From Rhodanobacter sp. (GTDB taxonomy: Bacteria > Pseudomonadota > Gammaproteobacteria > Xanthomonadales > Rhodanobacteraceae), in contig DASRUB010000091.1 in NCBI GenBank assembly GCA_035655635.1, positions 1 through 56,934 of the forward strand: a stretch of DNA of 56,934 nt, read 5' to 3'. This document shows, in pieces, positions 1 to 56,934 of the stretch. The notes beneath the pieces are model-generated. The model was not told where the DNA came from and did no database searches. It saw only the letters and a program-made list of their open reading frames with translations. Both the position numbers and the translations under genes were made by a program. How positions within the stretch are numbered: position 1 is the stretch's first letter; the number at the start of each line of letters is the position of its first letter.

Positions 1-1518
1 GACCAGTACCGTACCAACCGAACGGCGCCCTTGCTGTTCTCACCGGCCGATCCGCACCTGCTGTATTACGGGATGAACGTCCTGTTCAAGACCACCAATG
101 GCGGCCAGAGCTGGCAGAAGATCAGCCCCGACCTGTCACGCCCCAACCCGGGTTTGCCATCCACGCTGGGAGTGTTCGGCACCCGCGAGAACCCACTCGA
201 TCACCGCGGCGTGATCTACAGCATCGGGCCTTCATTCAAGAACGTGGATACGATCTGGGCCGGTACCGATGACGGTCTCATCTGGATCACCCGTGACGCT
301 GGCAAGCATTGGGACAATGTCACGCCCAAAGGCATGACGTCGTGGAGCAAGGTGTCAATGCTGGTCGCCTCGCATTTCGACGACCAGACCGCCTACGCCG
401 CCGTCAACCGCTTCCGCCTGGACGATCTGAAACCGTACATCTACCGCACCCACGATGGCGGCAAAACCTGGAAGCTGATCGTCAATGGCTTGCCCGACAA
501 TGCCTCGGCGAACGTGGTGCGCGAGGATCCCGAACAAAAGGGATTGCTGATCGCGGGCACGGAACGCGCCGTGTGGTACTCGGCGGATGATGGCGATCAC
601 TGGCGGTCGCTGCAGCTCAACCTACCACAGACCTCGATGCGCGACCTGGTGATCCACGACAACGATGTGGTGCTGGGCACGCATGGCCGTTCGTTCTGGA
701 TCCTCGATGACATCACCCCGCTGCGCCAGATCGCAGGTGCCGAGGCGGCCGATCCAGGCTATCTCTACAAACCGGCCGCTGCCTACCAGGTTTTGCGCAA
801 CACCTATACCGACACCCAGATGCCTAAAGAGACACCCGCAGGGCAGAATCCGCCCGACGGCGCAATCCTCGACTACTACCTGAAAGCAGACGCCCCGGGA
901 CCGTTGACATTGGAAGTCCGCGATGCGGCCGGCAGACTCGCGTTCCACTTGTCCTCAGCAGATAAGCCCAAGCCGGTTGATCCCGACATACTCAACTTCC
1001 CGGCCTATTGGCTGCGTCCGCCTCTCGCACTCCCGTCGAACGCAGGCATGCACCGCATCGTCTGGGACCTGAACTATCCGGCGCCGAAATCGTTGCGCCC
1101 GAGCGCACCGATTTCAGTGATCCTGCATGACACGCCACTTGGACCGTCGGGACCCTCGGCCGTCCCTGGTGAATACACGGTCAAGCTCACTGTGGGCGGA
1201 AAGACCTATACGCAACCTCTGACGCTGCGCATGGATCCGCGAGTCGATACACCAGTCGCAGGGCTCGCCCAGCAATTTGACCTGGCGACCCAGCTCGTCG
1301 ATGACATGAACCGTACGTTTGGCGCCTTGCAGGAAGCAAACGCCAAGGGCAGCAAGGTTGACGCCTTGCGGAAACTGAATTCGGAGCTTGGCGAAGCCTA
1401 CAGCTCCATTTATGGCGGGCAATATGGTGCCGTGTCGACATTGGCGTCACCAACGATGCAGCAGATGTCGACGGTCGCCGAGCTGCATCGCCGGGTGCTC
1501 GCCGCGCTTGGCCACTGA
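1..1518 (+). CDS. VPS10/BNR-repeat beta-propeller protein (glycosyl-hydrolase-like), 5'-truncated by window edge
   Basis: Frame open from base 1 (DQYRTNRTAPLLFS...). Multiple Asp-box motifs (TTNGGQSW, TRDAGKHW, THDGGKTW, SADDGDHW), WAGTDDG and GTHGRSFWILDD motifs, C-terminal Ig-like and helical tail shared with the two paralogs. Confidence 0.85.
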   Translation, partial: DQYRTNRTAPLLFSPADPHLLYYGMNVLFKTTNGGQSWQKISPDLSRPNPGLPSTLGVFGTRENPLDHRGVIYSIGPSFKNVDTIWAGTDDGLIWITRDAGKHWDNVTPKGMTSWSKVSMLVASHFDDQTAYAAVNRFRLDDLKPYIYRTHDGGKTWKLIVNGLPDNASANVVREDPEQKGLLIAGTERAVWYSADDGDHWRSLQLNLPQTSMRDLVIHDNDVVLGTHGRSFWILDDITPLRQIAGAEAADPGYLYKPAAAYQVLRNTYTDTQMPKETPAGQNPPDGAILDYYLKADAPGPLTLEVRDAAGRLAFHLSSADKPKPVDPDILNFPAYWLRPPLALPSNAGMHRIVWDLNYPAPKSLRPSAPISVILHDTPLGPSGPSAVPGEYTVKLTVGGKTYTQPLTLRMDPRVDTPVAGLAQQFDLATQLVDDMNRTFGALQEANAKGSKVDALRKLNSELGEAYSSIYGGQYGAVSTLASPTMQQMSTVAELHRRVLAALGH

Positions 1519-1723
1519 TCGCAACGCGTTGCGCGATGTTCCCCCTGTCTGGATACGCAGGAAAACGGTCTGCTGCTTGTCGTATCACGGCAGAACCGGT
1601 CCATGCGGCAGCATGCATCGGTGTGCAGCGACTGGTTGTTGCCTGCGGCTGGCATGCAACAACGCAGCAGACTGATTTCCGTGTGGGCCAATCTTTGTAC
1701 CTAATTTCACCGGGAGAGCTCAC

Positions 1724-4700
1724 ATGATCATTGGAGCCGGCGCACGGCACCTGCTGCAGATTGCATCCGTCGCCGTCATGGTTGCCGCGATGTTTCCGGT
1801 GACCGTCAGTGCCCAGACGTACGCCCCAAGCCTGCTTTCCGGCCTGCAGTGGCGCTTGCTCGGACCGTTCCGCGCCGGTCGCACCGTGGCCGTGGCGGGG
1901 GTCCCCAGCCAGCCCAACGTTTTCTATTCCGGAGCGGTCGACGGTGGTGTATGGAAGACCGACAACGCGGGCATCACCTGGGACCCGATTTTCGATAGCG
2001 CACCGATTGCCTCGATTGGCGCGATCGCGGTGGCGCCGTCCAATCCCGATATCGTCTATGTGGGCACGGGCGAGTCCGATCCGCGCTCGCAGATTTCCTA
2101 TGGCGACGGCATGTACAGGTCCACCGATGCGGGCAAGAGCTGGACGCATATCGGCCTGGACAAGAGCATGCACATAAGCCACATCATCGTGGACCCGGCC
2201 AATCCGAATCGCCTGTTTGTTGCAGTACTTGGAAACCTGTATGCCGCCAATCCGGAGCGGGGAATCTACCGCTCGACCGACGGTGGCAGCTCGTGGGAAA
2301 AGGTGCTGTACAAGAGTCCGGATGTTGGCGCGATCGATATCACGTTCGCGCCGGACAACGCCCAGGTGATTTATGCGGCGCTGTGGGCAACACGCCGTCC
2401 GCCGTGGAATGTGTACCCGCCCGCGAATGGTCCTGGCAGCGGGGTCTACAAATCCACCGATGGCGGTGTGAACTGGACCCACCTCACCAACGGCTTGCCG
2501 ACCGCCGGTTTGGGCAAGATCGGACTGGCCGTGGCACCGACCAACAGCAATCGTGTCTACGCCATTCTTGATGCCGACCAGGGTGGTCTCTATCGCTCTG
2601 ATGATGCGGGCGCCAGCTGGAAACTGGCCGATGGCGAGGCACGTATCTGGGGCCGTGGGTGGTACTTCGATCGCGTGACGGTGGATCCGAAAAACCAGGA
2701 CAAGCTCTACATCATGAACACGTCGGTTTACCGTTCGACCGACGGCGGCAGCAGTTTCGACGCGATCAAGGGTACAGCCGGTGGGGATGATTATCATCGC
2801 CTGTGGGTCAATCCCGACGATCCGGACCGGATGGCCCTCAGCAGTGACCAAGGCACCATCGTGAGTGTGAACGGCACGCGCAACTGGAGCGATTGGCACA
2901 ATCAGCCGACTGGCCAGTTCTATCACGTGATCGCCGACAACCGTGATCCGTTCTGGGTGTACGGCGCGCAGCAGGATAGCGGCCCTTGGGGTGTAGTCAC
3001 GGACGTGCCCGACGGACGCATCACCTATCGTCAGTGGGCCCGTACCTGCACCGGAGGTGAAAGCGACATGTTCGCCATGGATCCGGACAGCAAGGCGGAC
3101 CTCTACGCCACTACGCTGCTCTACGATCTCAATGACAACACGCTGACGCGCTGCAACCAGATCACCGGCGTGAAGAAAGTGGTGACGCCGTGGCAGGCCT
3201 ATCCCGGCGTCGCATTCCGGCATACGTGGACCTTGCCGACGGTATTCTCGCTGGCGGAAGGGCACGCGCTGTACTTCTCCAACCAGTTCATGTTCAAGAG
3301 CACCGACAAAGGGGACCATTGGCAAAAGATCAGCCCGGATCTGACACGGGCACATCCTGGTGTCCCGGCCAATCTCGACCCGGCCACCGCGGCCGATACC
3401 AGCTACCTGCAAAAGACCGGGGACTCGCACTGGGGTGTGATCTACGCGATTGCGCCTTCGCCGCTGCAGGCGGACACGGTATGGGCCGGCACCGATGACG
3501 GCCAGATCTGGATTACCCGTGACAGCGGGGGTCACTGGCAAAACGTCACGCCACGCGAGGTCACCGCCTGGAGCAAGGTGATCATGATGGACGCCTCGCA
3601 TTTCGATGCAAATACCGCTTACGCGGCGATTGATCGGCATCGCCTCAACGACTTCACGCCACACGTGTTGCGCACGCGTGATGGGGGCAAGACTTGGCAG
3701 GAAGTGACCAAGGGCCTTCCTGCCCATGCTTATGTACAGGCGGTCCGGCAGGACCCCGATCGCGAGGGCCTGCTGTTTGCCGGTACGTCCATCGGTGTCT
3801 ACGTATCCTTCGATGAAGGCAACCAGTGGCAGTCATTGCGACTGAACTTGCCGGTGGTGGAAATTCGGGATTTCGCCTTCCATGGCAATTCCGTTGCGAT
3901 CGCCACCTTCGGCCGTTCGCTGTGGATTCTGGACGACCTGAACCCGTTGCATCAGCTCGACAGCGCCATTGCCCAGTCGAACGTCCACCTGTTCAAGCCG
4001 GAATTGGCGATCCTCAGACCGGGCGACGACCGGCCCAACCGTGACACGAACCTGGTCGTAGCCACCAACCTGACTCCACTCGACGTTGCGTCGGGTGCGC
4101 CGCGTATGAAGGGTGCACTGCTGGACTACTACCTGAAGTCCGCGACCAAAGCTCCACTCACGCTGGACATCCTCGATGCAGGCGGCAAGGTCATCCGGCA
4201 CTACTCGAGTGACACGAAGTACCCCGAGGTAGATCCGAAGAGCATGAACGTACCGGCGATTTGGCGAAGCAATCCGCCGCCGTTACCGGCTGCGGCCGGC
4301 ATGCACCGCTTCAGTTGGGATCTGCGCGCCATGGCCACGGGAGCGCACGGCTTCGGCGGCCACCGGGTCCTGCCCGGGGAGTACACGGTCAAATTGACCG
4401 TGGACGGAAACAGCTATACCCAGCCATTGACAGTCGAACAGCATGCCAGCACCCGACAGGATCCGGCCGCACTTCAGGCGCAAACCCGGATGATGCAGCA
4501 GATCATTGGTCTGCAAACCGAGGTGGCCAAGGCACAAATCGATGTGGCACATTTGCGCACGCAACTTCAGAGTCTGCAACGGCAGGCGTCAGGCAAGAAG
4601 GGAATCGCCGCTGACATCGCTGTCGTGGACAAGAACGCACGCGAAATCCAAGGCCATGCACCTCCGCCGCTCCCGGATACGACCGGCGTGGGTGATGCGG

Positions 4701-4939
4701 CGCCGGCCACGAGCAGTTTGATGGGACTCGCACAGATTTTGGGTGGAATCTCGAAAACAACCCAGGAGAGCAGCGGCGCGCCCACCGCTGCAAGAGTCTC
4801 CGGCCTGGACAAGGTGCGACAAATCGTCAGCACGACCCTTGCTCAATTGGACCAGTTCAAGACCAAGGATGTGGCGCAACTGAACATCAGGCTGCGCCGT
4901 GCCGGACTACCGGAGGTCGACCGAGCCCACTGGCGTTGA
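1724..4939 (+). CDS. Secreted VPS10/BNR-repeat beta-propeller protein
   Basis: Signal peptide (..FPVTVSA-Q), WRLLGPFRAGR N-terminal motif, many S/T-x-D-x-G-x-x-W Asp boxes, GGDDYHRLW, RBS GGGAGAG upstream. Confidence 0.9.
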   Translation: MIIGAGARHLLQIASVAVMVAAMFPVTVSAQTYAPSLLSGLQWRLLGPFRAGRTVAVAGVPSQPNVFYSGAVDGGVWKTDNAGITWDPIFDSAPIASIGAIAVAPSNPDIVYVGTGESDPRSQISYGDGMYRSTDAGKSWTHIGLDKSMHISHIIVDPANPNRLFVAVLGNLYAANPERGIYRSTDGGSSWEKVLYKSPDVGAIDITFAPDNAQVIYAALWATRRPPWNVYPPANGPGSGVYKSTDGGVNWTHLTNGLPTAGLGKIGLAVAPTNSNRVYAILDADQGGLYRSDDAGASWKLADGEARIWGRGWYFDRVTVDPKNQDKLYIMNTSVYRSTDGGSSFDAIKGTAGGDDYHRLWVNPDDPDRMALSSDQGTIVSVNGTRNWSDWHNQPTGQFYHVIADNRDPFWVYGAQQDSGPWGVVTDVPDGRITYRQWARTCTGGESDMFAMDPDSKADLYATTLLYDLNDNTLTRCNQITGVKKVVTPWQAYPGVAFRHTWTLPTVFSLAEGHALYFSNQFMFKSTDKGDHWQKISPDLTRAHPGVPANLDPATAADTSYLQKTGDSHWGVIYAIAPSPLQADTVWAGTDDGQIWITRDSGGHWQNVTPREVTAWSKVIMMDASHFDANTAYAAIDRHRLNDFTPHVLRTRDGGKTWQEVTKGLPAHAYVQAVRQDPDREGLLFAGTSIGVYVSFDEGNQWQSLRLNLPVVEIRDFAFHGNSVAIATFGRSLWILDDLNPLHQLDSAIAQSNVHLFKPELAILRPGDDRPNRDTNLVVATNLTPLDVASGAPRMKGALLDYYLKSATKAPLTLDILDAGGKVIRHYSSDTKYPEVDPKSMNVPAIWRSNPPPLPAAAGMHRFSWDLRAMATGAHGFGGHRVLPGEYTVKLTVDGNSYTQPLTVEQHASTRQDPAALQAQTRMMQQIIGLQTEVAKAQIDVAHLRTQLQSLQRQASGKKGIAADIAVVDKNAREIQGHAPPPLPDTTGVGDAAPATSSLMGLAQILGGISKTTQESSGAPTAARVSGLDKVRQIVSTTLAQLDQFKTKDVAQLNIRLRRAGLPEVDRAHWR

Positions 4940-5261
4940 GGGGGCGACCGGCGAGGGCGGCGGGCGCATCAATGAGCAAGCCTGGCCGTCTCGTTTCAGG
5001 AACAAAAAGCGAGTCCCGCTGAGCGGCGACCAGATGAACCTTGTCCCACGTTTCTGACTTGCGGATATTGATAGAGCGCCATGAAAGCAACGAGGGTTGC
5101 GGCGACGAGAGGCGGTGCAGTCGAGCAGGTGGCGAGACAGCGGTATCGCGTCCTCACGCGTGGTGCAGCCCGATGCGGTGCTGTTGCCCCGGGAGCCGGT
5201 CACCAACTGGGTCCGGCAACAGTCGTGGAAGCCACGAACTCTGCACAAGAACGCGATCCGA

Positions 5262-5304
5262 CCGCAGTGCATTGACGGCTCTTGCGGGCGTCAATGCACT
5301 GCGG
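5262..5304. terminator. Perfect 16-bp-stem hairpin between convergent genes (possible bidirectional terminator)
   Basis: CCGCAGTGCATTGACG-N11-CGTCAATGCACTGCGG; no U tract, so function is inferred from position. Confidence 0.5.
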
Positions 5305-5334
5305 GGTCACGTCTAAACATCCGGCCTTGATGCA

Positions 5335-5356
5335 AACGGGCGCACTGACCCGTTTT
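5335..5356 (-). terminator. Short hairpin directly after the M28 stop codon
   Basis: AAACGGG-N8-CCCGTTT overlapping the TAA. Confidence 0.4.
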
Positions 5357-7655
5357 ACGACTTGTTGAGGAGTGCCGTAGCCTTTTCAATCTGCGCCCGA
5401 TAGCCGTCGATGACCTTGGCCGTGACGCCAGCGTACTGGTTCGCCTCATCCCAGCGGCGCGACTCGAGAGCTTCACGCACGCCCGGCAGGGTCTTCACTC
5501 CATAGCCGGTGAGCATGCCAGGTGCATAGACCATGTGCTTGAACCAGGTCCGCCCAGGAAGGCCCGCGGGATCGGTCAACGACTCCTCCATGCGTCCGAT
5601 CAACTCATTCAGCTGCCGCTCCTGCTCCTTCGGCATCTGGTAGCCGGCATCCTGCACCTTCTTGTAGGCCGCGTCGTAGGCTTGCATGCTCTGCGCCAGC
5701 TTCTGGATCGACTCATCCAGCGGCTTCAGGTCAATTTGCGGCATGTCGGATTCCCGCACCGGGGGAGCTACCGGATCCATCGGATCGGCCGCGAGCTTGA
5801 ACGCGTCGCTGTCCAGCAACTGGTGCTGATGCTCGGTGGCCTCACGCGTCTTGGCGACGAGTTGATGCAACTCGCCCATGTACTCGGTGAGCTTGGTGCT
5901 GAAGTCGCTGAAACGCATCGGCAAGACGTTTGCATCCGCCATCCGCATGACCAGTCGACCAACGACCTTGGCCAGGGTCACTCCGTACTCGAATTTAGGA
6001 TCACTGAAGCGCGCGTAGTGGTCGAACGTGTCGTAAGCGGAGTGATAGACGCCGCCTCCACCTTCGCCGCCAAAACCGACACTAAGCGAGGCAATGCCAA
6101 GGTGCTGCAGGAACGGGGTGAAGTCGGACCCTGATCCCAGGGCGCTGATCGGCAAGTCGCCGCCTGAGGCAGCAGCCTTGGCCATGGCCTTGGCTTCGGC
6201 AGACCCGCCTTCGTGGCCAGCGGACATCAAGTGCGCACGCAGTCGCTTCTCGACGCTCACGTTGGTTTCTGGATCGGTAACGTCTGCTGCCACCTGGTTG
6301 ACCAGATGTTGCAGCGAGTGGCTGCCGCCAGCTCCAAGAAAACCGCGCGAGGTGCCGTCCGTATTGATGTACAGGACCGCCTTCTGGCTCAGTTCCTTGG
6401 CATGCGTCTCGACCCATTCGGTCGAACCGAGCAGGCCGGGCTCTTCACCATCCCAACTGCCGTAGACGATCGTGCGTTGCGGCCGCCAGCCCTTCTTGTA
6501 CATGGCGCCCATCACCTTCGCCTCTTCCAGCATGGCCACATGGCTGGACAGTGGGTCTTCCGCGCCAAACACCCAACCGTCTCGATGGTTGCCACGTATG
6601 ATCCACTGATCGGGCATCGTCGAGCCCTTGAGCTTGGCGATCACGTCATAGATTGTCTTCTGACTCCAGTCCGATTCGACCACCATGTGCACCTTGGCCG
6701 GGCCGCTACCCATGTGGTAGGCCATCGGCAGCGAACCGCGCCAGCTGTCTGGGGCGATCGGTCCACCAAGCGCCTCAAGCAGTGGCGTGGCATCACCATA
6801 GGAAATCGGCAGCACGGGGATCTTCAGGATCGTCGCGGCATCCTTGATCGCAAGACGCTTGGCATCCTTGGTGGAGCCGACATTCGGCGTCAGCGGGTCA
6901 CCCGGATATAGCTGCATCTTGGCGACTGAACCACGTTGCACACCTTGGTCCGGACGCCAGCTGCCCTTGGGATAGACATCACCCTTGAAGTAGCCGTCTT
7001 CATGTGGGTCGGAGTAGATGAGGCAACCTATCGCGCCGTGCTCCTGCGCGAGTTCGGGCTTGAGACCGCGCCAGCCGCCACCGTAGCGCGTGATGACGAT
7101 CTTGCCGCGCACGTCGATGCCACGCCTGGCCAATTCGGCGTAATCGTCCGGCAATCCGTAATTGGCGTAGACCAGTTCGCCAGTCACATCGCCATCGCCG
7201 CCGTAAGCGTTGTAGGGCGGCAACACATTCTTGGTGATGTCGGTTGACGGATCGCCCGGAATTGGCGTCTCGTGCAACACGGCGTCATAGTGAGTTGGTG
7301 CGATCAGCTGCAGCTGCACCTTTTTCGGGGTGGGATACAACACGCTGAAAGTCTCGATATGTGCGTCCCAGCCAAACTCCTTGAACTTCGCGAGCACGAA
7401 CTCGGCATTCGCCTTGTCATGCGGCGAACCCACCTGGTTCGGCTCCGAGGACATGCTCTTCAGCCAGCTCTTGATGTCCGACGACTGCAGCTGGGCGTCA
7501 AAGCTTTTTTCCAGGCTTTGCTGCTTGGCCGCGGTGTTCGCGCTGAATCCGAGCATGTCACCCGCTGACTGATCACCGTTGGCCGTGGAAGTCGCACCCA
7601 ACGCAGCCACCAGGCAAGCCACCAGAAGCAGGGGCTTGGTCGTCATTCGAATCAT
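5355..7655 (-). CDS. M28 glutamate carboxypeptidase II-like peptidase (PA domain and transferrin-receptor-like dimerisation domain), secreted
   Basis: Signal peptide; GNHRDGW, GAEDP, WDGEE, GSGSDF and YHSAYDT motifs; PA-domain YANYG...RG; C-terminal WFKHMVYAPG. Confidence 0.92.
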   Translation of the reverse strand: MIRMTTKPLLLVACLVAALGATSTANGDQSAGDMLGFSANTAAKQQSLEKSFDAQLQSSDIKSWLKSMSSEPNQVGSPHDKANAEFVLAKFKEFGWDAHIETFSVLYPTPKKVQLQLIAPTHYDAVLHETPIPGDPSTDITKNVLPPYNAYGGDGDVTGELVYANYGLPDDYAELARRGIDVRGKIVITRYGGGWRGLKPELAQEHGAIGCLIYSDPHEDGYFKGDVYPKGSWRPDQGVQRGSVAKMQLYPGDPLTPNVGSTKDAKRLAIKDAATILKIPVLPISYGDATPLLEALGGPIAPDSWRGSLPMAYHMGSGPAKVHMVVESDWSQKTIYDVIAKLKGSTMPDQWIIRGNHRDGWVFGAEDPLSSHVAMLEEAKVMGAMYKKGWRPQRTIVYGSWDGEEPGLLGSTEWVETHAKELSQKAVLYINTDGTSRGFLGAGGSHSLQHLVNQVAADVTDPETNVSVEKRLRAHLMSAGHEGGSAEAKAMAKAAASGGDLPISALGSGSDFTPFLQHLGIASLSVGFGGEGGGGVYHSAYDTFDHYARFSDPKFEYGVTLAKVVGRLVMRMADANVLPMRFSDFSTKLTEYMGELHQLVAKTREATEHQHQLLDSDAFKLAADPMDPVAPPVRESDMPQIDLKPLDESIQKLAQSMQAYDAAYKKVQDAGYQMPKEQERQLNELIGRMEESLTDPAGLPGRTWFKHMVYAPGMLTGYGVKTLPGVREALESRRWDEANQYAGVTAKVIDGYRAQIEKATALLNKS

Positions 7656-8391
7656 GGTCTCACTCCAGGTTGAAGAGGAAGGTACGGGTTACTGGGACAG
7701 ACAGCTTACAGTTCACCGCAGAACAAAAATTTCAAACAAAGCAGTGCTTTTGCCGGGGCGGTACTCACATGGCGCCGGCAAGGTCAGCAATACAACCATG
7801 GACGCGTCCCCTCGCCTCGGCACATTTGCATGTCCATGACACGGCTGAATTCAGCCAAACGGGTGTTCGAGTCAGGGGCGCTGGAGCTATACCAGCGCGC
7901 GCCATTCTCAGTGAAGTACATTACGTATCCCACAAATCCGAAGTCACGGTCGAGTTGATTACTGACCTCGGGCGATTAGAGCACAAAACCTGAGGCCGGA
8001 GTCTGGGTTTCCCGATTCATGGCAGGCGTCCGGATTGATCCATCTGGCGCGTTCATGGCACGGAGCGCCGAAGAAGACACTGGGTCGGCGCCTAGGCACA
8101 AGGCAGCTGTATGCCGAGCGCGAATACATGCTGGCGACATCTGGGCCGCTGGCTGTCTCGTGACGCGATGCCCGGTTTCTCGTGACGATGCCGAGACGTC
8201 GGCGAGGCGTGCCGGCGCGCAATTCAATCTGTCGCAAGGGCGGACAGCGCGAGAGTGAAGGCACTGGTCCGCGGGCCAGCGCACGCCGCATATGCAGACG
8301 GGTGGCCCGCTGGTGCATGCGTCGCCGCTTGGTTGACAAACATCAAAAGCCTCATCCACTATCGAGCGTCATTGATCAAACTGGGGCCGAC

Positions 8392-9795
8392 ATGAAACGA
8401 CCTGCCGATTCCACAGGATTCGACAAACACCTCTATGCGGCAGTCTTTGCGACTGCCGCTTTTTTTATGCCCATGTTTGCCGTCGCACAGACGGCCACGC
8501 CGTTGGTCGTGCCCATGAGCGACACCGAGCAGGCCGATCCGCAGTTGCCGGCGATTCTGCCGCTTCGGGATCGCGCCAAAGTCGTCAACCAAATTCTGGC
8601 CGAGCGCCTGGATACGGTCGTGCCGAAACTGATGCGCGACAACGACGCCAGCATGTGGATCCTGATGGCACGGGAGTATTTCGAAGAACCCGTCGTGGCG
8701 ACCATGCTTGATGCGGAAAGCCTGCATGCCCGCCGCCGCACCATCCTGATTTTCTACAATCCCGGCAACGGCCAGCCAATCGAGAGGCTGACGGTCAGTC
8801 GCTACGGTGTTGGCGGATTGTTCAAGCCGGCCTGGGATCCCGACAAGCAGCCCGACCAGTGGAAAGCGGTAGCTGATATCGTCGAGGCGCGTGATCCGGC
8901 CAACATCGCGATCAACACCTCCAGCATGTTCGCATTCGCGGACGGGATGACTCTGAGCCAACACAAGGAGATGATGGCGGCATTGCCGCAAAAGTATCGC
9001 TCTCGTGTCGTCTCCTCCGAGCCTCTGGCCATCGGTTGGCTCGAAACACGCACGCCGACCGAGCTGCGAATCTATCCGGGCATCGTGCGCGCCGCCCACG
9101 CGCTGATTGCCGAAGCGTTCTCGCGCAAGGTGATCACCCCGGGCAAGACCACCACCGACGACGTCGTCTGGTATTACCGCCAGCGCATGGCGAATCTCGG
9201 CATCGATACATGGTTCCAGCCGTCCATCGCGGTCCAGCGCAAAGGGGCGAAGAAGATGCTCGATGGCGACACGGTGATCCAGCCGGGCGACATGCTGTGG
9301 ACCGACTTCGGCATCACCTACCTGCGCCTCAACACGGACACGCAGCACCTTGCGTATGTGCTCAAGCCGGGTGAGACCGATGCGCCGGCCGGTCTGCGCG
9401 CTGGCCTGAAGGCAGTCAATGGGGTGCAGGATGCCTTGCTCTCCTCGTTCAAGGCCGGTGCCAGCGGCAACTCGATACTCGCTGCTGCACGCAAAAAGGC
9501 GATCGCCAACGGACTCGACCCGTCGATCTACTCGCACCCGACCGGCTATCACGGTCATGCCGCTGGATCGGCGATCGGCATGTGGGACAACCAGAACGGT
9601 GACGATCACGGCGAATATCCGGTGCATGCCAATACAACGTGGTCGATCGAACTGGTCGCCTACAAGGGTGTCCCGGAATGGGACGGTGAAAAGGCCGAGT
9701 TCCGCCAGGAAGAAGATGCCTGGTTCGATGGCGAGAAAGTCCATTTCCTGGACGGTCGGCAAACCAGGTTCACCCTGATTCCATCGGACTCCTGA
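8392..9795 (+). CDS. M24 family metallopeptidase (Xaa-Pro aminopeptidase-like), secreted
   Basis: Pita-bread metal ligands: TDFG..NTD, HPTGYHGH, SIEL, RQEED. Hydrophobic N-terminus ending AVA-Q. Start placed at ATG 8392 after GGGG. Confidence 0.85.
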   Translation: MKRPADSTGFDKHLYAAVFATAAFFMPMFAVAQTATPLVVPMSDTEQADPQLPAILPLRDRAKVVNQILAERLDTVVPKLMRDNDASMWILMAREYFEEPVVATMLDAESLHARRRTILIFYNPGNGQPIERLTVSRYGVGGLFKPAWDPDKQPDQWKAVADIVEARDPANIAINTSSMFAFADGMTLSQHKEMMAALPQKYRSRVVSSEPLAIGWLETRTPTELRIYPGIVRAAHALIAEAFSRKVITPGKTTTDDVVWYYRQRMANLGIDTWFQPSIAVQRKGAKKMLDGDTVIQPGDMLWTDFGITYLRLNTDTQHLAYVLKPGETDAPAGLRAGLKAVNGVQDALLSSFKAGASGNSILAAARKKAIANGLDPSIYSHPTGYHGHAAGSAIGMWDNQNGDDHGEYPVHANTTWSIELVAYKGVPEWDGEKAEFRQEEDAWFDGEKVHFLDGRQTRFTLIPSDS

Positions 9796-9822
9796 AACTC
9801 ATGATCAACAACCAGAGGCTGT

Positions 9823-11538
9823 ATGACCATGCACAAGACACTAGTCAAACTGGCGACCACAGGACTGGCGCTTCTGGCAACATCCGCAACAGCCGAAACC
9901 TTTCGTGTAACCATCCCGTCATCGGCTGCCAAGGGTCCGTTTGACGGCCGGGTCATCCTCATCCTGACCCCCAACGGCGCCACTGAACCGCGCGAGCAGG
10001 TCGTCCCGGGCGTAAAGGCCGCGCAGATATTCGGCGTTACCGTGGATGGCCTCAAAGCGGGGCAAAGTGCGAAAATCGACACCAGTACCTTTGGCTATCC
10101 AAAGGAAGATCTGAAACAGGTGCCAGCCGGACGTTATTTTGTCCAGGCAGTGCTGCACCGTTATGACACTTATCATCTGGGCAACGGGAAGACGGTGAAG
10201 TTGCCTGCGGCCCGCGGCGCAGGTCAGAACTGGCGAATGGAGCCTGGCAACCTGGTCAGCACGCCGCAGCAGATCAGCTTCGATCCAGCCAAGAGCGGCG
10301 AGATCAACATTACCCTGGACAAGGTCAACCCGCCGATCGTGGCCGAGAAGGACACAAAGTTCATTCGTCACTTCAAATTCCGCAGCGAAAAGCTGTCCAG
10401 GTTCTGGGGGCGCGACACCTATATCACCGGGCACGTTCTGGTGCCGAAGGGATTCGACGAACACCCGAATGCACGCTACCCGCTCATGGTCAACCAAGGG
10501 CACTTCCCGATGACAGTAGGTGGCTTTCGCACCACGCCACCCGATGAAAACCTGAAATGTGAGTACAGCGAGCGCTTCAACTTGCCCTGCTACAACCGCA
10601 TGGAGCAGGAAGAAGCGTACAAGTTCTACCAGAAGTGGATCTCGGACGATTTTCCGCGCTACCTGGTCGTGGAGATCGATCATTCCAATCCGTATTACGA
10701 CGACTCCTACGCCGTCAACTCGGAAAACCTAGGCCCGTACGGCGATGCAATCACGTATGAGTTCATCCCCGCGCTCGAGAAGAAATTCCACGGCCTCGGC
10801 CAGGGCTGGGCGCGTTTCCTCTACGGCGGCTCGACCGGCGGCTGGGAAGCGCTGGGCGTGCAGGTGAAGTACCCGGATCAGTACAACGGTGCGTTCGCCG
10901 CCTGTCCGGATCCGATCGATTTTCGGAAGATGATGCTGACCAACATCTACACCGACAAGAACATGTACTACAACATCGGCACATTCAACAACGTCCAGCG
11001 CCCGGCCCACCGCAACTACCTTGGCGAGGTCCAGTACACGACCCAGGACGAGAACCATCTGGAGTTGGTGCTAGGCGACAAGAACCGCTCCGGCGGGCAA
11101 TGGGACGTCTGGGATGCCGTGTTCTCGCCCATGGGCAACGATGGCTACGTCAACCCGCTGTGGAACAAGCGCACCGGCGAGATCAACCCGACGGTCGCCA
11201 AGTACTGGCAGGACAATTACGACCTGCGCCACATCATGGAACGCGACTGGCAGACCCTCGCACCCAAGCTCAAGGGCAAGATCCACATCTTCGTCGGCGA
11301 CATGGACAACTACTACCTGAACGACGCGGTGTATCTGACCGAGGACTTCCTGAAGAACGCCAAACCAGCCTACGAGGGCGCGGTGGAGTACGGTGATCGT
11401 GCCGAGCATTGCTGGAATGGCGAAAGTCCCAACGCGCTGGGCCGCCTGCATTACAACACGATGTATCTGCCCACCATTCTGAAGCAGATGGAAGATACCG
11501 CGCCCAAGGGAGCAGACCTCACCAGCTGGAAATACTGA
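9823..11538 (+). CDS. Secreted alpha/beta-hydrolase (esterase family) with N-terminal extension
   Basis: Signal peptide ending ATA-E; nucleophile elbow GGSTGG; GDMDN acid and AEHCW His. 27 bp downstream of the M24 gene. Confidence 0.8.
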   Translation: MTMHKTLVKLATTGLALLATSATAETFRVTIPSSAAKGPFDGRVILILTPNGATEPREQVVPGVKAAQIFGVTVDGLKAGQSAKIDTSTFGYPKEDLKQVPAGRYFVQAVLHRYDTYHLGNGKTVKLPAARGAGQNWRMEPGNLVSTPQQISFDPAKSGEINITLDKVNPPIVAEKDTKFIRHFKFRSEKLSRFWGRDTYITGHVLVPKGFDEHPNARYPLMVNQGHFPMTVGGFRTTPPDENLKCEYSERFNLPCYNRMEQEEAYKFYQKWISDDFPRYLVVEIDHSNPYYDDSYAVNSENLGPYGDAITYEFIPALEKKFHGLGQGWARFLYGGSTGGWEALGVQVKYPDQYNGAFAACPDPIDFRKMMLTNIYTDKNMYYNIGTFNNVQRPAHRNYLGEVQYTTQDENHLELVLGDKNRSGGQWDVWDAVFSPMGNDGYVNPLWNKRTGEINPTVAKYWQDNYDLRHIMERDWQTLAPKLKGKIHIFVGDMDNYYLNDAVYLTEDFLKNAKPAYEGAVEYGDRAEHCWNGESPNALGRLHYNTMYLPTILKQMEDTAPKGADLTSWKY

Positions 11539-11785
11539 CCGGTCAAATGGCAGCAACGAGATACGGACCCGGACAACCGATCAGAGGTGTCATCACCGAC
11601 ACCTCTCATCGCCCGACGCATGTTCGAAAGGCTACCGGGCGGACAGTCGAGTCGTTACCGGGAGTTACGGGCATGGGCGCAGCGGGGATCGAAGAGAACG
11701 ACGCAGCGATGGCGAAACGCCCGAGTTTGGAGGGTTCAGGCATGTGCGGGCCAGTCGGCGCAAGCGCGACCCGCGTCGACTTGCA

Positions 11786-12865
11786 CTACGGCTCCGCTGG
11801 GTGTTTTGAACCTGGTGCATCCCCGAGGTTGTACTTCATGATGGCGCCGTGCGGCCCGCTGCGATCGCGCTCCAGTGCGTACACGTCTCCATCCGGGCCG
11901 CGGCGCTGGGCGAGGATCACATCAATGGCGTCGCGGTCCTGCGCAGCAAGCTCGAGGGTGCCCAGTCGAATCGTGTCTTCCAGGTGGCCGGCGTGGCTTG
12001 CGCCCACGATCACCCCGGCGACCAGCGGCAGCTCCAGCACATAACGGGAAGCGACATTGGCGATGCTGGCGCCGTGGCGCTCGGCCACCTCGCTGAGTGT
12101 CTCCAGCAGGCTCTGGAACAGATCCCAGCCACCGAATTCGTCGATGATGAGCTTGTATTTGACCCGTGACCGGTTCGTCAGCACACCGGTCGGCTCCGCC
12201 TTGCCGAGCCAGCTTTCGCTGAGGAAGCCGCCGGCGAGCGTGCCGTAGCAAAGCAACCTGGTTCCCAATTGCCGGCAGGTTTCAGTGAGGCGTCCGGCAG
12301 GTCGATGATCGAGCAGCGAGTACTGGACTTGCACCGTGGAAAAGGTGACGCCGGCATCAGCAATCTGCTGTACGTGGCTGGCGTCGAAATTGGTTCCACT
12401 GATCAGATGGATCTTGCCCTCGGCCTGCAGGTCGCGCAGATGCAAGGCGGTATCGACATAGCGCGGTTGGGTGTAATCCCACCAGTGGAACTGCACCAGG
12501 TCCAGGCGTTCCATGCGCAGGCGCCGCAGGGAGCGATCGATGATGCGGCGCACGTCCTGCGCGGTGATCGTTGACAACAGGTCGATGTCCGGGACGAACT
12601 TGGTGTGGACCTTGAGTCTGTCCAGCGCTTGCGGGCCGCGACTCTGCAACATGGTCGCGCGAAAGTCGCCAATCATTTCCTCGACGCCGGTGTAGATATC
12701 GGCGCAATCGAACGTCGTCACGCCAGCATCGTAAAAGGCCGCGAGATCCTGGGTCACCCGGGAGCGCTCGACCGCGCCGTGTCCGCCGGCCAGTTGCCAG
12801 CCGCCGCGAATGATCCGCGAAATGACATAGCCCGGCTTGATTTCACAAGTTTCCGACAGCGTCAT
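11786..12865 (-). CDS. Aldo/keto reductase
   Basis: GGWQL, TTFDCADIY (catalytic D/Y), HTK, SLRRLRMERLDLVQFH, QYSLLD. Confidence 0.92.
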   Translation of the reverse strand: MTLSETCEIKPGYVISRIIRGGWQLAGGHGAVERSRVTQDLAAFYDAGVTTFDCADIYTGVEEMIGDFRATMLQSRGPQALDRLKVHTKFVPDIDLLSTITAQDVRRIIDRSLRRLRMERLDLVQFHWWDYTQPRYVDTALHLRDLQAEGKIHLISGTNFDASHVQQIADAGVTFSTVQVQYSLLDHRPAGRLTETCRQLGTRLLCYGTLAGGFLSESWLGKAEPTGVLTNRSRVKYKLIIDEFGGWDLFQSLLETLSEVAERHGASIANVASRYVLELPLVAGVIVGASHAGHLEDTIRLGTLELAAQDRDAIDVILAQRRGPDGDVYALERDRSGPHGAIMKYNLGDAPGSKHPAEP

Positions 12866-13212
12866 GGCGCGGGCGTCCGTACCGCCGTGACCTCATCGTG
12901 GTGAAAGCGCCGGCGGCCCAGCCGGGTGATGCGCAGGCGCGATGGGCAGCCCGGATCGGGGCAGGCCACTTCGGCATCGGTGCTCATCCAGTCATTCGCA
13001 TCGGTCACCCGCTGCTTTGCCGCCAGCAGCGGGAGGACCGCGGCCAGCGAATAGATGGAGAATCCCTGTCCATCCGGAAGATGGAGCAATTCACCGCGCA
13101 GTTCGAAACTGTCGCCCGCCGTGGCCGAGCAGTAAAGTTTGGCGCCGGGAGGGGCCACCACTTCGACCCTCAGGTCGTACAGTTCGAAGGCGTCATCGTC
13201 AGGTTGTTGCAT
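12862..13212 (-). CDS. TIGR04076-family small Cys-containing protein
   Basis: MQQPDDDAFELYDLRVEV..YC..GDSFEL..ACPDPGC pattern. Start overlaps the MFS stop (TGATG) and the stop overlaps the AKR start (ATGA), indicating translational coupling. Confidence 0.75.
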   Translation of the reverse strand: MQQPDDDAFELYDLRVEVVAPPGAKLYCSATAGDSFELRGELLHLPDGQGFSIYSLAAVLPLLAAKQRVTDANDWMSTDAEVACPDPGCPSRLRITRLGRRRFHHDEVTAVRTPAP

Positions 13213-14510
13213 CAGGATCTCCGTGCTCGGATGGCGGCTGCCAGCACCAGCGCTGCCAACAAATAAGAAACGACTACGGTAAAGCTGATCGCCGGCCCAA
13301 GCCCGGCGCCGGGTCCGAACACATGGTCTCCCGCGAGTGCGACTGCAGTCGGGCCAAAGCCCGCGCCGAGCGCCACATTGAGAAAGAAGCTGATCGCCAT
13401 GGCCCGCCCGCGCATGCGATTGGGTGTCGCGTCGAGGATCGCGGACAGGCCGGAGGCGGTGACCACGGCCGACAGCGCGAAATAGATCGGTACGGCAAAC
13501 ATCACGCCGGACGCGCTGTGGCTGTTGATCATCACGGCGGCCGGCAAGGTGGCCACCACGGCCAGGCAACACAGTTCGATCTTGCCGTTGCGTCCGCGCC
13601 AGATGGCGAAGCGGTCGGCCAGGGCGCCGCCCGCCAGCATGCCGCCGCCGTAGCCGAGCATCAGCAGCAGTCCGAGTTCAACGCCGACCCTGGCCGGATC
13701 GAGGCCGAACTGCCGTATCAACAGCGACGGCGCCCACGCGCCGACGGCATTGTCGACCATGGATGCCACGGCAACGACCAGAAACACCGGTGCCATCCGC
13801 CGCAGTATCCGGAACAGCGAGTCGTGGCCTTCGCCAGGCAGCACTTTCTCCTCGAAGATCTGATCTTGCCTGCGTACCGGTTCCTTGATGGCAAGCAGCA
13901 GCAGTGCCCACAACAAGCTGGGCAGGCCCACTGCCAGAAGCACGAGCCGCCATTGAGCCCAGTGGGCAACGGGCGTTGCTGCAAAGAGGCCATCGCGCAC
14001 CAGGTCAAGCACGCCGCCACCGATCAGGATCGAGCCGCCGATACCGACCGCGATGCCGGTGAAGAACGTGCCGACCGCGAGCCCGCGTCGCTTGGGCTCG
14101 AACGTATCGCTGATGAGGGAGATGGCCGCCGGCGAGAGCACTGCCTCGCCGAGACCGACCACGACCCGCGCCACGAACAACATCGCAAACGAAGGCGCCA
14201 CGGCGCACATGAGCGTGCCCACGCTCCAGATCAGCACACCGGCCACGATCAGGTTGCGGCGCGACGTGCGATCGGCAAGAAACCCCAGCGGAACCCCCGC
14301 GACGCCATAGATCGCGGCAAACGCGGTACCCAGCAACAGGCTCATCTGCGTATCGCTGATGTGCAGATCGTGCCGGATCGGATCGACCAGCAGGCTGAGT
14401 ACCTGACGGTCGGTATACGCGAGTACCGCCGTCGCAAACAGGATCAATACGACGGTGCAGGCGCGCGCGAGGCTCGGATAAGGTGCATCGGTCTCAGTGG
14501 AAAGTGTCAT
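13212..14510 (-). CDS. MFS transporter (spinster-like)
   Basis: About 12 hydrophobic segments; YTDRQ; motif A GFLADRTSRR; ARVVVGLGEA. Confidence 0.92.
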   Translation of the reverse strand: MTLSTETDAPYPSLARACTVVLILFATAVLAYTDRQVLSLLVDPIRHDLHISDTQMSLLLGTAFAAIYGVAGVPLGFLADRTSRRNLIVAGVLIWSVGTLMCAVAPSFAMLFVARVVVGLGEAVLSPAAISLISDTFEPKRRGLAVGTFFTGIAVGIGGSILIGGGVLDLVRDGLFAATPVAHWAQWRLVLLAVGLPSLLWALLLLAIKEPVRRQDQIFEEKVLPGEGHDSLFRILRRMAPVFLVVAVASMVDNAVGAWAPSLLIRQFGLDPARVGVELGLLLMLGYGGGMLAGGALADRFAIWRGRNGKIELCCLAVVATLPAAVMINSHSASGVMFAVPIYFALSAVVTASGLSAILDATPNRMRGRAMAISFFLNVALGAGFGPTAVALAGDHVFGPGAGLGPAISFTVVVSYLLAALVLAAAIRARRS

Positions 14511-15241
14511 CCGGCGACCGATTCAATTTCGGTGCAAGACGCAGCAGACACCCGTACGTCACGCGGGTGGCAGGGAATGCCCGGTCTTGGTGGGTTGCTG
14601 GCGATGGCGGCGGCTTGTTGAATATCGATGACACTGCGGTTGCGTAACAGTCTACGACTGAGTAACTGGGTTGCACTGGTCAGAAAGCTACAGGGAACCT
14701 CGGTTTTTTTCACCTGCCGTCAATCACGGTAGCCTGTGGTGGTGGAGCAGCTACTCGTCCTCGAGGACAGAGGAGGCCCGGGCGATGATGCGTCCTTGCA
14801 GAACGGCTATTGGGTCAGGTTCAGTGCCGACGGTTTGCACTACCAGGACGCGCGCGATGAGCTTGGCAGGTGCCGGCGCATCGTGTGCTGCGGCACGCCG
14901 GGCAGCGTGAGTCGTGGCTGTCAGGCCATCGGTTGAGGAACGAACTGGGAGTGCTCGCGTCATGTCATCTCCCGTCGCCGTGTCTTGTGAATGCTTGCCG
15001 CGGACGTCTGCGGGAACGTGAACCTGACGCCGATCCAGCAAGCCTGGGACCGATCCAGCAGCGCAAGCTGTTCACCGGCGGAGCCAGCCGATGGCCATTG
15101 ATTGAATCAACCACCGCACCACACTATATTGCCGGCCATTCGTCCGAGTTTGTGCGACCTTCAAGATTACCGCGGACAGACGGTACGCCCGGCCGACTCG
15201 CATCCGCCGCATCGTGAACACTTCTTGCGGAATTTCGCACT

Positions 15242-16726
15242 ATGACATCCACGTCAGCAACGTCGCTCGACCGCAGACTCGGCCTCGTAGGCCTGGCTGC
15301 CACGGGCATCTGCTCGATGATAGGCGCCTCGATTTATGTGATTCCGTTCATGATCCAGCGGAATGTGCCCGGCATCGGTCCCTACGTTTTGCCGGCGTTC
15401 CTGCTTGCCGCGATTCCCGCTGCACTTGCCGCCTTTGCCTACGCGATTCTCGCCTCGGCCATGCCGCGCGCTGGCGGGAGCTACGTTTACGCAAGCCGCG
15501 CACTCGGACCCTACTTCGGCTTCGTGGCCAGCTTCTCGCAATGGTTTGGCTTGTCCATTGCGATCGGGGTGGTGGCCTATCTGGTCGTGCCGTTTTTTCG
15601 CGACATCGCGAGCTTGCTTGATCTGAACCAGCTCGCTGGTGTACTGGACAGGGGCGTAGTCCGCGTCACTGTCGCGCTGGTCATCCTGTGGGCGTTCGTC
15701 TGGCTGAATATTCGGGGAGTCAAGCTGTATGAGCGCATCGTGATACCGCTCATGGTCCTGATGTTCCTGTTAGGCGGGGTCGTGATAGTGGCCGGGCTGT
15801 CCTTCAATCACCAGGATTTCGCCGCAGCGATCCTGCACAAGGAAAACCGAATCCTCGTGCCGACGGGCGCCGTCTTTCACTGGTCCACCTTGGCTGCCGG
15901 CTCCGCCGTCTTGTTCTCGAGCTTCATCGGCTTCGACTCGATTGCGCAAGCGGGCGGTGAAGCGAAGGATCCGTCGCGCGCACTGCCGCGGGCGATCGGC
16001 ATCGCGATCGTCGCGGTCACGCTTTTCTATGTCGCGTTCACGTTCTCGGTGTACCACACGGTGCCATGGAGTTTTGTAGCCGAGCAGGCGCGCAGCGGGG
16101 ACGTTACCGCGCCTGGTCTGCTGGGTTACGTGCTGTCTTCGGGTTGGGCTGTGCCCATCGTTCTCGGTGCTTCCATCGCGTTGTTGAACGATTTGCCCGC
16201 AATGATCCTGTCGGTGTCGAGGCTCATGTTCGCGTGGGCCGAGGACGGGATATTCCCAGCGCCCATTGCGTCGATCCACCCCACGCACCACACGCCATAC
16301 ATGGCCATCCTCCTGAGCGGACTCATGGCGACCGTCGGTGTCCTGGGCAGTCATTTTGCTGGCGATTTTTTTCTAGGCATCGACATCATGGTCACCTCGA
16401 TGCTGGTCAATTACCTGTTGATGTGCGTCTCGGTCTTGTTGTTGCCACGGAACAACCCGGAGATCGCCGCGAGAGTCACGGTGGTGCGGTCGCTGGCTCT
16501 GCAGCGTTCGCTGGCCGTTTCCGGAATTTTATGTCTTTCGCTCCTGCTGATTGTCCACATTGTCAGCGACCTCGGAACGACGGTGAGCGCGTGGTATTTC
16601 CACTCGACAGTTCCGTGGCTTCTCGTGATGCTGATTGCTTCGGTCATTTTCCTGTACTACTGGAGAAGGCTCCGCGCTTCGGGCGTGGATACGACCGAGC
16701 TCTTTTCCAAATTGCCCCAAGGTTGA
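15242..16726 (+). CDS. APC family amino acid/polyamine permease
   Basis: MIGASIY, MPRAGGSYVY, FIGFD..GGEAKDP, SRLMFAWAEDG motifs; multiple TM helices. Confidence 0.92.
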   Translation: MTSTSATSLDRRLGLVGLAATGICSMIGASIYVIPFMIQRNVPGIGPYVLPAFLLAAIPAALAAFAYAILASAMPRAGGSYVYASRALGPYFGFVASFSQWFGLSIAIGVVAYLVVPFFRDIASLLDLNQLAGVLDRGVVRVTVALVILWAFVWLNIRGVKLYERIVIPLMVLMFLLGGVVIVAGLSFNHQDFAAAILHKENRILVPTGAVFHWSTLAAGSAVLFSSFIGFDSIAQAGGEAKDPSRALPRAIGIAIVAVTLFYVAFTFSVYHTVPWSFVAEQARSGDVTAPGLLGYVLSSGWAVPIVLGASIALLNDLPAMILSVSRLMFAWAEDGIFPAPIASIHPTHHTPYMAILLSGLMATVGVLGSHFAGDFFLGIDIMVTSMLVNYLLMCVSVLLLPRNNPEIAARVTVVRSLALQRSLAVSGILCLSLLLIVHIVSDLGTTVSAWYFHSTVPWLLVMLIASVIFLYYWRRLRASGVDTTELFSKLPQG

Positions 16727-16735
16727 AGGATTCCG

Positions 16736-18211
16736 ATGAACACCAACACAAGCCACGACCCAGCCCCGGGTCTGGTGATTTGTCCGGTCGTAACGGGCCT
16801 GTGGCAAGTTGCCGACCTCGAGCGCGACGGACACGTGCTCGATCCTGCGCAGGCCGCGCTGTCCATGAAGGAGTACCTGGATGCCGGATTGACCACGTTC
16901 GACATGGCCGACCACTACGGATCGGCCGAAGACATAGCCGGTGTGTTTCACGCGCGTTTCGGTGGGAGCAACGCGCAGTTGCTGACCAAATGGGTGCCCT
17001 CGCCAGGCGTGATCACAAAACAGGATGTTCGCGCAGCCGTGCAGAAGTCACTGCGGCGTTTGCAATCCGAGCGGATAGACCTGCTGCAGTTTCACAGCTG
17101 GAACTATGCGGACCCGGCGTGGCTGGATTGTCTGTACTGGTTGAACGAACTGAAGGCGGAAGGGCTCATCGCCCATCTGGGACTAACCAATTTCGATACC
17201 GCACATCTGGAAATGGTCGTGCACAGTGGCATCGAGGTGGCCTCGAATCAGGTGTGTTACTCCTTGCTCGACCAGCGAGCGTCCGGGCCAATGACCGCGG
17301 CGTGCCTGCGCCACGGCATCAAGCTGCTTGCGTTCGGAACGGTCGCCGGCGGCTTTCTCTCCGGGAAATGGCTGAACCAAGGCGAGCCGCGTCTCGACGC
17401 TGCACTCACTTGGTCGCAGATGAAGTACAAGCGATTTATCGATACAGCCGGCGGCTGGACAAGGTTCCAGGAACTTCTGCAGGTGCTTCACGAGGTGAGC
17501 TTGGCAAGCGGTATGTCAATCGCCAATCTGGCCAGCCGTTACATACTCGAACAGCCCGGCGTGGGCGGCGTGATCGTTGGCGCACGGCTGGGTCGGAGTG
17601 AGCACATCACGGAAAACAAGGCTTTGCTCACGCAGTCGCTGGACGACGCCAGCAGTGGCAAAATTCGAAAGGCAGTGTTGGGAATGGGCCGGATACCCGG
17701 CGATTGTGGCGATGAATACCGAAAGCCGCCATTCCTGACCGCGTCCGGCGACTTGAGCCATCACGTGGATGCGGTAGCGACGCCCTATGCGTGTCAGTCT
17801 TCTGGCGTTGACGGACGGCAAAAGGTGCTCACGGGGACGACATGGGAAGAAGTGGCCGGCTTCAGCAGGGCGGTGCGCGTGGCGGATCGAATTCTGGTGT
17901 CGGGAACTACCGCCACGCTGGGAACCCGACACATCGGCGGCTCGGATCCAGCATCGCAGATGCACTTCGTGATCGACAAGATCGAGGGCGCCATCCAGTC
18001 CTTGGGAGGCAGCCTGCAGGATGTCGTGCGTACCCGGGTTTTCGTGAAAAACATCGCAGACTGGGAACAGTTTGCCCGCGTTCATGGCGAGCGATTCAGG
18101 GGAATCCAGCCTGCCAATACGATGATCGGTGCCAAACTGATCGGGGAAGAGTACCTCGTGGAAATGGAAGCGGAAGCGATGCTGCCACAAACGATGCTTC
18201 CCGCAGGCTAA
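16736..18211 (+). CDS. Aldo/keto reductase fused to a C-terminal Rid (YjgF/YER057c/UK114) domain
   Basis: AKR motifs GLWQ, TTFDMADHYG, LTK, IDLLQFH; C-terminal WEEVAGFSRAVR..VSGTTA..DVVRTRVFV..PANTMI..LVEMEAEA. Confidence 0.88.
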   Translation: MNTNTSHDPAPGLVICPVVTGLWQVADLERDGHVLDPAQAALSMKEYLDAGLTTFDMADHYGSAEDIAGVFHARFGGSNAQLLTKWVPSPGVITKQDVRAAVQKSLRRLQSERIDLLQFHSWNYADPAWLDCLYWLNELKAEGLIAHLGLTNFDTAHLEMVVHSGIEVASNQVCYSLLDQRASGPMTAACLRHGIKLLAFGTVAGGFLSGKWLNQGEPRLDAALTWSQMKYKRFIDTAGGWTRFQELLQVLHEVSLASGMSIANLASRYILEQPGVGGVIVGARLGRSEHITENKALLTQSLDDASSGKIRKAVLGMGRIPGDCGDEYRKPPFLTASGDLSHHVDAVATPYACQSSGVDGRQKVLTGTTWEEVAGFSRAVRVADRILVSGTTATLGTRHIGGSDPASQMHFVIDKIEGAIQSLGGSLQDVVRTRVFVKNIADWEQFARVHGERFRGIQPANTMIGAKLIGEEYLVEMEAEAMLPQTMLPAG

Positions 18212-18222
18212 AAGCGCCAGGT

Positions 18223-18510
18223 TGAGAAGACCCGGGTTTGACGAACAGCTTTGAACGGGACCATCCCTGCGAGTTGTCAGTCGCTCAAGTGTCAACAATT
18301 TACGCCAGAGTTCAAGCGTGAAGCGATCAAGTTGCTCGATGCGGGCGAATGGCCGCATCCGAGTTCCCCATCGATCTGGCTATCCGTCGGAACCAGCTCT
18401 ACAAGTGGAAGGCCGAAAAGGTTCGCTTGAGTGAGCTCTTGCTATTCGGCTCCGGGCGCAAGCACGCTGATCGGGACTTGGGCACGCATCCCGGTTTTCG
18501 GGGACAGGGA
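18223..18510 (+). mobile_element. IS3-family remnant (left end and frameshifted orfA HTH)
   Basis: Translation QFTPEFKREAIKLLDAGE / ASEFPIDLAIRRNQLYKWKAE across a frameshift matches IS3 OrfA. TGAGAAGACCCGGGTTTGACGAACA resembles an IS3 left inverted repeat. Right boundary uncertain. Confidence 0.75.
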
Positions 18511-18634
18511 CTGGCGACGCGCCTGTCCAGACACGTCGCTGCGGCCGTTCCGTCACCAAGGGACACGGCTTTCCCTCATTCGTCGAGGAGCAATCGCGCC
18601 GCAATATCGCTCCATGAGTGGCCAGGCTTCCGCT

Positions 18635-21600
18635 CTATTGTTCCCGCTCCATCAGGTTGCCGTTCTCGTCGCTGGGCAGTGACGCAGGCATTCTGAGCGG
18701 CGGCAATGCCAGCGCTGGGTGGCCCTTGCTCGTGAGCCGGGCGTTGAACGCTGCCAGGCCCGTGCCCTTCACCTTGTCCCACTTGGCCATCACTGATTGC
18801 GCTTTTTGGCGCGCCTGGGTGCAGGCTTCGATTTGCGCCGCCGTGGGTGCGGTGTCCGCCGTCTCCAGCGCCAGCGACGCGGCCAAGGCGGCATCGCTCA
18901 CGTCCTTCAACGTGGCTGGTGTCGGGTAGGGCAGGCCGTACCCGCGCGGACCACTGCTATGGGCCACGGCATCGACGCTGGCCTTGAACGATTTGCTGGC
19001 AGCTGGTTCTGTCGACTCCAGCTTGCCCACTTCCTGGACAAGATCCTGGGCCTGGCCATAGGCCATCAGCGTCCTGCGCGCCAGCTCGTACATTTCAACC
19101 GAGAGCTTCTCTGACTGGGCCAGCGCAGCAGCAGGCGTGGTCACCCGCGGATCGAGGCGCACCGTCAGCGGCTGCGTATACGTCTTGCCATCGACCGTGA
19201 GGCGAACGGTGTAGTTGCCGGGAGGTGCCCACGGTGAGCTCGGCAGCACTGAGCTGCGATGCGGGATCACGATCGGACGCTGGATGGGAGAACGTTCCTG
19301 AGCCAGCGGCTGGTAGCGCAGGCTCCAGCTGATGCGATGCATGCCGGCGCTGGTCGGCATGGACTTGATCGGCGAGGGCCAGTACAGCGGGATGCTGCAG
19401 TCCGGTGAATCGGGTTTGGCCTGGCAAACTTTGTTGTACGCAGCGGGATCACGCGCCGGGTCCGGATTGCGCTCGAGTTCGCTCGAATACGTCCGCACGA
19501 CACTGCCTGCTTGATCCAGAATGTCGATGGTCAGCGGCCCGGAGGCGTCGGAGGCGAGGTAATAATCGATGATGGCGCCATTTGGCGGATTTTCGCCTGA
19601 CGGGACTTCCGGCGGGAACGGCATCGAATCGTAGGTCACCAGACGCACGCGCGTGGCCGTTTGCGGTTTGAACAGATAGGCGGTCCCGGCCTTGCGTGCA
19701 TCGGCCACCTGTCGCAAGGGCGTCACGTCGTCGAGAATGTAGAAGCCGCGGCCATGCGTGCCGGCGATCAGGTCGGCACATCCGCATTTGGCATCGTCCT
19801 TCACCTGCAGGTCGCGCACCGAAATCGCCGGCATGTCGAGCCGCAGCGATTGCCAGTGGTCGCCATCGTCGAACGATACCCATACCTGGGTATCCGTGCC
19901 CGCGTACAGCAGTCCGGGCTTGCGTGGGTCCTCGCGAATCGTGTTGGTCAATACGCCCGGGCTTATGCCGTTGTTGATTTCGGTCCAGGTCTTGCCGCCG
20001 TCATGCGTACGCCACAGGTGCGGGTTAATGTCGTCGATGCGCATGGTGTTGGCTGCTGCATACGCGGTTTTTGCATCGAAATGGCCGGCCTCGATGTTGT
20101 AGATGCGTGTCCAGGGCTTGATCGCTGGAGGCGTCACGTTTGACCAGTGGGTGCCACCGTCCATGGTCACCTGGACGTTGCCGTCGTCGGTGCCGGCCCA
20201 GAGCACGTTCACATCAAGGGGGGATGCCGAGAGCGCGGTGATGCTGCCTTGGAGACCTGGCTTGACCTTGTTTGCATACTTGCCGACGGTGGCTGGAGTC
20301 TGCCATGTCTGTCGCGCGAGGTCAGGGCTGATGCGTGTCCAGCTGTGGGCCTGGTCGGACGACTTCCACACCACGTTCGATGCGTAGAACAGCACCTTCG
20401 GATCTTTTGGCGACCAGAGCAGGGGCATCGTGCGCACGTTGCGGTTGTAATCGATGCCGCGCTGCTCGCGCGATGGTCCGACCAAGGTGGTCTGTCCGGT
20501 CTTGCGGTTGTACAAGGTGACGTTGTTGCGTCCACTGCCAAATACCAGGTCGGGATCTTTCGGGTCGCTCGCGGCAATGCCGTATTCCTGGATGCTCACG
20601 GAGTGCCAGTCGTGGAACGTGATGCGGCCGTCCATCGAGCGGCTGGCGACACAGGCCGAACCCGAGTCCTGCTGGCCGCTGCACACGCGGTAGGGAAACG
20701 CATCGTCGGTGGACACGTGATACATCGCTCCGGTGAGCTGGTTGTACCAGTTGCTCCATGACGCGCCGCGGTTGGCCGAAACCGTCGCTCCCTGGTCGGC
20801 AACGACGAAGACGATGTCAGGGTTGTTCGGATTGACCCACGGTTTCTGGTAATCATCCCCGTTCGGGCCGCCACGAACCGCAGCCCAGGTCACGCCGCCA
20901 TCTTCGGTACGCCAGAACACGGTCGAGGCGCTGTAAACGACGTTCGGGTCCTTGCCGTCCACCGCCAGGGTCGGCAGGTCGCCGCCACCGATGCGCACGG
21001 CCGGACGGGGGTCCGGTACGGCGTTCGGCGACGAGCCGGCGTTTTCCGGATCGCGCGCGGCGAGATGCCAGTGCTCACCACGGTCACTGGACTTGTAGAA
21101 ATTTACCGTTCCGGTCGTGCCTTCCTCGGCAGTTGCCACCTTGCCGACGGTGCCGGCCACCATCGCATAGATCGTGCTCGGCTGGCTGGGGGCGATGCTT
21201 AGATTTGCCTCGATCACGCCTGCGGGCAGGCCGTTCGTCAGTTCCTTCCAGGTGCTGCCGCCATCGGTGGACTTGAATATGCCGCCTTCCGTGCCACCAA
21301 ACTCCGGGCCTTCCAGATAGCTTTGCTGCTGCTGCCAGAGTCCGGCGTAGACAATGTTCGGGTTCCGCGGGTCGATGCGCACGTCATTGCCACTGACATA
21401 CGGGCTTTTGTACAGGACTTTGGTGAAGGTCTTGCCGCCGTCGGTGGAGCGGAAGATGCCGCGTTGCTCGTTTGGGCCGTACGGGTGGCCCAGCGCAGCG
21501 ACGAACACGCGGTTCGGATCGTGCGGGTCGACGGCGATGTTTGCGATCATCTGCGTGTCGCGCAGGCCCAGGTGGGTCCAGGTCTTGCCCGCGTCCGTGG

Positions 21601-22018
21601 ACTTGTACACGCCATCTCCCACGGACAGGTCCGGGCGGATGATGCCGGCGCCCGTGCCCACGTAAATGATGTCCGGATCCGAGGGCGCCACCGCGATGGC
21701 GCCGATCGAGCCGGTCGGTTCGTGGTCGAACAGCGGTACCCAGTTCGCGCCGTAGTCGGTCGAGCGCCAGACGCCACCATTGTCGTAGCCGGCATAGAAC
21801 ACGTTCGGCCGACTTGGAACCCCGTCCAGTGCCCTGGCGCGGCCACCTCGGGTCGGTCCGATTTCGCGCCAGTGCATCTCGGCGTAATACATCGAGGACT
21901 GATCGCTTTGGGGCCTGTTGCCGGATTCTGCCTTGGCGACCGAAGGCAACGTGGCAAAGGCAGTGGCGGCACCAATGAAGCCACAAGTGACAAGGCCAAG
22001 CAGGCGTGAAATCGACAT
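18635..22018 (-). CDS. Secreted VPS10/BNR-repeat beta-propeller protein (third paralog)
   Basis: Signal peptide; WREIGPTRGGR; Asp boxes; GDDYQKPW; WAGTDDG; GTHGRGFYILDD; same C-terminal architecture as the other two. Confidence 0.9.
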   Translation of the reverse strand: MSISRLLGLVTCGFIGAATAFATLPSVAKAESGNRPQSDQSSMYYAEMHWREIGPTRGGRARALDGVPSRPNVFYAGYDNGGVWRSTDYGANWVPLFDHEPTGSIGAIAVAPSDPDIIYVGTGAGIIRPDLSVGDGVYKSTDAGKTWTHLGLRDTQMIANIAVDPHDPNRVFVAALGHPYGPNEQRGIFRSTDGGKTFTKVLYKSPYVSGNDVRIDPRNPNIVYAGLWQQQQSYLEGPEFGGTEGGIFKSTDGGSTWKELTNGLPAGVIEANLSIAPSQPSTIYAMVAGTVGKVATAEEGTTGTVNFYKSSDRGEHWHLAARDPENAGSSPNAVPDPRPAVRIGGGDLPTLAVDGKDPNVVYSASTVFWRTEDGGVTWAAVRGGPNGDDYQKPWVNPNNPDIVFVVADQGATVSANRGASWSNWYNQLTGAMYHVSTDDAFPYRVCSGQQDSGSACVASRSMDGRITFHDWHSVSIQEYGIAASDPKDPDLVFGSGRNNVTLYNRKTGQTTLVGPSREQRGIDYNRNVRTMPLLWSPKDPKVLFYASNVVWKSSDQAHSWTRISPDLARQTWQTPATVGKYANKVKPGLQGSITALSASPLDVNVLWAGTDDGNVQVTMDGGTHWSNVTPPAIKPWTRIYNIEAGHFDAKTAYAAANTMRIDDINPHLWRTHDGGKTWTEINNGISPGVLTNTIREDPRKPGLLYAGTDTQVWVSFDDGDHWQSLRLDMPAISVRDLQVKDDAKCGCADLIAGTHGRGFYILDDVTPLRQVADARKAGTAYLFKPQTATRVRLVTYDSMPFPPEVPSGENPPNGAIIDYYLASDASGPLTIDILDQAGSVVRTYSSELERNPDPARDPAAYNKVCQAKPDSPDCSIPLYWPSPIKSMPTSAGMHRISWSLRYQPLAQERSPIQRPIVIPHRSSVLPSSPWAPPGNYTVRLTVDGKTYTQPLTVRLDPRVTTPAAALAQSEKLSVEMYELARRTLMAYGQAQDLVQEVGKLESTEPAASKSFKASVDAVAHSSGPRGYGLPYPTPATLKDVSDAALAASLALETADTAPTAAQIEACTQARQKAQSVMAKWDKVKGTGLAAFNARLTSKGHPALALPPLRMPASLPSDENGNLMEREQ

Positions 22019-22411
22019 TGGCGATCAACTCGCGGAGGCTGTATGGAGAAGTACCCTTGTCTCAAACCATAGCAGTGTAGAAACCGTGTAGCCAGCCGGT
22101 GCTCATGCGTGCGCCGCGACACCGCCATACCGACCATAAAAGAACGCAGGGTGCAAAAGGCGTGTGTACGCCTTTGCGGATCAATGTCCAGGCCGAGGTG
22201 GGTCGTGCAAGGCGTTACCAGTGTGTCTTCAATCAACGCAAGGTTTGCGCGTACGCCTGACCATCGTAGGCTCACCATCGAAGCTCGCACTGGTTGGGCT
22301 CGATGTAGCGGTAGACGGTCAGCATCCGGGTAATGGGTGTATGGCAGAATGACCCGACGGCTGCCAATTACCCAGCAGATTCATCCCGTACATTCGAGGA
22401 GATGGCCCATC

Positions 22412-22915
22412 GTGGTTCGTGTACGTAACGTCTTGTCGTCCGGGTGCTGGATGCTGATATCCGCTTTCACATGGCCAGTGTTTGCCAGCCAACCGGTCAG
22501 AACGCCGCCTCCGATAAACGCCGTGGTGACGAATTTCTATTACAACAATTTGCCGGCCGCGAAAGAGTGGTATGTGGATGAGATGGGCTTTCCGGTCATC
22601 TACGACGATGGCTGGGTGGTCATCGTGGAAGTCGGCAAGGGCATGCAAATCGCGCTGGTCGATGCATCCAGGGGCGCGCTCCAGGCTGTAAAGAACAAGG
22701 GCGCCATGCTGGCGATTGAAACTGGCGCACTGGAACAATGGCATGACTACGTGAGCAAGATCGGCGGCATCGAATGGTATCCATATAACGGTGAGGATCC
22801 GCGACATTTCAAACATGGAATCCGGACACACGGTGACTATGAGGAGTTTCGCGTGCTCGATCCAGGTGGATACATCATTGAATTCTATCGATGGAAGTCC
22901 GGCAAAACCCCATGA
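22412..22915 (+). CDS. VOC/glyoxalase-fold protein with probable signal peptide
   Basis: FYYNNLPAAKEWYVDEMGF and FRVLDPGGYIIEF motifs; GTG start after GAGGAG; hydrophobic N-terminus ending VFA-S. Confidence 0.75.
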   Translation: MVRVRNVLSSGCWMLISAFTWPVFASQPVRTPPPINAVVTNFYYNNLPAAKEWYVDEMGFPVIYDDGWVVIVEVGKGMQIALVDASRGALQAVKNKGAMLAIETGALEQWHDYVSKIGGIEWYPYNGEDPRHFKHGIRTHGDYEEFRVLDPGGYIIEFYRWKSGKTP

Positions 22916-23199
22916 GGCAACGGCTCTGCGTTTAACCCGACGCGATGCTGCCATCAGCATTGATGTCGCCACCATCGCTGCGTGTCCTTCCGGGTGACCG
23001 GGCAAATGGCGAGGAACGCGGTAGTACCACCACGCGTCCGATCCAGCAGGCTTGTGCGTCGCCCTGATCCTCAAGTGCTGTCGCTGGTGTAGCTGAGTCA
23101 GCGACCGTGGAGTGGGCGTGACAGGTGGTAAGCGACAACTGTCAATAATGGGTACGCTCGCGGACCGTCCGCGCTGTGCATCCCTACAAGGAGGCCGAA

Positions 23200-24507
23200 A
23201 TGGACAACGAATCTTCGATGGAGTCTGTGGTGAACCGCAAACGACAAATGTGGCCCAAACTCGTTTGTGTGTTGGTTGCCCTGTTTGCGTTTCAGTCCCC
23301 GACCCAGGCCCAGTCGCGACGAATGTCGCTTGACCAGGCTCTTGCGTCGCCGCGCGTGGAAACTGCGCTGAAGAGTATCGAACAGAACCGGGGCCATGAG
23401 GTCGATGACTTGATCAAGATCGGCAGCATCATCTCGCCCTCCGGACAGGAACAAAAGCGTGCTGCGGAAGTAGCACGGGAAATGAAGGCCATCGGCTTGC
23501 AGGATGTGCAGGTCGACGCGGTCAACAATGTGACCGGGACCATTCCAGGCTCCGGCGAGGGCACCATCGTGTTTGTCTCGACCCTGGATGACTTGAAGAC
23601 GGTCGCAGACCATCAGGAAGCCGCCAAGCAACCCCTACATGCCAAGGGTGACCGGGTCATCGGCCCCGGTTCCAATACGTCGACGACGACCGTATCGATG
23701 CTGGCTGCGGCACGGGCATTCCTGGATGCCGGCCTGAAACCTGAACGCACCCTGGTCTTTGCTGCTGTAGTCCAGGAGGAGACCGGTCTGACCGGCATGC
23801 GTGCGCTGTACAAGCGCGATCATGCGCGGGTCACCGCTTTTGTGGAGGTGCTGGGTGACGGACGCAGCATTTCGTATGGGGCGATCACGATTCATTGGTG
23901 GAAGGTGATCGCGCACGGCCCTGCCGGCCACACGCTCATGGGCGGCTTGCCCAACGTCAACCAGGGCATCGGAAGGGCGGTCGACCGGATCCTGCAACTA
24001 CCCTATGACAAGCACTACGCCGGCCGGAACAATGTCGTCAACGTGGCGATCCTGCAGAGCGGCGCCGTGTTCAACCACAAGCCCGACTCCGGATGGTTTT
24101 CGCTGGACGTCCGTTCCAGCGATGGCAGCGCGGTAACCTCCATGGAGGGTGATGTCCGGAGCATATTGAAGGAGGTGTCTGCACAGACCCGAGTTTCCTT
24201 CGAGATGCAGGTCGTTGACCAGACGCCCGGCGGGCAAATTCCGGGGATGGAACGCGGTGACCTGGTGCAGACATCGGCACAAATTGCGCGTCACCTCGGA
24301 ATGACACCCAAGCTCAGTGACCTGGGTTCGTCGAACATGAATATAGCCATCGGCGGCGGGACACCGGCGATCGGGCTGGGCGGCGAGCGCGGCGGCGAGC
24401 GCGGAGAGCCCAGCGAGTGGGCTGACGTCCCGCAGATGATCCGTACCGCAAAACATGTGTTCCTTCTGGCGGTGACCATGGGAGGACTGGACCGTCACGA
24501 CAACTGA
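23200..24507 (+). CDS. M20/M25/M40-fold metallohydrolase homolog, secreted, with non-canonical metal site
   Basis: SPSGQE, DAVNNV, VQEETG, GPAGH dimerisation domain, LDVRS; RBS AAGGAGG; signal peptide. Confidence 0.82.
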   Translation: MDNESSMESVVNRKRQMWPKLVCVLVALFAFQSPTQAQSRRMSLDQALASPRVETALKSIEQNRGHEVDDLIKIGSIISPSGQEQKRAAEVAREMKAIGLQDVQVDAVNNVTGTIPGSGEGTIVFVSTLDDLKTVADHQEAAKQPLHAKGDRVIGPGSNTSTTTVSMLAAARAFLDAGLKPERTLVFAAVVQEETGLTGMRALYKRDHARVTAFVEVLGDGRSISYGAITIHWWKVIAHGPAGHTLMGGLPNVNQGIGRAVDRILQLPYDKHYAGRNNVVNVAILQSGAVFNHKPDSGWFSLDVRSSDGSAVTSMEGDVRSILKEVSAQTRVSFEMQVVDQTPGGQIPGMERGDLVQTSAQIARHLGMTPKLSDLGSSNMNIAIGGGTPAIGLGGERGGERGEPSEWADVPQMIRTAKHVFLLAVTMGGLDRHDN

Positions 24508-24934
24508 CGAAAGGCGAACTCAGTGTCGACCGCTGGGAGGAATGTACGCATGCCCAGGCGCACCGATCCTGACGCTGCGGCCGCAAGTTGGTGCTGCGCT
24601 CCCGCTCCCGGAACGTCACGGCGCACCTGGCGGGTTGGGGCAGGCTTTGCGAATGCCGATGGTCCTGATCCATTTGTCGCACAGGCGATTGTAGACCGAC
24701 CAGTCGGGTCATCGGGCTCGACCGGTGCACGCTCGGTGCGCAGGACGAGCTGCTGCGCGTCGCGGTATCGGAAGTGCATTAACATTCGAACAACACCGCT
24801 GTTCACTGTCACTCGCCCGGTGTGGACCGATGGGCCAACTCATGGTCCGCTCGTCAAGTTTGCGGCTGCGACAAGGGCGTTCGCCGCCGACCGGAATGGC
24901 TGCGCCAAAGTGCGCTATCAATCCAGTCTCGTCC

Positions 24935-26716
24935 TCACTTGTGCGCTGCTGTGTTCGCTATCCATCGGTCCAGCTTCCGGTCGAGAATGGCCAGTGGCAT
25001 ACTGCCGCCGAGCAGAATCTGGTCGTGGAACTCGCGTATGTTGAAGCGTGGCCCAAGCGCGTTCGATGCCTTGCTTCGAAGCGCTTCGATGTCCAGCTGG
25101 CCTACCTTGTAGGACAGGGCCTGCGCCGGATAGGCCACATAGCGCTCGACCTCGACTGCAGCCTGTGCATGGGTCATCGATGAATGGTCCATCATCCAGG
25201 TGATCCCCTGTTCGGTGCTCCAGCCCATGGCATGGATACCGGTATCGATCACCAGGCGGTTGGCACGCAGGATCATGTCCTGCAGATATCCGTAGTACTG
25301 CCAGGGGTCTTCATACAGCCCGAGCTCCTTGCCCAGGGATTCGCAATAAAGCGCCCACCCCTCGCCATAGGCGTTGAAAAAGCCGAGCCGCCGGAACGAG
25401 GGCAGTCCCTTGATCTCCAGAGCGAGAGAGGTCTGAAAATGATGGCCGGGATAGGTTTCGTGCAGCATCGTCGGTATCACGATGAACTTGTCCTTGATCC
25501 CCGGCGCATACGGGTTGATCCACAAGATGCCGGGCCGCGAACCGTCCGCGGCCGCCTGCTGATAATCGCCATTGCCTCGATAGACCTTGGCAGAAGCCTC
25601 CGGAATCGACTTGACCTCCAGCTTTGCCGTGGGCATGACGTCGAACAGCTTGGGCAGTGTCGGCAGGATGCGCGCCAGGGCAGCGTCGTAGGCCGGCACC
25701 ACTTCGTCCGGATTTTCAAAATGGAGAGCCTTGTCTGAGCGCACGTGTGCCAGGAATTCGGCCAGCGAGCCGTGAAAGCCAACCGTCTTCATCGCATCCT
25801 GCAATTCCCTCGTGATCTCCCTGACTTGCGCAAGACCCAGCTGGTGAATCTGCGTCGGGGTCATCTCAGTCGTGGTGTTCACCCTGATGTCGTATGCATA
25901 GAGTGCCGCGCCGCCTGGCAACGCCCCGAGGCCTGGCTTCGCACTGGCGTGCGGCAGGTACTCGTCGTGCATGTACGAATAGAGCTTTCGGTAGGCCGGC
26001 TCGATCACATCGAGGATCTTCGCTGCATACGCCTTCGTCAGGCGTTGCCGATCAGCCACTGGAATGCCGGCAGGAAACTTCATGATCGGCTGCCAGAAGA
26101 CAGTTTTCTCGGGTGCCGACCCGAAGTACTGCTGCAGCTGCGGCAGGACGCGCTCGACCACGATGCGCGGCAGCACCACACCCTTGCTTACTCCTTCTTG
26201 CATGCGCGCAATGGCGTCGTCCGTCCACCGAGCGTAGCCATCGGCCAACTTCAGCGCATTGTCGTAGTCCGCGATCGTCTTGAAGTTGTAGTCACCCGAG
26301 CCCGATTGGTCGAGCGCGAATTCCATATGGTGCCCCGTGAACTGGTTGATCGGCAGCATGCGTGCGGTCACGTAGACGCCGGTACCGTAATACGAAAGCT
26401 TTTGCGCCAACTGGTAACTCAGCATCTCGTAGCTGATGCGGTCCTGCTCGGGCAGCGTTGCTGGATCGAAATTCACGAGAGACGCCTGATAGTGCCTCAG
26501 CATCGCGGTCGCGTCGTGATCCCAGGAGTCCTCCAAGGCTTCGTTGGACCTTGCTTCCAGCGTCGACCAGTCCTGCCAGTAAGCGGCGTACAGGCGATCG
26601 AGTCCCTGTTGTTCGTGCGAAACGGAAGCGGACGCCGCGAACGTCCAGGCGTTGATTGGAATGAGCCCAAGCGCCAGGACCACGGGCAGCAAGACGGCAC
26701 GAGCCACGTTCGTCAT
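24935..26716 (-). CDS. DUF885 family protein (putative zinc metallopeptidase), secreted
   Basis: HETYPGHHFQ, EGWALYCE, RLVIDTGIH, EVERY..PAQALSYKVG; RBS AGAGGA before ATG. Confidence 0.9.
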   Translation of the reverse strand: MTNVARAVLLPVVLALGLIPINAWTFAASASVSHEQQGLDRLYAAYWQDWSTLEARSNEALEDSWDHDATAMLRHYQASLVNFDPATLPEQDRISYEMLSYQLAQKLSYYGTGVYVTARMLPINQFTGHHMEFALDQSGSGDYNFKTIADYDNALKLADGYARWTDDAIARMQEGVSKGVVLPRIVVERVLPQLQQYFGSAPEKTVFWQPIMKFPAGIPVADRQRLTKAYAAKILDVIEPAYRKLYSYMHDEYLPHASAKPGLGALPGGAALYAYDIRVNTTTEMTPTQIHQLGLAQVREITRELQDAMKTVGFHGSLAEFLAHVRSDKALHFENPDEVVPAYDAALARILPTLPKLFDVMPTAKLEVKSIPEASAKVYRGNGDYQQAAADGSRPGILWINPYAPGIKDKFIVIPTMLHETYPGHHFQTSLALEIKGLPSFRRLGFFNAYGEGWALYCESLGKELGLYEDPWQYYGYLQDMILRANRLVIDTGIHAMGWSTEQGITWMMDHSSMTHAQAAVEVERYVAYPAQALSYKVGQLDIEALRSKASNALGPRFNIREFHDQILLGGSMPLAILDRKLDRWIANTAAHK

Positions 26717-27236
26717 GGAGCTTTCCTCTTGAAATATCGCCTGTTGATACGCGTCCCCACGCCCTCCATGGTCTTTCCAGCATCCGAGCGCCAATGCTGC
26801 GACGGTTCCTCAGCGCCATCGATACGCCACTGCAGCACTCCGCACCGCGCCACCGGATCGACCGGCCGTCCTGGACGTGCGTTCGCAAAAGTGTACTCGT
26901 GACCTCGTTGGCTTTTTCGCTGCGCTCGCCAGCGCCGCCTCCACAGGTTCCACATCCATGTCCAGCAGCTCGCGGCCACGAACGTGGAAGCTCCAATTCC
27001 AGTGTCGGTGACCATCGGCAAAGATCGTCAACATGGGGTCCCGGCAGACGTGGTGCCCAATGCCAAGGCGATACCGCTTCGCCCAGGCAACGATCCGGAG
27101 CCCGCGTCTGTGACCATCAGCTCCGCACCGCAAAATGGCGTGCTGCCACCCGGGGCAGGGATGCCCGCGTTTGATTATGCTTGGCGTCAAACCTCCTCCC
27201 AGACAGCTTTGTCCATCACCCGGAGCCTTCCCAGAC

Positions 27237-29468
27237 ATGACCCTGCAATATCGACTGCTGTTCGGCTGCGTCGCGCTGTACGGCCTCGTCATTTCCCTTC
27301 CGGCAAACGCCCTCGAACCGGCAGCAGCCAGTGTGGCCACGCCCCGAGCGTTGACGATCGAGCGGCTGTATAGCCTGCCCTGGATCATCGGCACCGCTCC
27401 GCAGGACCCCCAGTGGTCACCCGACAGCCGTCACTTGGCGTTTCTGTGGAACAACGAGGGGACAAACTTCATGGACGTCTGGATGACAGACGCCACGGGA
27501 GGCAAGCCGGTACGCGTGACCCGCATGCCGCGCCCGGACAGTCCGGCAAACCCGGGCACCGACATGGCCAAGCTCGAACAGGCCGAGCGCGCCGAGAATG
27601 ATCACGGCGTTTCGGAAGTCGTCTGGGCGCCCGATGGTCGGCGCCTCGTGTTCAACCTGCATGGCTCCCTGTACCAGGTGTTGCCAGGCGAGCCCCCACA
27701 GCGAATCACCGCAGCGGCTGCGGCTGCCTCGGACCTCGCCGTGTCGCCAAGCGCCAACGCCATGGCGTATCTGTCATCCGGCGAGCTGTGGATCGTGGAC
27801 TTTGCCGGGGCTCGACCCACGCTGCACCGGGTTCTTGCCCCAGGTAGACGCGACGTCGGCGTGGAGTCCTTCGTCTGGTCCGGTGATGGGAAGCGCCTGG
27901 CCTTCGTGGAAGCCGATTCCTCGCAGGTGCCGACGCGCGGTCTTCCGGATTATCTTGGCAAGGAAACCCGGCTGGTTGAAGTAAAGCGGCCGTTTCCCGG
28001 CGAGCCGTCGCCATCCCGGCGCCTCGGTGTGATCGCCTCGACGGGAGGTCAGGTGCAGTGGATGGATCTGGGCAACAATCCGCTGGACCAGATATTCAGC
28101 GTGCGCTGGTCACCGGACAACGAGCGTCTGCTCGTGGACAAAAGCGACTTGTATGTCAAGGACCGGCGCCTGCTGCTGCTTGATCCGGACACCGGGCGGT
28201 CACAGCTTCTGCTGCGCGAAGCCGACCCGCACAACGTGAGCGCGGACTGGTGGGCGGACTGGGCTCCGGATGGCCAGGGCGTGTATTTCATCTCCGATCG
28301 CGACAACGACTACCAGGTGTATTACCAGGCAGTTGCCGGTGGCGTCCCGAAGGCCATCACTGCCGGCGACTGGGCAGTATTCTCGGCGACGGTGTCGAAA
28401 ACCGCGCACGCCCTGTTCGTGGTCACCAACGCCGGCAATGCCGAATCGCGCCGGTTGTATCGCGTGCCGCTGGCCGGTGGGGCACCACAACCGGTTACCC
28501 CGGCTGAAGGAGCACATCACCCGCTGGTTTCACCAGACGGGAAGTATCTGGCCGATCTTTATTCAAACGACATGACACCTCCGGACCTGTATCTGCAAGG
28601 TACGGCCAGTACGGACGCGACAGCGGCCCGCGTTCACCGGGTCACGCACTCGCCCCTGCCGGAATTCAGCCAGTACCACTGGCTCAGGCCGAAATACGTC
28701 GTCTTCAGAAACGTCAATGACGGCACCGCACTCCATGCCCGGCTTACCCTCCCGCCGAACTTCAATCCGAACAAGAAATATCCGGTGATCCTCGGCTCCG
28801 TCTACAGCAACACCGTGCACAATGAATGGGGTGGTCGGGTGTTCCATCCGACCTGGGGGCTGGACCAGTTCCTCGCCCAGCAAGGCTTCGTGATCATGAA
28901 CGTCGATATCAGCGGCAGCGCGGGCTACGGCAAGGCGTTCCGTCAGCGCATCGGTGAGGACTACGGTGGCATCGATGTGGACGACTTGTTCAGCGCCACG
29001 CGTTATCTCGTCGCGCAGGGCTATGCCGACCCGGAGCGCATCGGCATCTGGGGGAGCAGCTACGGAGGACTGTTGACCGCAATGTCGATGTTCCGCTATC
29101 CGGAGGTGTACAAGGCCGGAGTGGCTGCGGCTCCCGCAACCAGCTTGTTCCATGCCCAGACCGGAGAGATGCAGGTGATGATGGCGCCGCAGGGTCATGA
29201 AGCACAGTACGCAAAATCCTCGGCGTTCCTGCGCTCCGGCGATCTCAAGGGCCATCTCATGCTGCTCCATGGCATGCGTGACGATGTCGTACTGTTCAAG
29301 GATTCCGTGACGCTGTACCAGCGCTTGATCCTGCAAGGCAAGAATGTTGACTTGGTGGTGCTGCCGAACGCCCCGCACGGCTGGGATACCGAGGGAACGG
29401 CACAGACCCGCTACGGCTACCGGAAGCTCTACGAGTATTTCGAGCGCTGGCTCGGCAAGTCACCCTGA
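27237..29468 (+). CDS. S9B dipeptidyl-peptidase IV-like serine peptidase, secreted
   Basis: WSPD propeller repeats; GIWGSSYGG nucleophile; HGMRDD and APHG complete the triad; signal peptide ending ANA-L. Confidence 0.9.
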   Translation: MTLQYRLLFGCVALYGLVISLPANALEPAAASVATPRALTIERLYSLPWIIGTAPQDPQWSPDSRHLAFLWNNEGTNFMDVWMTDATGGKPVRVTRMPRPDSPANPGTDMAKLEQAERAENDHGVSEVVWAPDGRRLVFNLHGSLYQVLPGEPPQRITAAAAAASDLAVSPSANAMAYLSSGELWIVDFAGARPTLHRVLAPGRRDVGVESFVWSGDGKRLAFVEADSSQVPTRGLPDYLGKETRLVEVKRPFPGEPSPSRRLGVIASTGGQVQWMDLGNNPLDQIFSVRWSPDNERLLVDKSDLYVKDRRLLLLDPDTGRSQLLLREADPHNVSADWWADWAPDGQGVYFISDRDNDYQVYYQAVAGGVPKAITAGDWAVFSATVSKTAHALFVVTNAGNAESRRLYRVPLAGGAPQPVTPAEGAHHPLVSPDGKYLADLYSNDMTPPDLYLQGTASTDATAARVHRVTHSPLPEFSQYHWLRPKYVVFRNVNDGTALHARLTLPPNFNPNKKYPVILGSVYSNTVHNEWGGRVFHPTWGLDQFLAQQGFVIMNVDISGSAGYGKAFRQRIGEDYGGIDVDDLFSATRYLVAQGYADPERIGIWGSSYGGLLTAMSMFRYPEVYKAGVAAAPATSLFHAQTGEMQVMMAPQGHEAQYAKSSAFLRSGDLKGHLMLLHGMRDDVVLFKDSVTLYQRLILQGKNVDLVVLPNAPHGWDTEGTAQTRYGYRKLYEYFERWLGKSP

Positions 29469-29886
29469 AGCAGGCTGCAGCATTGTGCGTGCACTGGCCG
29501 AGGTTGCGACGTCCCGGCTCGCCTCGGCGGTGCGCACACAGGTACGCGCACGGCCCGGTTCACCGATCCGACCTGCGTCCGGTGGAGGAGGGCATCATTC
29601 CCTTGCGCGCGCGTTCGGCAATTCGGCCTTGATCCGAAACTTCCCGGACACACTTTTCTTGGCTGCGCGAAGAGCGCAACGCTCCCAACCGTCTGTGCAT
29701 CTCGCACGTCCAGGGCTCTGCTGCGCGACCGGAATCGTGACCGCGAAGATGATCGGATCACCTTCGACAACCAGGCAGAATGCGTGCGCAAGCGGGAGCG
29801 GGAAGAACCCGCGAGCATGACGCGCATCCGGACTCGACCTGCGCGCTCCTCGTCGCAAGGCAGCGTCCCGGCTGCGGGTCCTGCCG

Positions 29887-30399
29887 TTATCGTTGCGATG
29901 GCGCGATGGCAGCCACCGCTTCGATTTCCACCATGTATTCAGGCGCGGCCAGCTTGCTGACCTCGACCAGGGTGCTGGCTGGTGGTGCATCGGCATTGAT
30001 GTACTGCGCACGAACCGAACGAACCTCATCGGCTCTGGACATGTCGGTGACATAGAAATTCAGCTTGACGACGTCTTTGAACGTTCCACCGGCTGCAGCC
30101 AAGGCCAGCCGGATATTTTCAAATACCTGTTTGGCCTGCGCGTGCATGTCTCCAGGCCCCACCACCTTGCCTTTCGCATCGTTGCCAACCAATCCGGAGA
30201 TATAGATCAGCCGGCTCCCTGGCGGAATCTCCACCAGCTTGGACGCGATCCGCGGCGCGCTGGACAGCGTCGGCGGATTGATGAAGCGAATCGAATCGTT
30301 CGCCGACTGGTTCCGCGCATGGGCAGGCGCCGCGGCCACCGCAACGAGACCGATCATGGCGGCAAAAGCGAATGCATGCAGGAAATGGTGTGTCGTCAT
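29887..30399 (-). CDS. Rid (YjgF/RidA superfamily) protein with signal peptide
   Basis: IYISG, QAKQVFENI..L.AAG...DVVKLNFYV, PASTLVEV, VEIEAVA; N-terminal hydrophobic stretch ending AHA-R. Confidence 0.88.
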   Translation of the reverse strand: MTTHHFLHAFAFAAMIGLVAVAAAPAHARNQSANDSIRFINPPTLSSAPRIASKLVEIPPGSRLIYISGLVGNDAKGKVVGPGDMHAQAKQVFENIRLALAAAGGTFKDVVKLNFYVTDMSRADEVRSVRAQYINADAPPASTLVEVSKLAAPEYMVEIEAVAAIAPSQR

Positions 30400-30632
30400 C
30401 GTAAGTCACTCATGGCGGCGGGTTGTCTTCAGACCGTAGCACGACATGCGAGCACAAAGAACAAATCCCTGGTTCAGCCGGTCTCGCATGCGAGCGCTGA
30501 GAAGTGCACTTCATGCACCCGCCAGGTCGTGGTTGCCAAGGCGGATGAAATCGGCGCGGTGCTGCGCAAGCAAATGCAGGCACAGGGTGGACTATTCGCC
30601 CGGCCGGTGCCGATGCCCGAGGGCGGATGGCT

Positions 30633-32363
30633 TCAGTCCTTGACCAGCCCGTCCGTCAATTCGGTTTCGATCAGCTGCACGGGCATGATGCCCGCTGCCC
30701 AGATCTTGTTCATCACGTTCTTCATCACGAACGGACGTCCAGCCTGCTCGTCTTCAAAGGCAACCTGGGCAATGAGATGATCAAGCTGGAGTTTGCCAAT
30801 GACGTAACTGGGCCCATAACCGGGCTGGCGAGCGTAAAGCAACTGCTCGAATCCAACCAGCTTGCTGGTGGCATCCGACCAGTGCCGCGGCGTCCATTGG
30901 CCCTGGAACCTGCCAGCTTTCGCCAGATCCCATTCGTTTGACTGCACATGCAACGAAGCGAGACCGCGGGCCGCGCGATTCGCCAGAGCAATCCAGACGA
31001 GTTCCCTGCCATGCGGAATATTGTCGTACAACCCCGCTTGCATCACGATTTCCTCAAACGCCGTGGCAAAACCTTCGGAGCGGACGTCGAACATGTTGAA
31101 CAGGGGAGGCGCGCGCCGGATCGGGCTGGCATTAGGCTCATGCTTGAGGCGGGCAAGGTCGAGCCAGTGTGTCGAGTGCGAGTCCAGTGGCAACGGATCG
31201 AGCGCTGTCATGTGGGTGAAGAAGTTGCGCTGGGCCGGTGGTGTGTATGTCCCGGCCTGTGCCAGGAGGGCCGGGCGCAGATACGGTTCGTCGCCGGCAA
31301 ACCCGGTCTTTTGCAGGAAATCCATCAGATAGGCCGCCTTGGCTTGCGCCATCTGGTCATACGCGGCCGGGTCGGTGATTTCCTTGATCGGCGGCAGGTC
31401 GCGGTTGCGCAACTCTTCCAGCTTCAGTGACGCAAGAGAGCGGTCCAGTTCACGCTGCAGCAGGATCTTCTGCGCATTCCAGTCATACGGAATGAGCTGG
31501 ACATTGGCGGCGTACCAGTTGTAATTCTCCTTGCCAACGCCGACCGGGCCGGTTTTCTTTGGTGCCTCAGCGGCCACCCATGCGGCAAATTCGTCGCTCG
31601 CCGTCCTGGCATTGCGAATGGCGGTCAGCAACCGTGGACTGGCGCCCTTGATGTTCGCTGGAACCGCACCGTCCAGCGTGCGCATGACCAGCGTGCCGGC
31701 CGCCAGTGCAGACAATGCCTCGCTCTGTTCCTTGAAAGCGCGATCACCATACAGCCACAATCCCCTGGCGTTGCTGTCCTTGAGGTTGATCCTGGCCGCC
31801 TTCAGGTTCGCCGGAACCGCAGCCAGCATGGCCGTGAGCTTCTTTTCATCCGAGGCGTTGAGCGGATATTTGAAGTCGTAAAGGTTGATATTGGGATAGG
31901 CCAGCGGACCCTCCTGGACCGGCACGTCACTGCGGTCGGCCAGCACGGTCGCGTAGAAGCCCGGGTCACGCGCCCACGGCATCAAGACGCGGAAATCGAA
32001 GTCGAGGCCGTTCATCTCCGCCTGGACCAGCTTGTAATCGATCAGTGCGCCCTTGGGCCAGCGCGAAGTGTGGATCGCCTGCAGGCGTGCGCGGTATTGT
32101 GGAAATTCTGCCTTCTTCGCCGCAATCGCCGCGACGGAGTAGTCGGGTTTGAAGTCGACGGTCAGCGGAAGCACGAATTTCCGCCAATCCGCGAACAGCT
32201 TCGTGAGCTCGGCATAGTTGGCGGGGTAGCTGGCGGGATCCGATACCGATGCCGATGCCGATGCCGATAGCGGGCGGGGTGGTGTCGATGGCGACGAAAT
32301 GGCTGCAGCCGGAATGATGCAAGCGGCAAGAGCCAGGGCAACGCTGCAAGCAAGATGTTTCAT
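30633..32363 (-). CDS. Divergent DUF885-like secreted protein
   Basis: Signal peptide; PWARDPGFY, SEGFATAFEE, RAARG, QPGYGPSYVIGK resemble DUF885 C-terminal motifs. Confidence 0.65.
   Translation of the reverse strand: MKHLACSVALALAACIIPAAAISSPSTPPRPLSASASASVSDPASYPANYAELTKLFADWRKFVLPLTVDFKPDYSVAAIAAKKAEFPQYRARLQAIHTSRWPKGALIDYKLVQAEMNGLDFDFRVLMPWARDPGFYATVLADRSDVPVQEGPLAYPNINLYDFKYPLNASDEKKLTAMLAAVPANLKAARINLKDSNARGLWLYGDRAFKEQSEALSALAAGTLVMRTLDGAVPANIKGASPRLLTAIRNARTASDEFAAWVAAEAPKKTGPVGVGKENYNWYAANVQLIPYDWNAQKILLQRELDRSLASLKLEELRNRDLPPIKEITDPAAYDQMAQAKAAYLMDFLQKTGFAGDEPYLRPALLAQAGTYTPPAQRNFFTHMTALDPLPLDSHSTHWLDLARLKHEPNASPIRRAPPLFNMFDVRSEGFATAFEEIVMQAGLYDNIPHGRELVWIALANRAARGLASLHVQSNEWDLAKAGRFQGQWTPRHWSDATSKLVGFEQLLYARQPGYGPSYVIGKLQLDHLIAQVAFEDEQAGRPFVMKNVMNKIWAAGIMPVQLIETELTDGLVKD
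32240..32268. repeat. Hexanucleotide tandem repeat (CCGATR)x~5 encoding a Ser-Ala linker
   Basis: ccgata ccgatg ccgatg ccgatg ccgat; encodes SASASASVS just after the signal peptide. Confidence 0.8.
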
Positions 32364-32732
32364 GAGTCTCTCCGTCGGAAGAAGGGCAACTGCGCCTGTG
32401 CGTCAGCGACGTGGAAACAGGCGTCCTCAGCGTATTGATCTGTATTCAATTGACCCTAGTGTCGGCGCAGCCGGGCCCGTCAGTCCCTCCCTGAAAAAGC
32501 TGCACCGCAGATATGGAACTTAGCACGGCTTCAGCAAGTCCGAGATCGGGGGATGTGTTGCGCTTCCACTCGCCCGGGTGACGCAGAGGCGGGGGCTCTT
32601 GGTGGCGTCTGCCTCTCGAATTTGATGCATATCCTGCTTGTTTGCTTGCGTGTGCCGCACCTGGCTTTCGACGCAATCGGAGCCACACCAACCGCCCACG
32701 TCCCCATGTTCTTTCTGGCGTTGCCTGGCGTT

Positions 32733-33033
32733 CAACGGCTGCACCTGCCCCGAGGGTCGGGTCACAATTCCGGTGTGAGAGTCAAGAACGGAGCCAATTT
32801 GGCCGACCAAGTGGCTGGGGCGTTCCGTGATGCCATTGCTGCGAAGATTGCGACGCCACCCGAACACCTCCTCCAACGCCTTGCCTGCGACCAAGGCGCG
32901 GAGCTGGCGTAACACCCGAAGCCGGAAATTGATACGTGCCTGTCGATCTGCGTTTGCTACCCGCGAAGCCCTTGCTGCGTGGAAAAAACAAGCACGCCAA
33001 CGGGCTTCGCCAGTACCTGCCGGAAAGCACCGG
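32733..33033 (+). mobile_element. IS30-family transposase remnant (pseudogene)
   Basis: Translation LHLPR..VKNG..AFRDAIAAKIATPPEHLLQRLACDQGAELA*H..IDTCLSICVCYPRSP..NGLRQYLP follows the IS30 core (SLTWDQGAEMA..FCDPHSPWQRG..NGLLRQYFP), with a stop and frameshifts. Confidence 0.8.
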
Positions 33034-33045
33034 CTACAGCCGGTA

Positions 33046-33147
33046 ATGAAATACGTCAGCCCAATACAGTTCGAGCCACACTGACTGGCGCACCGGCTCA
33101 CACGATGCCCCGGTCATGGGATACAGAATTAGAAAGCAGGGCAGTCA
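33046..33147 (+). mobile_element. IS3-family right-end remnant
   Basis: KYVSPIQFE matches the OrfB C-terminus (GYxSPxxFE), followed by ATGGGATACAGAATT..GCAGGGCAGTCA resembling an IS3 right inverted repeat. Confidence 0.55.
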
Positions 33148-33178
33148 CCATGGCGCGCTAACGGCAACATATCCGCGA

Positions 33179-34480
33179 CTACGAGAACGGATGTTCGAGC
33201 GAAGGACTCTGCGGCGTGAACAGGCTCGCGCCGTTTTCAGTGATGTACATGTCGTCTTCCAGGCGCACGCCGAACTCGCCGGGAATGTAAATGCCCGGCT
33301 CGTCGCTGAAGGTCATGTTCCTTTCCAACTTGCGCTTGTTGCCGCGCACCAGGTAATACCACTCGTGGCCATTCATGCCGATGCCATGGCCGAGGCGATG
33401 GCCAAAATACTTGTAGTCCGGGCCATAACCATTGTCGACGATGACCTTGCGTGCAGCCGCGTCTATCGATTCCATGGCTGCCCCGGGATGCGCAGCCTTC
33501 AGGGCTGCCGATTGCGCCTTGAGCACGATGTCGAAGACCTTTTTCATCTTGTCACTGGGCTTGCCCAGGACGAAGGTGCGGCTGATGTCGCTGTGGTAGC
33601 CCTCCACCATGGCGTCGCCGTCGATCAACAGCGGCGTGCCTTCGGCGAGACGCTGAGGCACGATCGAACCATGCGGCAACGCCGTGTATTTGCCAACGTT
33701 GATGCTTGCGCCACCGGGCACGCCCAGACGTTCATAGGCTGCGGCCAGCCAATCGCGCACGGTGTCTTGCGTGATGCCCGGCTGCAGACCCAGATAGATG
33801 GCGTGATATGCCGCCAGCGTCGCATCGTTGGCAACCTGCATCAGTGCCAGTTCGGCGGGGCTCTTGACTGAGCGGCAGCCGCCGGTGACCGGTATCGCTG
33901 GGACCAGTTTCGCATGCGGCAATGCCTCGGCAATGCGCGACGCGCGGAAATATGGCACTTGCTCTTCAATACCAAGAGTCCCGGTCGAAGCATGCAGGTC
34001 GGACATCACCTGCGCCAGCCGTTGGTAGGGATCTTCGTGTTCTTGCCAGATCCGGACATCATGGCCGAATTTGATCTGCTCCAGCGCTCTGCTCTGTTCA
34101 AAGGCAGGGGTGATGTAGATCGGATCTCCCGACTTGGGCAAGACAAATCCCATCAGGCGTTCGCTGGTGAACCAGTGCATGCCGGTGAAATATTCCATCG
34201 AACTGCCACCGTCCATGTACACGGCGTTGATCTTGTTGTCCGCCATGAGCCGCTGCGCCCTGGCCAGGCGCGCCTTGCGTTCGGCGTCGGTGATCGGCAC
34301 GATCTTCGAAGTCACCGACTTCAGCGCCAAAATGGACGGCGGCAGCTTGACGGCTCCGGCGGCAGGCTCGGCTGCCAAAACCTTGCCGCCGAGCATGACC
34401 GCCGGCAGCACCGCCATGCCCAGTGCAGATGTCTTCAGAAAATTACGGCGATTTGAGTGCATCGAGTCGTTCATTTCCAC
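33179..34480 (-). CDS. M24 Xaa-Pro dipeptidase-like peptidase with Tat signal
   Basis: SNRRNFLK twin-arginine motif; IDG..YHSDISRT, HRLGHGIGMNGHE, SDEPGIY, GVRLEDD. Confidence 0.92.
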   Translation of the reverse strand: MEMNDSMHSNRRNFLKTSALGMAVLPAVMLGGKVLAAEPAAGAVKLPPSILALKSVTSKIVPITDAERKARLARAQRLMADNKINAVYMDGGSSMEYFTGMHWFTSERLMGFVLPKSGDPIYITPAFEQSRALEQIKFGHDVRIWQEHEDPYQRLAQVMSDLHASTGTLGIEEQVPYFRASRIAEALPHAKLVPAIPVTGGCRSVKSPAELALMQVANDATLAAYHAIYLGLQPGITQDTVRDWLAAAYERLGVPGGASINVGKYTALPHGSIVPQRLAEGTPLLIDGDAMVEGYHSDISRTFVLGKPSDKMKKVFDIVLKAQSAALKAAHPGAAMESIDAAARKVIVDNGYGPDYKYFGHRLGHGIGMNGHEWYYLVRGNKRKLERNMTFSDEPGIYIPGEFGVRLEDDMYITENGASLFTPQSPSLEHPFS

Positions 34481-34563
34481 GGGTGTTTCCTCATGTTAGG
34501 GGGCGTGCCGCCGCTGCGATAAAGCACTGGATCCGGAGAAGAACTTCAGTCAAGGCATCCTGT

Positions 34564-35023
34564 ATAGATCTGCGAAAGCCCGTTTCAGCAGTTGCACGGA
34601 AATGCAATGCCGAAGCGGGCTTGGTCAACCATATCTCACTTTTCGCGTCAGGTTCCACGCGCTCGCGCGGGCGGTGGAAACTCTTGCTGCAAGACCGCTC
34701 TCACGCCTCGGGGACGACGCATACCTCGCCTGACCCATCGAGGCATTTGGGACTGCAATCCCGGGATGGTCCTGCACAGCTGCATCTCCGAAGGAATCGC
34801 GTTCAGTCTCTTCGACGAGGCAAGCTTGCGGGCATGTGCGTTGCCGACAGCGCGTCTGCCTTGCAGACGCCCTTTGGGAAGACTGCGCGTGGAAGAGCTT
34901 GCCTCGGCGACGCGTTCCCGCGGCCATCGCCATCGACAAGTCACCATGGTCCGGATCGACCGCGACGACCTGCTGTGCGGAGCCGTTGTCGAGACCCTGA
35001 CGAAGAGGCGCGGTTTTCGCTGA
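34564..35023 (+). pseudogene. Probable LysR-type regulator remnant
   Basis: Fragments IDLRK..SAVAR, LGQPYLT and later CISEGIAFSL..GRLRVEEL..RQVTMV in different frames; divergent from the Tat peptidase. Heavily decayed. Confidence 0.4.
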
Positions 35024-35094
35024 GCATCGGCTTTCGATGATGCCCCTCGGCTGATGGATGCCACGGCGTCGGGGCTGCTGCAAGAGAACTCGGT

Positions 35095-36564
35095 ATGATG
35101 AACGGCGCACCCATCCCGGATTCGAGCATGCAGGCCACCACCTCCTCATTCCGCGACGCCCGGCTTGCCGAGGCGAGGAAGCTGTTCCAGGGCAATGAGC
35201 CGGCGCAGGCTGAGGCGGTGCTTTGCACACTGCACGCGTTGGAACCGGACCGGGAAGACGTGGGCATTCTTCTTGCCGAGGTGCAGCGCAGCCAGGGACG
35301 CTTCAGCGCGGCGGCCGGAACGTTGTTCACTCTGTGTCGGGCGAGCGGCTTCGAGCAGGGCATGAGTTTGCGCTGCGTGGAATTTCTCCGACAATGCGAT
35401 CGGCACGCCGCCGCAGAGCATATTTGCGAAGGAGCGCTGGTGCGCGGCGCGGTTTCGCCCGACTTGCTGATGCTGGCGGGTAACGTCGCGCGGGAAGTGG
35501 GCGATTTCGAAACTGCACGCACTCGGTACCTGATGGCGCTGGACTCCGGCATCGATTTGGGCCGGCACCATGTGCTGGGTGCGTTGGCCAATACCCGGCG
35601 CTATGGCGATGTTGCGGATACCGAGATCGCATGGTTCGCGCGGCACTTCGCGGATGCGCGTTTCAACCCGCGTTCACGCGCATCCGCAGGCTTCGCCCTG
35701 GCCAAGGCGCAAAATGATCTTGCCGATTACGCGGCCGCGGCAGCGACGCTGCGCTCGGCCAACGCGATGGTCCGTGCGACCGGGCAATGGGATGGCGCAG
35801 CTTGGCAGCGGTTCGTCGCCGCGCGAACACGCGACGAGGTGGCGGTTGCAAACACGGCGTACAACGGCGACTTCGTGCCCGTCTTCATCGTCGGGTTGCC
35901 GCGTAGCGGCACCACGCTGACCGCGACGTTGCTGGCACGCGCGACCGGTGCCCGCGATCGGGGCGAGATGCGCACGTTGCGTTTCATCGCGGATCAGCTG
36001 ATCGCCGGCGGGCATCTGGCCAGCAGTGCCGCCGTGGCGGAAGCGGCCAACCTGTACCGCACGCTGGCGGTCCAGGATGACGCGCCAGCCACGTGGTTCC
36101 TCGATCAGGACCCGCTGAATTTCCGCTACCTGCATATCGTCGCCGCGATGTTCCCAAATGCCCGGGTGATCCACCTGCGTCGGGGCCGCTCCGATACCGT
36201 CCTGTCACTGTGGAGCCAGGACTTCGCGCATCCCGATCTTGGCTTCGCCTATGACTTCGATGACATGCAGATAAGCATGTCCGGACACGATGCATTGCTG
36301 CGGTGCTGGAAGCAGAAGTTGCAGTTGCCGATCCTCGAACTCGATTACGAAACGCTGGTCGACAATCCTGACGCAACCCTGGCCAGGTTGTGCGACTTTA
36401 TCGGGACGAGGCCTGCGGTTGCGGCGTCTGCAAATGACGCGGCGCCCGTCATGTCCGCCAGCGTCTGGCAGGCGCGTCAGCCCGTCTACAGGACATCGGT
36501 CGGGCGCTGGCGGTCCTACGCGCCGTTTGTTCCCGAACTCGCGCGGTTTGCTCAATCCGCTTGA
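35095..36564 (+). CDS. TPR-repeat-containing sulfotransferase
   Basis: N-terminal Ala/Leu-rich TPR-like helices; 5'-PSB PVFIVGLPRSGTTL; FPNARVIHLRR..DTVLS; SASVWQARQPVY..SVGRWR. Confidence 0.88.
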   Translation: MMNGAPIPDSSMQATTSSFRDARLAEARKLFQGNEPAQAEAVLCTLHALEPDREDVGILLAEVQRSQGRFSAAAGTLFTLCRASGFEQGMSLRCVEFLRQCDRHAAAEHICEGALVRGAVSPDLLMLAGNVAREVGDFETARTRYLMALDSGIDLGRHHVLGALANTRRYGDVADTEIAWFARHFADARFNPRSRASAGFALAKAQNDLADYAAAAATLRSANAMVRATGQWDGAAWQRFVAARTRDEVAVANTAYNGDFVPVFIVGLPRSGTTLTATLLARATGARDRGEMRTLRFIADQLIAGGHLASSAAVAEAANLYRTLAVQDDAPATWFLDQDPLNFRYLHIVAAMFPNARVIHLRRGRSDTVLSLWSQDFAHPDLGFAYDFDDMQISMSGHDALLRCWKQKLQLPILELDYETLVDNPDATLARLCDFIGTRPAVAASANDAAPVMSASVWQARQPVYRTSVGRWRSYAPFVPELARFAQSA

Positions 36565-36600
36565 TCCGCCTGGCAGACTGAGTGCAGACCCGGCACTGGC

Positions 36601-36892
36601 CCGGGCGCATGGCGCGCAGCCGTGACTGGGTACGATTGCGCGGGACAGCGCCAGTTTCGGAGTGGAGCAGATCATGCGGGCCAGGCATCTGCCACTGTAT
36701 GGCGAGACATTCGGTTTGCAGCCAGCCTCTTCCGCCGGTGGGCACTTGGCGCCTTTGCTCAGCGCCTCGCCGACGCCGGCCAAGGCGCAGGGTGCCATGC
36801 CCTGGTTAGGTACGATCTCGCTGGACAGCGGCCCACTGGATGTAGCGCGGACCATGCAGGCACGTGATCTGCCATTGTTTGATCAGGCCTTC
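36601..36892 (+). repeat. Degenerate tandem duplication with 180-bp period (60-aa repeat) in a probable pseudogene
   Basis: 36601-36712 aligns ungapped with 36781-36892: AHGAQP*LGTIARDSASFGVEQIMRARHLPLYGETF vs AQGAMPWLGTISLDSGPLDVARTMQARDLPLFDQAF. Confidence 0.75.
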
Positions 36893-36999
36893 CGAGCCGA
36901 TCGCGCGCATTGGCTGGCGGCATCGCCGTACCAGCAGATGCGGGCCCATATCGTGCCGTTACTTGAGTGTGCTCGGGCAGGCGGCTGAGGCCGTAGTTG

Positions 37000-38883
37000 T
37001 CACTCGGCTGGACTCACTTCGCTGAGGCGTCGGTAGATGGTGCTTCGACTCACCCCCAATTTACGTGCGGCGGCGGCAACGTTGCCGTCGCAGCTTGCAA
37101 CGGCCCCGTCGATCGCCTGCTGCTCGATGTCGTGAAGATTGCGGGCCAAATCTGCTGGTGCCAGTTCCGGCGCCGGGGCAGGTGCACCGGAGCTTCTCAG
37201 GTTGGCAGGCAAATCGGCGTGGGTGAGGGTGGCGCTCTTTTCCCCGAGCGCCATGAGGCTGCGCAGCAGGCCTACCAGCTGACGCATGTTTCCGGGCCAT
37301 GGCATGCCGGACAGCTCCTCGACCAGATCGGCATGCAGCCACATCGGAATCTGCTCGGCACCCAGCGCGTGCCAGAGCTGTCTGATCAAGGTGGCCGGGT
37401 CCTGATGATCTCGCAAGGCAGGAAGGCACAGCGTAGCCTGCGCGATCCGGTAGTAGAGGTCGGCACGGAATTCACCGCGGGCGACCGCATCGGCAAGGTC
37501 GTGGTGAGTGGCGGCGATCACGGTGATATCGATCGCATGCGAGCGGCTCCCGCCCAGCGGCGTGACTTCGCGTTCCTGCAGGACGCGCAGCAACCGACTT
37601 TGCATGCCGAGCGGCATGTCGCCCAACTCATCCAGAAACAGGGTGCCGCCATCCGCTTCGCGCAACAGCCCGGTGGAGCCCTCGCGTCGTGCGCCGGTGA
37701 ATGCGCCTGGCATGTAGCCGAATAATTCCGATTCGATCAGGTGTTCCGGCAATGCGGCGCAGTTGACGGCCACGAAGGGTGCGGCACCACGCTGGCTGCG
37801 CTGATGCAGTGCCCGTGCCACCACTTCCTTGCCGGTACCGGTCTCACCCTGCAGCAGCAGCGGGATGTCGGCATCCAGCAGGCGCACGCTGCGATCGATT
37901 TCAGATTCCAGACTGGCCGAGAAAACCGGCTCCGGCAGTCGGATCAAGCGCGATTTCGGGTTGCGCGAAACGCGTGAGGAAACGCTGTTGTGCCTGAGTG
38001 CATCGCGCGTGGCATGCAGCATCTCGCCGCTCTGACAGCGCATGCTGGTCAGGCTGCCCGGACGCGGCAGTGCCGAGGCGAACAATTCGTCGTAGCGGCG
38101 ACGGCCCAGCTCTTCCCAACCGACCCCGAGCAGGCGCAGCGCGTGGCGGTTGGCGGCGACCAGCCGGTGCGCCTCGAATACGAGCATGCCCTCGCGCGCC
38201 GTGCCCAGCAGGTCGGGATCGGGCTGGATGCGCACGATGTCGGCACCATCGAAATGATGTTCGAACAGGCGATGTTCGATCTGCTCGACCGCCAGTTGCA
38301 CCATGCCCAAGGCGTGCAGGTGGTGCAACGAGGCTTCGCCCGACAGATCGAGTACGCCGACGACTTCGCCCAGCGGATTGAAGATCGGCGAGGCCGAACA
38401 GCTGAGAATCCGATGCGGCGAGTAGTAGTGCTCGCCACCGCGCACTTCGACCGCGCAGCGCTCAATCAATGCCGTGCCGATGGCATTGGTGCCGGTTGCC
38501 GATTCGCTCCATGGCGAGCCGACTCGCAGCGAGACACGAGCCGCCTTGTCGAGAAAATCGGCATTGCCCACGGCATCGAGGATGAAGCCATCGGGGGCGC
38601 TCAGTATCACGATGCTTCCAGCCTGGTTGGCGCTGGCGTACAGGGTCTGCAATTCCGGTCGGCATAATCGGCGCAGCACTTCGTGCTGTTCCTGCAGCTC
38701 GTTCAACGCATGCTGTTCCGCCGGTTCAGCGTCCGGGCGCGCGTCTGCCAGCAGACCGTGCTGTCGGCAGCGTCGCCATGACGCGAGAATGTTTTCGGGA
38801 ACCAGACCGCGCGGTTCGGTACCGCTGTCGAAAAAGCTGCGGCGTGCGCTGCGAATTGAATCGGTCAAGGCAGGTAGGCGCAT
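37000..38883 (-). CDS. Sigma54-dependent enhancer-binding protein, GAF-AAA+-Fis HTH (AcoR-like)
   Basis: SWRRC, WSE...GTNAIGTAL GAF motifs; GETGTGKE, GAFTGA, LFLDELG, WPGNMRQL; C-terminal AARKLGVSRSTIYR. Confidence 0.93.
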   Translation of the reverse strand: MRLPALTDSIRSARRSFFDSGTEPRGLVPENILASWRRCRQHGLLADARPDAEPAEQHALNELQEQHEVLRRLCRPELQTLYASANQAGSIVILSAPDGFILDAVGNADFLDKAARVSLRVGSPWSESATGTNAIGTALIERCAVEVRGGEHYYSPHRILSCSASPIFNPLGEVVGVLDLSGEASLHHLHALGMVQLAVEQIEHRLFEHHFDGADIVRIQPDPDLLGTAREGMLVFEAHRLVAANRHALRLLGVGWEELGRRRYDELFASALPRPGSLTSMRCQSGEMLHATRDALRHNSVSSRVSRNPKSRLIRLPEPVFSASLESEIDRSVRLLDADIPLLLQGETGTGKEVVARALHQRSQRGAAPFVAVNCAALPEHLIESELFGYMPGAFTGARREGSTGLLREADGGTLFLDELGDMPLGMQSRLLRVLQEREVTPLGGSRSHAIDITVIAATHHDLADAVARGEFRADLYYRIAQATLCLPALRDHQDPATLIRQLWHALGAEQIPMWLHADLVEELSGMPWPGNMRQLVGLLRSLMALGEKSATLTHADLPANLRSSGAPAPAPELAPADLARNLHDIEQQAIDGAVASCDGNVAAAARKLGVSRSTIYRRLSEVSPAE

Positions 38884-38896
38884 GGGATGCCTCGGG

Positions 38897-38944
38897 TGTC
38901 GCATTTTGCGACAGCTTCGCAACAGGGTGTCTCGATACAAAACA
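38897..38944. promoter_or_regulatory. Upstream activator sites for the AcoR-like regulator
   Basis: Perfect inverted repeat TGTCGCA-TTT-TGCGACA (38897-38913) and degenerate copy TGTCTCG-ATA-CAAAACA (38928-38944), 130-180 bp upstream of the -24/-12 promoter. Confidence 0.65.
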
Positions 38945-39073
38945 CAACGAAGGGCGAAATGCAACGGAGTCGCCCGACCGTCGTTGGTGCGGCGCCGCAA
39001 TAGAACGCGAATGTCCTTTTAGTGCGAGGTTGGGCGTCCTGACACGGTGCAGCAATTCTACCAAGGCAACGGT

Positions 39074-39090
39074 CTGGCACGACATCTGCT
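39074..39090 (+). promoter_or_regulatory. Sigma54 (-24/-12) promoter of the aldB operon
   Basis: CTGGCACGACATCTGCT: GG-N10-GC spacing, 40 bp before the ATG, beside a sigma54 activator. Confidence 0.85.
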
Positions 39091-39130
39091 GTGTAGTCAT
39101 TACCTTCCATCAGACGCGGAGCAGACAGCC

Positions 39131-40651
<1,521 letters not shown>

Positions 40652-40757
40652 GCTTGCGAGCGGGCGGTCAGCCGTTCGCCCGCCTCGCCACCACCTCTGC
40701 AGATGATCGCCGCACCGTTGCGGTGAGGATCTTCTGTTGCCCATGCAAGGTATCCCG

Positions 40758-41258
40758 ATGAATCCAGCACGCCAGCAGGTTGCGCCCGCCAGCACACGAT
40801 CCGGTCGTGGCGGCGACGACGCATCGTGTCGTCGTGTCGTGGTCGCGGCGCTCGGGCTTTGCCTCGGCATGTCGACGCAAGCCTGGGCCGGGGACCCACA
40901 GCCTGCGCAGGCTGTCAATCTGCAACCGGTGGATGTGGCGGTGGCACCAGGTTTCGGTGCATGGCTGCCGGAGCAGTGGACGCCAAACGCGAAGGGTTCC
41001 AACTACCTGTTGCACGGCACCTTCCGGCTCGCCGACAAGCTGGAGCCTGGCCTCAACGGTGGCATCAGCCGCAACCAGGGCGACCTGGCCAACACGTCGG
41101 ATTTCAAGGCCGACAGCAAGGTCATGACGGGTCCGTACTACGCGCTGATCAAGAGCGTGACGCTGAGCTTCGAGTTTAACCAGACCCGTTCGAAGGATTT
41201 TGCCGGCAACACCTCACGCACGAATGGCGCGTCCAGCGACGGCTTCCTCATCTTCTGA
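40758..41258 (+). pseudogene. Internally deleted outer-membrane beta-barrel/porin gene
   Basis: Signal peptide (..STQAWA) joined almost directly to a few alternating beta-strand-like segments and a terminal Phe; too short for a porin. Confidence 0.5.
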
Positions 41259-41287
41259 TTTGCCTGACCGAAACACGGGAGATTCAC

Positions 41288-42985
41288 ATGAAAAACCTGA
41301 TGACCTTGCGCAAGAGCGGCATGTTCTTGGCGATGCTGGCGTTTGCTGGTGGTGCGCTGGCCGCCGATTACCCGGCGGTGACCGACGCTCGCCTCAACCA
41401 CGCAGCCAACGACAATGGCTGGCTGATGTACCGGCGTGACTACGCCAGCGACGGCTATGCACCGTTCAAGCAGATCAACACCACCAACGTCACCGGCCTG
41501 AAGCAGGTCTGGGACTACAAGACCGGCAAGGACGAGGGGCATGAGGCGCCGGCGATCGTCAACGGCGATTTCATGTACATCACCACGCCGAAAGATGGCC
41601 TGCTCGCGTTCCAGGCCAGCACCGGCAAGCTGTTGTGGCAGTACCAGCATGATCTGTCCCAGGTGGGCCTGAAGACCATCTGCTGCGATGTCGTCAATCG
41701 TGGCGTCGCGCTGTACGGTGACAATGTCTACATGGCCACGCTGGACAACTATGTGGTGGCGCTGAACGCGGTTACCGGCAAGGTGGTCTGGAAGAAGCAG
41801 CTGATTGCGGCCGACATCGGTTACGCGATGACGCTGGCGCCGCTGATCGTCAAGGGCAAGGTGATTGTCGGCGAGTCCGGCGGCGAGTACGGTGCGCGCG
41901 GGTTCATCGAGGCACTAGATGCCGACACCGGCAAGGAGGCATGGAAGACCTACTCTGTTCCCGCGCCCAACGAACCCGGTGGCAATACGTGGCCAAAGGG
42001 CGCGTACAAGACGGGCGGCGGCGGGGCATGGCTGACAGGCAGCTATGACGCGGCCACGGATACCTTGTTCTGGGGCGTCGGCAATCCCGGCCCGTGGCTG
42101 GCCACGCTGCGTCCGGGGGACAATCTCTACACCGACTCGGTCGTCGCCATGAATCCGGCCACCGGCAAGATCAAGTGGCACTTCCAGTACACCCCGCACG
42201 ACACCTGGGACTACGACGGCACCAACGAGACGGTACTCACCGATGTCACCTACCAGGGCAAGTCGCACAAGGCGCTGGTCAGCGCCAGCCGCAATGGCTG
42301 GTTCTACGCGATCGACCGCACCAGCGGCAAGCTGATCTACATGAAGAAGTTTGCCACGGCCACCTCGGTCAACGGCGAGAAGGACGGCAAGGTCACCACC
42401 GACCCGGCCATGCGCCCGGCCCTCGGCAAGGAAGTGCTTACCTGTCCAAGCTTCCTGGGCGGCAAGAACTGGTGGCCGATCTCGGTCGATCCGCAAACGC
42501 ATCTGGCCTACGTGCCGACCATCCACACCTGCATGACGATCAAGGGCACCACGGTCAGCTACAAGGCCGGCCTGCCGTTCCTCGGCGAGAGCTTCAAGGT
42601 GGTTGCCGATCCCGCGTTCAAGGGTCAGTGGAGTGACGTGCAGGCGATTGACGTCAACACCGGCAAGCAGGTCTGGACACATCCGTCCGCCTTGCCTTGG
42701 AACGACGGCATGCTGAGCACGGCCGGTGGTCTGGTGTTCTCCGGCAGCGCGGATGGCTACCTGCATGCGTTCGACGCGAAGAGCGGCAAGGTCCTGTGGA
42801 AGAGCCCGCAGATGAGCTCGGGCATCATCGGCGTGCCGAGCACCTGGACGGTGAACGGCAAGCAGTACGTGTCGATCTTCGCCGGCTGGGGCGGGGCCAC
42901 GCCGATCTGGGGCGGCGAGATGGCGAAAGATCCAGCTGTGCTGAACATCCCCTTGGGCGGTCACCTGTACGTGTTCTCGCTGTAA
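41288..42985 (+). CDS. PQQ-dependent alcohol dehydrogenase (methanol/ethanol family), predicted lanthanide-binding
   Basis: Signal peptide; vicinal CCDVVNRG; GGEYGARG; GNPGPW; PHDTWDYDGTNE; GGKNW; Trp-docking A.D..TGK..W repeats. Confidence 0.93.
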   Translation: MKNLMTLRKSGMFLAMLAFAGGALAADYPAVTDARLNHAANDNGWLMYRRDYASDGYAPFKQINTTNVTGLKQVWDYKTGKDEGHEAPAIVNGDFMYITTPKDGLLAFQASTGKLLWQYQHDLSQVGLKTICCDVVNRGVALYGDNVYMATLDNYVVALNAVTGKVVWKKQLIAADIGYAMTLAPLIVKGKVIVGESGGEYGARGFIEALDADTGKEAWKTYSVPAPNEPGGNTWPKGAYKTGGGGAWLTGSYDAATDTLFWGVGNPGPWLATLRPGDNLYTDSVVAMNPATGKIKWHFQYTPHDTWDYDGTNETVLTDVTYQGKSHKALVSASRNGWFYAIDRTSGKLIYMKKFATATSVNGEKDGKVTTDPAMRPALGKEVLTCPSFLGGKNWWPISVDPQTHLAYVPTIHTCMTIKGTTVSYKAGLPFLGESFKVVADPAFKGQWSDVQAIDVNTGKQVWTHPSALPWNDGMLSTAGGLVFSGSADGYLHAFDAKSGKVLWKSPQMSSGIIGVPSTWTVNGKQYVSIFAGWGGATPIWGGEMAKDPAVLNIPLGGHLYVFSL

Positions 42986-42998
42986 GCGGAGGTGGATC

Positions 42999-44213
42999 AT
43001 GAACAAGCATCGTTTCCATGCCGGCCTTCACCTGTGCCTCATCGGAATAGCTGCCGTACTGATGTACGGCGGCGCCGCTGCGGCGGCCGAGTTGTCGGTT
43101 TGCATTGACCAGGCCAGCCCGACCGCCAACATGGACCGGCAACTGGCCCAGGCGGTGGCCACGCAGGAGGGCAATACGCTGAAGGTCCACGCGTTCAATA
43201 GCGACGACGGTGGCGACGACGGGTTCGCCCCGAAGGAGTTCAGCAGACTCGCCAGGCAAAGCTGTGACCTGGTGCTGGGCTTTCCGGTCGATGCCAGTGA
43301 GGGCGCCGTGCCGTCCGGACTCCAGGCCACCACGCCGTATGGCCACACCGGTTTCGTGCTGGTGACGGCCAACGGCAGCAAGGCGACCACTCTTGACAGC
43401 CTGCCCGGTAACAGCAAGGTCGCCGTCACCTATCTGACCACACCGAACCTGTATTTCGCACAGCATCCCACGTTGCAGGCAGACGTTCATCTGAATGACG
43501 GCGACGCACTGGAGGCATTGCGCATGGGTACTGATCAGGCTGCCATGCTGTGGCAGCCCAGCGTGGTGCGCCATCTGTCCGCGCAGCGCGAGGCAGCCAG
43601 GTTCAGCTACCACCAACTGCAGGAGCCACATGCGCAGTTCAACCTGGTGGCGTTGTACGTCCCCGGCCATGCCAGCGCGGCGGCCGCATTTGAGCGGGCG
43701 ATTGCCACACTTGCCGCATCGAGCGAACTGGTGCACCTGCTTTCGCCCTATGCCGAGGCGGGCGGCGCGCAGCTGTCGCCGCGCCGGCCTTCGGCATCGC
43801 TATGGTGGTCGCGGCGGGGAAGCCGGGCAGAGCGCCGCTGCGGGGATGCTTTCAAGCCGTCGGCGGACAGCCCGCCACCGGCGCTGTTCACCAAGGCGCA
43901 GGCCGACAGCGGCAAGCAGAAGTTCCTGGAAAACTGTGCCCAGTGTCATGGGCCCACGTTGGCCGGTCGCGCGGGGCCGGCGTTGAAGGGGCCGAACTTC
44001 GCCTCGGTCAAGGCGCAATTCCACGTCAGCGACATCTTCACCATCCTGTCGCAAAACATGCCAGCTACCGAGCCGGGCAGCCTGGCCCACCAGGACTATG
44101 TGGAAATCATGGCGTTCCTGCTGCAGCAAAATGGCTACCCGGACGGCAGATCGGCGCTGACATTCGAGGAGGCGAAAAAGTCGAAGGTCATGCTGATCTA
44201 CCGCGGCCAGTGA
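42999..44213 (+). CDS. MxaJ/XoxJ-like periplasmic binding domain fused to a class I c-type cytochrome
   Basis: Signal peptide, LSVCID, CDLVLG, TTPYGHTGFVLV and DQAAMLW (J-like); C-terminal CAQCHG and MP axial Met. Confidence 0.75.
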   Translation: MNKHRFHAGLHLCLIGIAAVLMYGGAAAAAELSVCIDQASPTANMDRQLAQAVATQEGNTLKVHAFNSDDGGDDGFAPKEFSRLARQSCDLVLGFPVDASEGAVPSGLQATTPYGHTGFVLVTANGSKATTLDSLPGNSKVAVTYLTTPNLYFAQHPTLQADVHLNDGDALEALRMGTDQAAMLWQPSVVRHLSAQREAARFSYHQLQEPHAQFNLVALYVPGHASAAAAFERAIATLAASSELVHLLSPYAEAGGAQLSPRRPSASLWWSRRGSRAERRCGDAFKPSADSPPPALFTKAQADSGKQKFLENCAQCHGPTLAGRAGPALKGPNFASVKAQFHVSDIFTILSQNMPATEPGSLAHQDYVEIMAFLLQQNGYPDGRSALTFEEAKKSKVMLIYRGQ

Positions 44214-44418
44214 AATGATGTCGTCACTTGAGCAGGCAAAGCGCGCGATGCGGTGGCGGCATGGCGCAAACCACGGGGGCTCGAAATGAAGCCGACAGTA
44301 TGGTCATCAAGGCGACGATGCAAATGCATTCCCGAAGTGGAAATTTTCGTGGTTGTGCTTGCCTGGGCGGGCGGCATTCCACCGCCGGTTAGGTACACGC
44401 TTCATGCAGGAGAGTTCC

Positions 44419-44802
44419 ATGTCACCATCCACCAGCGTCGAAAAAGTGATTGCCACAGCCAGCGCCGATGCCCTGATCGAACGGTTGCGCCAACGCCACG
44501 GCCCGTTATTGTTCCACCAGTCCGGTGGCTGTTGCGACGGCTCCTCCCCGATGTGCTTTGCGCAGGACGACTTCATCGTGGGCGACCGCGACGTCAAGCT
44601 GGGCGAGATTGCCGGCGCGCCGTTCTACATGAGCCCTTCGCAGTATGAATACTGGAAGCACACCCAGCTGATCATTGACGTAGTCGAAGGCCGCGGTGGC
44701 ATGTTCTCGCTGGAGAACGGCCAAGGCGTGCGTTTTCTTACCCGTTCGCGCCTGTTTCGTGACGACGAGATCGACGAGATGATTCGCGATGGGCGCTTCT
44801 GA
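44419..44802 (+). CDS. DUF779 family protein
   Basis: HGPLLFHQSGGCCDGSSPMC, QYEYWKHTQLIIDVVEGRGGMFSLE; family usually accompanies aldB. Confidence 0.9.
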   Translation: MSPSTSVEKVIATASADALIERLRQRHGPLLFHQSGGCCDGSSPMCFAQDDFIVGDRDVKLGEIAGAPFYMSPSQYEYWKHTQLIIDVVEGRGGMFSLENGQGVRFLTRSRLFRDDEIDEMIRDGRF

Positions 44803-44829
44803 ACGGCGCGCCCGATCGGCGGCGTCGGA

Positions 44830-46821
44830 TTACTGCAGGTGTCGGCTCATCCAGCCGACCCAGCGCCGATACACATCCGTGGTGCGCACGATGTCTTGCG
44901 GGAAGTGGGTATCCACCGGATAAGCGTAAAACTCCACCGGCACGCCAGCATCGCGCAGCGCGTGGTACCACTCATAGCTGTTCACCAGCGGCACGTTGGG
45001 ATCGCCCACGTCGCCCATGATCAGGGTCGGGGCGGTGACATTCCGGGCGGCAGCCATCGGAGACTGTTCGCGCCAGATGTCGTGATCCTTTGCCTGCCAC
45101 GGCGAACCGCCGAAGAAATAGCTGTCGCCGGTCTGGTAATACGAAACGGTGTAATCCATCACCCAGTCGGTCAGCGCGGCGCCGGTGACAGCGGCCTTCC
45201 ACGTCGACGGATAATGCCCGGAGAGCCAGGCAGTCATGTAGCCCCCGTACGACCAGCCGCTGACGCCGATCCGGCTGCTGTCGATCATGCCCAGTTTCTC
45301 CACCGCCGCGAGACCAGCCATTACGTCCTTGCCCGGACCTTCGCCGGTGTTGCGGTAAATGGCGTGCTGGTAGGCGTCGCCGAGATTGGTGCTGCCGCGG
45401 TAATTCGGCTGGAACACCACGAAGCCGGCCGCAGCGAGCAATTGCGGCAACGGCGAGAACTGCACCGTGGAGCCGGCCTCGGGTCCGCCATGGATGACCA
45501 GCACCAGCGGGTACTTCTGGCTCTTTTGATAGCCGACCGGGTAGGTCAGAACGCCGTCCTCGTGGAAGCCGTCCGGACCTTGCCAGTCGATCGATTCGGT
45601 GCGACCGAGCGCAAGCTTGTCGACGAACCCGTTGAGGTTGGTCAGGCGGCGTGGCTGGGTGCTCGTGGAGTTCATCACGTACAGCTCGCCAGGATGATTG
45701 GCCGTGCTGCCGACGAAGGCCAGCGCGCCGGTCTTCGCGACGCTGACCTCCGCGTCCGCTTCGACGTCGCCCAGCTCGAGCCTGCTGGCCTTGCCCGACA
45801 GCGGCCGGCGCCACAACACCGCATGGGTGCCGTCGCCACCGGCCAGCACCAGCGCCTTGCCGTCCGGCAGCCAGGCGTAGTTGTCGAAGTTGCGGGCCAG
45901 CGCCTGGGTCACGTCACGGCTGTGGCCGTCGATGGAAACGTAGACGGCGTTGCCATTGTTCTGATCGCCGCTGCGGGGGCGCGTGAAGGCGAGGGCGCTG
46001 CCGCTCGGCGCATAGCGTGGGTCCATGACGGTCTGCTCGGCGACCAGCGTGCGTGGCGCGCCGCCGGTGACGTCGACCACGTCGATCACCGAGTGAAATG
46101 ATGGTCCCCAGTACGGACCGGGAAAACGCACGAAGGCGATGTGTTGGCCATCGCGGCTCCATGCCGGCTCCGGCGCGCCGTCCTGCTGGTCGGTCTGCAG
46201 GCTGAAGCTGCCTTCGGTCAGCCGTTTGGCGGTTCCGCCGACGCTGGGTACCACCCAAAGATGCGATGGAGTCAGCGCGGCGCGGGCAAGAAAGTGGTTG
46301 TCGGTGACTTGGAACGCATCGTCATGTGCCTTGATAGCCTTGGCGTTGGCCGCCTCATCGGCGGTGATGAAGGCAAGCTGCTTGCCATCCGGGCTCCAAC
46401 TGAAAGAGTCCACGCCGCGCTTGGTTTCAGTAATGCGGACGGCGTCGCCGCCATCCATCGGCATGACATAAAGCTGGCCTTGCTTGGTCTTGTCGTCCTT
46501 GGCGATGAAAGCCAGCCGAACACCGTCCGGCGACCAGCGCGGCGAGCCAAGTTCCTCGCGCTTCCAGGTCAGCGATCGCAGTGCGCCGCTGGCGACATCC
46601 ACCAGGTCGATCTCCTGCTGGTGCTTGTCGGTCTTGAAATCCGGTGTGGAGACAACGACGACGATACGTTTGCCGTCCGGCGAGATCTGCGGTTCGCTCA
46701 GGCGCACGATTTTCTGCAGGTCGCCCAACTGGAACGCCGGAGTGGTGCTGACGGCAGTCGCGGGAAGCGGCAGGACAAGCAGGCAACAAGACGCGAACGC
46801 AACAAAGCCGAGGAACTTCAT
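44830..46821 (-). CDS. S9C acylaminoacyl/prolyl oligopeptidase-family serine peptidase, secreted
   Basis: WSPDG propeller repeats; IHGGP, PNYRGS, GWSYGG, GDPNVP, THF; signal peptide. Confidence 0.92.
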   Translation of the reverse strand: MKFLGFVAFASCCLLVLPLPATAVSTTPAFQLGDLQKIVRLSEPQISPDGKRIVVVVSTPDFKTDKHQQEIDLVDVASGALRSLTWKREELGSPRWSPDGVRLAFIAKDDKTKQGQLYVMPMDGGDAVRITETKRGVDSFSWSPDGKQLAFITADEAANAKAIKAHDDAFQVTDNHFLARAALTPSHLWVVPSVGGTAKRLTEGSFSLQTDQQDGAPEPAWSRDGQHIAFVRFPGPYWGPSFHSVIDVVDVTGGAPRTLVAEQTVMDPRYAPSGSALAFTRPRSGDQNNGNAVYVSIDGHSRDVTQALARNFDNYAWLPDGKALVLAGGDGTHAVLWRRPLSGKASRLELGDVEADAEVSVAKTGALAFVGSTANHPGELYVMNSTSTQPRRLTNLNGFVDKLALGRTESIDWQGPDGFHEDGVLTYPVGYQKSQKYPLVLVIHGGPEAGSTVQFSPLPQLLAAAGFVVFQPNYRGSTNLGDAYQHAIYRNTGEGPGKDVMAGLAAVEKLGMIDSSRIGVSGWSYGGYMTAWLSGHYPSTWKAAVTGAALTDWVMDYTVSYYQTGDSYFFGGSPWQAKDHDIWREQSPMAAARNVTAPTLIMGDVGDPNVPLVNSYEWYHALRDAGVPVEFYAYPVDTHFPQDIVRTTDVYRRWVGWMSRHLQ

Positions 46822-46983
46822 GGAAACCCCTTTGATGACCCATGGTGGAGGCAACGGCGCGTGAACCGGGCCGCCGACGGAACGAGACGCGGCTACTTTA
46901 CGCCGGTAGCCCGGGGAAGTGCGGTCACCCGCCGCGGTTGGCGTACGCTATGCCGTTCCAGGTGCGCCACCGGGGAGGTTGCC

Positions 46984-47187
46984 TTGAACGCTTCGACACT
47001 GTGGTGGGGCCTGCTGTTCGGCTCGATCGGGATGGGCTTTTTCATCTACGGCCGGAAGCAGCGCGCGATCGTCCCCCTGATCTGCGGAGTCGCCTTGATG
47101 GCGTTCCCTTATTTCGTGAGCGGCACGGCCTGGTTGCTCGTCGTCGGCGTGGTGCTGATGGCGGTACCGTATTTCATCCGGACGTAG
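46984..47187 (+). CDS. Small (67 aa) membrane protein
   Basis: TTG start after GGGGAGG; MNASTLWWGLLFGSIGMGFFIYGRKQ..LMAFPYF..; three hydrophobic segments. Not called separately in the ORF track. Confidence 0.75.
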   Translation: MNASTLWWGLLFGSIGMGFFIYGRKQRAIVPLICGVALMAFPYFVSGTAWLLVVGVVLMAVPYFIRT

Positions 47188-47288
47188 GAGTCCGCCAGAT
47201 TCGTGGTCGAGGCGTATCTCTCCAGCACGGCAACTACGTGTTGGAGCGGATCGGGCGTGCTTCGCCGAATCCGCACCCAGATCGAACT

Positions 47289-48728
47289 TCACAGCGCGGA
47301 CAGGAACGCCACCAGGTCTTGCTTTTGCCTCGCGCTCATGCCGATGTTGAAACGCGTGTCGTAGAAGTTCACTACGTCCGCAAGGGTGGCCGCCGAGCCG
47401 TTGTGGAAGTAGGGTGCGCGCGCCGCGAGCCCGCGCAAGATCGGACCCTTGAACTTGCCGATGTCGCTCCATTTTCCAGTGAGCATCGCCAGCCCGGGAT
47501 CGGTGGTCTGCACCATTGCGCCGGTGCTGTAGCGGGTCAGCGTGTAGAGCGGCATGTCCGGAGTGCGCCGGCTGGCGTCGGCAATACCGATGTTGATCGG
47601 CAGCGCGACCGAGTGATTGCCGATGTTAGGTGCGTCGTGGCAACTCGTGCAGCTGCCCTGGATGACCGGTGCGCCGGTGACATCGTTCAGCCCGGCCACG
47701 CCGCTGATGCTGATGGGCATGCTGTTGAAAAGCTGCTCGCCGCGCGCGATGGCGGCACGCGCATGGTCGCGCGGATCGAGGCTCAGGTTCGCATTCTGGT
47801 CATTCCAGTCGTCGAACAGGCGCATCGCTTTCGCATCGAACGGCTCTTCGGTGGGATCGCCACCGAGCACGTCGTTGATGCCCACCCAGAAGCGTTGCTG
47901 GGCAAGAATGCCGGCGCCGCCCATGCCACCGTCGCCATTGAGTCGTCCGGCGCGGTTGTCGACCAGTTGGGCCGTGAACAGATGCGATTCGAAGTCGACG
48001 ATCTGCTTGAGGACGGCATCGCTGGGGGCGGTGATGGCCTGCGCATGACCGAGAATCGCATCGCGGGCCTGCGAGGTCAGGCTGGCGTGGATGTCGGCGA
48101 TATCGATGCCAGCGTCCATCGGCGGTTTGAACGGTGCGAAGGTTTCGCGGCCGTCCCACATCATCGCGGTGTCCCAGATCAGATTGGTGGCCGGTAGCGG
48201 GCGACGGAACAGCGACAGCTCGCGCGCGCTGGCGTAGCCGTAGGGGTCGTCCACCGCGGTCAGCCTGAATTCGGCATGGGCCGGCACTGGCAGGCCGATG
48301 CGCAGCACGCCGCGATTGATCAGCATGGCGTAGGCGATGCGTCGCGCATAGACGCTGGAAACATCCGCCAGCGGCGATACCGCACCATCGACCAGGGCGA
48401 AGATCGGATCGGCGCCGTTGGTCTGGTTGAAGCGCTGGCGTATCTCCGCGGCGGAGATCGTCCAGCCCTCGGCCTGACGGTGGCAGGAATTGCACGAACG
48501 CCCGTTGCTGCCGAGGCTCTGGAAGAACGGATTGCCGCTGTCGATGCTGCCGCCCGGCGTGCTGGTTTGCAGCGAGCCGGAGGGATCGGCGGTGATCAGC
48601 GGATCGGCGCGTCGTGACTGTTCGCTGGCTGCCTGGGCCGGCATGGCGGCCCAGGCCATCAGCAGAACGATGGCCGGGACCAGCAGGCCTCGGCCGACGG
48701 TGGATCGGATAGTGCGATGAAGCTCCAT
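47289..48728 (-). CDS. Di-heme cytochrome c peroxidase/MauG superfamily protein, exported
   Basis: Two CxxCH (CNSCH, CTSCH); MWDGR; TTDPG..GKFKGPILRGLAARAPYFHNG; DLVAFLSAL. Confidence 0.85.
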   Translation of the reverse strand: MELHRTIRSTVGRGLLVPAIVLLMAWAAMPAQAASEQSRRADPLITADPSGSLQTSTPGGSIDSGNPFFQSLGSNGRSCNSCHRQAEGWTISAAEIRQRFNQTNGADPIFALVDGAVSPLADVSSVYARRIAYAMLINRGVLRIGLPVPAHAEFRLTAVDDPYGYASARELSLFRRPLPATNLIWDTAMMWDGRETFAPFKPPMDAGIDIADIHASLTSQARDAILGHAQAITAPSDAVLKQIVDFESHLFTAQLVDNRAGRLNGDGGMGGAGILAQQRFWVGINDVLGGDPTEEPFDAKAMRLFDDWNDQNANLSLDPRDHARAAIARGEQLFNSMPISISGVAGLNDVTGAPVIQGSCTSCHDAPNIGNHSVALPINIGIADASRRTPDMPLYTLTRYSTGAMVQTTDPGLAMLTGKWSDIGKFKGPILRGLAARAPYFHNGSAATLADVVNFYDTRFNIGMSARQKQDLVAFLSAL

Positions 48729-48918
48729 GGCGAGGTCTCCCCTTCGGATGGTCGTTGCGCGGCGTTCCCCTGCTTCGACCCATTGGCGGGCGTGGCATCA
48801 CGGAAAACACCGCCTGCCGGCAAAGTGCGACATGAGGGGAGCGTGGCGCCGCTCGGGCGACGGAGCAGGGGGCCGGGGTCCGCATGGTGCTCTGCCTGGC
48901 GAGGTATCGCTGGAGTCG

Positions 48919-51681
48919 CTACCTGCCTGACGCCAGCCGGGTGAGCTCGTCGACGAGCCCGGGATCCGCGCTTCCCGATCTCGACTTGATCGCCAGTGCG
49001 TCGCGGGCGGCCACCGCGGCCTCCTCGTTGCGGTGGGCCTGCGCCAGCGCACGGGCCTCGAGGGCCATGATGTCGAAGCGGGCGATTCCACTCGGAAACA
49101 TGCTGGCGTACTTCGGCGCGATATCGAGCAGTTCGATCAGTGCCTCGTTGTTGCGCTGCAGGACGAACAGCGCCTGCGCGCGCACCATCCGCGTGCCGAG
49201 CTCGCGCTGGATCATGCCGCCCTTGGTCGTGCGGTAGATGGCCAGCACGCGGTCAGCGGTCGCGATCGCCTCGTTGTAGCGATGCTCGCGCAGCTGCAGG
49301 TTGGCAAGCTGTTCGAGCACATACGCGTAGTTGGGATTGTGGTCGCCATCGAAGGCCCGCTGCGCCTCGAGCGCAGCCGTGATGTCCACGCCGGCCTTGT
49401 CGAACTGTCCCGCCGCGCCGTAGGCAAGGCTGCGCAGGCCCAGCAGCCGTGGACAGACCAGCTTCTTCATGGCCAGCCGCGTGCAGGTGTCGATGCCCTG
49501 CGTGTACCAGTCGGCGGCTTCCGGATAGCGCGCCTGCCCGTAACGCAACTTGCCCATGCCGGCCAGCGCGTAGATCGTGCGCGGATCGTCCGGGCCGAAT
49601 ACGCTCCGGCGCAACTCGAGTCCTCGCGTTGCATACGGCTCGGCCTCGGCAAAGCGGCCCTGGGCGATCAGGAACGTACCGTACATGCCCACATTCCATG
49701 CCTGTGCCGGGTTGGGCTTCTCGAAAAACCGGTCACCCAGCGTGATCGCCGCGCGATAGGCGCGCTCCGCCCGTTGCATGTCGCCACTGGCCTCGGCGCC
49801 GAGTGCGATGCTTTCGTAGAGATCGAGGACCCGCGCGTTGGCCTGCGCGCCGCTGGATCGCCATAGCGCAAGCGTGGCATCGGCGCGCGCCAGACCCGCG
49901 CTAAAGTGCTCCGCGTCCAGCAGCGCAGTCGCCTCGTCGATCGACGCCGACAGTTGCGCATCGACCAGTTGCGCCTGCGCGGCAGTCCGGCGCGCCTGCG
50001 CCAGCAACGACAAGCCCCGATCGATCTGACCGCTGTGCAGCAGGGCATCGCCCAGCACACGCAGGCCCTCGATGCCGATGGCGTCATGACGTGCCACCAG
50101 CCCGGCGTAGGCGGGCTGCAGCAGGCTGATGACGCGGGCGTCATCGGCCTCATCCTCAAGCACGGCCGCACGCAATACGCGGACATCCCACCATGGGGCA
50201 TCGTCGGGACCATACAGACGGCTGATGATCGGGTCGCCGTGATCGAGCAGGACCATCGCCTGGTCGTAAGCGCCGACACTGCGGGCAACCTTCGCCAGCG
50301 CCAGCAGCAGATCCGCCCGCACGGCCTCGGGCAGGTCGCTTTGCTTCATCAACCGCGCCGAGGCCTGCCGGACCAGATCCTCCGGTGTGGGTCGCTGATC
50401 CCTGGGCAGGCCAGCTCCGGCCGACTGGAAAACCGATACCAGGAAATCACGCACGGCATTGGCGCGGGCGGCCTGCTCGCGCGCAACGCCGGCCTGCCAT
50501 AAGGCGATGCCGAGGGCGACCAAGACAGCGAGCAGAAACCCCGCCGTAGTGACGACGCCCGCGCGGTAGCGGGTGATGAATTTGCCAGTGCGGTACCAGC
50601 GCGAACTCGGGTGGGCCAGCACCGGCCGGCGGGCGAGATGACGCTTGATGTCATCGGCCAGTGCACCCGCCGAGGCGTAGCGTTGTTCCGGGTCGGCAGC
50701 GGTCGCCTTGAGCACGATGTGATCGAGGTCGCCGCGCAGCCTGGCACGGGCCCCATGCGTCGCCGCGACTATCGATGTCCCACCGCTGCTGTCGTCGGAT
50801 GACGACGACGCGTATGAATGGTGCGGCGCGATGCGCTTGCCGGTGACCAGTTCGCCGAGCAGGACGCCAAGCGCATAGACATCGGTGGCGGTGGTGATCG
50901 GCGTCTGCGCGAACTGTTCGGGTGCGGCATAGGCCGGTGTGAGTGCCCGCGGGGCGCCAGTGGCGGCATCACCGGCGTCTTCATCGAGCAGCTTGGCGAT
51001 TCCGAAATCGAGCAGCTTGACGTCGCCTTCGGCCGTCACCAGCACGTTGGATGGTTTCAGGTCGCGATGGACGATGAGCGCGCGATGCGCCGCCTCGACC
51101 GGGTGGCAGACAGTCAGGAACAGCTCCAGACGCTGGCGCAAGCCCACCTCGTGTTCGTGCACGTAATGCGTGATGGGCTGGCCATCGACCAGTTCCAGCA
51201 CGATATAGGCGAGGCCGCTGTCGGTGACGCCACCTTCGATCAAACGGGCGATGCCCGGATGGCGCAGGCGCGTCAGCGCCTCGCGCTCCCGTCGGAACTG
51301 TTTCTGCGCCTCGGGGGTATACAGGCCGCGCGCCAGCAGCTTGATGGCGACTTCCTGACGCACCCCATCGAGCTGACGAAAGGCACGGAACACGGTGGCC
51401 GAACCGCCTTCACCCAGCACCTTGATCAATTCGAACGAACCGACCCGGCTGCCTGCCGGCATGGTCGCGGCAATGCTGGCGTCGCCGATGGCGAGCACGG
51501 CGTTGGCGGCATCGCCGGACAACAGCAACTCGCCGCCGGCAGTATCGGCCGAGAGCAACTTTTCGATCTCGGCGCGGAGCAGCGGGTCGGCGCAGTGCTC
51601 GGCAAGCCATTGCTCGCGTGTCACTCCAGGCAGCTGTACTGCCGTCTCGAACAACTCGCGCAGTGTCGGTGTGGAATCCAC
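48919..51681 (-). CDS. Membrane Hanks-type Ser/Thr kinase with extracytoplasmic TPR domain
   Basis: GEGG, VAIK, HRDLKPSN, DFG, YAAPE, DVYALG; one TM helix; TPR-like C-terminus. Confidence 0.93.
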   Translation of the reverse strand: MDSTPTLRELFETAVQLPGVTREQWLAEHCADPLLRAEIEKLLSADTAGGELLLSGDAANAVLAIGDASIAATMPAGSRVGSFELIKVLGEGGSATVFRAFRQLDGVRQEVAIKLLARGLYTPEAQKQFRREREALTRLRHPGIARLIEGGVTDSGLAYIVLELVDGQPITHYVHEHEVGLRQRLELFLTVCHPVEAAHRALIVHRDLKPSNVLVTAEGDVKLLDFGIAKLLDEDAGDAATGAPRALTPAYAAPEQFAQTPITTATDVYALGVLLGELVTGKRIAPHHSYASSSSDDSSGGTSIVAATHGARARLRGDLDHIVLKATAADPEQRYASAGALADDIKRHLARRPVLAHPSSRWYRTGKFITRYRAGVVTTAGFLLAVLVALGIALWQAGVAREQAARANAVRDFLVSVFQSAGAGLPRDQRPTPEDLVRQASARLMKQSDLPEAVRADLLLALAKVARSVGAYDQAMVLLDHGDPIISRLYGPDDAPWWDVRVLRAAVLEDEADDARVISLLQPAYAGLVARHDAIGIEGLRVLGDALLHSGQIDRGLSLLAQARRTAAQAQLVDAQLSASIDEATALLDAEHFSAGLARADATLALWRSSGAQANARVLDLYESIALGAEASGDMQRAERAYRAAITLGDRFFEKPNPAQAWNVGMYGTFLIAQGRFAEAEPYATRGLELRRSVFGPDDPRTIYALAGMGKLRYGQARYPEAADWYTQGIDTCTRLAMKKLVCPRLLGLRSLAYGAAGQFDKAGVDITAALEAQRAFDGDHNPNYAYVLEQLANLQLREHRYNEAIATADRVLAIYRTTKGGMIQRELGTRMVRAQALFVLQRNNEALIELLDIAPKYASMFPSGIARFDIMALEARALAQAHRNEEAAVAARDALAIKSRSGSADPGLVDELTRLASGR

Positions 51682-51752
51682 GGTGGACCGCCTCTTCGAA
51701 GTACCCTACCTGCGATAAACCCCATCGGCCGGTCGACTGCGACGCCGCTTCC

Positions 51753-52283
51753 TCAGCCCATGCGCGCCTTGATGAAGGCACGGGCAAAACGCCAGTCCCG
51801 GTCGATCGTGCGCCGGACCAGCCCGAGCGTTTCGCCGACCTGTTGCAGGCTCAACCCGGCAAAGTAGTGCAGCTCCACCACCTGGGCGGCGCGCGCGTCG
51901 GTCTGTTCGAGCGCGTCAAGCGCTGCGTCGAGCGCGAGCGCCTGGCTGGCCGTGTCGAGAGCCAGTCGCAGATCATCATCGTCGAGCGTGACCTTCAGCC
52001 ATTGGCCACCGGCGCGCAGGCGCAAGCGGTCGCGCGCGCGGTTGACCAGCAGGTGGCGCATGGCCCGGGCGGCATAGCTGAAGAATTGTGCCGGGTGCTC
52101 GAAATGCAGGGCCTCGCGCTGGCCCATCCGCAAATACAGCTCATGCACCAGTTCGGTGGTATCCAGCGTGGCGCTCCGGCGGCTCGCCAGTTGCCGCGCG
52201 GCCATCGCCTTCAGGCGTGCGTAGACCGTGACGAACAGTGCGTCCGTCGAGCCGTCGGCGAAGGATGGTCCGGTCCCGGGCAT
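51753..52283 (-). CDS. ECF sigma factor, ECF43/TIGR02999 type
   Basis: VYARLKAMA, TLDTTELVHELYL, FFSYAARAMRHLLV, VELHYFAGLS, RDWRFARAF; directly upstream of the kinase. Confidence 0.9.
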   Translation of the reverse strand: MPGTGPSFADGSTDALFVTVYARLKAMAARQLASRRSATLDTTELVHELYLRMGQREALHFEHPAQFFSYAARAMRHLLVNRARDRLRLRAGGQWLKVTLDDDDLRLALDTASQALALDAALDALEQTDARAAQVVELHYFAGLSLQQVGETLGLVRRTIDRDWRFARAFIKARMG

Positions 52284-52361
52284 ATGCCTCGAACGCGTCG
52301 CATGGAGATGCAGGCCTCGTCGGCAGGATGGTACGCCTGCACGGGCCTGGCGGGGACAGCG

Positions 52362-52398
52362 AAAAGGCCGGCGTCCGCTGGAGCGGACCAACCGGCCT
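52362..52398 (-). terminator. Intrinsic terminator downstream of tRNA-Ala
   Basis: Minus strand AGGCCGG..GTCCGCT-CC-AGCGGAC..CCGGCCTTTT. Confidence 0.65.
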
Positions 52399-52419
52399 GA
52401 TGAAGGTGTTGCCAATGCG

Positions 52420-52495
52420 TGGTGGAGCGGATGGGGATCGAACCCACGACCTCTACGATGCGAACGTAGCGCTCTCCCAGCTGAGCTACCGCCCC
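52420..52495 (-). tRNA. tRNA-Ala (anticodon CGC)
   Basis: GGGGCGGTAGCTCAGCTGGGAGAGCGCTACGTTCGCATCGTAGAGGTCGTGGGTTCGATCCCCATCCGCTCCACCA: 76 nt, G3:U70 pair, encoded CCA. Confidence 0.97.
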
Positions 52496-52685
52496 ACGTG
52501 AGCCGCGGATGTTAGCAGCGTGCAGGCGGATTCGCCAAGTGTTTCCCTCCGCAGGCTGGTGGCGGGTCGCGGCGCCGCGACGGGACTGTGGCTACGGCTG
52601 GCGCACGGCGTTCTGCTAACCTTGGGGGCTGCCGCGGCGCTATCCATTGCCCGGCGGAATGCCCCCATCGTCAGTAGAGGATCCC

Positions 52686-54065
52686 ATGGCGCTTACCCCG
52701 GCCCGCACCATGCCTGGCGTGCTCGAGCTGTTGCCGCTCGACCAGATCGCGTTCCAGCGCATGCTCGACGTGATCCGCCGCAATTACGAGCGCTTCGGCT
52801 TTCTCGCGGTGGAGACGCCAGTGATCGAGTACGCCGACGTGTTGCTGACCAAGAACGGTGGCGAGACCGAGCGGCAGGTGTATTTCGTGCAGTCGACCGG
52901 GGCGCTCGGCAAGGCCGAGGAAGGGACGCCGGAGCTGGCGCTTCGCTTCGACCTGACGGTGCCGCTGGCGCGCTACGTGGCCGAGCACGAGCGCGAGCTG
53001 AGCTTTCCGTTCCGCCGCTATCAGATGCAGAGGGTCTATCGGGGCGAACGTGCCCAGCGTGGACGCTTCCGCGAGTTCTACCAGTGCGACATCGACGTGA
53101 TCGGCAAGGACTCGCTGTCGGTGCGCTACGACGCCGAGATCCCGGCGGTGATCTACAGCGTTTTCCGCGAGCTGGCGATCGGGCCGTTCACCATCCAGCT
53201 CAACAATCGCAAGCTGATGCGCGGCTATTTCGAAAGCCTGGGCATCGTCGACGCCGAGCAGCAGATGCTGGTGCTGCGCGAAGTCGACAAGCTGGACAAA
53301 CGGGGCGCGGACCATGTGCGCGACACGTTGACCGGTGAGGCATTCGGTCTGGGCGCGGAGGTCGCCGCGAAGATCCTGGCCTTCGTGCAGATCCGCTCGA
53401 CCTCGCTGCGCGATGCCCTGGACAAGCTCGACGCGCTGGGCGCCGGGCCGGCGGCGATGGAGCAGGGTCGCGCCGAGTTGAAGGGAGTGCTTGGCCTGAT
53501 CCACGCTTTCGGCGTCCCGGAATCCCACTACGCCTTGAATCTGTCGATCGCACGCGGCCTGGACTACTACACCGGCACGGTCTACGAGACCACCCTCGAC
53601 GAGCACCCGCAGATCGGCTCGATCTGCTCGGGTGGGCGCTACGAGAACCTGGCGGGGCAATACACCAAGTCCCATTTACCCGGCGTCGGCATCTCGATCG
53701 GCCTGACCCGGCTGTACTGGCAATTGCGCGACGCCGGCTTGATCAAGAACGCCAGCAGCACGGTCGACGTGCTGGTGACCCAGATGGACGAGGCGCAACT
53801 GCCAGCCTACCTGGCCCTGGCGGGCGAACTGCGCGGCGCGGGCATCGCCACCGAGGTGGTACTGGAAGGCAGCAAGCTGGGCAAGCAGTTCAAATACGCC
53901 GACCGCGCCGGTATCCGCTTCGTGATCGTGCTGGGCGAGGACGAAATCGCCAGGCGCGTGGTGACGGTGAAGGACCTGCGCCGTGCGGATCAGTTCGAGG
54001 TGGCGCGCGACGATCTGATCAAGACGCTGCGGGTGGAGCTGGAGCAGGCCGCGGCGATGGGTTGA
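52686..54065 (+). CDS. hisS: Histidine--tRNA ligase
   Basis: [43 protein letters not shown], anticodon-binding domain. Confidence 0.97.
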
Positions 54066-54145
54066 AGGGCGATGGGCTGAAGCATGGCGCTTCTATCGTC
54101 ATTTCATGGATTCGGGAACAGCGGCAAACAATCGGAGCAATTGCG

Positions 54146-56056
54146 GTGAGCGAAACCATAATTCTGGACGGCAACAGCCTCACCCGTGCGCAACTGGTGG
54201 CGGTGGCGCGCCATGGGGACAGGGTTTCGCTGGATCCGGCCGGGCTCGCGCGGGTGCAGCGCGCCGCCGATTTCCTGGCCGACAAGGTCAGTTGCGGCGA
54301 GCCCATCTATGGCGTTACCACCGGTTTTGGAAGCAACGCCGACAAACTGCTCGGCGCACATCGGCTGCGTGACGAATTGCCCGGCGCAGCGTTGATCAAC
54401 GATGGGCCGCACCGCCCCGAAGGCAGCTTGCTGGAGGAATTGCAGCACAACCTGATCATCACCCATGCGGTTTGCGTGGGTAAGCCGCTCGCCGACGAGG
54501 TGGTGCGGGCGATGCTGGTGATACGCATCAACACGCTGATGCGCGGTCATTCCGGTATCCGCGTGAGCACGCTCGAAGCGCTGACCGCGATGCTCAACGC
54601 CGGCGTGGTGCCGGTGGTCCCGGAGAAGGGTTCGGTCGGCGCCAGTGGCGACCTGGCGCCGCTGTCGCATCTGGCGATCGTGTTGCTGGGTGGTGGCGAG
54701 GCGTTTTACCAGGGTGAGCAGATGGCCGGTGCCGAGGCGTTGAAACGCGCCGGGCTGGCACCGATCCGGCTGTCGTTCAAGGAAGGTCTGGCACTCAATA
54801 ACGGTACCGCGCAGATGCTGGCGACCGGTACGCTGGCGCTGGACCGGCTGGAACAGTTGCTGGACACCGCCGACCTGGCGGCGGCGATGACCCTGGATGC
54901 CTTTGCCGGCCGCAGCGGCGCCTTGCGTCCCGAGGTGCATGCGCTGCGCCCGCACCCGGGGCAGGTCGACACCGCCGCACGAGTACGCGCGTTGCTGGAC
55001 GGCTCGACCCTGCTCGATATTCCCTATCATCTGGTGCCGCGCTTCAAGTCGTGGAGTGCCGAGGCGTGGAGCGAGCCGGATGACCAGTCGCTCAGCTTCG
55101 ATATCAGCTGGGACTGGGTGCCGGCCAACCAGCGCCACGGACGCGAGGCGTTCTACAGCCGGTTCCTGCCGTTCAAGGGCGGCAAGAAACACCAGCCGCA
55201 GGACGCCTACAGCCTGCGCTGCATGCCGCAGGTGCATGGCGCGGTGCGCGATGCCTGGAGCCAGGCCTGCCGCGTATTCGACATCGAGCTGAATTCGGTC
55301 ACCGACAATCCGCTGATCTTCCCCGACAAGGAGGATGCGCAGTTCATCGAGGAACAGGTCATCTCGGCCGGCCATTTCCACGGCATGCCGCTGGCGCTGG
55401 CGATGAGCTATGTGAAGGCGGCACTGCCGGTGCTGGCCTCGATTTCCGAGCGACGTCTCACCAAGCTGGTCGACGCGGCGACCAACGATGGTTTGCCGGC
55501 CTTCCTCACCGGCAACGAAGATGGCACCGACTCCGGCTTCATGATCGTGCAGTACACCGCTGCCGCCCTGGTCAACGACCTGGCCACGCGGGCGCATCCG
55601 GCCAGCGTGTACTCGGTGCCGACCAGCGCGAACGCCGAGGATCACGTTTCGATGGGTGCCAACGAGGCACGCCACGTGCTGGAGATGACCGAGGACCTCG
55701 GCCACGTGCTGGCATTGGAGCTGTACACCGCCGGGCAGGCGCTGGACTATCGCCAGGAGATGCTCAACGCCGCGCGCAGGCTGGCCAGCCGCGGCGGCTG
55801 GCAGGCAGTGGCCGCGAAGGTGACCAATGCACCGCGCGAGGACCAGTCCCATTACGACCAGTTCGTGACCGAAGTGAAGCAGCTGGCCGCCGCCCTGGCT
55901 GGTGCCGATGATTTCCATGCCGGTGCCAGCGTGCGCGAGGCACATGCGATCCTGCGTGGAAAGATCGATTTCATGCACCGCGATCGCGCGATGGATGGCG
56001 ACGTCGCCAACGCCTGCTTGCTGGTGCAGCAGGGCGCGTTCCGCCCGGCGCTTTGA
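54146..56056 (+). CDS. hutH: Histidine ammonia-lyase (MIO-dependent), long form
   Basis: YGVTTGFG, GSVGASGDL (MIO-forming ASG), KEGLALNNGT, QDAYSLRC, NSVTDNP, EDHVSMG; His retained in NLIITH. Confidence 0.8.
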   Translation: MSETIILDGNSLTRAQLVAVARHGDRVSLDPAGLARVQRAADFLADKVSCGEPIYGVTTGFGSNADKLLGAHRLRDELPGAALINDGPHRPEGSLLEELQHNLIITHAVCVGKPLADEVVRAMLVIRINTLMRGHSGIRVSTLEALTAMLNAGVVPVVPEKGSVGASGDLAPLSHLAIVLLGGGEAFYQGEQMAGAEALKRAGLAPIRLSFKEGLALNNGTAQMLATGTLALDRLEQLLDTADLAAAMTLDAFAGRSGALRPEVHALRPHPGQVDTAARVRALLDGSTLLDIPYHLVPRFKSWSAEAWSEPDDQSLSFDISWDWVPANQRHGREAFYSRFLPFKGGKKHQPQDAYSLRCMPQVHGAVRDAWSQACRVFDIELNSVTDNPLIFPDKEDAQFIEEQVISAGHFHGMPLALAMSYVKAALPVLASISERRLTKLVDAATNDGLPAFLTGNEDGTDSGFMIVQYTAAALVNDLATRAHPASVYSVPTSANAEDHVSMGANEARHVLEMTEDLGHVLALELYTAGQALDYRQEMLNAARRLASRGGWQAVAAKVTNAPREDQSHYDQFVTEVKQLAAALAGADDFHAGASVREAHAILRGKIDFMHRDRAMDGDVANACLLVQQGAFRPAL

Positions 56057-56079
56057 CGCACACTTCAAGGGAGCAAGAC

Positions 56080-56478
56080 ATGAGCCTGATCCAGACCCCG
56101 GTATCCTACGGCGAGTTGATCGACAAGATCACCATCCTCGAAATCAAGTCGCGGCGGATGACCGACGAAGCCAAGCTGGCCAACGTGCGCAATGAGCTGG
56201 ATCTGCTCAACGCCACGTGGGCAAACGACGCGGCCTCGCAAGGCGATATCGGCGCTGAACGCGCCAGCCTGTTTGCCGTCAACGAACTGTTGTGGGACAT
56301 CGAGGACAAGATTCGCCTGAAGGAACGCGCGCAGGCGTTCGACCACGAGTTCATCGAGTTGGCGCGCTCGGTCTATTTCCGCAACGACGAGCGCGCGGCG
56401 TTCAAGCGCGCGATCAACCTCAAGTTGGGCTCGCAACTGGTCGAGGAAAAGTCGTACCAGGACTACCGCAAGGGCTAG
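56080..56478 (+). CDS. DUF6165 family protein
   Basis: PVSYGELIDKITILEIK..LWDIED..FIELARSVY..ND.R..K..IN..GS.LVEEKSY. Confidence 0.8.
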   Translation: MSLIQTPVSYGELIDKITILEIKSRRMTDEAKLANVRNELDLLNATWANDAASQGDIGAERASLFAVNELLWDIEDKIRLKERAQAFDHEFIELARSVYFRNDERAAFKRAINLKLGSQLVEEKSYQDYRKG

Positions 56479-56510
56479 GAGCCTGCCGGGGTTGCAAATC
56501 CGCCTGTGCC

Positions 56511-56563
56511 GGGAGCGTGGGCGTCCTGCCCGCCAAAGCATGCCGGCGAGACGCCGGCGCTCC
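56511..56563. repeat. REP-like inverted doublet between convergent genes
   Basis: GGGAGCGTGGGCGTCCTGCCCGC-N8-GCCGGCGAGACGCCGGCGCTCC: two palindromic units in inverted orientation. Confidence 0.55.
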
Positions 56564-56573
56564 GTGGGTCGGC

Positions 56574-56934
56574 TCAGTGAGGCAGGAATTCTTCCAGCGC
56601 CTTGACCAGTTCCTCTTCCTTGATCGGTTTGGTGACATAGGCCTTGGCGCCCTGGCGCATGCCCCAGACCTTGTCGGTTTCCTGATCCTTGGTGGTCACC
56701 AGGATGATCGGAATGTGCGCGGTATCGGCGTTCTTGCTGATCGTGCGGGTGGCCTGGAAGCCGTTGAGGTTCGGCATGACCACGTCCATCAGGATCAGAT
56801 CGGGCTTTTCCGCTTTGGCCACTTCCACGCCCGCGGCGCCGTCTTCGGCAGAAAGCGTCTCATGCCCGAGTTTCTCGACGATCCGCTTGATGCCCAGCAA
56901 TTGCGACGGGGAGTCGTCGACGATCAGGATACGT
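56574..56934 (-). CDS. pilH: Single-domain response regulator PilH (start just beyond window)
   Basis: RILIVDDSP, LILMDVVMP..NGFQATR, TTKDQETDKVWGMRQGAKAYVTKP. Confidence 0.88.
   Translation of the reverse strand, partial: RILIVDDSPSQLLGIKRIVEKLGHETLSAEDGAAGVEVAKAEKPDLILMDVVMPNLNGFQATRTISKNADTAHIPIILVTTKDQETDKVWGMRQGAKAYVTKPIKEEELVKALEEFLPH

Follow-up and report, generated by a model that had tools for sequence, protein, structure and literature searches.

An accessory island of exported peptidases, permeases and eight predicted GH74-type double propellers in Rhodanobacter, with a probable role in peptide feeding

The window analysed here is a stretch of 56,934 nucleotides of contig DASRUB010000091.1 (C91) from a Rhodanobacter sp. 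(assembly GCA_035655635.1, genome G000), and positions 1-34480 of it carry 18 genes. The original prediction had described a cluster of about 18 genes, including three VPS10/BNR proteins, an M28, two M24, an S9B and an M20-like protein, two DUF885 proteins, an esterase, and Rid and VOC proteins, all of which were indeed found, as listed below.

1..1518, +, V1, double-propeller gene, of which the 3' half is here and the 5' half on C110:3490-5139
1724..4939, +, V2, 1071 aa: signal peptide, 7+7 Asp-box propeller, Ig-like sandwich, helical bundle
5355..7655, -, M28 peptidase with PA and TfR-dimer domains; metal ligands intact, export signal predicted
8392..9795, +, divergent M24 peptidase (M24a); ligands intact, export predicted, start picked by eye
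9823..11538, +, PF00756 esterase-family hydrolase; GxSxG motif, export predicted
11786..12865, -, aldo-keto reductase; missing at the equivalent locus of sister genome G002
12862..13212, -, 116-aa gene without a Pfam match; missing in G002
13212..14510, -, MFS transporter, substrate unassigned; missing in G002
15242..16726, +, APC amino-acid permease, by profile match
16736..18211, +, fusion of aldo-keto reductase and Rid domains
18635..22018, -, V3, 1127-aa double-propeller paralog; both GH74 catalytic positions occupied by Asp, Glu117 replaced by Ala
22337..22915, +, VOC/glyoxalase-fold protein; export probable, start codon uncertain
23176..24507, +, M20-like protein; nearest solved relative poly(aspartic acid) hydrolase 7ljh
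24935..26716, -, DUF885a; HExxxGHH and EGWA motifs, export predicted
27237..29468, +, S9B dipeptidyl-peptidase-IV-like enzyme; triad intact, export predicted
29887..30399, -, stand-alone Rid-family protein with signal peptide
30633..32363, -, DUF885b, divergent, without HExxxGHH; a 52% identical homolog follows a V2-clade gene in locus L043
33179..34474, -, M24 enzyme resembling Xaa-Pro dipeptidases; twin-arginine signal

Left unnamed in the earlier description were the two aldo-keto reductases (one Rid-fused), the 116-aa gene and the MFS transporter. Catalytic motifs were intact in the M28, both M24, S9B, DUF885a and esterase proteins. Signal peptides were called from hydropathy and the A-x-A pattern, by which 12 of the 17 genes starting within positions 1-34480 appear to be exported, one of them by a twin-arginine signal, in keeping with the claim that most carry Sec or Tat signals; the signal peptide of V1 is encoded on contig C110. 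The M20-like protein is probably inactive or altered, since the His, Asp and His metal ligands of 7ljh are replaced in it and the Glu pair alone is kept. No solved relatives were found for the esterase or M24a. A Pfam-type profile search of the window returned no glycoside hydrolase family, and the amino acid permease was present, both as had been stated. The accompanying statement that there is no sugar transporter was not strictly borne out, because the MFS transporter has a weak Sugar_tr match (2e-13) and a D-galactonate transporter, far below cut-off, as its best NCBIfam match.

The cluster was confirmed and extends further than first described. Contigs C385 (reversed), C110 and C91 are joined in this order by 141-bp end overlaps, and the joins are spanned by assemblies of sister genomes. 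These overlaps bring in five further propeller genes, a second permease and, upstream of the window where its presence had been suspected, a TonB-dependent receptor (C385:12939-15917), recognised from homologs and from a G019 ortholog 96-97% identical to it. All eight propeller paralogs of the genome (8/8) lie within about 63 kb, in which no sugar kinases, isomerases or GHs other than the propellers were found. A hydroxyproline-catabolism operon, comprising genes for an epimerase, a DAAO-family oxidase, a DHDPS-family deaminase and an aldehyde dehydrogenase, is linked to the cluster in sister genomes; in G000 these genes are on C182, which is tied to C385 through G002 and G019, with a gap of about 1.8 kb. 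The region is an accessory island, with a median GC3 of 0.759 versus 0.833, mixed gene orientation, and the propeller family present in 10 of 24 congeners. Seven of the 18 genes in positions 1-34480 come from families that together have 36 members in a total of 3358 called genes (hypergeometric P 2.6e-10, these families having been picked after the fact); at an assumed peptidase rate of 3-5%, 7/18 would be unlikely genome-wide (0.002-0.05) and 5/18 would not. Scans for promoters (positions 1-19000), terminators and repeats gave nothing above chance or paralog similarity. In the V2 orthologs of G002 and G019, the flagged '1 TGA inside' is no selenocysteine codon but their natural stop.

The propellers are predicted to have a GH74-type 7+7 double-propeller fold. 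The V2 model consists of 14 blades in two 7-bladed units, the 18 best Foldseek entries were all GH74, and VIA structure comparison with 6p2m gave a Z of 30.2 and an rmsd of 6.0 over 606 aligned residues, residues 20-356 of the model aligning to 7-bladed propellers at an rmsd of 2.6. Searches with the C-terminal domains, an Ig-like sandwich and a helical bundle, returned generic Ig-like and helical-bundle matches alone (best Z 11.9, rmsd 2.4, 124 aligned). The propellers had been proposed to be sortilin-like and to capture peptide cargo; the sortilin fold ranked 48th in Foldseek (TM 0.14/0.20, rmsd 18.7), and sortilin was not among the best 50 VIA matches listed, which by itself proves nothing. 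The PF15902 match, attributable to Asp-box repeats common to the propellers and the Vps10 receptors, spans only positions 3-113 of its 446. Since the predicted fold is a GH74-type double propeller, the argument for receptor function by way of sortilin falls, although the propellers may still capture peptides passively.

As for the GH74-like catalytic Asp pair that the original prediction had set against a sortilin-like tunnel, the first Asp (xDIGG) was present in only 7/402 family members, V3 included, and absent in 395/402. Its position was set by the 2cn2/2cn3 alignments, that Asp being the mutated residue there, and is occupied by Val in V2 (Val72), by Asn in V1 and by Asp in V3 and its clade. 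At position 418, in the matching turn of blade 8, an acid was found in 400/402 members (Asp 345, Glu 55). This position, matched by eye to the GH74 motif, is the probable second GH74 catalytic site; a profile search with the second-propeller motif region found no GH74. V2 combines Glu117 with Asp418, and V3 and its paralog have Asp at both GH74 positions. None of the seven members with Asp72 has an acid at 117, and 367 of the other 395 do; this exchange is roughly confined to one clade and therefore represents one or two events. The tree was built by FastTree from 145 top matches and midpoint-rooted, and no donor is claimed. Outside the Asp-boxes, R53, E117, R121, R179, D355, H358, D375, Y400, Q417, D/E418, E/D446, R499 and R731 are 87-100% conserved; of the aromatics that might form a platform along the cleft as in GH74, only W228, Y400 and a few others are conserved there. 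The conserved residues outside the Asp-boxes are placed at strand starts and b-c turns, a face that, judging from propeller topology, would be the one lining the GH74 cleft. Its conserved acids and His, along with the two Asps of V3, fit catalysis at least as well as passive capture.

The family is large, with 8,469 clusters at 50% identity (E<=1e-30) and between 2 and 28 matches in each of 29 genomes selected because they carry it, and is abundant in Acidobacteriota, Gemmatimonadota, Bacteroidota and the host's gammaproteobacterial order. As anticipated, its automatic names are 'glycosyl hydrolase', 'GH74' or 'VPS10'. Among 120 listed long homologs, nine are fused to peptidases (C69, M19, four S10, two M1, S9A), eight to amidohydrolases annotated as N-acyl-D-amino-acid deacylase, two to an amino-acid binding protein or symporter, and two to CAZymes (GH127 in P0225, CE15-like/SGNH in P0154), some fusions being single sequences and possibly read-through artefacts. 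PDZ inserts occur in 40 of the 120, at V2 residue 286 in 6/6 checked, and no CBM Pfam was found among the 120, which include one laminin-G lectin-like domain. In the near set of neighbours (307 middle and 272 far neighbours set aside; L053, a bad gene call, the control L144, which contains a propeller fragment, and one nonexistent control region removed), peptidases numbered 15/267 versus 4/251 in controls (p=0.018), falling to 5/104 versus 4/240 (p=0.14, not significant) in matched genomes. Glycosidases numbered 1/267 (a GH127) versus 1/251, and 0/111 among same-order genes; TonB receptors, at 13/267 versus 1/251, showed a stronger association than peptidases. These counts, taken at E<=1e-12, leave out three near genes that a later one-sided rescan picked up, namely an ABC-M1 fusion, another S10 and one TonB receptor. 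Thus, of the proposed contrast between peptidase-rich and CAZyme-rich neighbourhoods, avoidance of glycosidases is supported, whereas the peptidase enrichment is modest. Most homolog neighbourhoods contain unrelated genes; in G023, a peptidase lies within two genes of a propeller in 7 of 15 loci examined, and a receptor-peptidase-propeller-permease arrangement is repeated.

It is likely that the island, with its exported peptidases, permeases and eight propellers, feeds the cell on peptides, in line with the peptide-utilisation role first suggested. The presence of all eight copies in an island with peptidases and amino-acid transport suggests that the family likely acts on peptides and not on plant polysaccharides; that the propellers do so, by cutting or by binding, is probable, with less assurance than the role of the locus. 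Our tentative preference, short of an even chance, is that they are remodelled hydrolases cutting peptide substrates. TonB-dependent receptors would import oligopeptides, probably including Pro/Hyp-rich ones, to the periplasm, where they would lodge in the cleft that separates the two 7-bladed halves of a propeller protein and be cut by Asp418 and a second acid, Glu117 in most members and Asp72 in the V3 clade, with His358, Asp355 and several arginines assisting. The products would be trimmed by the S9B, M28, DUF885a and two M24 enzymes, APC permeases would take up the amino acids, and these would then be broken down with the help of the neighbouring hydroxyproline operon and the Rid proteins. 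More speculative is that the whole family represents a novel enzyme class that uses the GH74 clamshell to cleave peptides or amides, with the acid pair Asp418 and Glu117 (Asp72 in the V3 clade); in this reading, six family lineages would be gathered here in one protein-feeding island. Against peptide cutting stand the two GH74 Asps kept by V3 and its paralog, GH127, fused in P0225 and adjacent in L043, and the CE15-like/SGNH fusion; nor is any peptidase known to use a GH74-type fold.

Alternatively, the propellers could be glycosidases on glycopeptides, such as arabinosylated hydroxyproline-rich plant wall proteins, removing or cutting sugars so that the exopeptidases can work. This would suit the GH74 fold, the conserved acid at 418 and both Asps of V3, besides the GH127 fusion. 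In an Acidobacteriaceae genome (G042; loci L043 and L187), the hydroxyproline operon is found in the same order at 44-59% identity, adjoined by a GntR gene and together with an APC permease, TonB receptors, GH127, a V2-clade propeller and DUF885b, so the combination of V2, DUF885b and the hydroxyproline module occurs in two phyla. GH127 acts on arabinosyl-hydroxyproline, and its presence in this module keeps the glycopeptide reading open. Nonetheless, we consider it unlikely: G000, whose 441 contigs are 100% complete by markers, yielded no GH127, the 63 kb and the long homologs lack the sugar-processing genes and CBM Pfams noted above, and of 15 genomes that bear a proline racemase, only 2 have it less than 20 kb away from a listed propeller, where rough chance gives about 1 (101 propeller matches being left out of this count). 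A family-wide hydroxyproline link is likewise unsupported by this near-chance proximity. Within the genus, a full racemase is present in 5 of 25 genomes, four of these with propellers.

Rather unlikely, in our view, is a non-catalytic role, in which the GH74 scaffold captures imported peptides and hands them to the peptidases. Loss of the first Asp, Asp/Glu interchange at 418 (345 versus 55), an arginine- and acid-rich conserved face that would suit peptide termini, and fusions to many unrelated hydrolases and a solute-binding protein all agree with it; however, the locus has no ABC transporter for receiving cargo, the Asp72/Glu117 exchange has the look of a catalytic feature, as does the conserved set of Asp, His, Gln, Tyr and Glu, and the sortilin analogy that motivated it fails. 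That the propellers do something else, lying beside peptidases because exported accessory genes pile up near TonB receptors in islands, accords with the island features, the stronger receptor association and the unrelated neighbours at many loci, but is improbable given the five peptidase families fused to propellers, the PDZ inserts, the recurrent arrangements in G023 and the module found in two phyla.

If the family acts on peptides or glycopeptides, genome-based claims overstate plant-polysaccharide degradation by these bacteria of soil and sediment, and some of the nitrogen scavenging that they carry out has been overlooked; a peptidase on the GH74 fold, if true, would be a new catalytic type. 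The locus allows a direct test, since V2 (Glu117) and V3 (Asp72) are natural site variants and substrates rich in Pro/Hyp are indicated by the genes linked to them.

In comparison with known systems, poly(aspartic acid) hydrolase 7ljh bears on the M20-like gene only, being the solved protein nearest to it (E 2e-24 across 366 residues) but differing in the three metal ligands. Vps10-domain receptors (sortilin, SorCS2) share Asp-box repeats with the propellers and give weaker profile matches (1e-11); sortilin is a single 10-bladed propeller (PMC2716378), whereas the propellers have 14 blades and neither a cysteine-rich 10CC-like region nor a C-terminal membrane anchor with cytoplasmic tail. Sortilin-Vps10 domains in bacteria are mentioned in two published tables, and no study of the propeller family was found in the openly accessible literature, supplements excluded. 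The best PDB profile matches are GH74 xyloglucanases (6p2m, 6p2k, 6mgl, 2cn2, 7kn8), alike in having two 7-bladed Asp-box propellers in tandem, which align over about 600 residues, and putatively in an acid at the probable second catalytic site. The propellers differ from them in sequence (14-19% identity), in geometry (rmsd 5-6 A over both halves), in the first catalytic Asp, missing in 395/402, and in the added Ig-like and helical domains; the GH31/GH35/GH95 neighbours described for a Xanthomonas xyloglucan locus (PMC8245568) do not occur here. Closest in gene content are the HypR-type Pro/Hyp regulons (PMC5343134; hydroxyproline pathway, PMC4113996), in which the same hydroxyproline enzymes accompany a TonB receptor, an APC permease and proline peptidases; in G000 too, these enzymes are linked to transporters and proline peptidases. 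The regulator of such regulons is the GntR-family HypR, whereas the G000 operon is adjoined by an AraC/PAS regulator gene (as scanned in its ortholog), and the G000 island, whose co-regulation we infer, has eight propeller genes added. For the secreted collagenase of such regulons, a search with the M9 profile PF01752 gave no match, and the control for this search gave none anywhere either.

The gene list of the original prediction for positions 1-34480 was borne out by Pfam, which, together with gene calls, also revealed two aldo-keto reductases, a small gene and an MFS transporter. By a simple heuristic, 12 of the 17 genes starting inside the window look exported; catalytic motifs are intact in six hydrolases of this region, and not in the M20-like gene and DUF885b. 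Seven of its 18 genes belong to families totalling 36 members genome-wide; this is far above chance, with the caveat that the families were chosen after looking. The block at 11786-14510 (reductase, 116-aa gene, MFS) is present in G019 and missing from the same locus in the other sister genome, G002, and is thus a separate module. Rid proteins are generally cytoplasmic and stand-alone, and forms with a signal peptide (here at 29887-30399) or fused to a reductase (16736-18211) are unusual. Further along, the window has a cluster of sigma-54 activator, aldehyde dehydrogenase, PQQ alcohol dehydrogenase and cytochrome c (37000-44802); a further exported S9 peptidase, a gene resembling di-haem cytochrome c peroxidases, and an ECF sigma factor with a Ser/Thr kinase-TPR gene (44830-52415); and, beside histidyl-tRNA synthetase, an aromatic amino-acid lyase of ~640-660 aa (54062-56056), a 78% identical homolog of which lies among hut genes adjoining a propeller in genome G023 (L177). 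The last kilobase (55976-56934) is 91% identical to contig C34 (1-969), and a paralog of M28 at 64-69% lies on C156/C317; strain mixing or duplication is possible in this assembly, which carries 4.6% contamination.

The window is an entire contig (C91) of a genome in 441 contigs. Contigs C385 (reversed), C110 and C91 join via 141-bp overlaps at their ends, and the joins are spanned by assembled sequence in G019 and G002. Joining completes the propeller gene V1 and adds five further propeller paralogs, a TPR-sulfotransferase, a TPR-2OG oxygenase, part of a second APC permease, and the TonB-dependent receptor that the original prediction had proposed to look for upstream. All nine propeller matches of the genome, representing eight genes, fall inside this island, the genes of which have a lower median GC3 (0.759, n=24, versus 0.833, n=1823). 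An upstream gap of ~1.8 kb is bridged in G002 and G019. On its far side are a gene of the proline racemase family, DAAO-type oxidoreductases, a DHDPS-family gene and an aldehyde dehydrogenase, a combination matching the 4-hydroxyproline pathway described in PMC4113996, along with an AraC regulator and another receptor. Neither G002 nor G019 has the V1-like paralog at C110:392-3421 (71-75% identical), and in G023 tandem V1-like genes precede V2. In three genomes, propeller genes are adjoined by TPR-sulfotransferase genes, which usually have a TonB receptor beside them:
Window 35095-36564, TPR-sulfotransferase gene
C385:8459-10306, TPR-sulfotransferase gene
L027:7623-12227, TPR-sulfotransferase gene
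L148:1788-6163, TPR-sulfotransferase gene

The propellers, originally predicted to be sortilin-like, are not sortilins. A 116-member profile placed GH74 entries on top (1e-32), with sortilin far weaker (1e-11). In the AlphaFold model (pLDDT 89.9, pTM 0.90), mature V2 forms 14 blades, with a sandwich and then a helical bundle after them. GH74 has 7+7 blades and Vps10 has 10 (PMC2716378). The best 18 Foldseek entries were all GH74, sortilin appearing at rank 48 (TM 0.14/0.20), and VIA comparison with 6p2m gave a Z of 30.2 (rmsd 6.0, 606 aligned); sortilin identity was rejected on these grounds.

The first catalytic Asp of GH74 aligns with Val72 of V2, and among 402 members having both positions, Asp occurs at 72 in only seven. 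Position 418, the probable second site, which was matched by eye and received no confirmation from profile search, is Asp or Glu in 400 of the 402 (Glu in 55). All seven Asp72 members, including V3 and its paralog, are without an acid at 117, which the others carry in 367 of 395. Outside the Asp-boxes, the conserved Arg, Asp, His, Gln, Tyr and Glu residues are located where strands begin and in b-c turns of the V2 model, positions that would line the cleft in this fold; this points to a conserved surface for binding or catalysis that differs from the one in GH74.

Across 78 of the 79 cross-phylum loci, the genes lying no more than two places from a propeller numbered 267 and included 15 peptidases, 13 TonB receptors and one glycosidase, against four peptidases, one receptor, one glycosidase and one lyase among 251 control genes (27 regions from 27 of the same genomes). 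The anticipated peptidase enrichment was significant overall (Fisher p 0.018; receptors 0.002) and not in matched genomes (0.14; receptors 0.001), all of these values being overstated because control regions are contiguous blocks. In 20 same-order regions, the 111 near genes included S8, S9, a housekeeping A24 and two S12-like genes, and no glycosidase. In G023, 7 of 15 loci examined had M16, S9, M20, M14, S10 or gamma-glutamyltransferase within two genes, and a V2-clade gene in G043 had two S10, one M28 and one M14 within ~15 kb; in several other congeners the neighbours were mostly unrelated genes. A true GH74 of Xanthomonas adjoins GH31, GH35 and GH95 (PMC8245568); the GH3 and GH92 genes of the present genome are all on contigs other than the island's.

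Fusions were also examined. At least 376 homologs of ≥1286 residues were found among 7995 candidates scored, and Pfam domains were tallied in 120 listed ones: peptidases of five families were present in 9 clusters, an amidohydrolase in 8 and PDZ in 40; amino-acid transport domains and CAZymes each occurred in 2, and a CBM family in none. In these counts, related clusters do not stand independently of one another, and a fusion with a single member may be an artefact. Rescanning of 27 proteins confirmed the fused domains; the M1, S10 and S9A partners checked kept their catalytic motifs, and the PDZ insert fell at V2 residue 286 in 6/6 proteins checked. In subfamily P0216-P0267, blade 5 of the first propeller contains an insert of tandem PDZ domains (~230-350 aa). 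A table in PMC9936825 has a Flavobacterium protein in which Sortilin-Vps10 and protease-associated domains occur together and which may belong to this family. Proteins such as P0004 and P0153 (1400-1750 aa) apparently contain two copies of the double propeller each. One propeller subclade has an unannotated gene immediately upstream, often overlapping the propeller start; it encodes an exported protein of ~250 aa that resembles LolA in language-model features, a candidate partner protein with no BLAST match in the present genome:
L022:12036-12794, LolA-like protein
L025, L027, L032, L034, L038, L118, L119, L157, L161, L163, L164, LolA-like protein

The locus probably imports and trims peptides. 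For the propellers themselves, the reading ranked first, tentatively, is that they are remodelled peptide-acting hydrolases. A somewhat more doubtful second is that they are glycopeptide glycosidases, supported by a GH127 in the Acidobacteriaceae module L043/L187; however, no GH127 was found in the 441 contigs here. This module has the hydroxyproline operon in the same gene order, with an APC permease, GntR, receptors, a V2-clade propeller and a DUF885b homolog (52% identical). The two modules may be one inherited cassette, and their gene content links the V2 clade to hydroxyproline substrates in two phyla; the linkage is not general, as 2 of 15 genomes have a racemase no farther than 20 kb from a listed propeller. 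Passive capture, the role originally proposed, comes a close third, and that the propellers are hitch-hikers is the least probable.

The propellers belong to a large family (8,469 clusters at E≤1e-30), for which literature searches found no functional study. Searches found it in 10 of 24 congeners and in 11 of 15 genera; the eight paralogs form six lineages in the tree, and outside the genus the nearest relatives sampled for V1, V2 and V3 are Acidobacteriota. The new findings are the island with its eight paralogs, the Asp72/Glu117 exchange and the hydroxyproline module shared by two phyla. Compared with sortilin, the propellers share the Asp-box repeats, which are the source of that label, and differ in blade number (14 versus 10); compared with GH74, all except the V3 clade lack the first Asp, a defining residue.

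Follow-up and report, generated by a model that had tools for sequence, protein, structure and literature searches.

An operon at positions 37000–44802 of a Rhodanobacter contig quite probably encodes a pathway in which a type 7 PQQ-dependent alcohol dehydrogenase, predicted to use light lanthanides, would likely act in the periplasm to oxidize short primary alcohols (ethanol, for instance), likely pass the electrons to a cytochrome c fused to a J-like domain and likely obtain its PQQ through the PqqU importer encoded on contig C21. The operon lies in the window, the whole stretch of 56,934 nucleotides that we analyzed. Type 7 is a named yet uncharacterized group, and the operon is conserved among relatives, many of which place the PQQ importer gene within the alcohol-oxidation operon itself. 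The operon context suggests what the enzyme oxidizes, what induces it, where its electrons go and how its cofactor is supplied, making the type 7 clade directly testable. Standard growth tests run without added PQQ and lanthanide would overlook its activity.

Organization of the operon

We confirmed six open reading frames in the order given by the first-pass annotation: an activator gene divergent from aldB, followed by a porin remnant and the genes for the dehydrogenase, a J-cytochrome fusion and a DUF779 protein. The gene content and order, the −24/−12 promoter and the metal ligands that it listed were all present, and the individual parts of the operon all belong to known kinds. The first gene of the forward-strand unit (39131–40651) codes for a 506-amino acid NAD-dependent acetaldehyde dehydrogenase of the AldB/ExaC type, which passes the ExaC equivalog model NF050026 (950 bits; cut-off, 900). 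The last (44419–44802, forward strand) codes for the 127-amino acid DUF779 protein (PF05610, 163 bits).

The porin remnant (40986–41258, forward strand) proved real when aligned to relatives, matching solely the last 90 residues of their protein of approximately 400 amino acids (58–60%). It sits inside a 166-codon open reading frame starting at 40758 that is likely a pseudogene, judging from this alignment. A full copy (74% identity) is encoded on C21, and the full gene is kept in 41 of 80 related loci. The porin-like gene has no match in Pfam or NCBIfam; its signal peptide, size and C-terminal phenylalanine suggest that the full-length product is a porin.

A short spacer (44214–44418, forward strand) separates the J-cytochrome and DUF779 genes at the place where many relatives carry pqqU (approximately 2.2 kb); it directly follows the cytochrome gene in 19 of the 80 related loci. 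Comparison with these loci detected no pqqU remnant in the spacer. The operon is best read, from comparative sequence evidence, as an eroded form of a longer arrangement in which the activator gene diverges from aldB, porin, dehydrogenase, J-cytochrome, pqqU and DUF779 genes. Contigs from sequencing runs span the deletion points (X1, possibly from the source sample, spans both; X2 spans the porin point; X3 covers 44272–44445), so an assembly artifact behind the porin remnant and the missing pqqU is unsupported. Other, differing gene losses are found in the loci of near relatives (L005, L071, L030 and L008).

The dehydrogenase is a type 7 enzyme with a lanthanide-type metal site

The dehydrogenase gene (41288–42985, forward strand) encodes a 565-amino acid protein that scores 591 bits against the PQQ methanol/ethanol dehydrogenase model TIGR03075 (cut-off, 480). 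Its predicted structure (pLDDT 84.8) has PedH as the top fold match (TM 0.90, rmsd 2.0), consistent with the eight-bladed propeller of the PQQ dehydrogenase family. The numbering of the PQQ dehydrogenase types, type 7 included, reportedly comes from the 2014 work of Keltjens.

Trees built with a single type 7 reference and without type 6b and type 5 references grouped the protein with EDT10345 (P0291) of Paraburkholderia graminis in one clade (FastTree support 100). Sheet S3 of the supplement to PMC8561711 lists EDT10345, of strain C4D1M, as the type 7 reference. The two proteins are 55% identical over 572 columns. A quick IQ-TREE tree recovered the same clade, again with support of 100 and with two Burkholderiaceae members; the second FastTree tree left out six long-branch rows. 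The type 7 clade is well supported and adjoins the uncharacterized type 6a. Within it, the window dehydrogenase belongs to a subclade of Rhodanobacteraceae, Acetobacteraceae, Nevskia and Beijerinckia sequences that is sister to the Burkholderia type 7 enzymes.

The phylogeny proposed in the first-pass annotation placed the dehydrogenase outside both XoxF and ExaF/PedH. XoxF5, MxaF-like sequences and the genome's own two XoxF-like proteins formed a separate clade (100), as did type 2-like plasmid sequences (100); the comparison with PedH was made on sequence (approximately 40% identity) and fold rather than in the tree. The description of a divergent clade holds only in that the group is uncharacterized, although grouping with EDT10345 shows it to be the already named type 7 and rules out a new clade. 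The same grouping led us to drop type 6b as an identity, in a tree without a 6b reference. We found 449 matching stretches for type 7 in a scan of GTDB and an orthologue in 25 of 251 Rhodanobacteraceae genomes. Cultivated carriers include Dyella lutea, Dyella ginsengisoli, Luteibacter jiangsuensis, Beijerinckia and Gluconacetobacter; of these, D. lutea Sa and D. ginsengisoli are carriers that lack pqqC.

The metal ligands listed in the first-pass annotation are correctly aligned. The GGEYG, GNPG and WDYDG motifs of the dehydrogenase align with GGEFG, GNPA and WDFDG of PedH, so that the lanthanide-type ligand set E200, N266, D308 and D310 matches that of PedH, including the second aspartate of the D-x-D motif. 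The protein also has R335 and the vicinal cysteines C132–C133. D-x-D is conserved in 120 of 120 homologues, and C132, C133, D308 and D310 are invariant across 69 aligned type 7 sequences, whereas sequences of the ExaA and MxaF types within that alignment set have serine or alanine at the D310 position. The extra aspartate has been described as a lanthanide motif (10.64898/2026.07.10.737718). From this motif and the neighboring genes, we predict that the type 7 dehydrogenase depends on lanthanides. Our full-text literature searches returned no assay of a type 7 enzyme and no description of the operon. Huang, in 2019, reportedly assayed further clades, which could bear on whether type 7 counts as untested.

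The predicted electron acceptor (42999–44213, forward strand) is a 404-amino acid protein, identified by profile matches, in which an N-terminal periplasmic-binding-protein domain is fused to a C-terminal monoheme cytochrome c domain (CAQCH). The N-terminal domain is weakly MoxJ/XoxJ-like. TIGR03871 matched in 22 of 24 homologues (best E-value 1.4e-8), all far below the cut-off. Together with TIGR03870, these weak matches indicate a periplasmic-binding fold whose nearest named family is MoxJ-like. The J-type domain matched XoxJ (6ONP) with an E-value of 0.005, which was not the best match, and searching the domain alone against the PDB gave no match. Proteins of this fusion family are encoded in 71 of the 80 related loci.

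PQQ is likely imported

The pathway had been described as self-contained, a claim that the search for cofactor genes did not support. Searching with four pqq models, and with reading frames taken from three pqq loci of congeners, did not reveal pqqB, pqqC or pqqD in the 441 contigs of the genome, and pqqE was represented by a sub-threshold radical-SAM match with nothing orthologous. Congeners served as the positive control for pqqC, and control genomes gave no match; the same model matched 3 of 36 congeners, including the closest relative by dehydrogenase sequence (93%), and 47 of 80 carrier genomes. The pqqC model matched in none of 47 near-complete relatives, and in several relatives the pqqC matches contain stops or are truncated. 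Because no PQQ synthesis genes were found in the genome, it likely imports PQQ rather than making it. PMC12124388 describes the scavenging of PQQ by non-producers as widespread.

The source of PQQ is instead likely an importer, PqqU, encoded on C21. The operon-linked receptor of the relatives matches PqqU (6V81/9C4O) with an E-value of 1e-159. Residues Q84, F99, Q121, K274, R304, R365 and R536 (E. coli numbering, hand-counted from the alignment) are kept in all 23 full-length locus copies and in the C21 copy, which includes the Y/F/W99, R304 and R365 signature taken from PMC12124388. Retention of K274, R304, R365 and F99 led us to reject a PqqU-like lanthanide receptor without PQQ residues, and K274 likewise a K274E metal co-import variant. 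All PqqU matches scored 400–740 bits, below the 1200-bit cut-off of NF041535; the copies from the relatives' operons and C21 scored 650–698 bits with this model, and among the controls E. coli alone passed.

Weighing against this reading, PqqU is common in the genus even where the enzyme is lacking: it is present in all eight congeners with a type 7 enzyme versus 16 of the 28 without it. The 80 carrier genomes divide into 15 with both pqqC and pqqU, 32 with pqqC only, 30 with pqqU only and 3 with neither (77 of 80 have at least one of the two), a split that largely tracks taxonomy. In addition to pqqU and the full porin gene, C21 encodes a XoxF-like D-x-D enzyme, a XoxJ-like protein and ABC genes of the PedA1A2BC type (TIGR03861/63/64/66). 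The suggested search for lanthanide uptake genes thus yielded a Ped/Lut-like set. A second receptor family found at type 7 loci is also present on C21.

Control by a sigma54-dependent activator

The activator gene (37000–38883, reverse strand) codes for a 627-amino acid enhancer-binding protein with the Pfam GAF, Sigma54_activat and HTH_8 domains, an AcoR/EatR-like layout; homologues align from its ATG at 38883. The −24/−12 motif TGGCAC-N5-CTGC (39075–39089, forward strand) lies 56 nt upstream of the aldB start. Taken alone the motif is weak evidence, with 2 matches in the window versus 0.62 expected and 8 of 100 shuffles reaching 2. Among 34 aldB-first loci, however, 14 have the strict pattern between −52 and −60 (shuffle rate 0.2%), and the GGC and the G of the −12 element are conserved in 20 of 20 aligned regions. 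The genome also contains rpoN.

Approximately 160 nt upstream of the −24 element is a palindrome, TGTCGC-N5-GCGACA (38897–38913), the sole perfect match in the genome. It is shared by 29 of the 33 loci that encode a full activator (≥40% identity); it occurs in none of the remaining 47 loci and in 3 of 200 shuffles. This distribution makes it a probable upstream site for the activator. The conserved promoter and palindrome bear out control by sigma54 and a GAF activator, as expected of an EatR/AcoR-like regulon. The activator likely senses the substrate, because its layout matches that of EatR, which senses acetaldehyde (PMC5821096). The proposed contrast between a GAF activator and the known lanthanide switches compares unlike things, because the activator is likely a substrate sensor and the genome showed no Ca-type partner enzyme to switch to. 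A two-component pair replaces the activator in some type 7 loci.

Discussion

We propose that alcohol would enter through a porin (the local gene is broken and the full copy is on C21) and that the apo-enzyme would load Ln3+ and PQQ imported by PqqU, whose signature residues are conserved. By analogy with ExaA-ExaB and PedH-PedF, the dehydrogenase would yield an aldehyde, with electrons reaching a terminal oxidase through the cytochrome domain. The cytoplasmic AldB/ExaC enzyme would then convert acetaldehyde to acetate, as its family membership indicates. As with EatR, the aldehyde or alcohol may activate the GAF protein to bind the palindrome and open the −24/−12 promoter, forming a positive loop.

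A substrate other than ethanol, be it an alcohol, diol or aldehyde (e.g., propanediol, butanediol or aromatic alcohols), with the same lanthanide site and with aldB and DUF779 as the mere host unit of a module that moved in, is in our judgment unlikely, if the least so of the rival readings. The identity of approximately 40% to PedH and ExaA and the separate, well-supported clade beside type 6a are consistent with it, as is the variable position or absence of aldB in many loci. Against it, aldB-like genes are present in 56 of 84 loci, aldB of the ExaC type recurs beside the enzyme in both gamma- and alphaproteobacteria, and the Burkholderia multivorans locus has acs. Ethanol need not be the substrate of the whole clade, because neither aldB nor an activator gene lies near the dehydrogenase gene in Gluconacetobacter and Acetobacter. 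The dehydrogenase could also run on Ca2+, or on either metal, as an ordinary quinoprotein despite its D-x-D motif: one D-x-D-type XoxF1 was reported with Ca only (PMC6028718), the available text of 10.64898/2026.07.10.737718 confirms lanthanide use outside XoxF for type 2b only, and the operon lacks a lanthanide transporter. We consider this decidedly improbable given the invariant D310 and universal D-x-D, the serine or alanine of the ExaA and MxaF types, and a genome with Ped/Lut-like ABC genes and two XoxF-like enzymes.

Scavenging would be the wrong reading here if the strain made its own PQQ with genes missed by the assembly, or if the locus were decaying and unused. The 441 contigs, the pqqC of 3 of 36 congeners (nearest dehydrogenase relative included) and the loss of the local porin and pqqU would agree with such a scenario. 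We regard it as very unlikely, however, in a genome that is 100% complete by markers and in which all pqq searches gave nothing orthologous. Matches to pqqC are also lacking in the near-complete relatives and interrupted or truncated in several others, and the dehydrogenase, cytochrome, aldB and promoter are intact, with full C21 copies of the lost genes. Lanthanide-dependent alcohol oxidation with imported PQQ is thus our preferred reading. More tentatively, and with considerable doubt, type 7 may be a fourth functional branch of lanthanide-dependent alcohol oxidation, with a Rhodanobacteraceae operon of two borrowed cofactors in which an aldehyde-sensing sigma54 activator co-induces the enzyme, chaperone-cytochrome fusion, porin and PQQ importer. 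Acid-soil and peat bacteria might then oxidize alcohol only with their neighbors' PQQ and soil lanthanide, the module might carry PQQ synthesis genes in some lineages (Burkholderiaceae) and pqqU instead in others, and the second receptor family might be a lanthanide importer.

Comparison with known systems

The window dehydrogenase shares the WDYDG motif with EDT10345, and Burkholderia type 7 members also have the dehydrogenase gene followed by the J-cytochrome gene, plus a GAF sigma54 activator. The B. multivorans locus, for example, contains acs, a porin gene, a related activator (40%) and pqqABCDE. The two Burkholderia loci examined carry PQQ synthesis genes, whereas those of Rhodanobacteraceae have aldB, DUF779 and pqqU. 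PedH/ExaF (type 2b) is the best match by sequence (412 bits) as well as fold and shares the vicinal disulfide and the lanthanide ligands; its linked partners likewise include a cytochrome (PedF c550), an aldehyde dehydrogenase of the ExaC type (PedI/ExaC) and a porin. Unlike PedH/ExaF, the window enzyme belongs to a separate clade, its cytochrome is fused to a J-like domain, its locus has a sigma54 activator rather than PedS2/R2, and its PQQ is probably not made by the host. No Ca-type partner was found in the genome, where all three PQQ dehydrogenases found have D-x-D.

EatR (PA4021)-PA4022 of Pseudomonas aeruginosa similarly combines a divergent enhancer-binding protein, a −24/−12 promoter and an ExaC-like aldehyde dehydrogenase in first place. 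The likeness is one of layout; the payload there is ethanolamine lyase and a transporter. The importer resembles PqqU of E. coli (YncD, PDB 9C4O) and P. aeruginosa (PA2289) in keeping seven of seven checked PQQ-contact residues. It differs in falling below the NCBIfam cut-off and, in relatives, in being encoded within the operon of a lanthanide-type alcohol-oxidizing enzyme, a setting outside those described in the available part of PMC12124388. By gene numbering, PA2289 adjoins gcd (PA2290), a precedent for the linkage of pqqU to a quinoprotein.

Operon structure and dehydrogenase motifs

All six genes claimed for the operon were found at 37000–44802 in the order proposed: activator, divergent aldB, porin remnant, dehydrogenase, J-cytochrome fusion and DUF779. 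The activator starts at the ATG at 38883, from which its homologues align, and a domain search assigned it GAF, sigma54 AAA+ and Fis-type HTH domains. AldB scored above the ExaC equivalog cut-off (950 versus 900 bits) and the dehydrogenase above that of TIGR03075 (591 versus 480 bits). The best solved relative of the dehydrogenase is PedH (412 bits), followed by ADH IIB and ExaA; PedH is also the top fold match (TM 0.90, rmsd 2.0) of its AlphaFold2 model (pLDDT 84.8). The lanthanide-type ligands described in the first-pass annotation were borne out, as the GGEYG, GNPG and WDYDG motifs align with GGEFG, GNPA and WDFDG of PedH. The Cys-Cys pair, Glu, Asn and D-x-D are kept in 120 of the 120 homologues listed, and MxaF-like and ExaA-like sequences in the tree have A or S at the second Asp position of D-x-D.

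Unrelated genes flank the operon (44830–51681 and 33179–36564) and encode an S9 peptidase, a MauG-like di-haem protein, a Ser/Thr kinase-TPR protein, a sulfotransferase and an M24 peptidase. A 108-aa ORF convergent with the activator (36662–36988) has no Pfam match; homologous sequence is present in two related loci, one of them frameshifted.

Downstream of aldB, a 166-codon ORF aligns with only the final 90 residues of a gene product ~400 aa long. The gene is intact in 41 of 80 related loci (best 80 of 449 matches), and the genome has a full copy (74%) on another contig, C21. Family-model searches gave the protein no name, so we infer the porin label. Close relatives lost the porin gene and pqqU (PQQ importer) by differing routes, and contigs from public runs span the junctions of the short operon form (the two best bridging runs are peat metagenomes, the first of which may be the source sample). 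Hence, the short form is real.

Phylogenetic placement

In a quick tree, the enzyme grouped with proteins from Rhodanobacteraceae, Lysobacteraceae, Nevskiaceae, Acetobacteraceae, Beijerinckia and Burkholderiaceae in one clade (support 100), separate from type 2-like and XoxF/MxaF sequences. The neighbouring group (96) contains two non-MxaF dehydrogenases of the Methylobacterium aquaticum 22A plasmid. Because this plasmid has three such genes, we infer that the two are Adh4 and Adh6, which are assigned to type 6a (PMC7356819, in part). Sister type 6a-like dehydrogenases (loci L097, L098, L120, L121 and L122) lack the Cys-Cys pair and have WDWDE or WDWAA motifs; three are annotated beside Rieske proteins.

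The first-pass annotation had placed the enzyme in a divergent ADH clade. Instead, P. graminis EDT10345 (our P0291), given as type 7 in supplement sheet S3 of PMC8561711, falls inside the same clade (FastTree support 100, six long-branch rows omitted) and is 55% identical to the enzyme. A 50%-identity library contained a single full-length representative more than 50% identical (57%); the next full-length entries reached 46% at most. The group is thus a subclade within the named type 7. A literature search, with most subscription papers beyond reach, returned no description of the operon or of a type 7 assay. Among non-XoxF families, a 2026 preprint reports lanthanide use as confirmed in type 2b only (10.64898/2026.07.10.737718).

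PQQ supply

The first-pass annotation required a source of PQQ. Model searches of the genome (3.9 Mb, 441 contigs, marker completeness 100%) found no pqqB, pqqC or pqqD and just a sub-threshold radical-SAM match for pqqE, and frames from three congener pqq loci recovered no orthologue, leaving no source by synthesis in the assembly. As positive controls, the pqqC model matched in 3 of 36 congeners and in 47 of 80 carrier genomes (best 80 of 449 matches). Internal stops or truncation of the pqqC matches in four related genomes (G013:C84:4055–4753, G354:C29, G380:C6 and G329:C4) hint at ongoing loss of PQQ synthesis.

The gap in synthesis points to import through PqqU as the probable supply. Relatives have a gene for a 720–750 aa TonB-dependent receptor between the cytochrome gene and DUF779, whose only strong PDB matches are YncD/PqqU (E 1e-159). 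All 23 full-length locus copies (23 of 23) retain the PqqU signature (Y/F/W99, R304, R365; PMC12124388, in part) as well as Q84, Q121, K274 and R536. Our genome encodes a PqqU with the same seven residues on C21. Among the best 80 of 449 matches, 26 have pqqU inside the fetched stretch and 19 have it immediately downstream of the cytochrome gene; several loci are cut off too early to judge. These 80 carrier genomes have both pqqC and pqqU (15), pqqC only (32), pqqU only (30) or neither (3), and pqqU is in the locus in 22 of the 33 without pqqC versus 4 of the 47 with it, a split that mostly tracks taxonomy, alphaproteobacteria being the PQQ makers. Congeners carry pqqU in 8/8 genomes with the enzyme versus 16/28 without it, one of the negatives being G015, an unpublished genome.

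In B. multivorans, the type 7 gene occurs with a J-type gene, HiPIP, acs, a porin gene, a 40% identical activator and pqqABCDE, and Burkholderia sp. YI23 has the order activator-pqqA-pqqD-ADH-cytochrome. Together with the pqqU-containing loci of relatives, this indicates that the type 7 module carries genes for either synthesis or import. There is a precedent for a pqqU gene linked to a quinoprotein: PA2289, by numbering, is beside gcd, PA2290 (10.64898/2026.04.27.721047, in part).

Other putatively lanthanide-related loci

C21 also carries a lanthanide/methylotrophy-like island (2495–25352) in this genome in which no pqq genes were found. It encodes a XoxF-like D-x-D dehydrogenase (best match 7O6Z), a XoxJ-ankyrin protein, a cytochrome c, frmA, gfa, the full porin, PqqU, a second GAF sigma54 activator and ABC proteins above the cut-offs of TIGR03861, 64 and 66 and slightly below that of TIGR03863 (408 versus 414). 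By description alone, the ABC genes correspond to PedA1A2BC, the lanthanide transporter of P. putida (PMC12997753, in part). A second TonB-dependent receptor (C21:18477–20843; L092:6478–8844) lacks the PqqU signature and has homologues at L011:3298–5595, L030:12785–15130 and L054:12755–15109. Of 80 type 7 loci (best 80 of 449), 3 contain close homologues (67–69%) and a further 10 contain distant ones (31–36%); at least 5 of 14 plasmid matches lie within ~5 kb of a PQQ dehydrogenase match. We consider this family a candidate lanthanide importer. A third D-x-D dehydrogenase (contig C356, 13316–15019 onward; WDYDA) has a long N-terminal extension, falls on the XoxF side of the tree and precedes a cytochrome c gene shortly before the contig end.

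Regulation

The predicted co-transcription of the operon would start at a sigma54 -24/-12 promoter, TGGCACGACATCTGC (39075–39089), whose position is conserved upstream of aldB. The pattern is non-significant by itself (2 matches versus 0.62 expected in the window). Comparison among loci upheld the promoter: the strict pattern occurs 52–60 nt upstream of aldB in 14 of 34 aldB-first loci versus 0.2% of shuffles, and GGC and the -12 G are kept in 20 of 20 aligned regions. The genome also has rpoN. The same alignment contains a palindrome, TGTCGC-N5-GCGACA (38897–38913), which is the sole perfect match in the genome and the predicted activator site. Among the best 80 of 449 matches, 29 of the 33 loci with a full activator (identity ≥40%) contain it, versus 0 of the 47 others; 3 of 200 shuffles produced it.

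The GAF activator proposed in place of a two-component lanthanide switch is present, although its likely role is substrate sensing. This reading rests on EatR, which senses acetaldehyde (review PMC5821096, in part) and shares the activator-aldB layout; the inducer would be of this kind. A homology search with a single query found no Ca-type enzyme in the genome, so a metal switch may be unneeded. A short regulator with GAF and Fis-HTH domains but no AAA+ neighbours the type 7 gene in L049 (313–1284) and 18 similar loci of the Acetobacteraceae type; this suggests a sigma54-independent derivative of the activator. In L050 (2927–6147) and nine similar loci of Gluconacetobacter, Acetobacter and Acidomonas, a cytochrome c gene and those encoding haem-copper oxidase subunits II and I are oriented divergently from the type 7 gene; most of these loci have a LuxR/HAMP-kinase two-component pair after the type 7 gene in place of the GAF activator. 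A dedicated cytochrome c oxidase branch is possible in these acetic acid bacteria.

Proposed pathway and comparison with known systems

The dehydrogenase would most likely use Ln3+ and imported PQQ to oxidize a short alcohol in the periplasm and most likely pass electrons to the fused J-cytochrome, AldB most likely yielding the acid product. Given the operon context, cultivated strains could be used to test a candidate lanthanide clade and PQQ cross-feeding. The individual parts are of known kinds, type 7 is a named and common group, and the predicted pathway resembles Exa/Ped.
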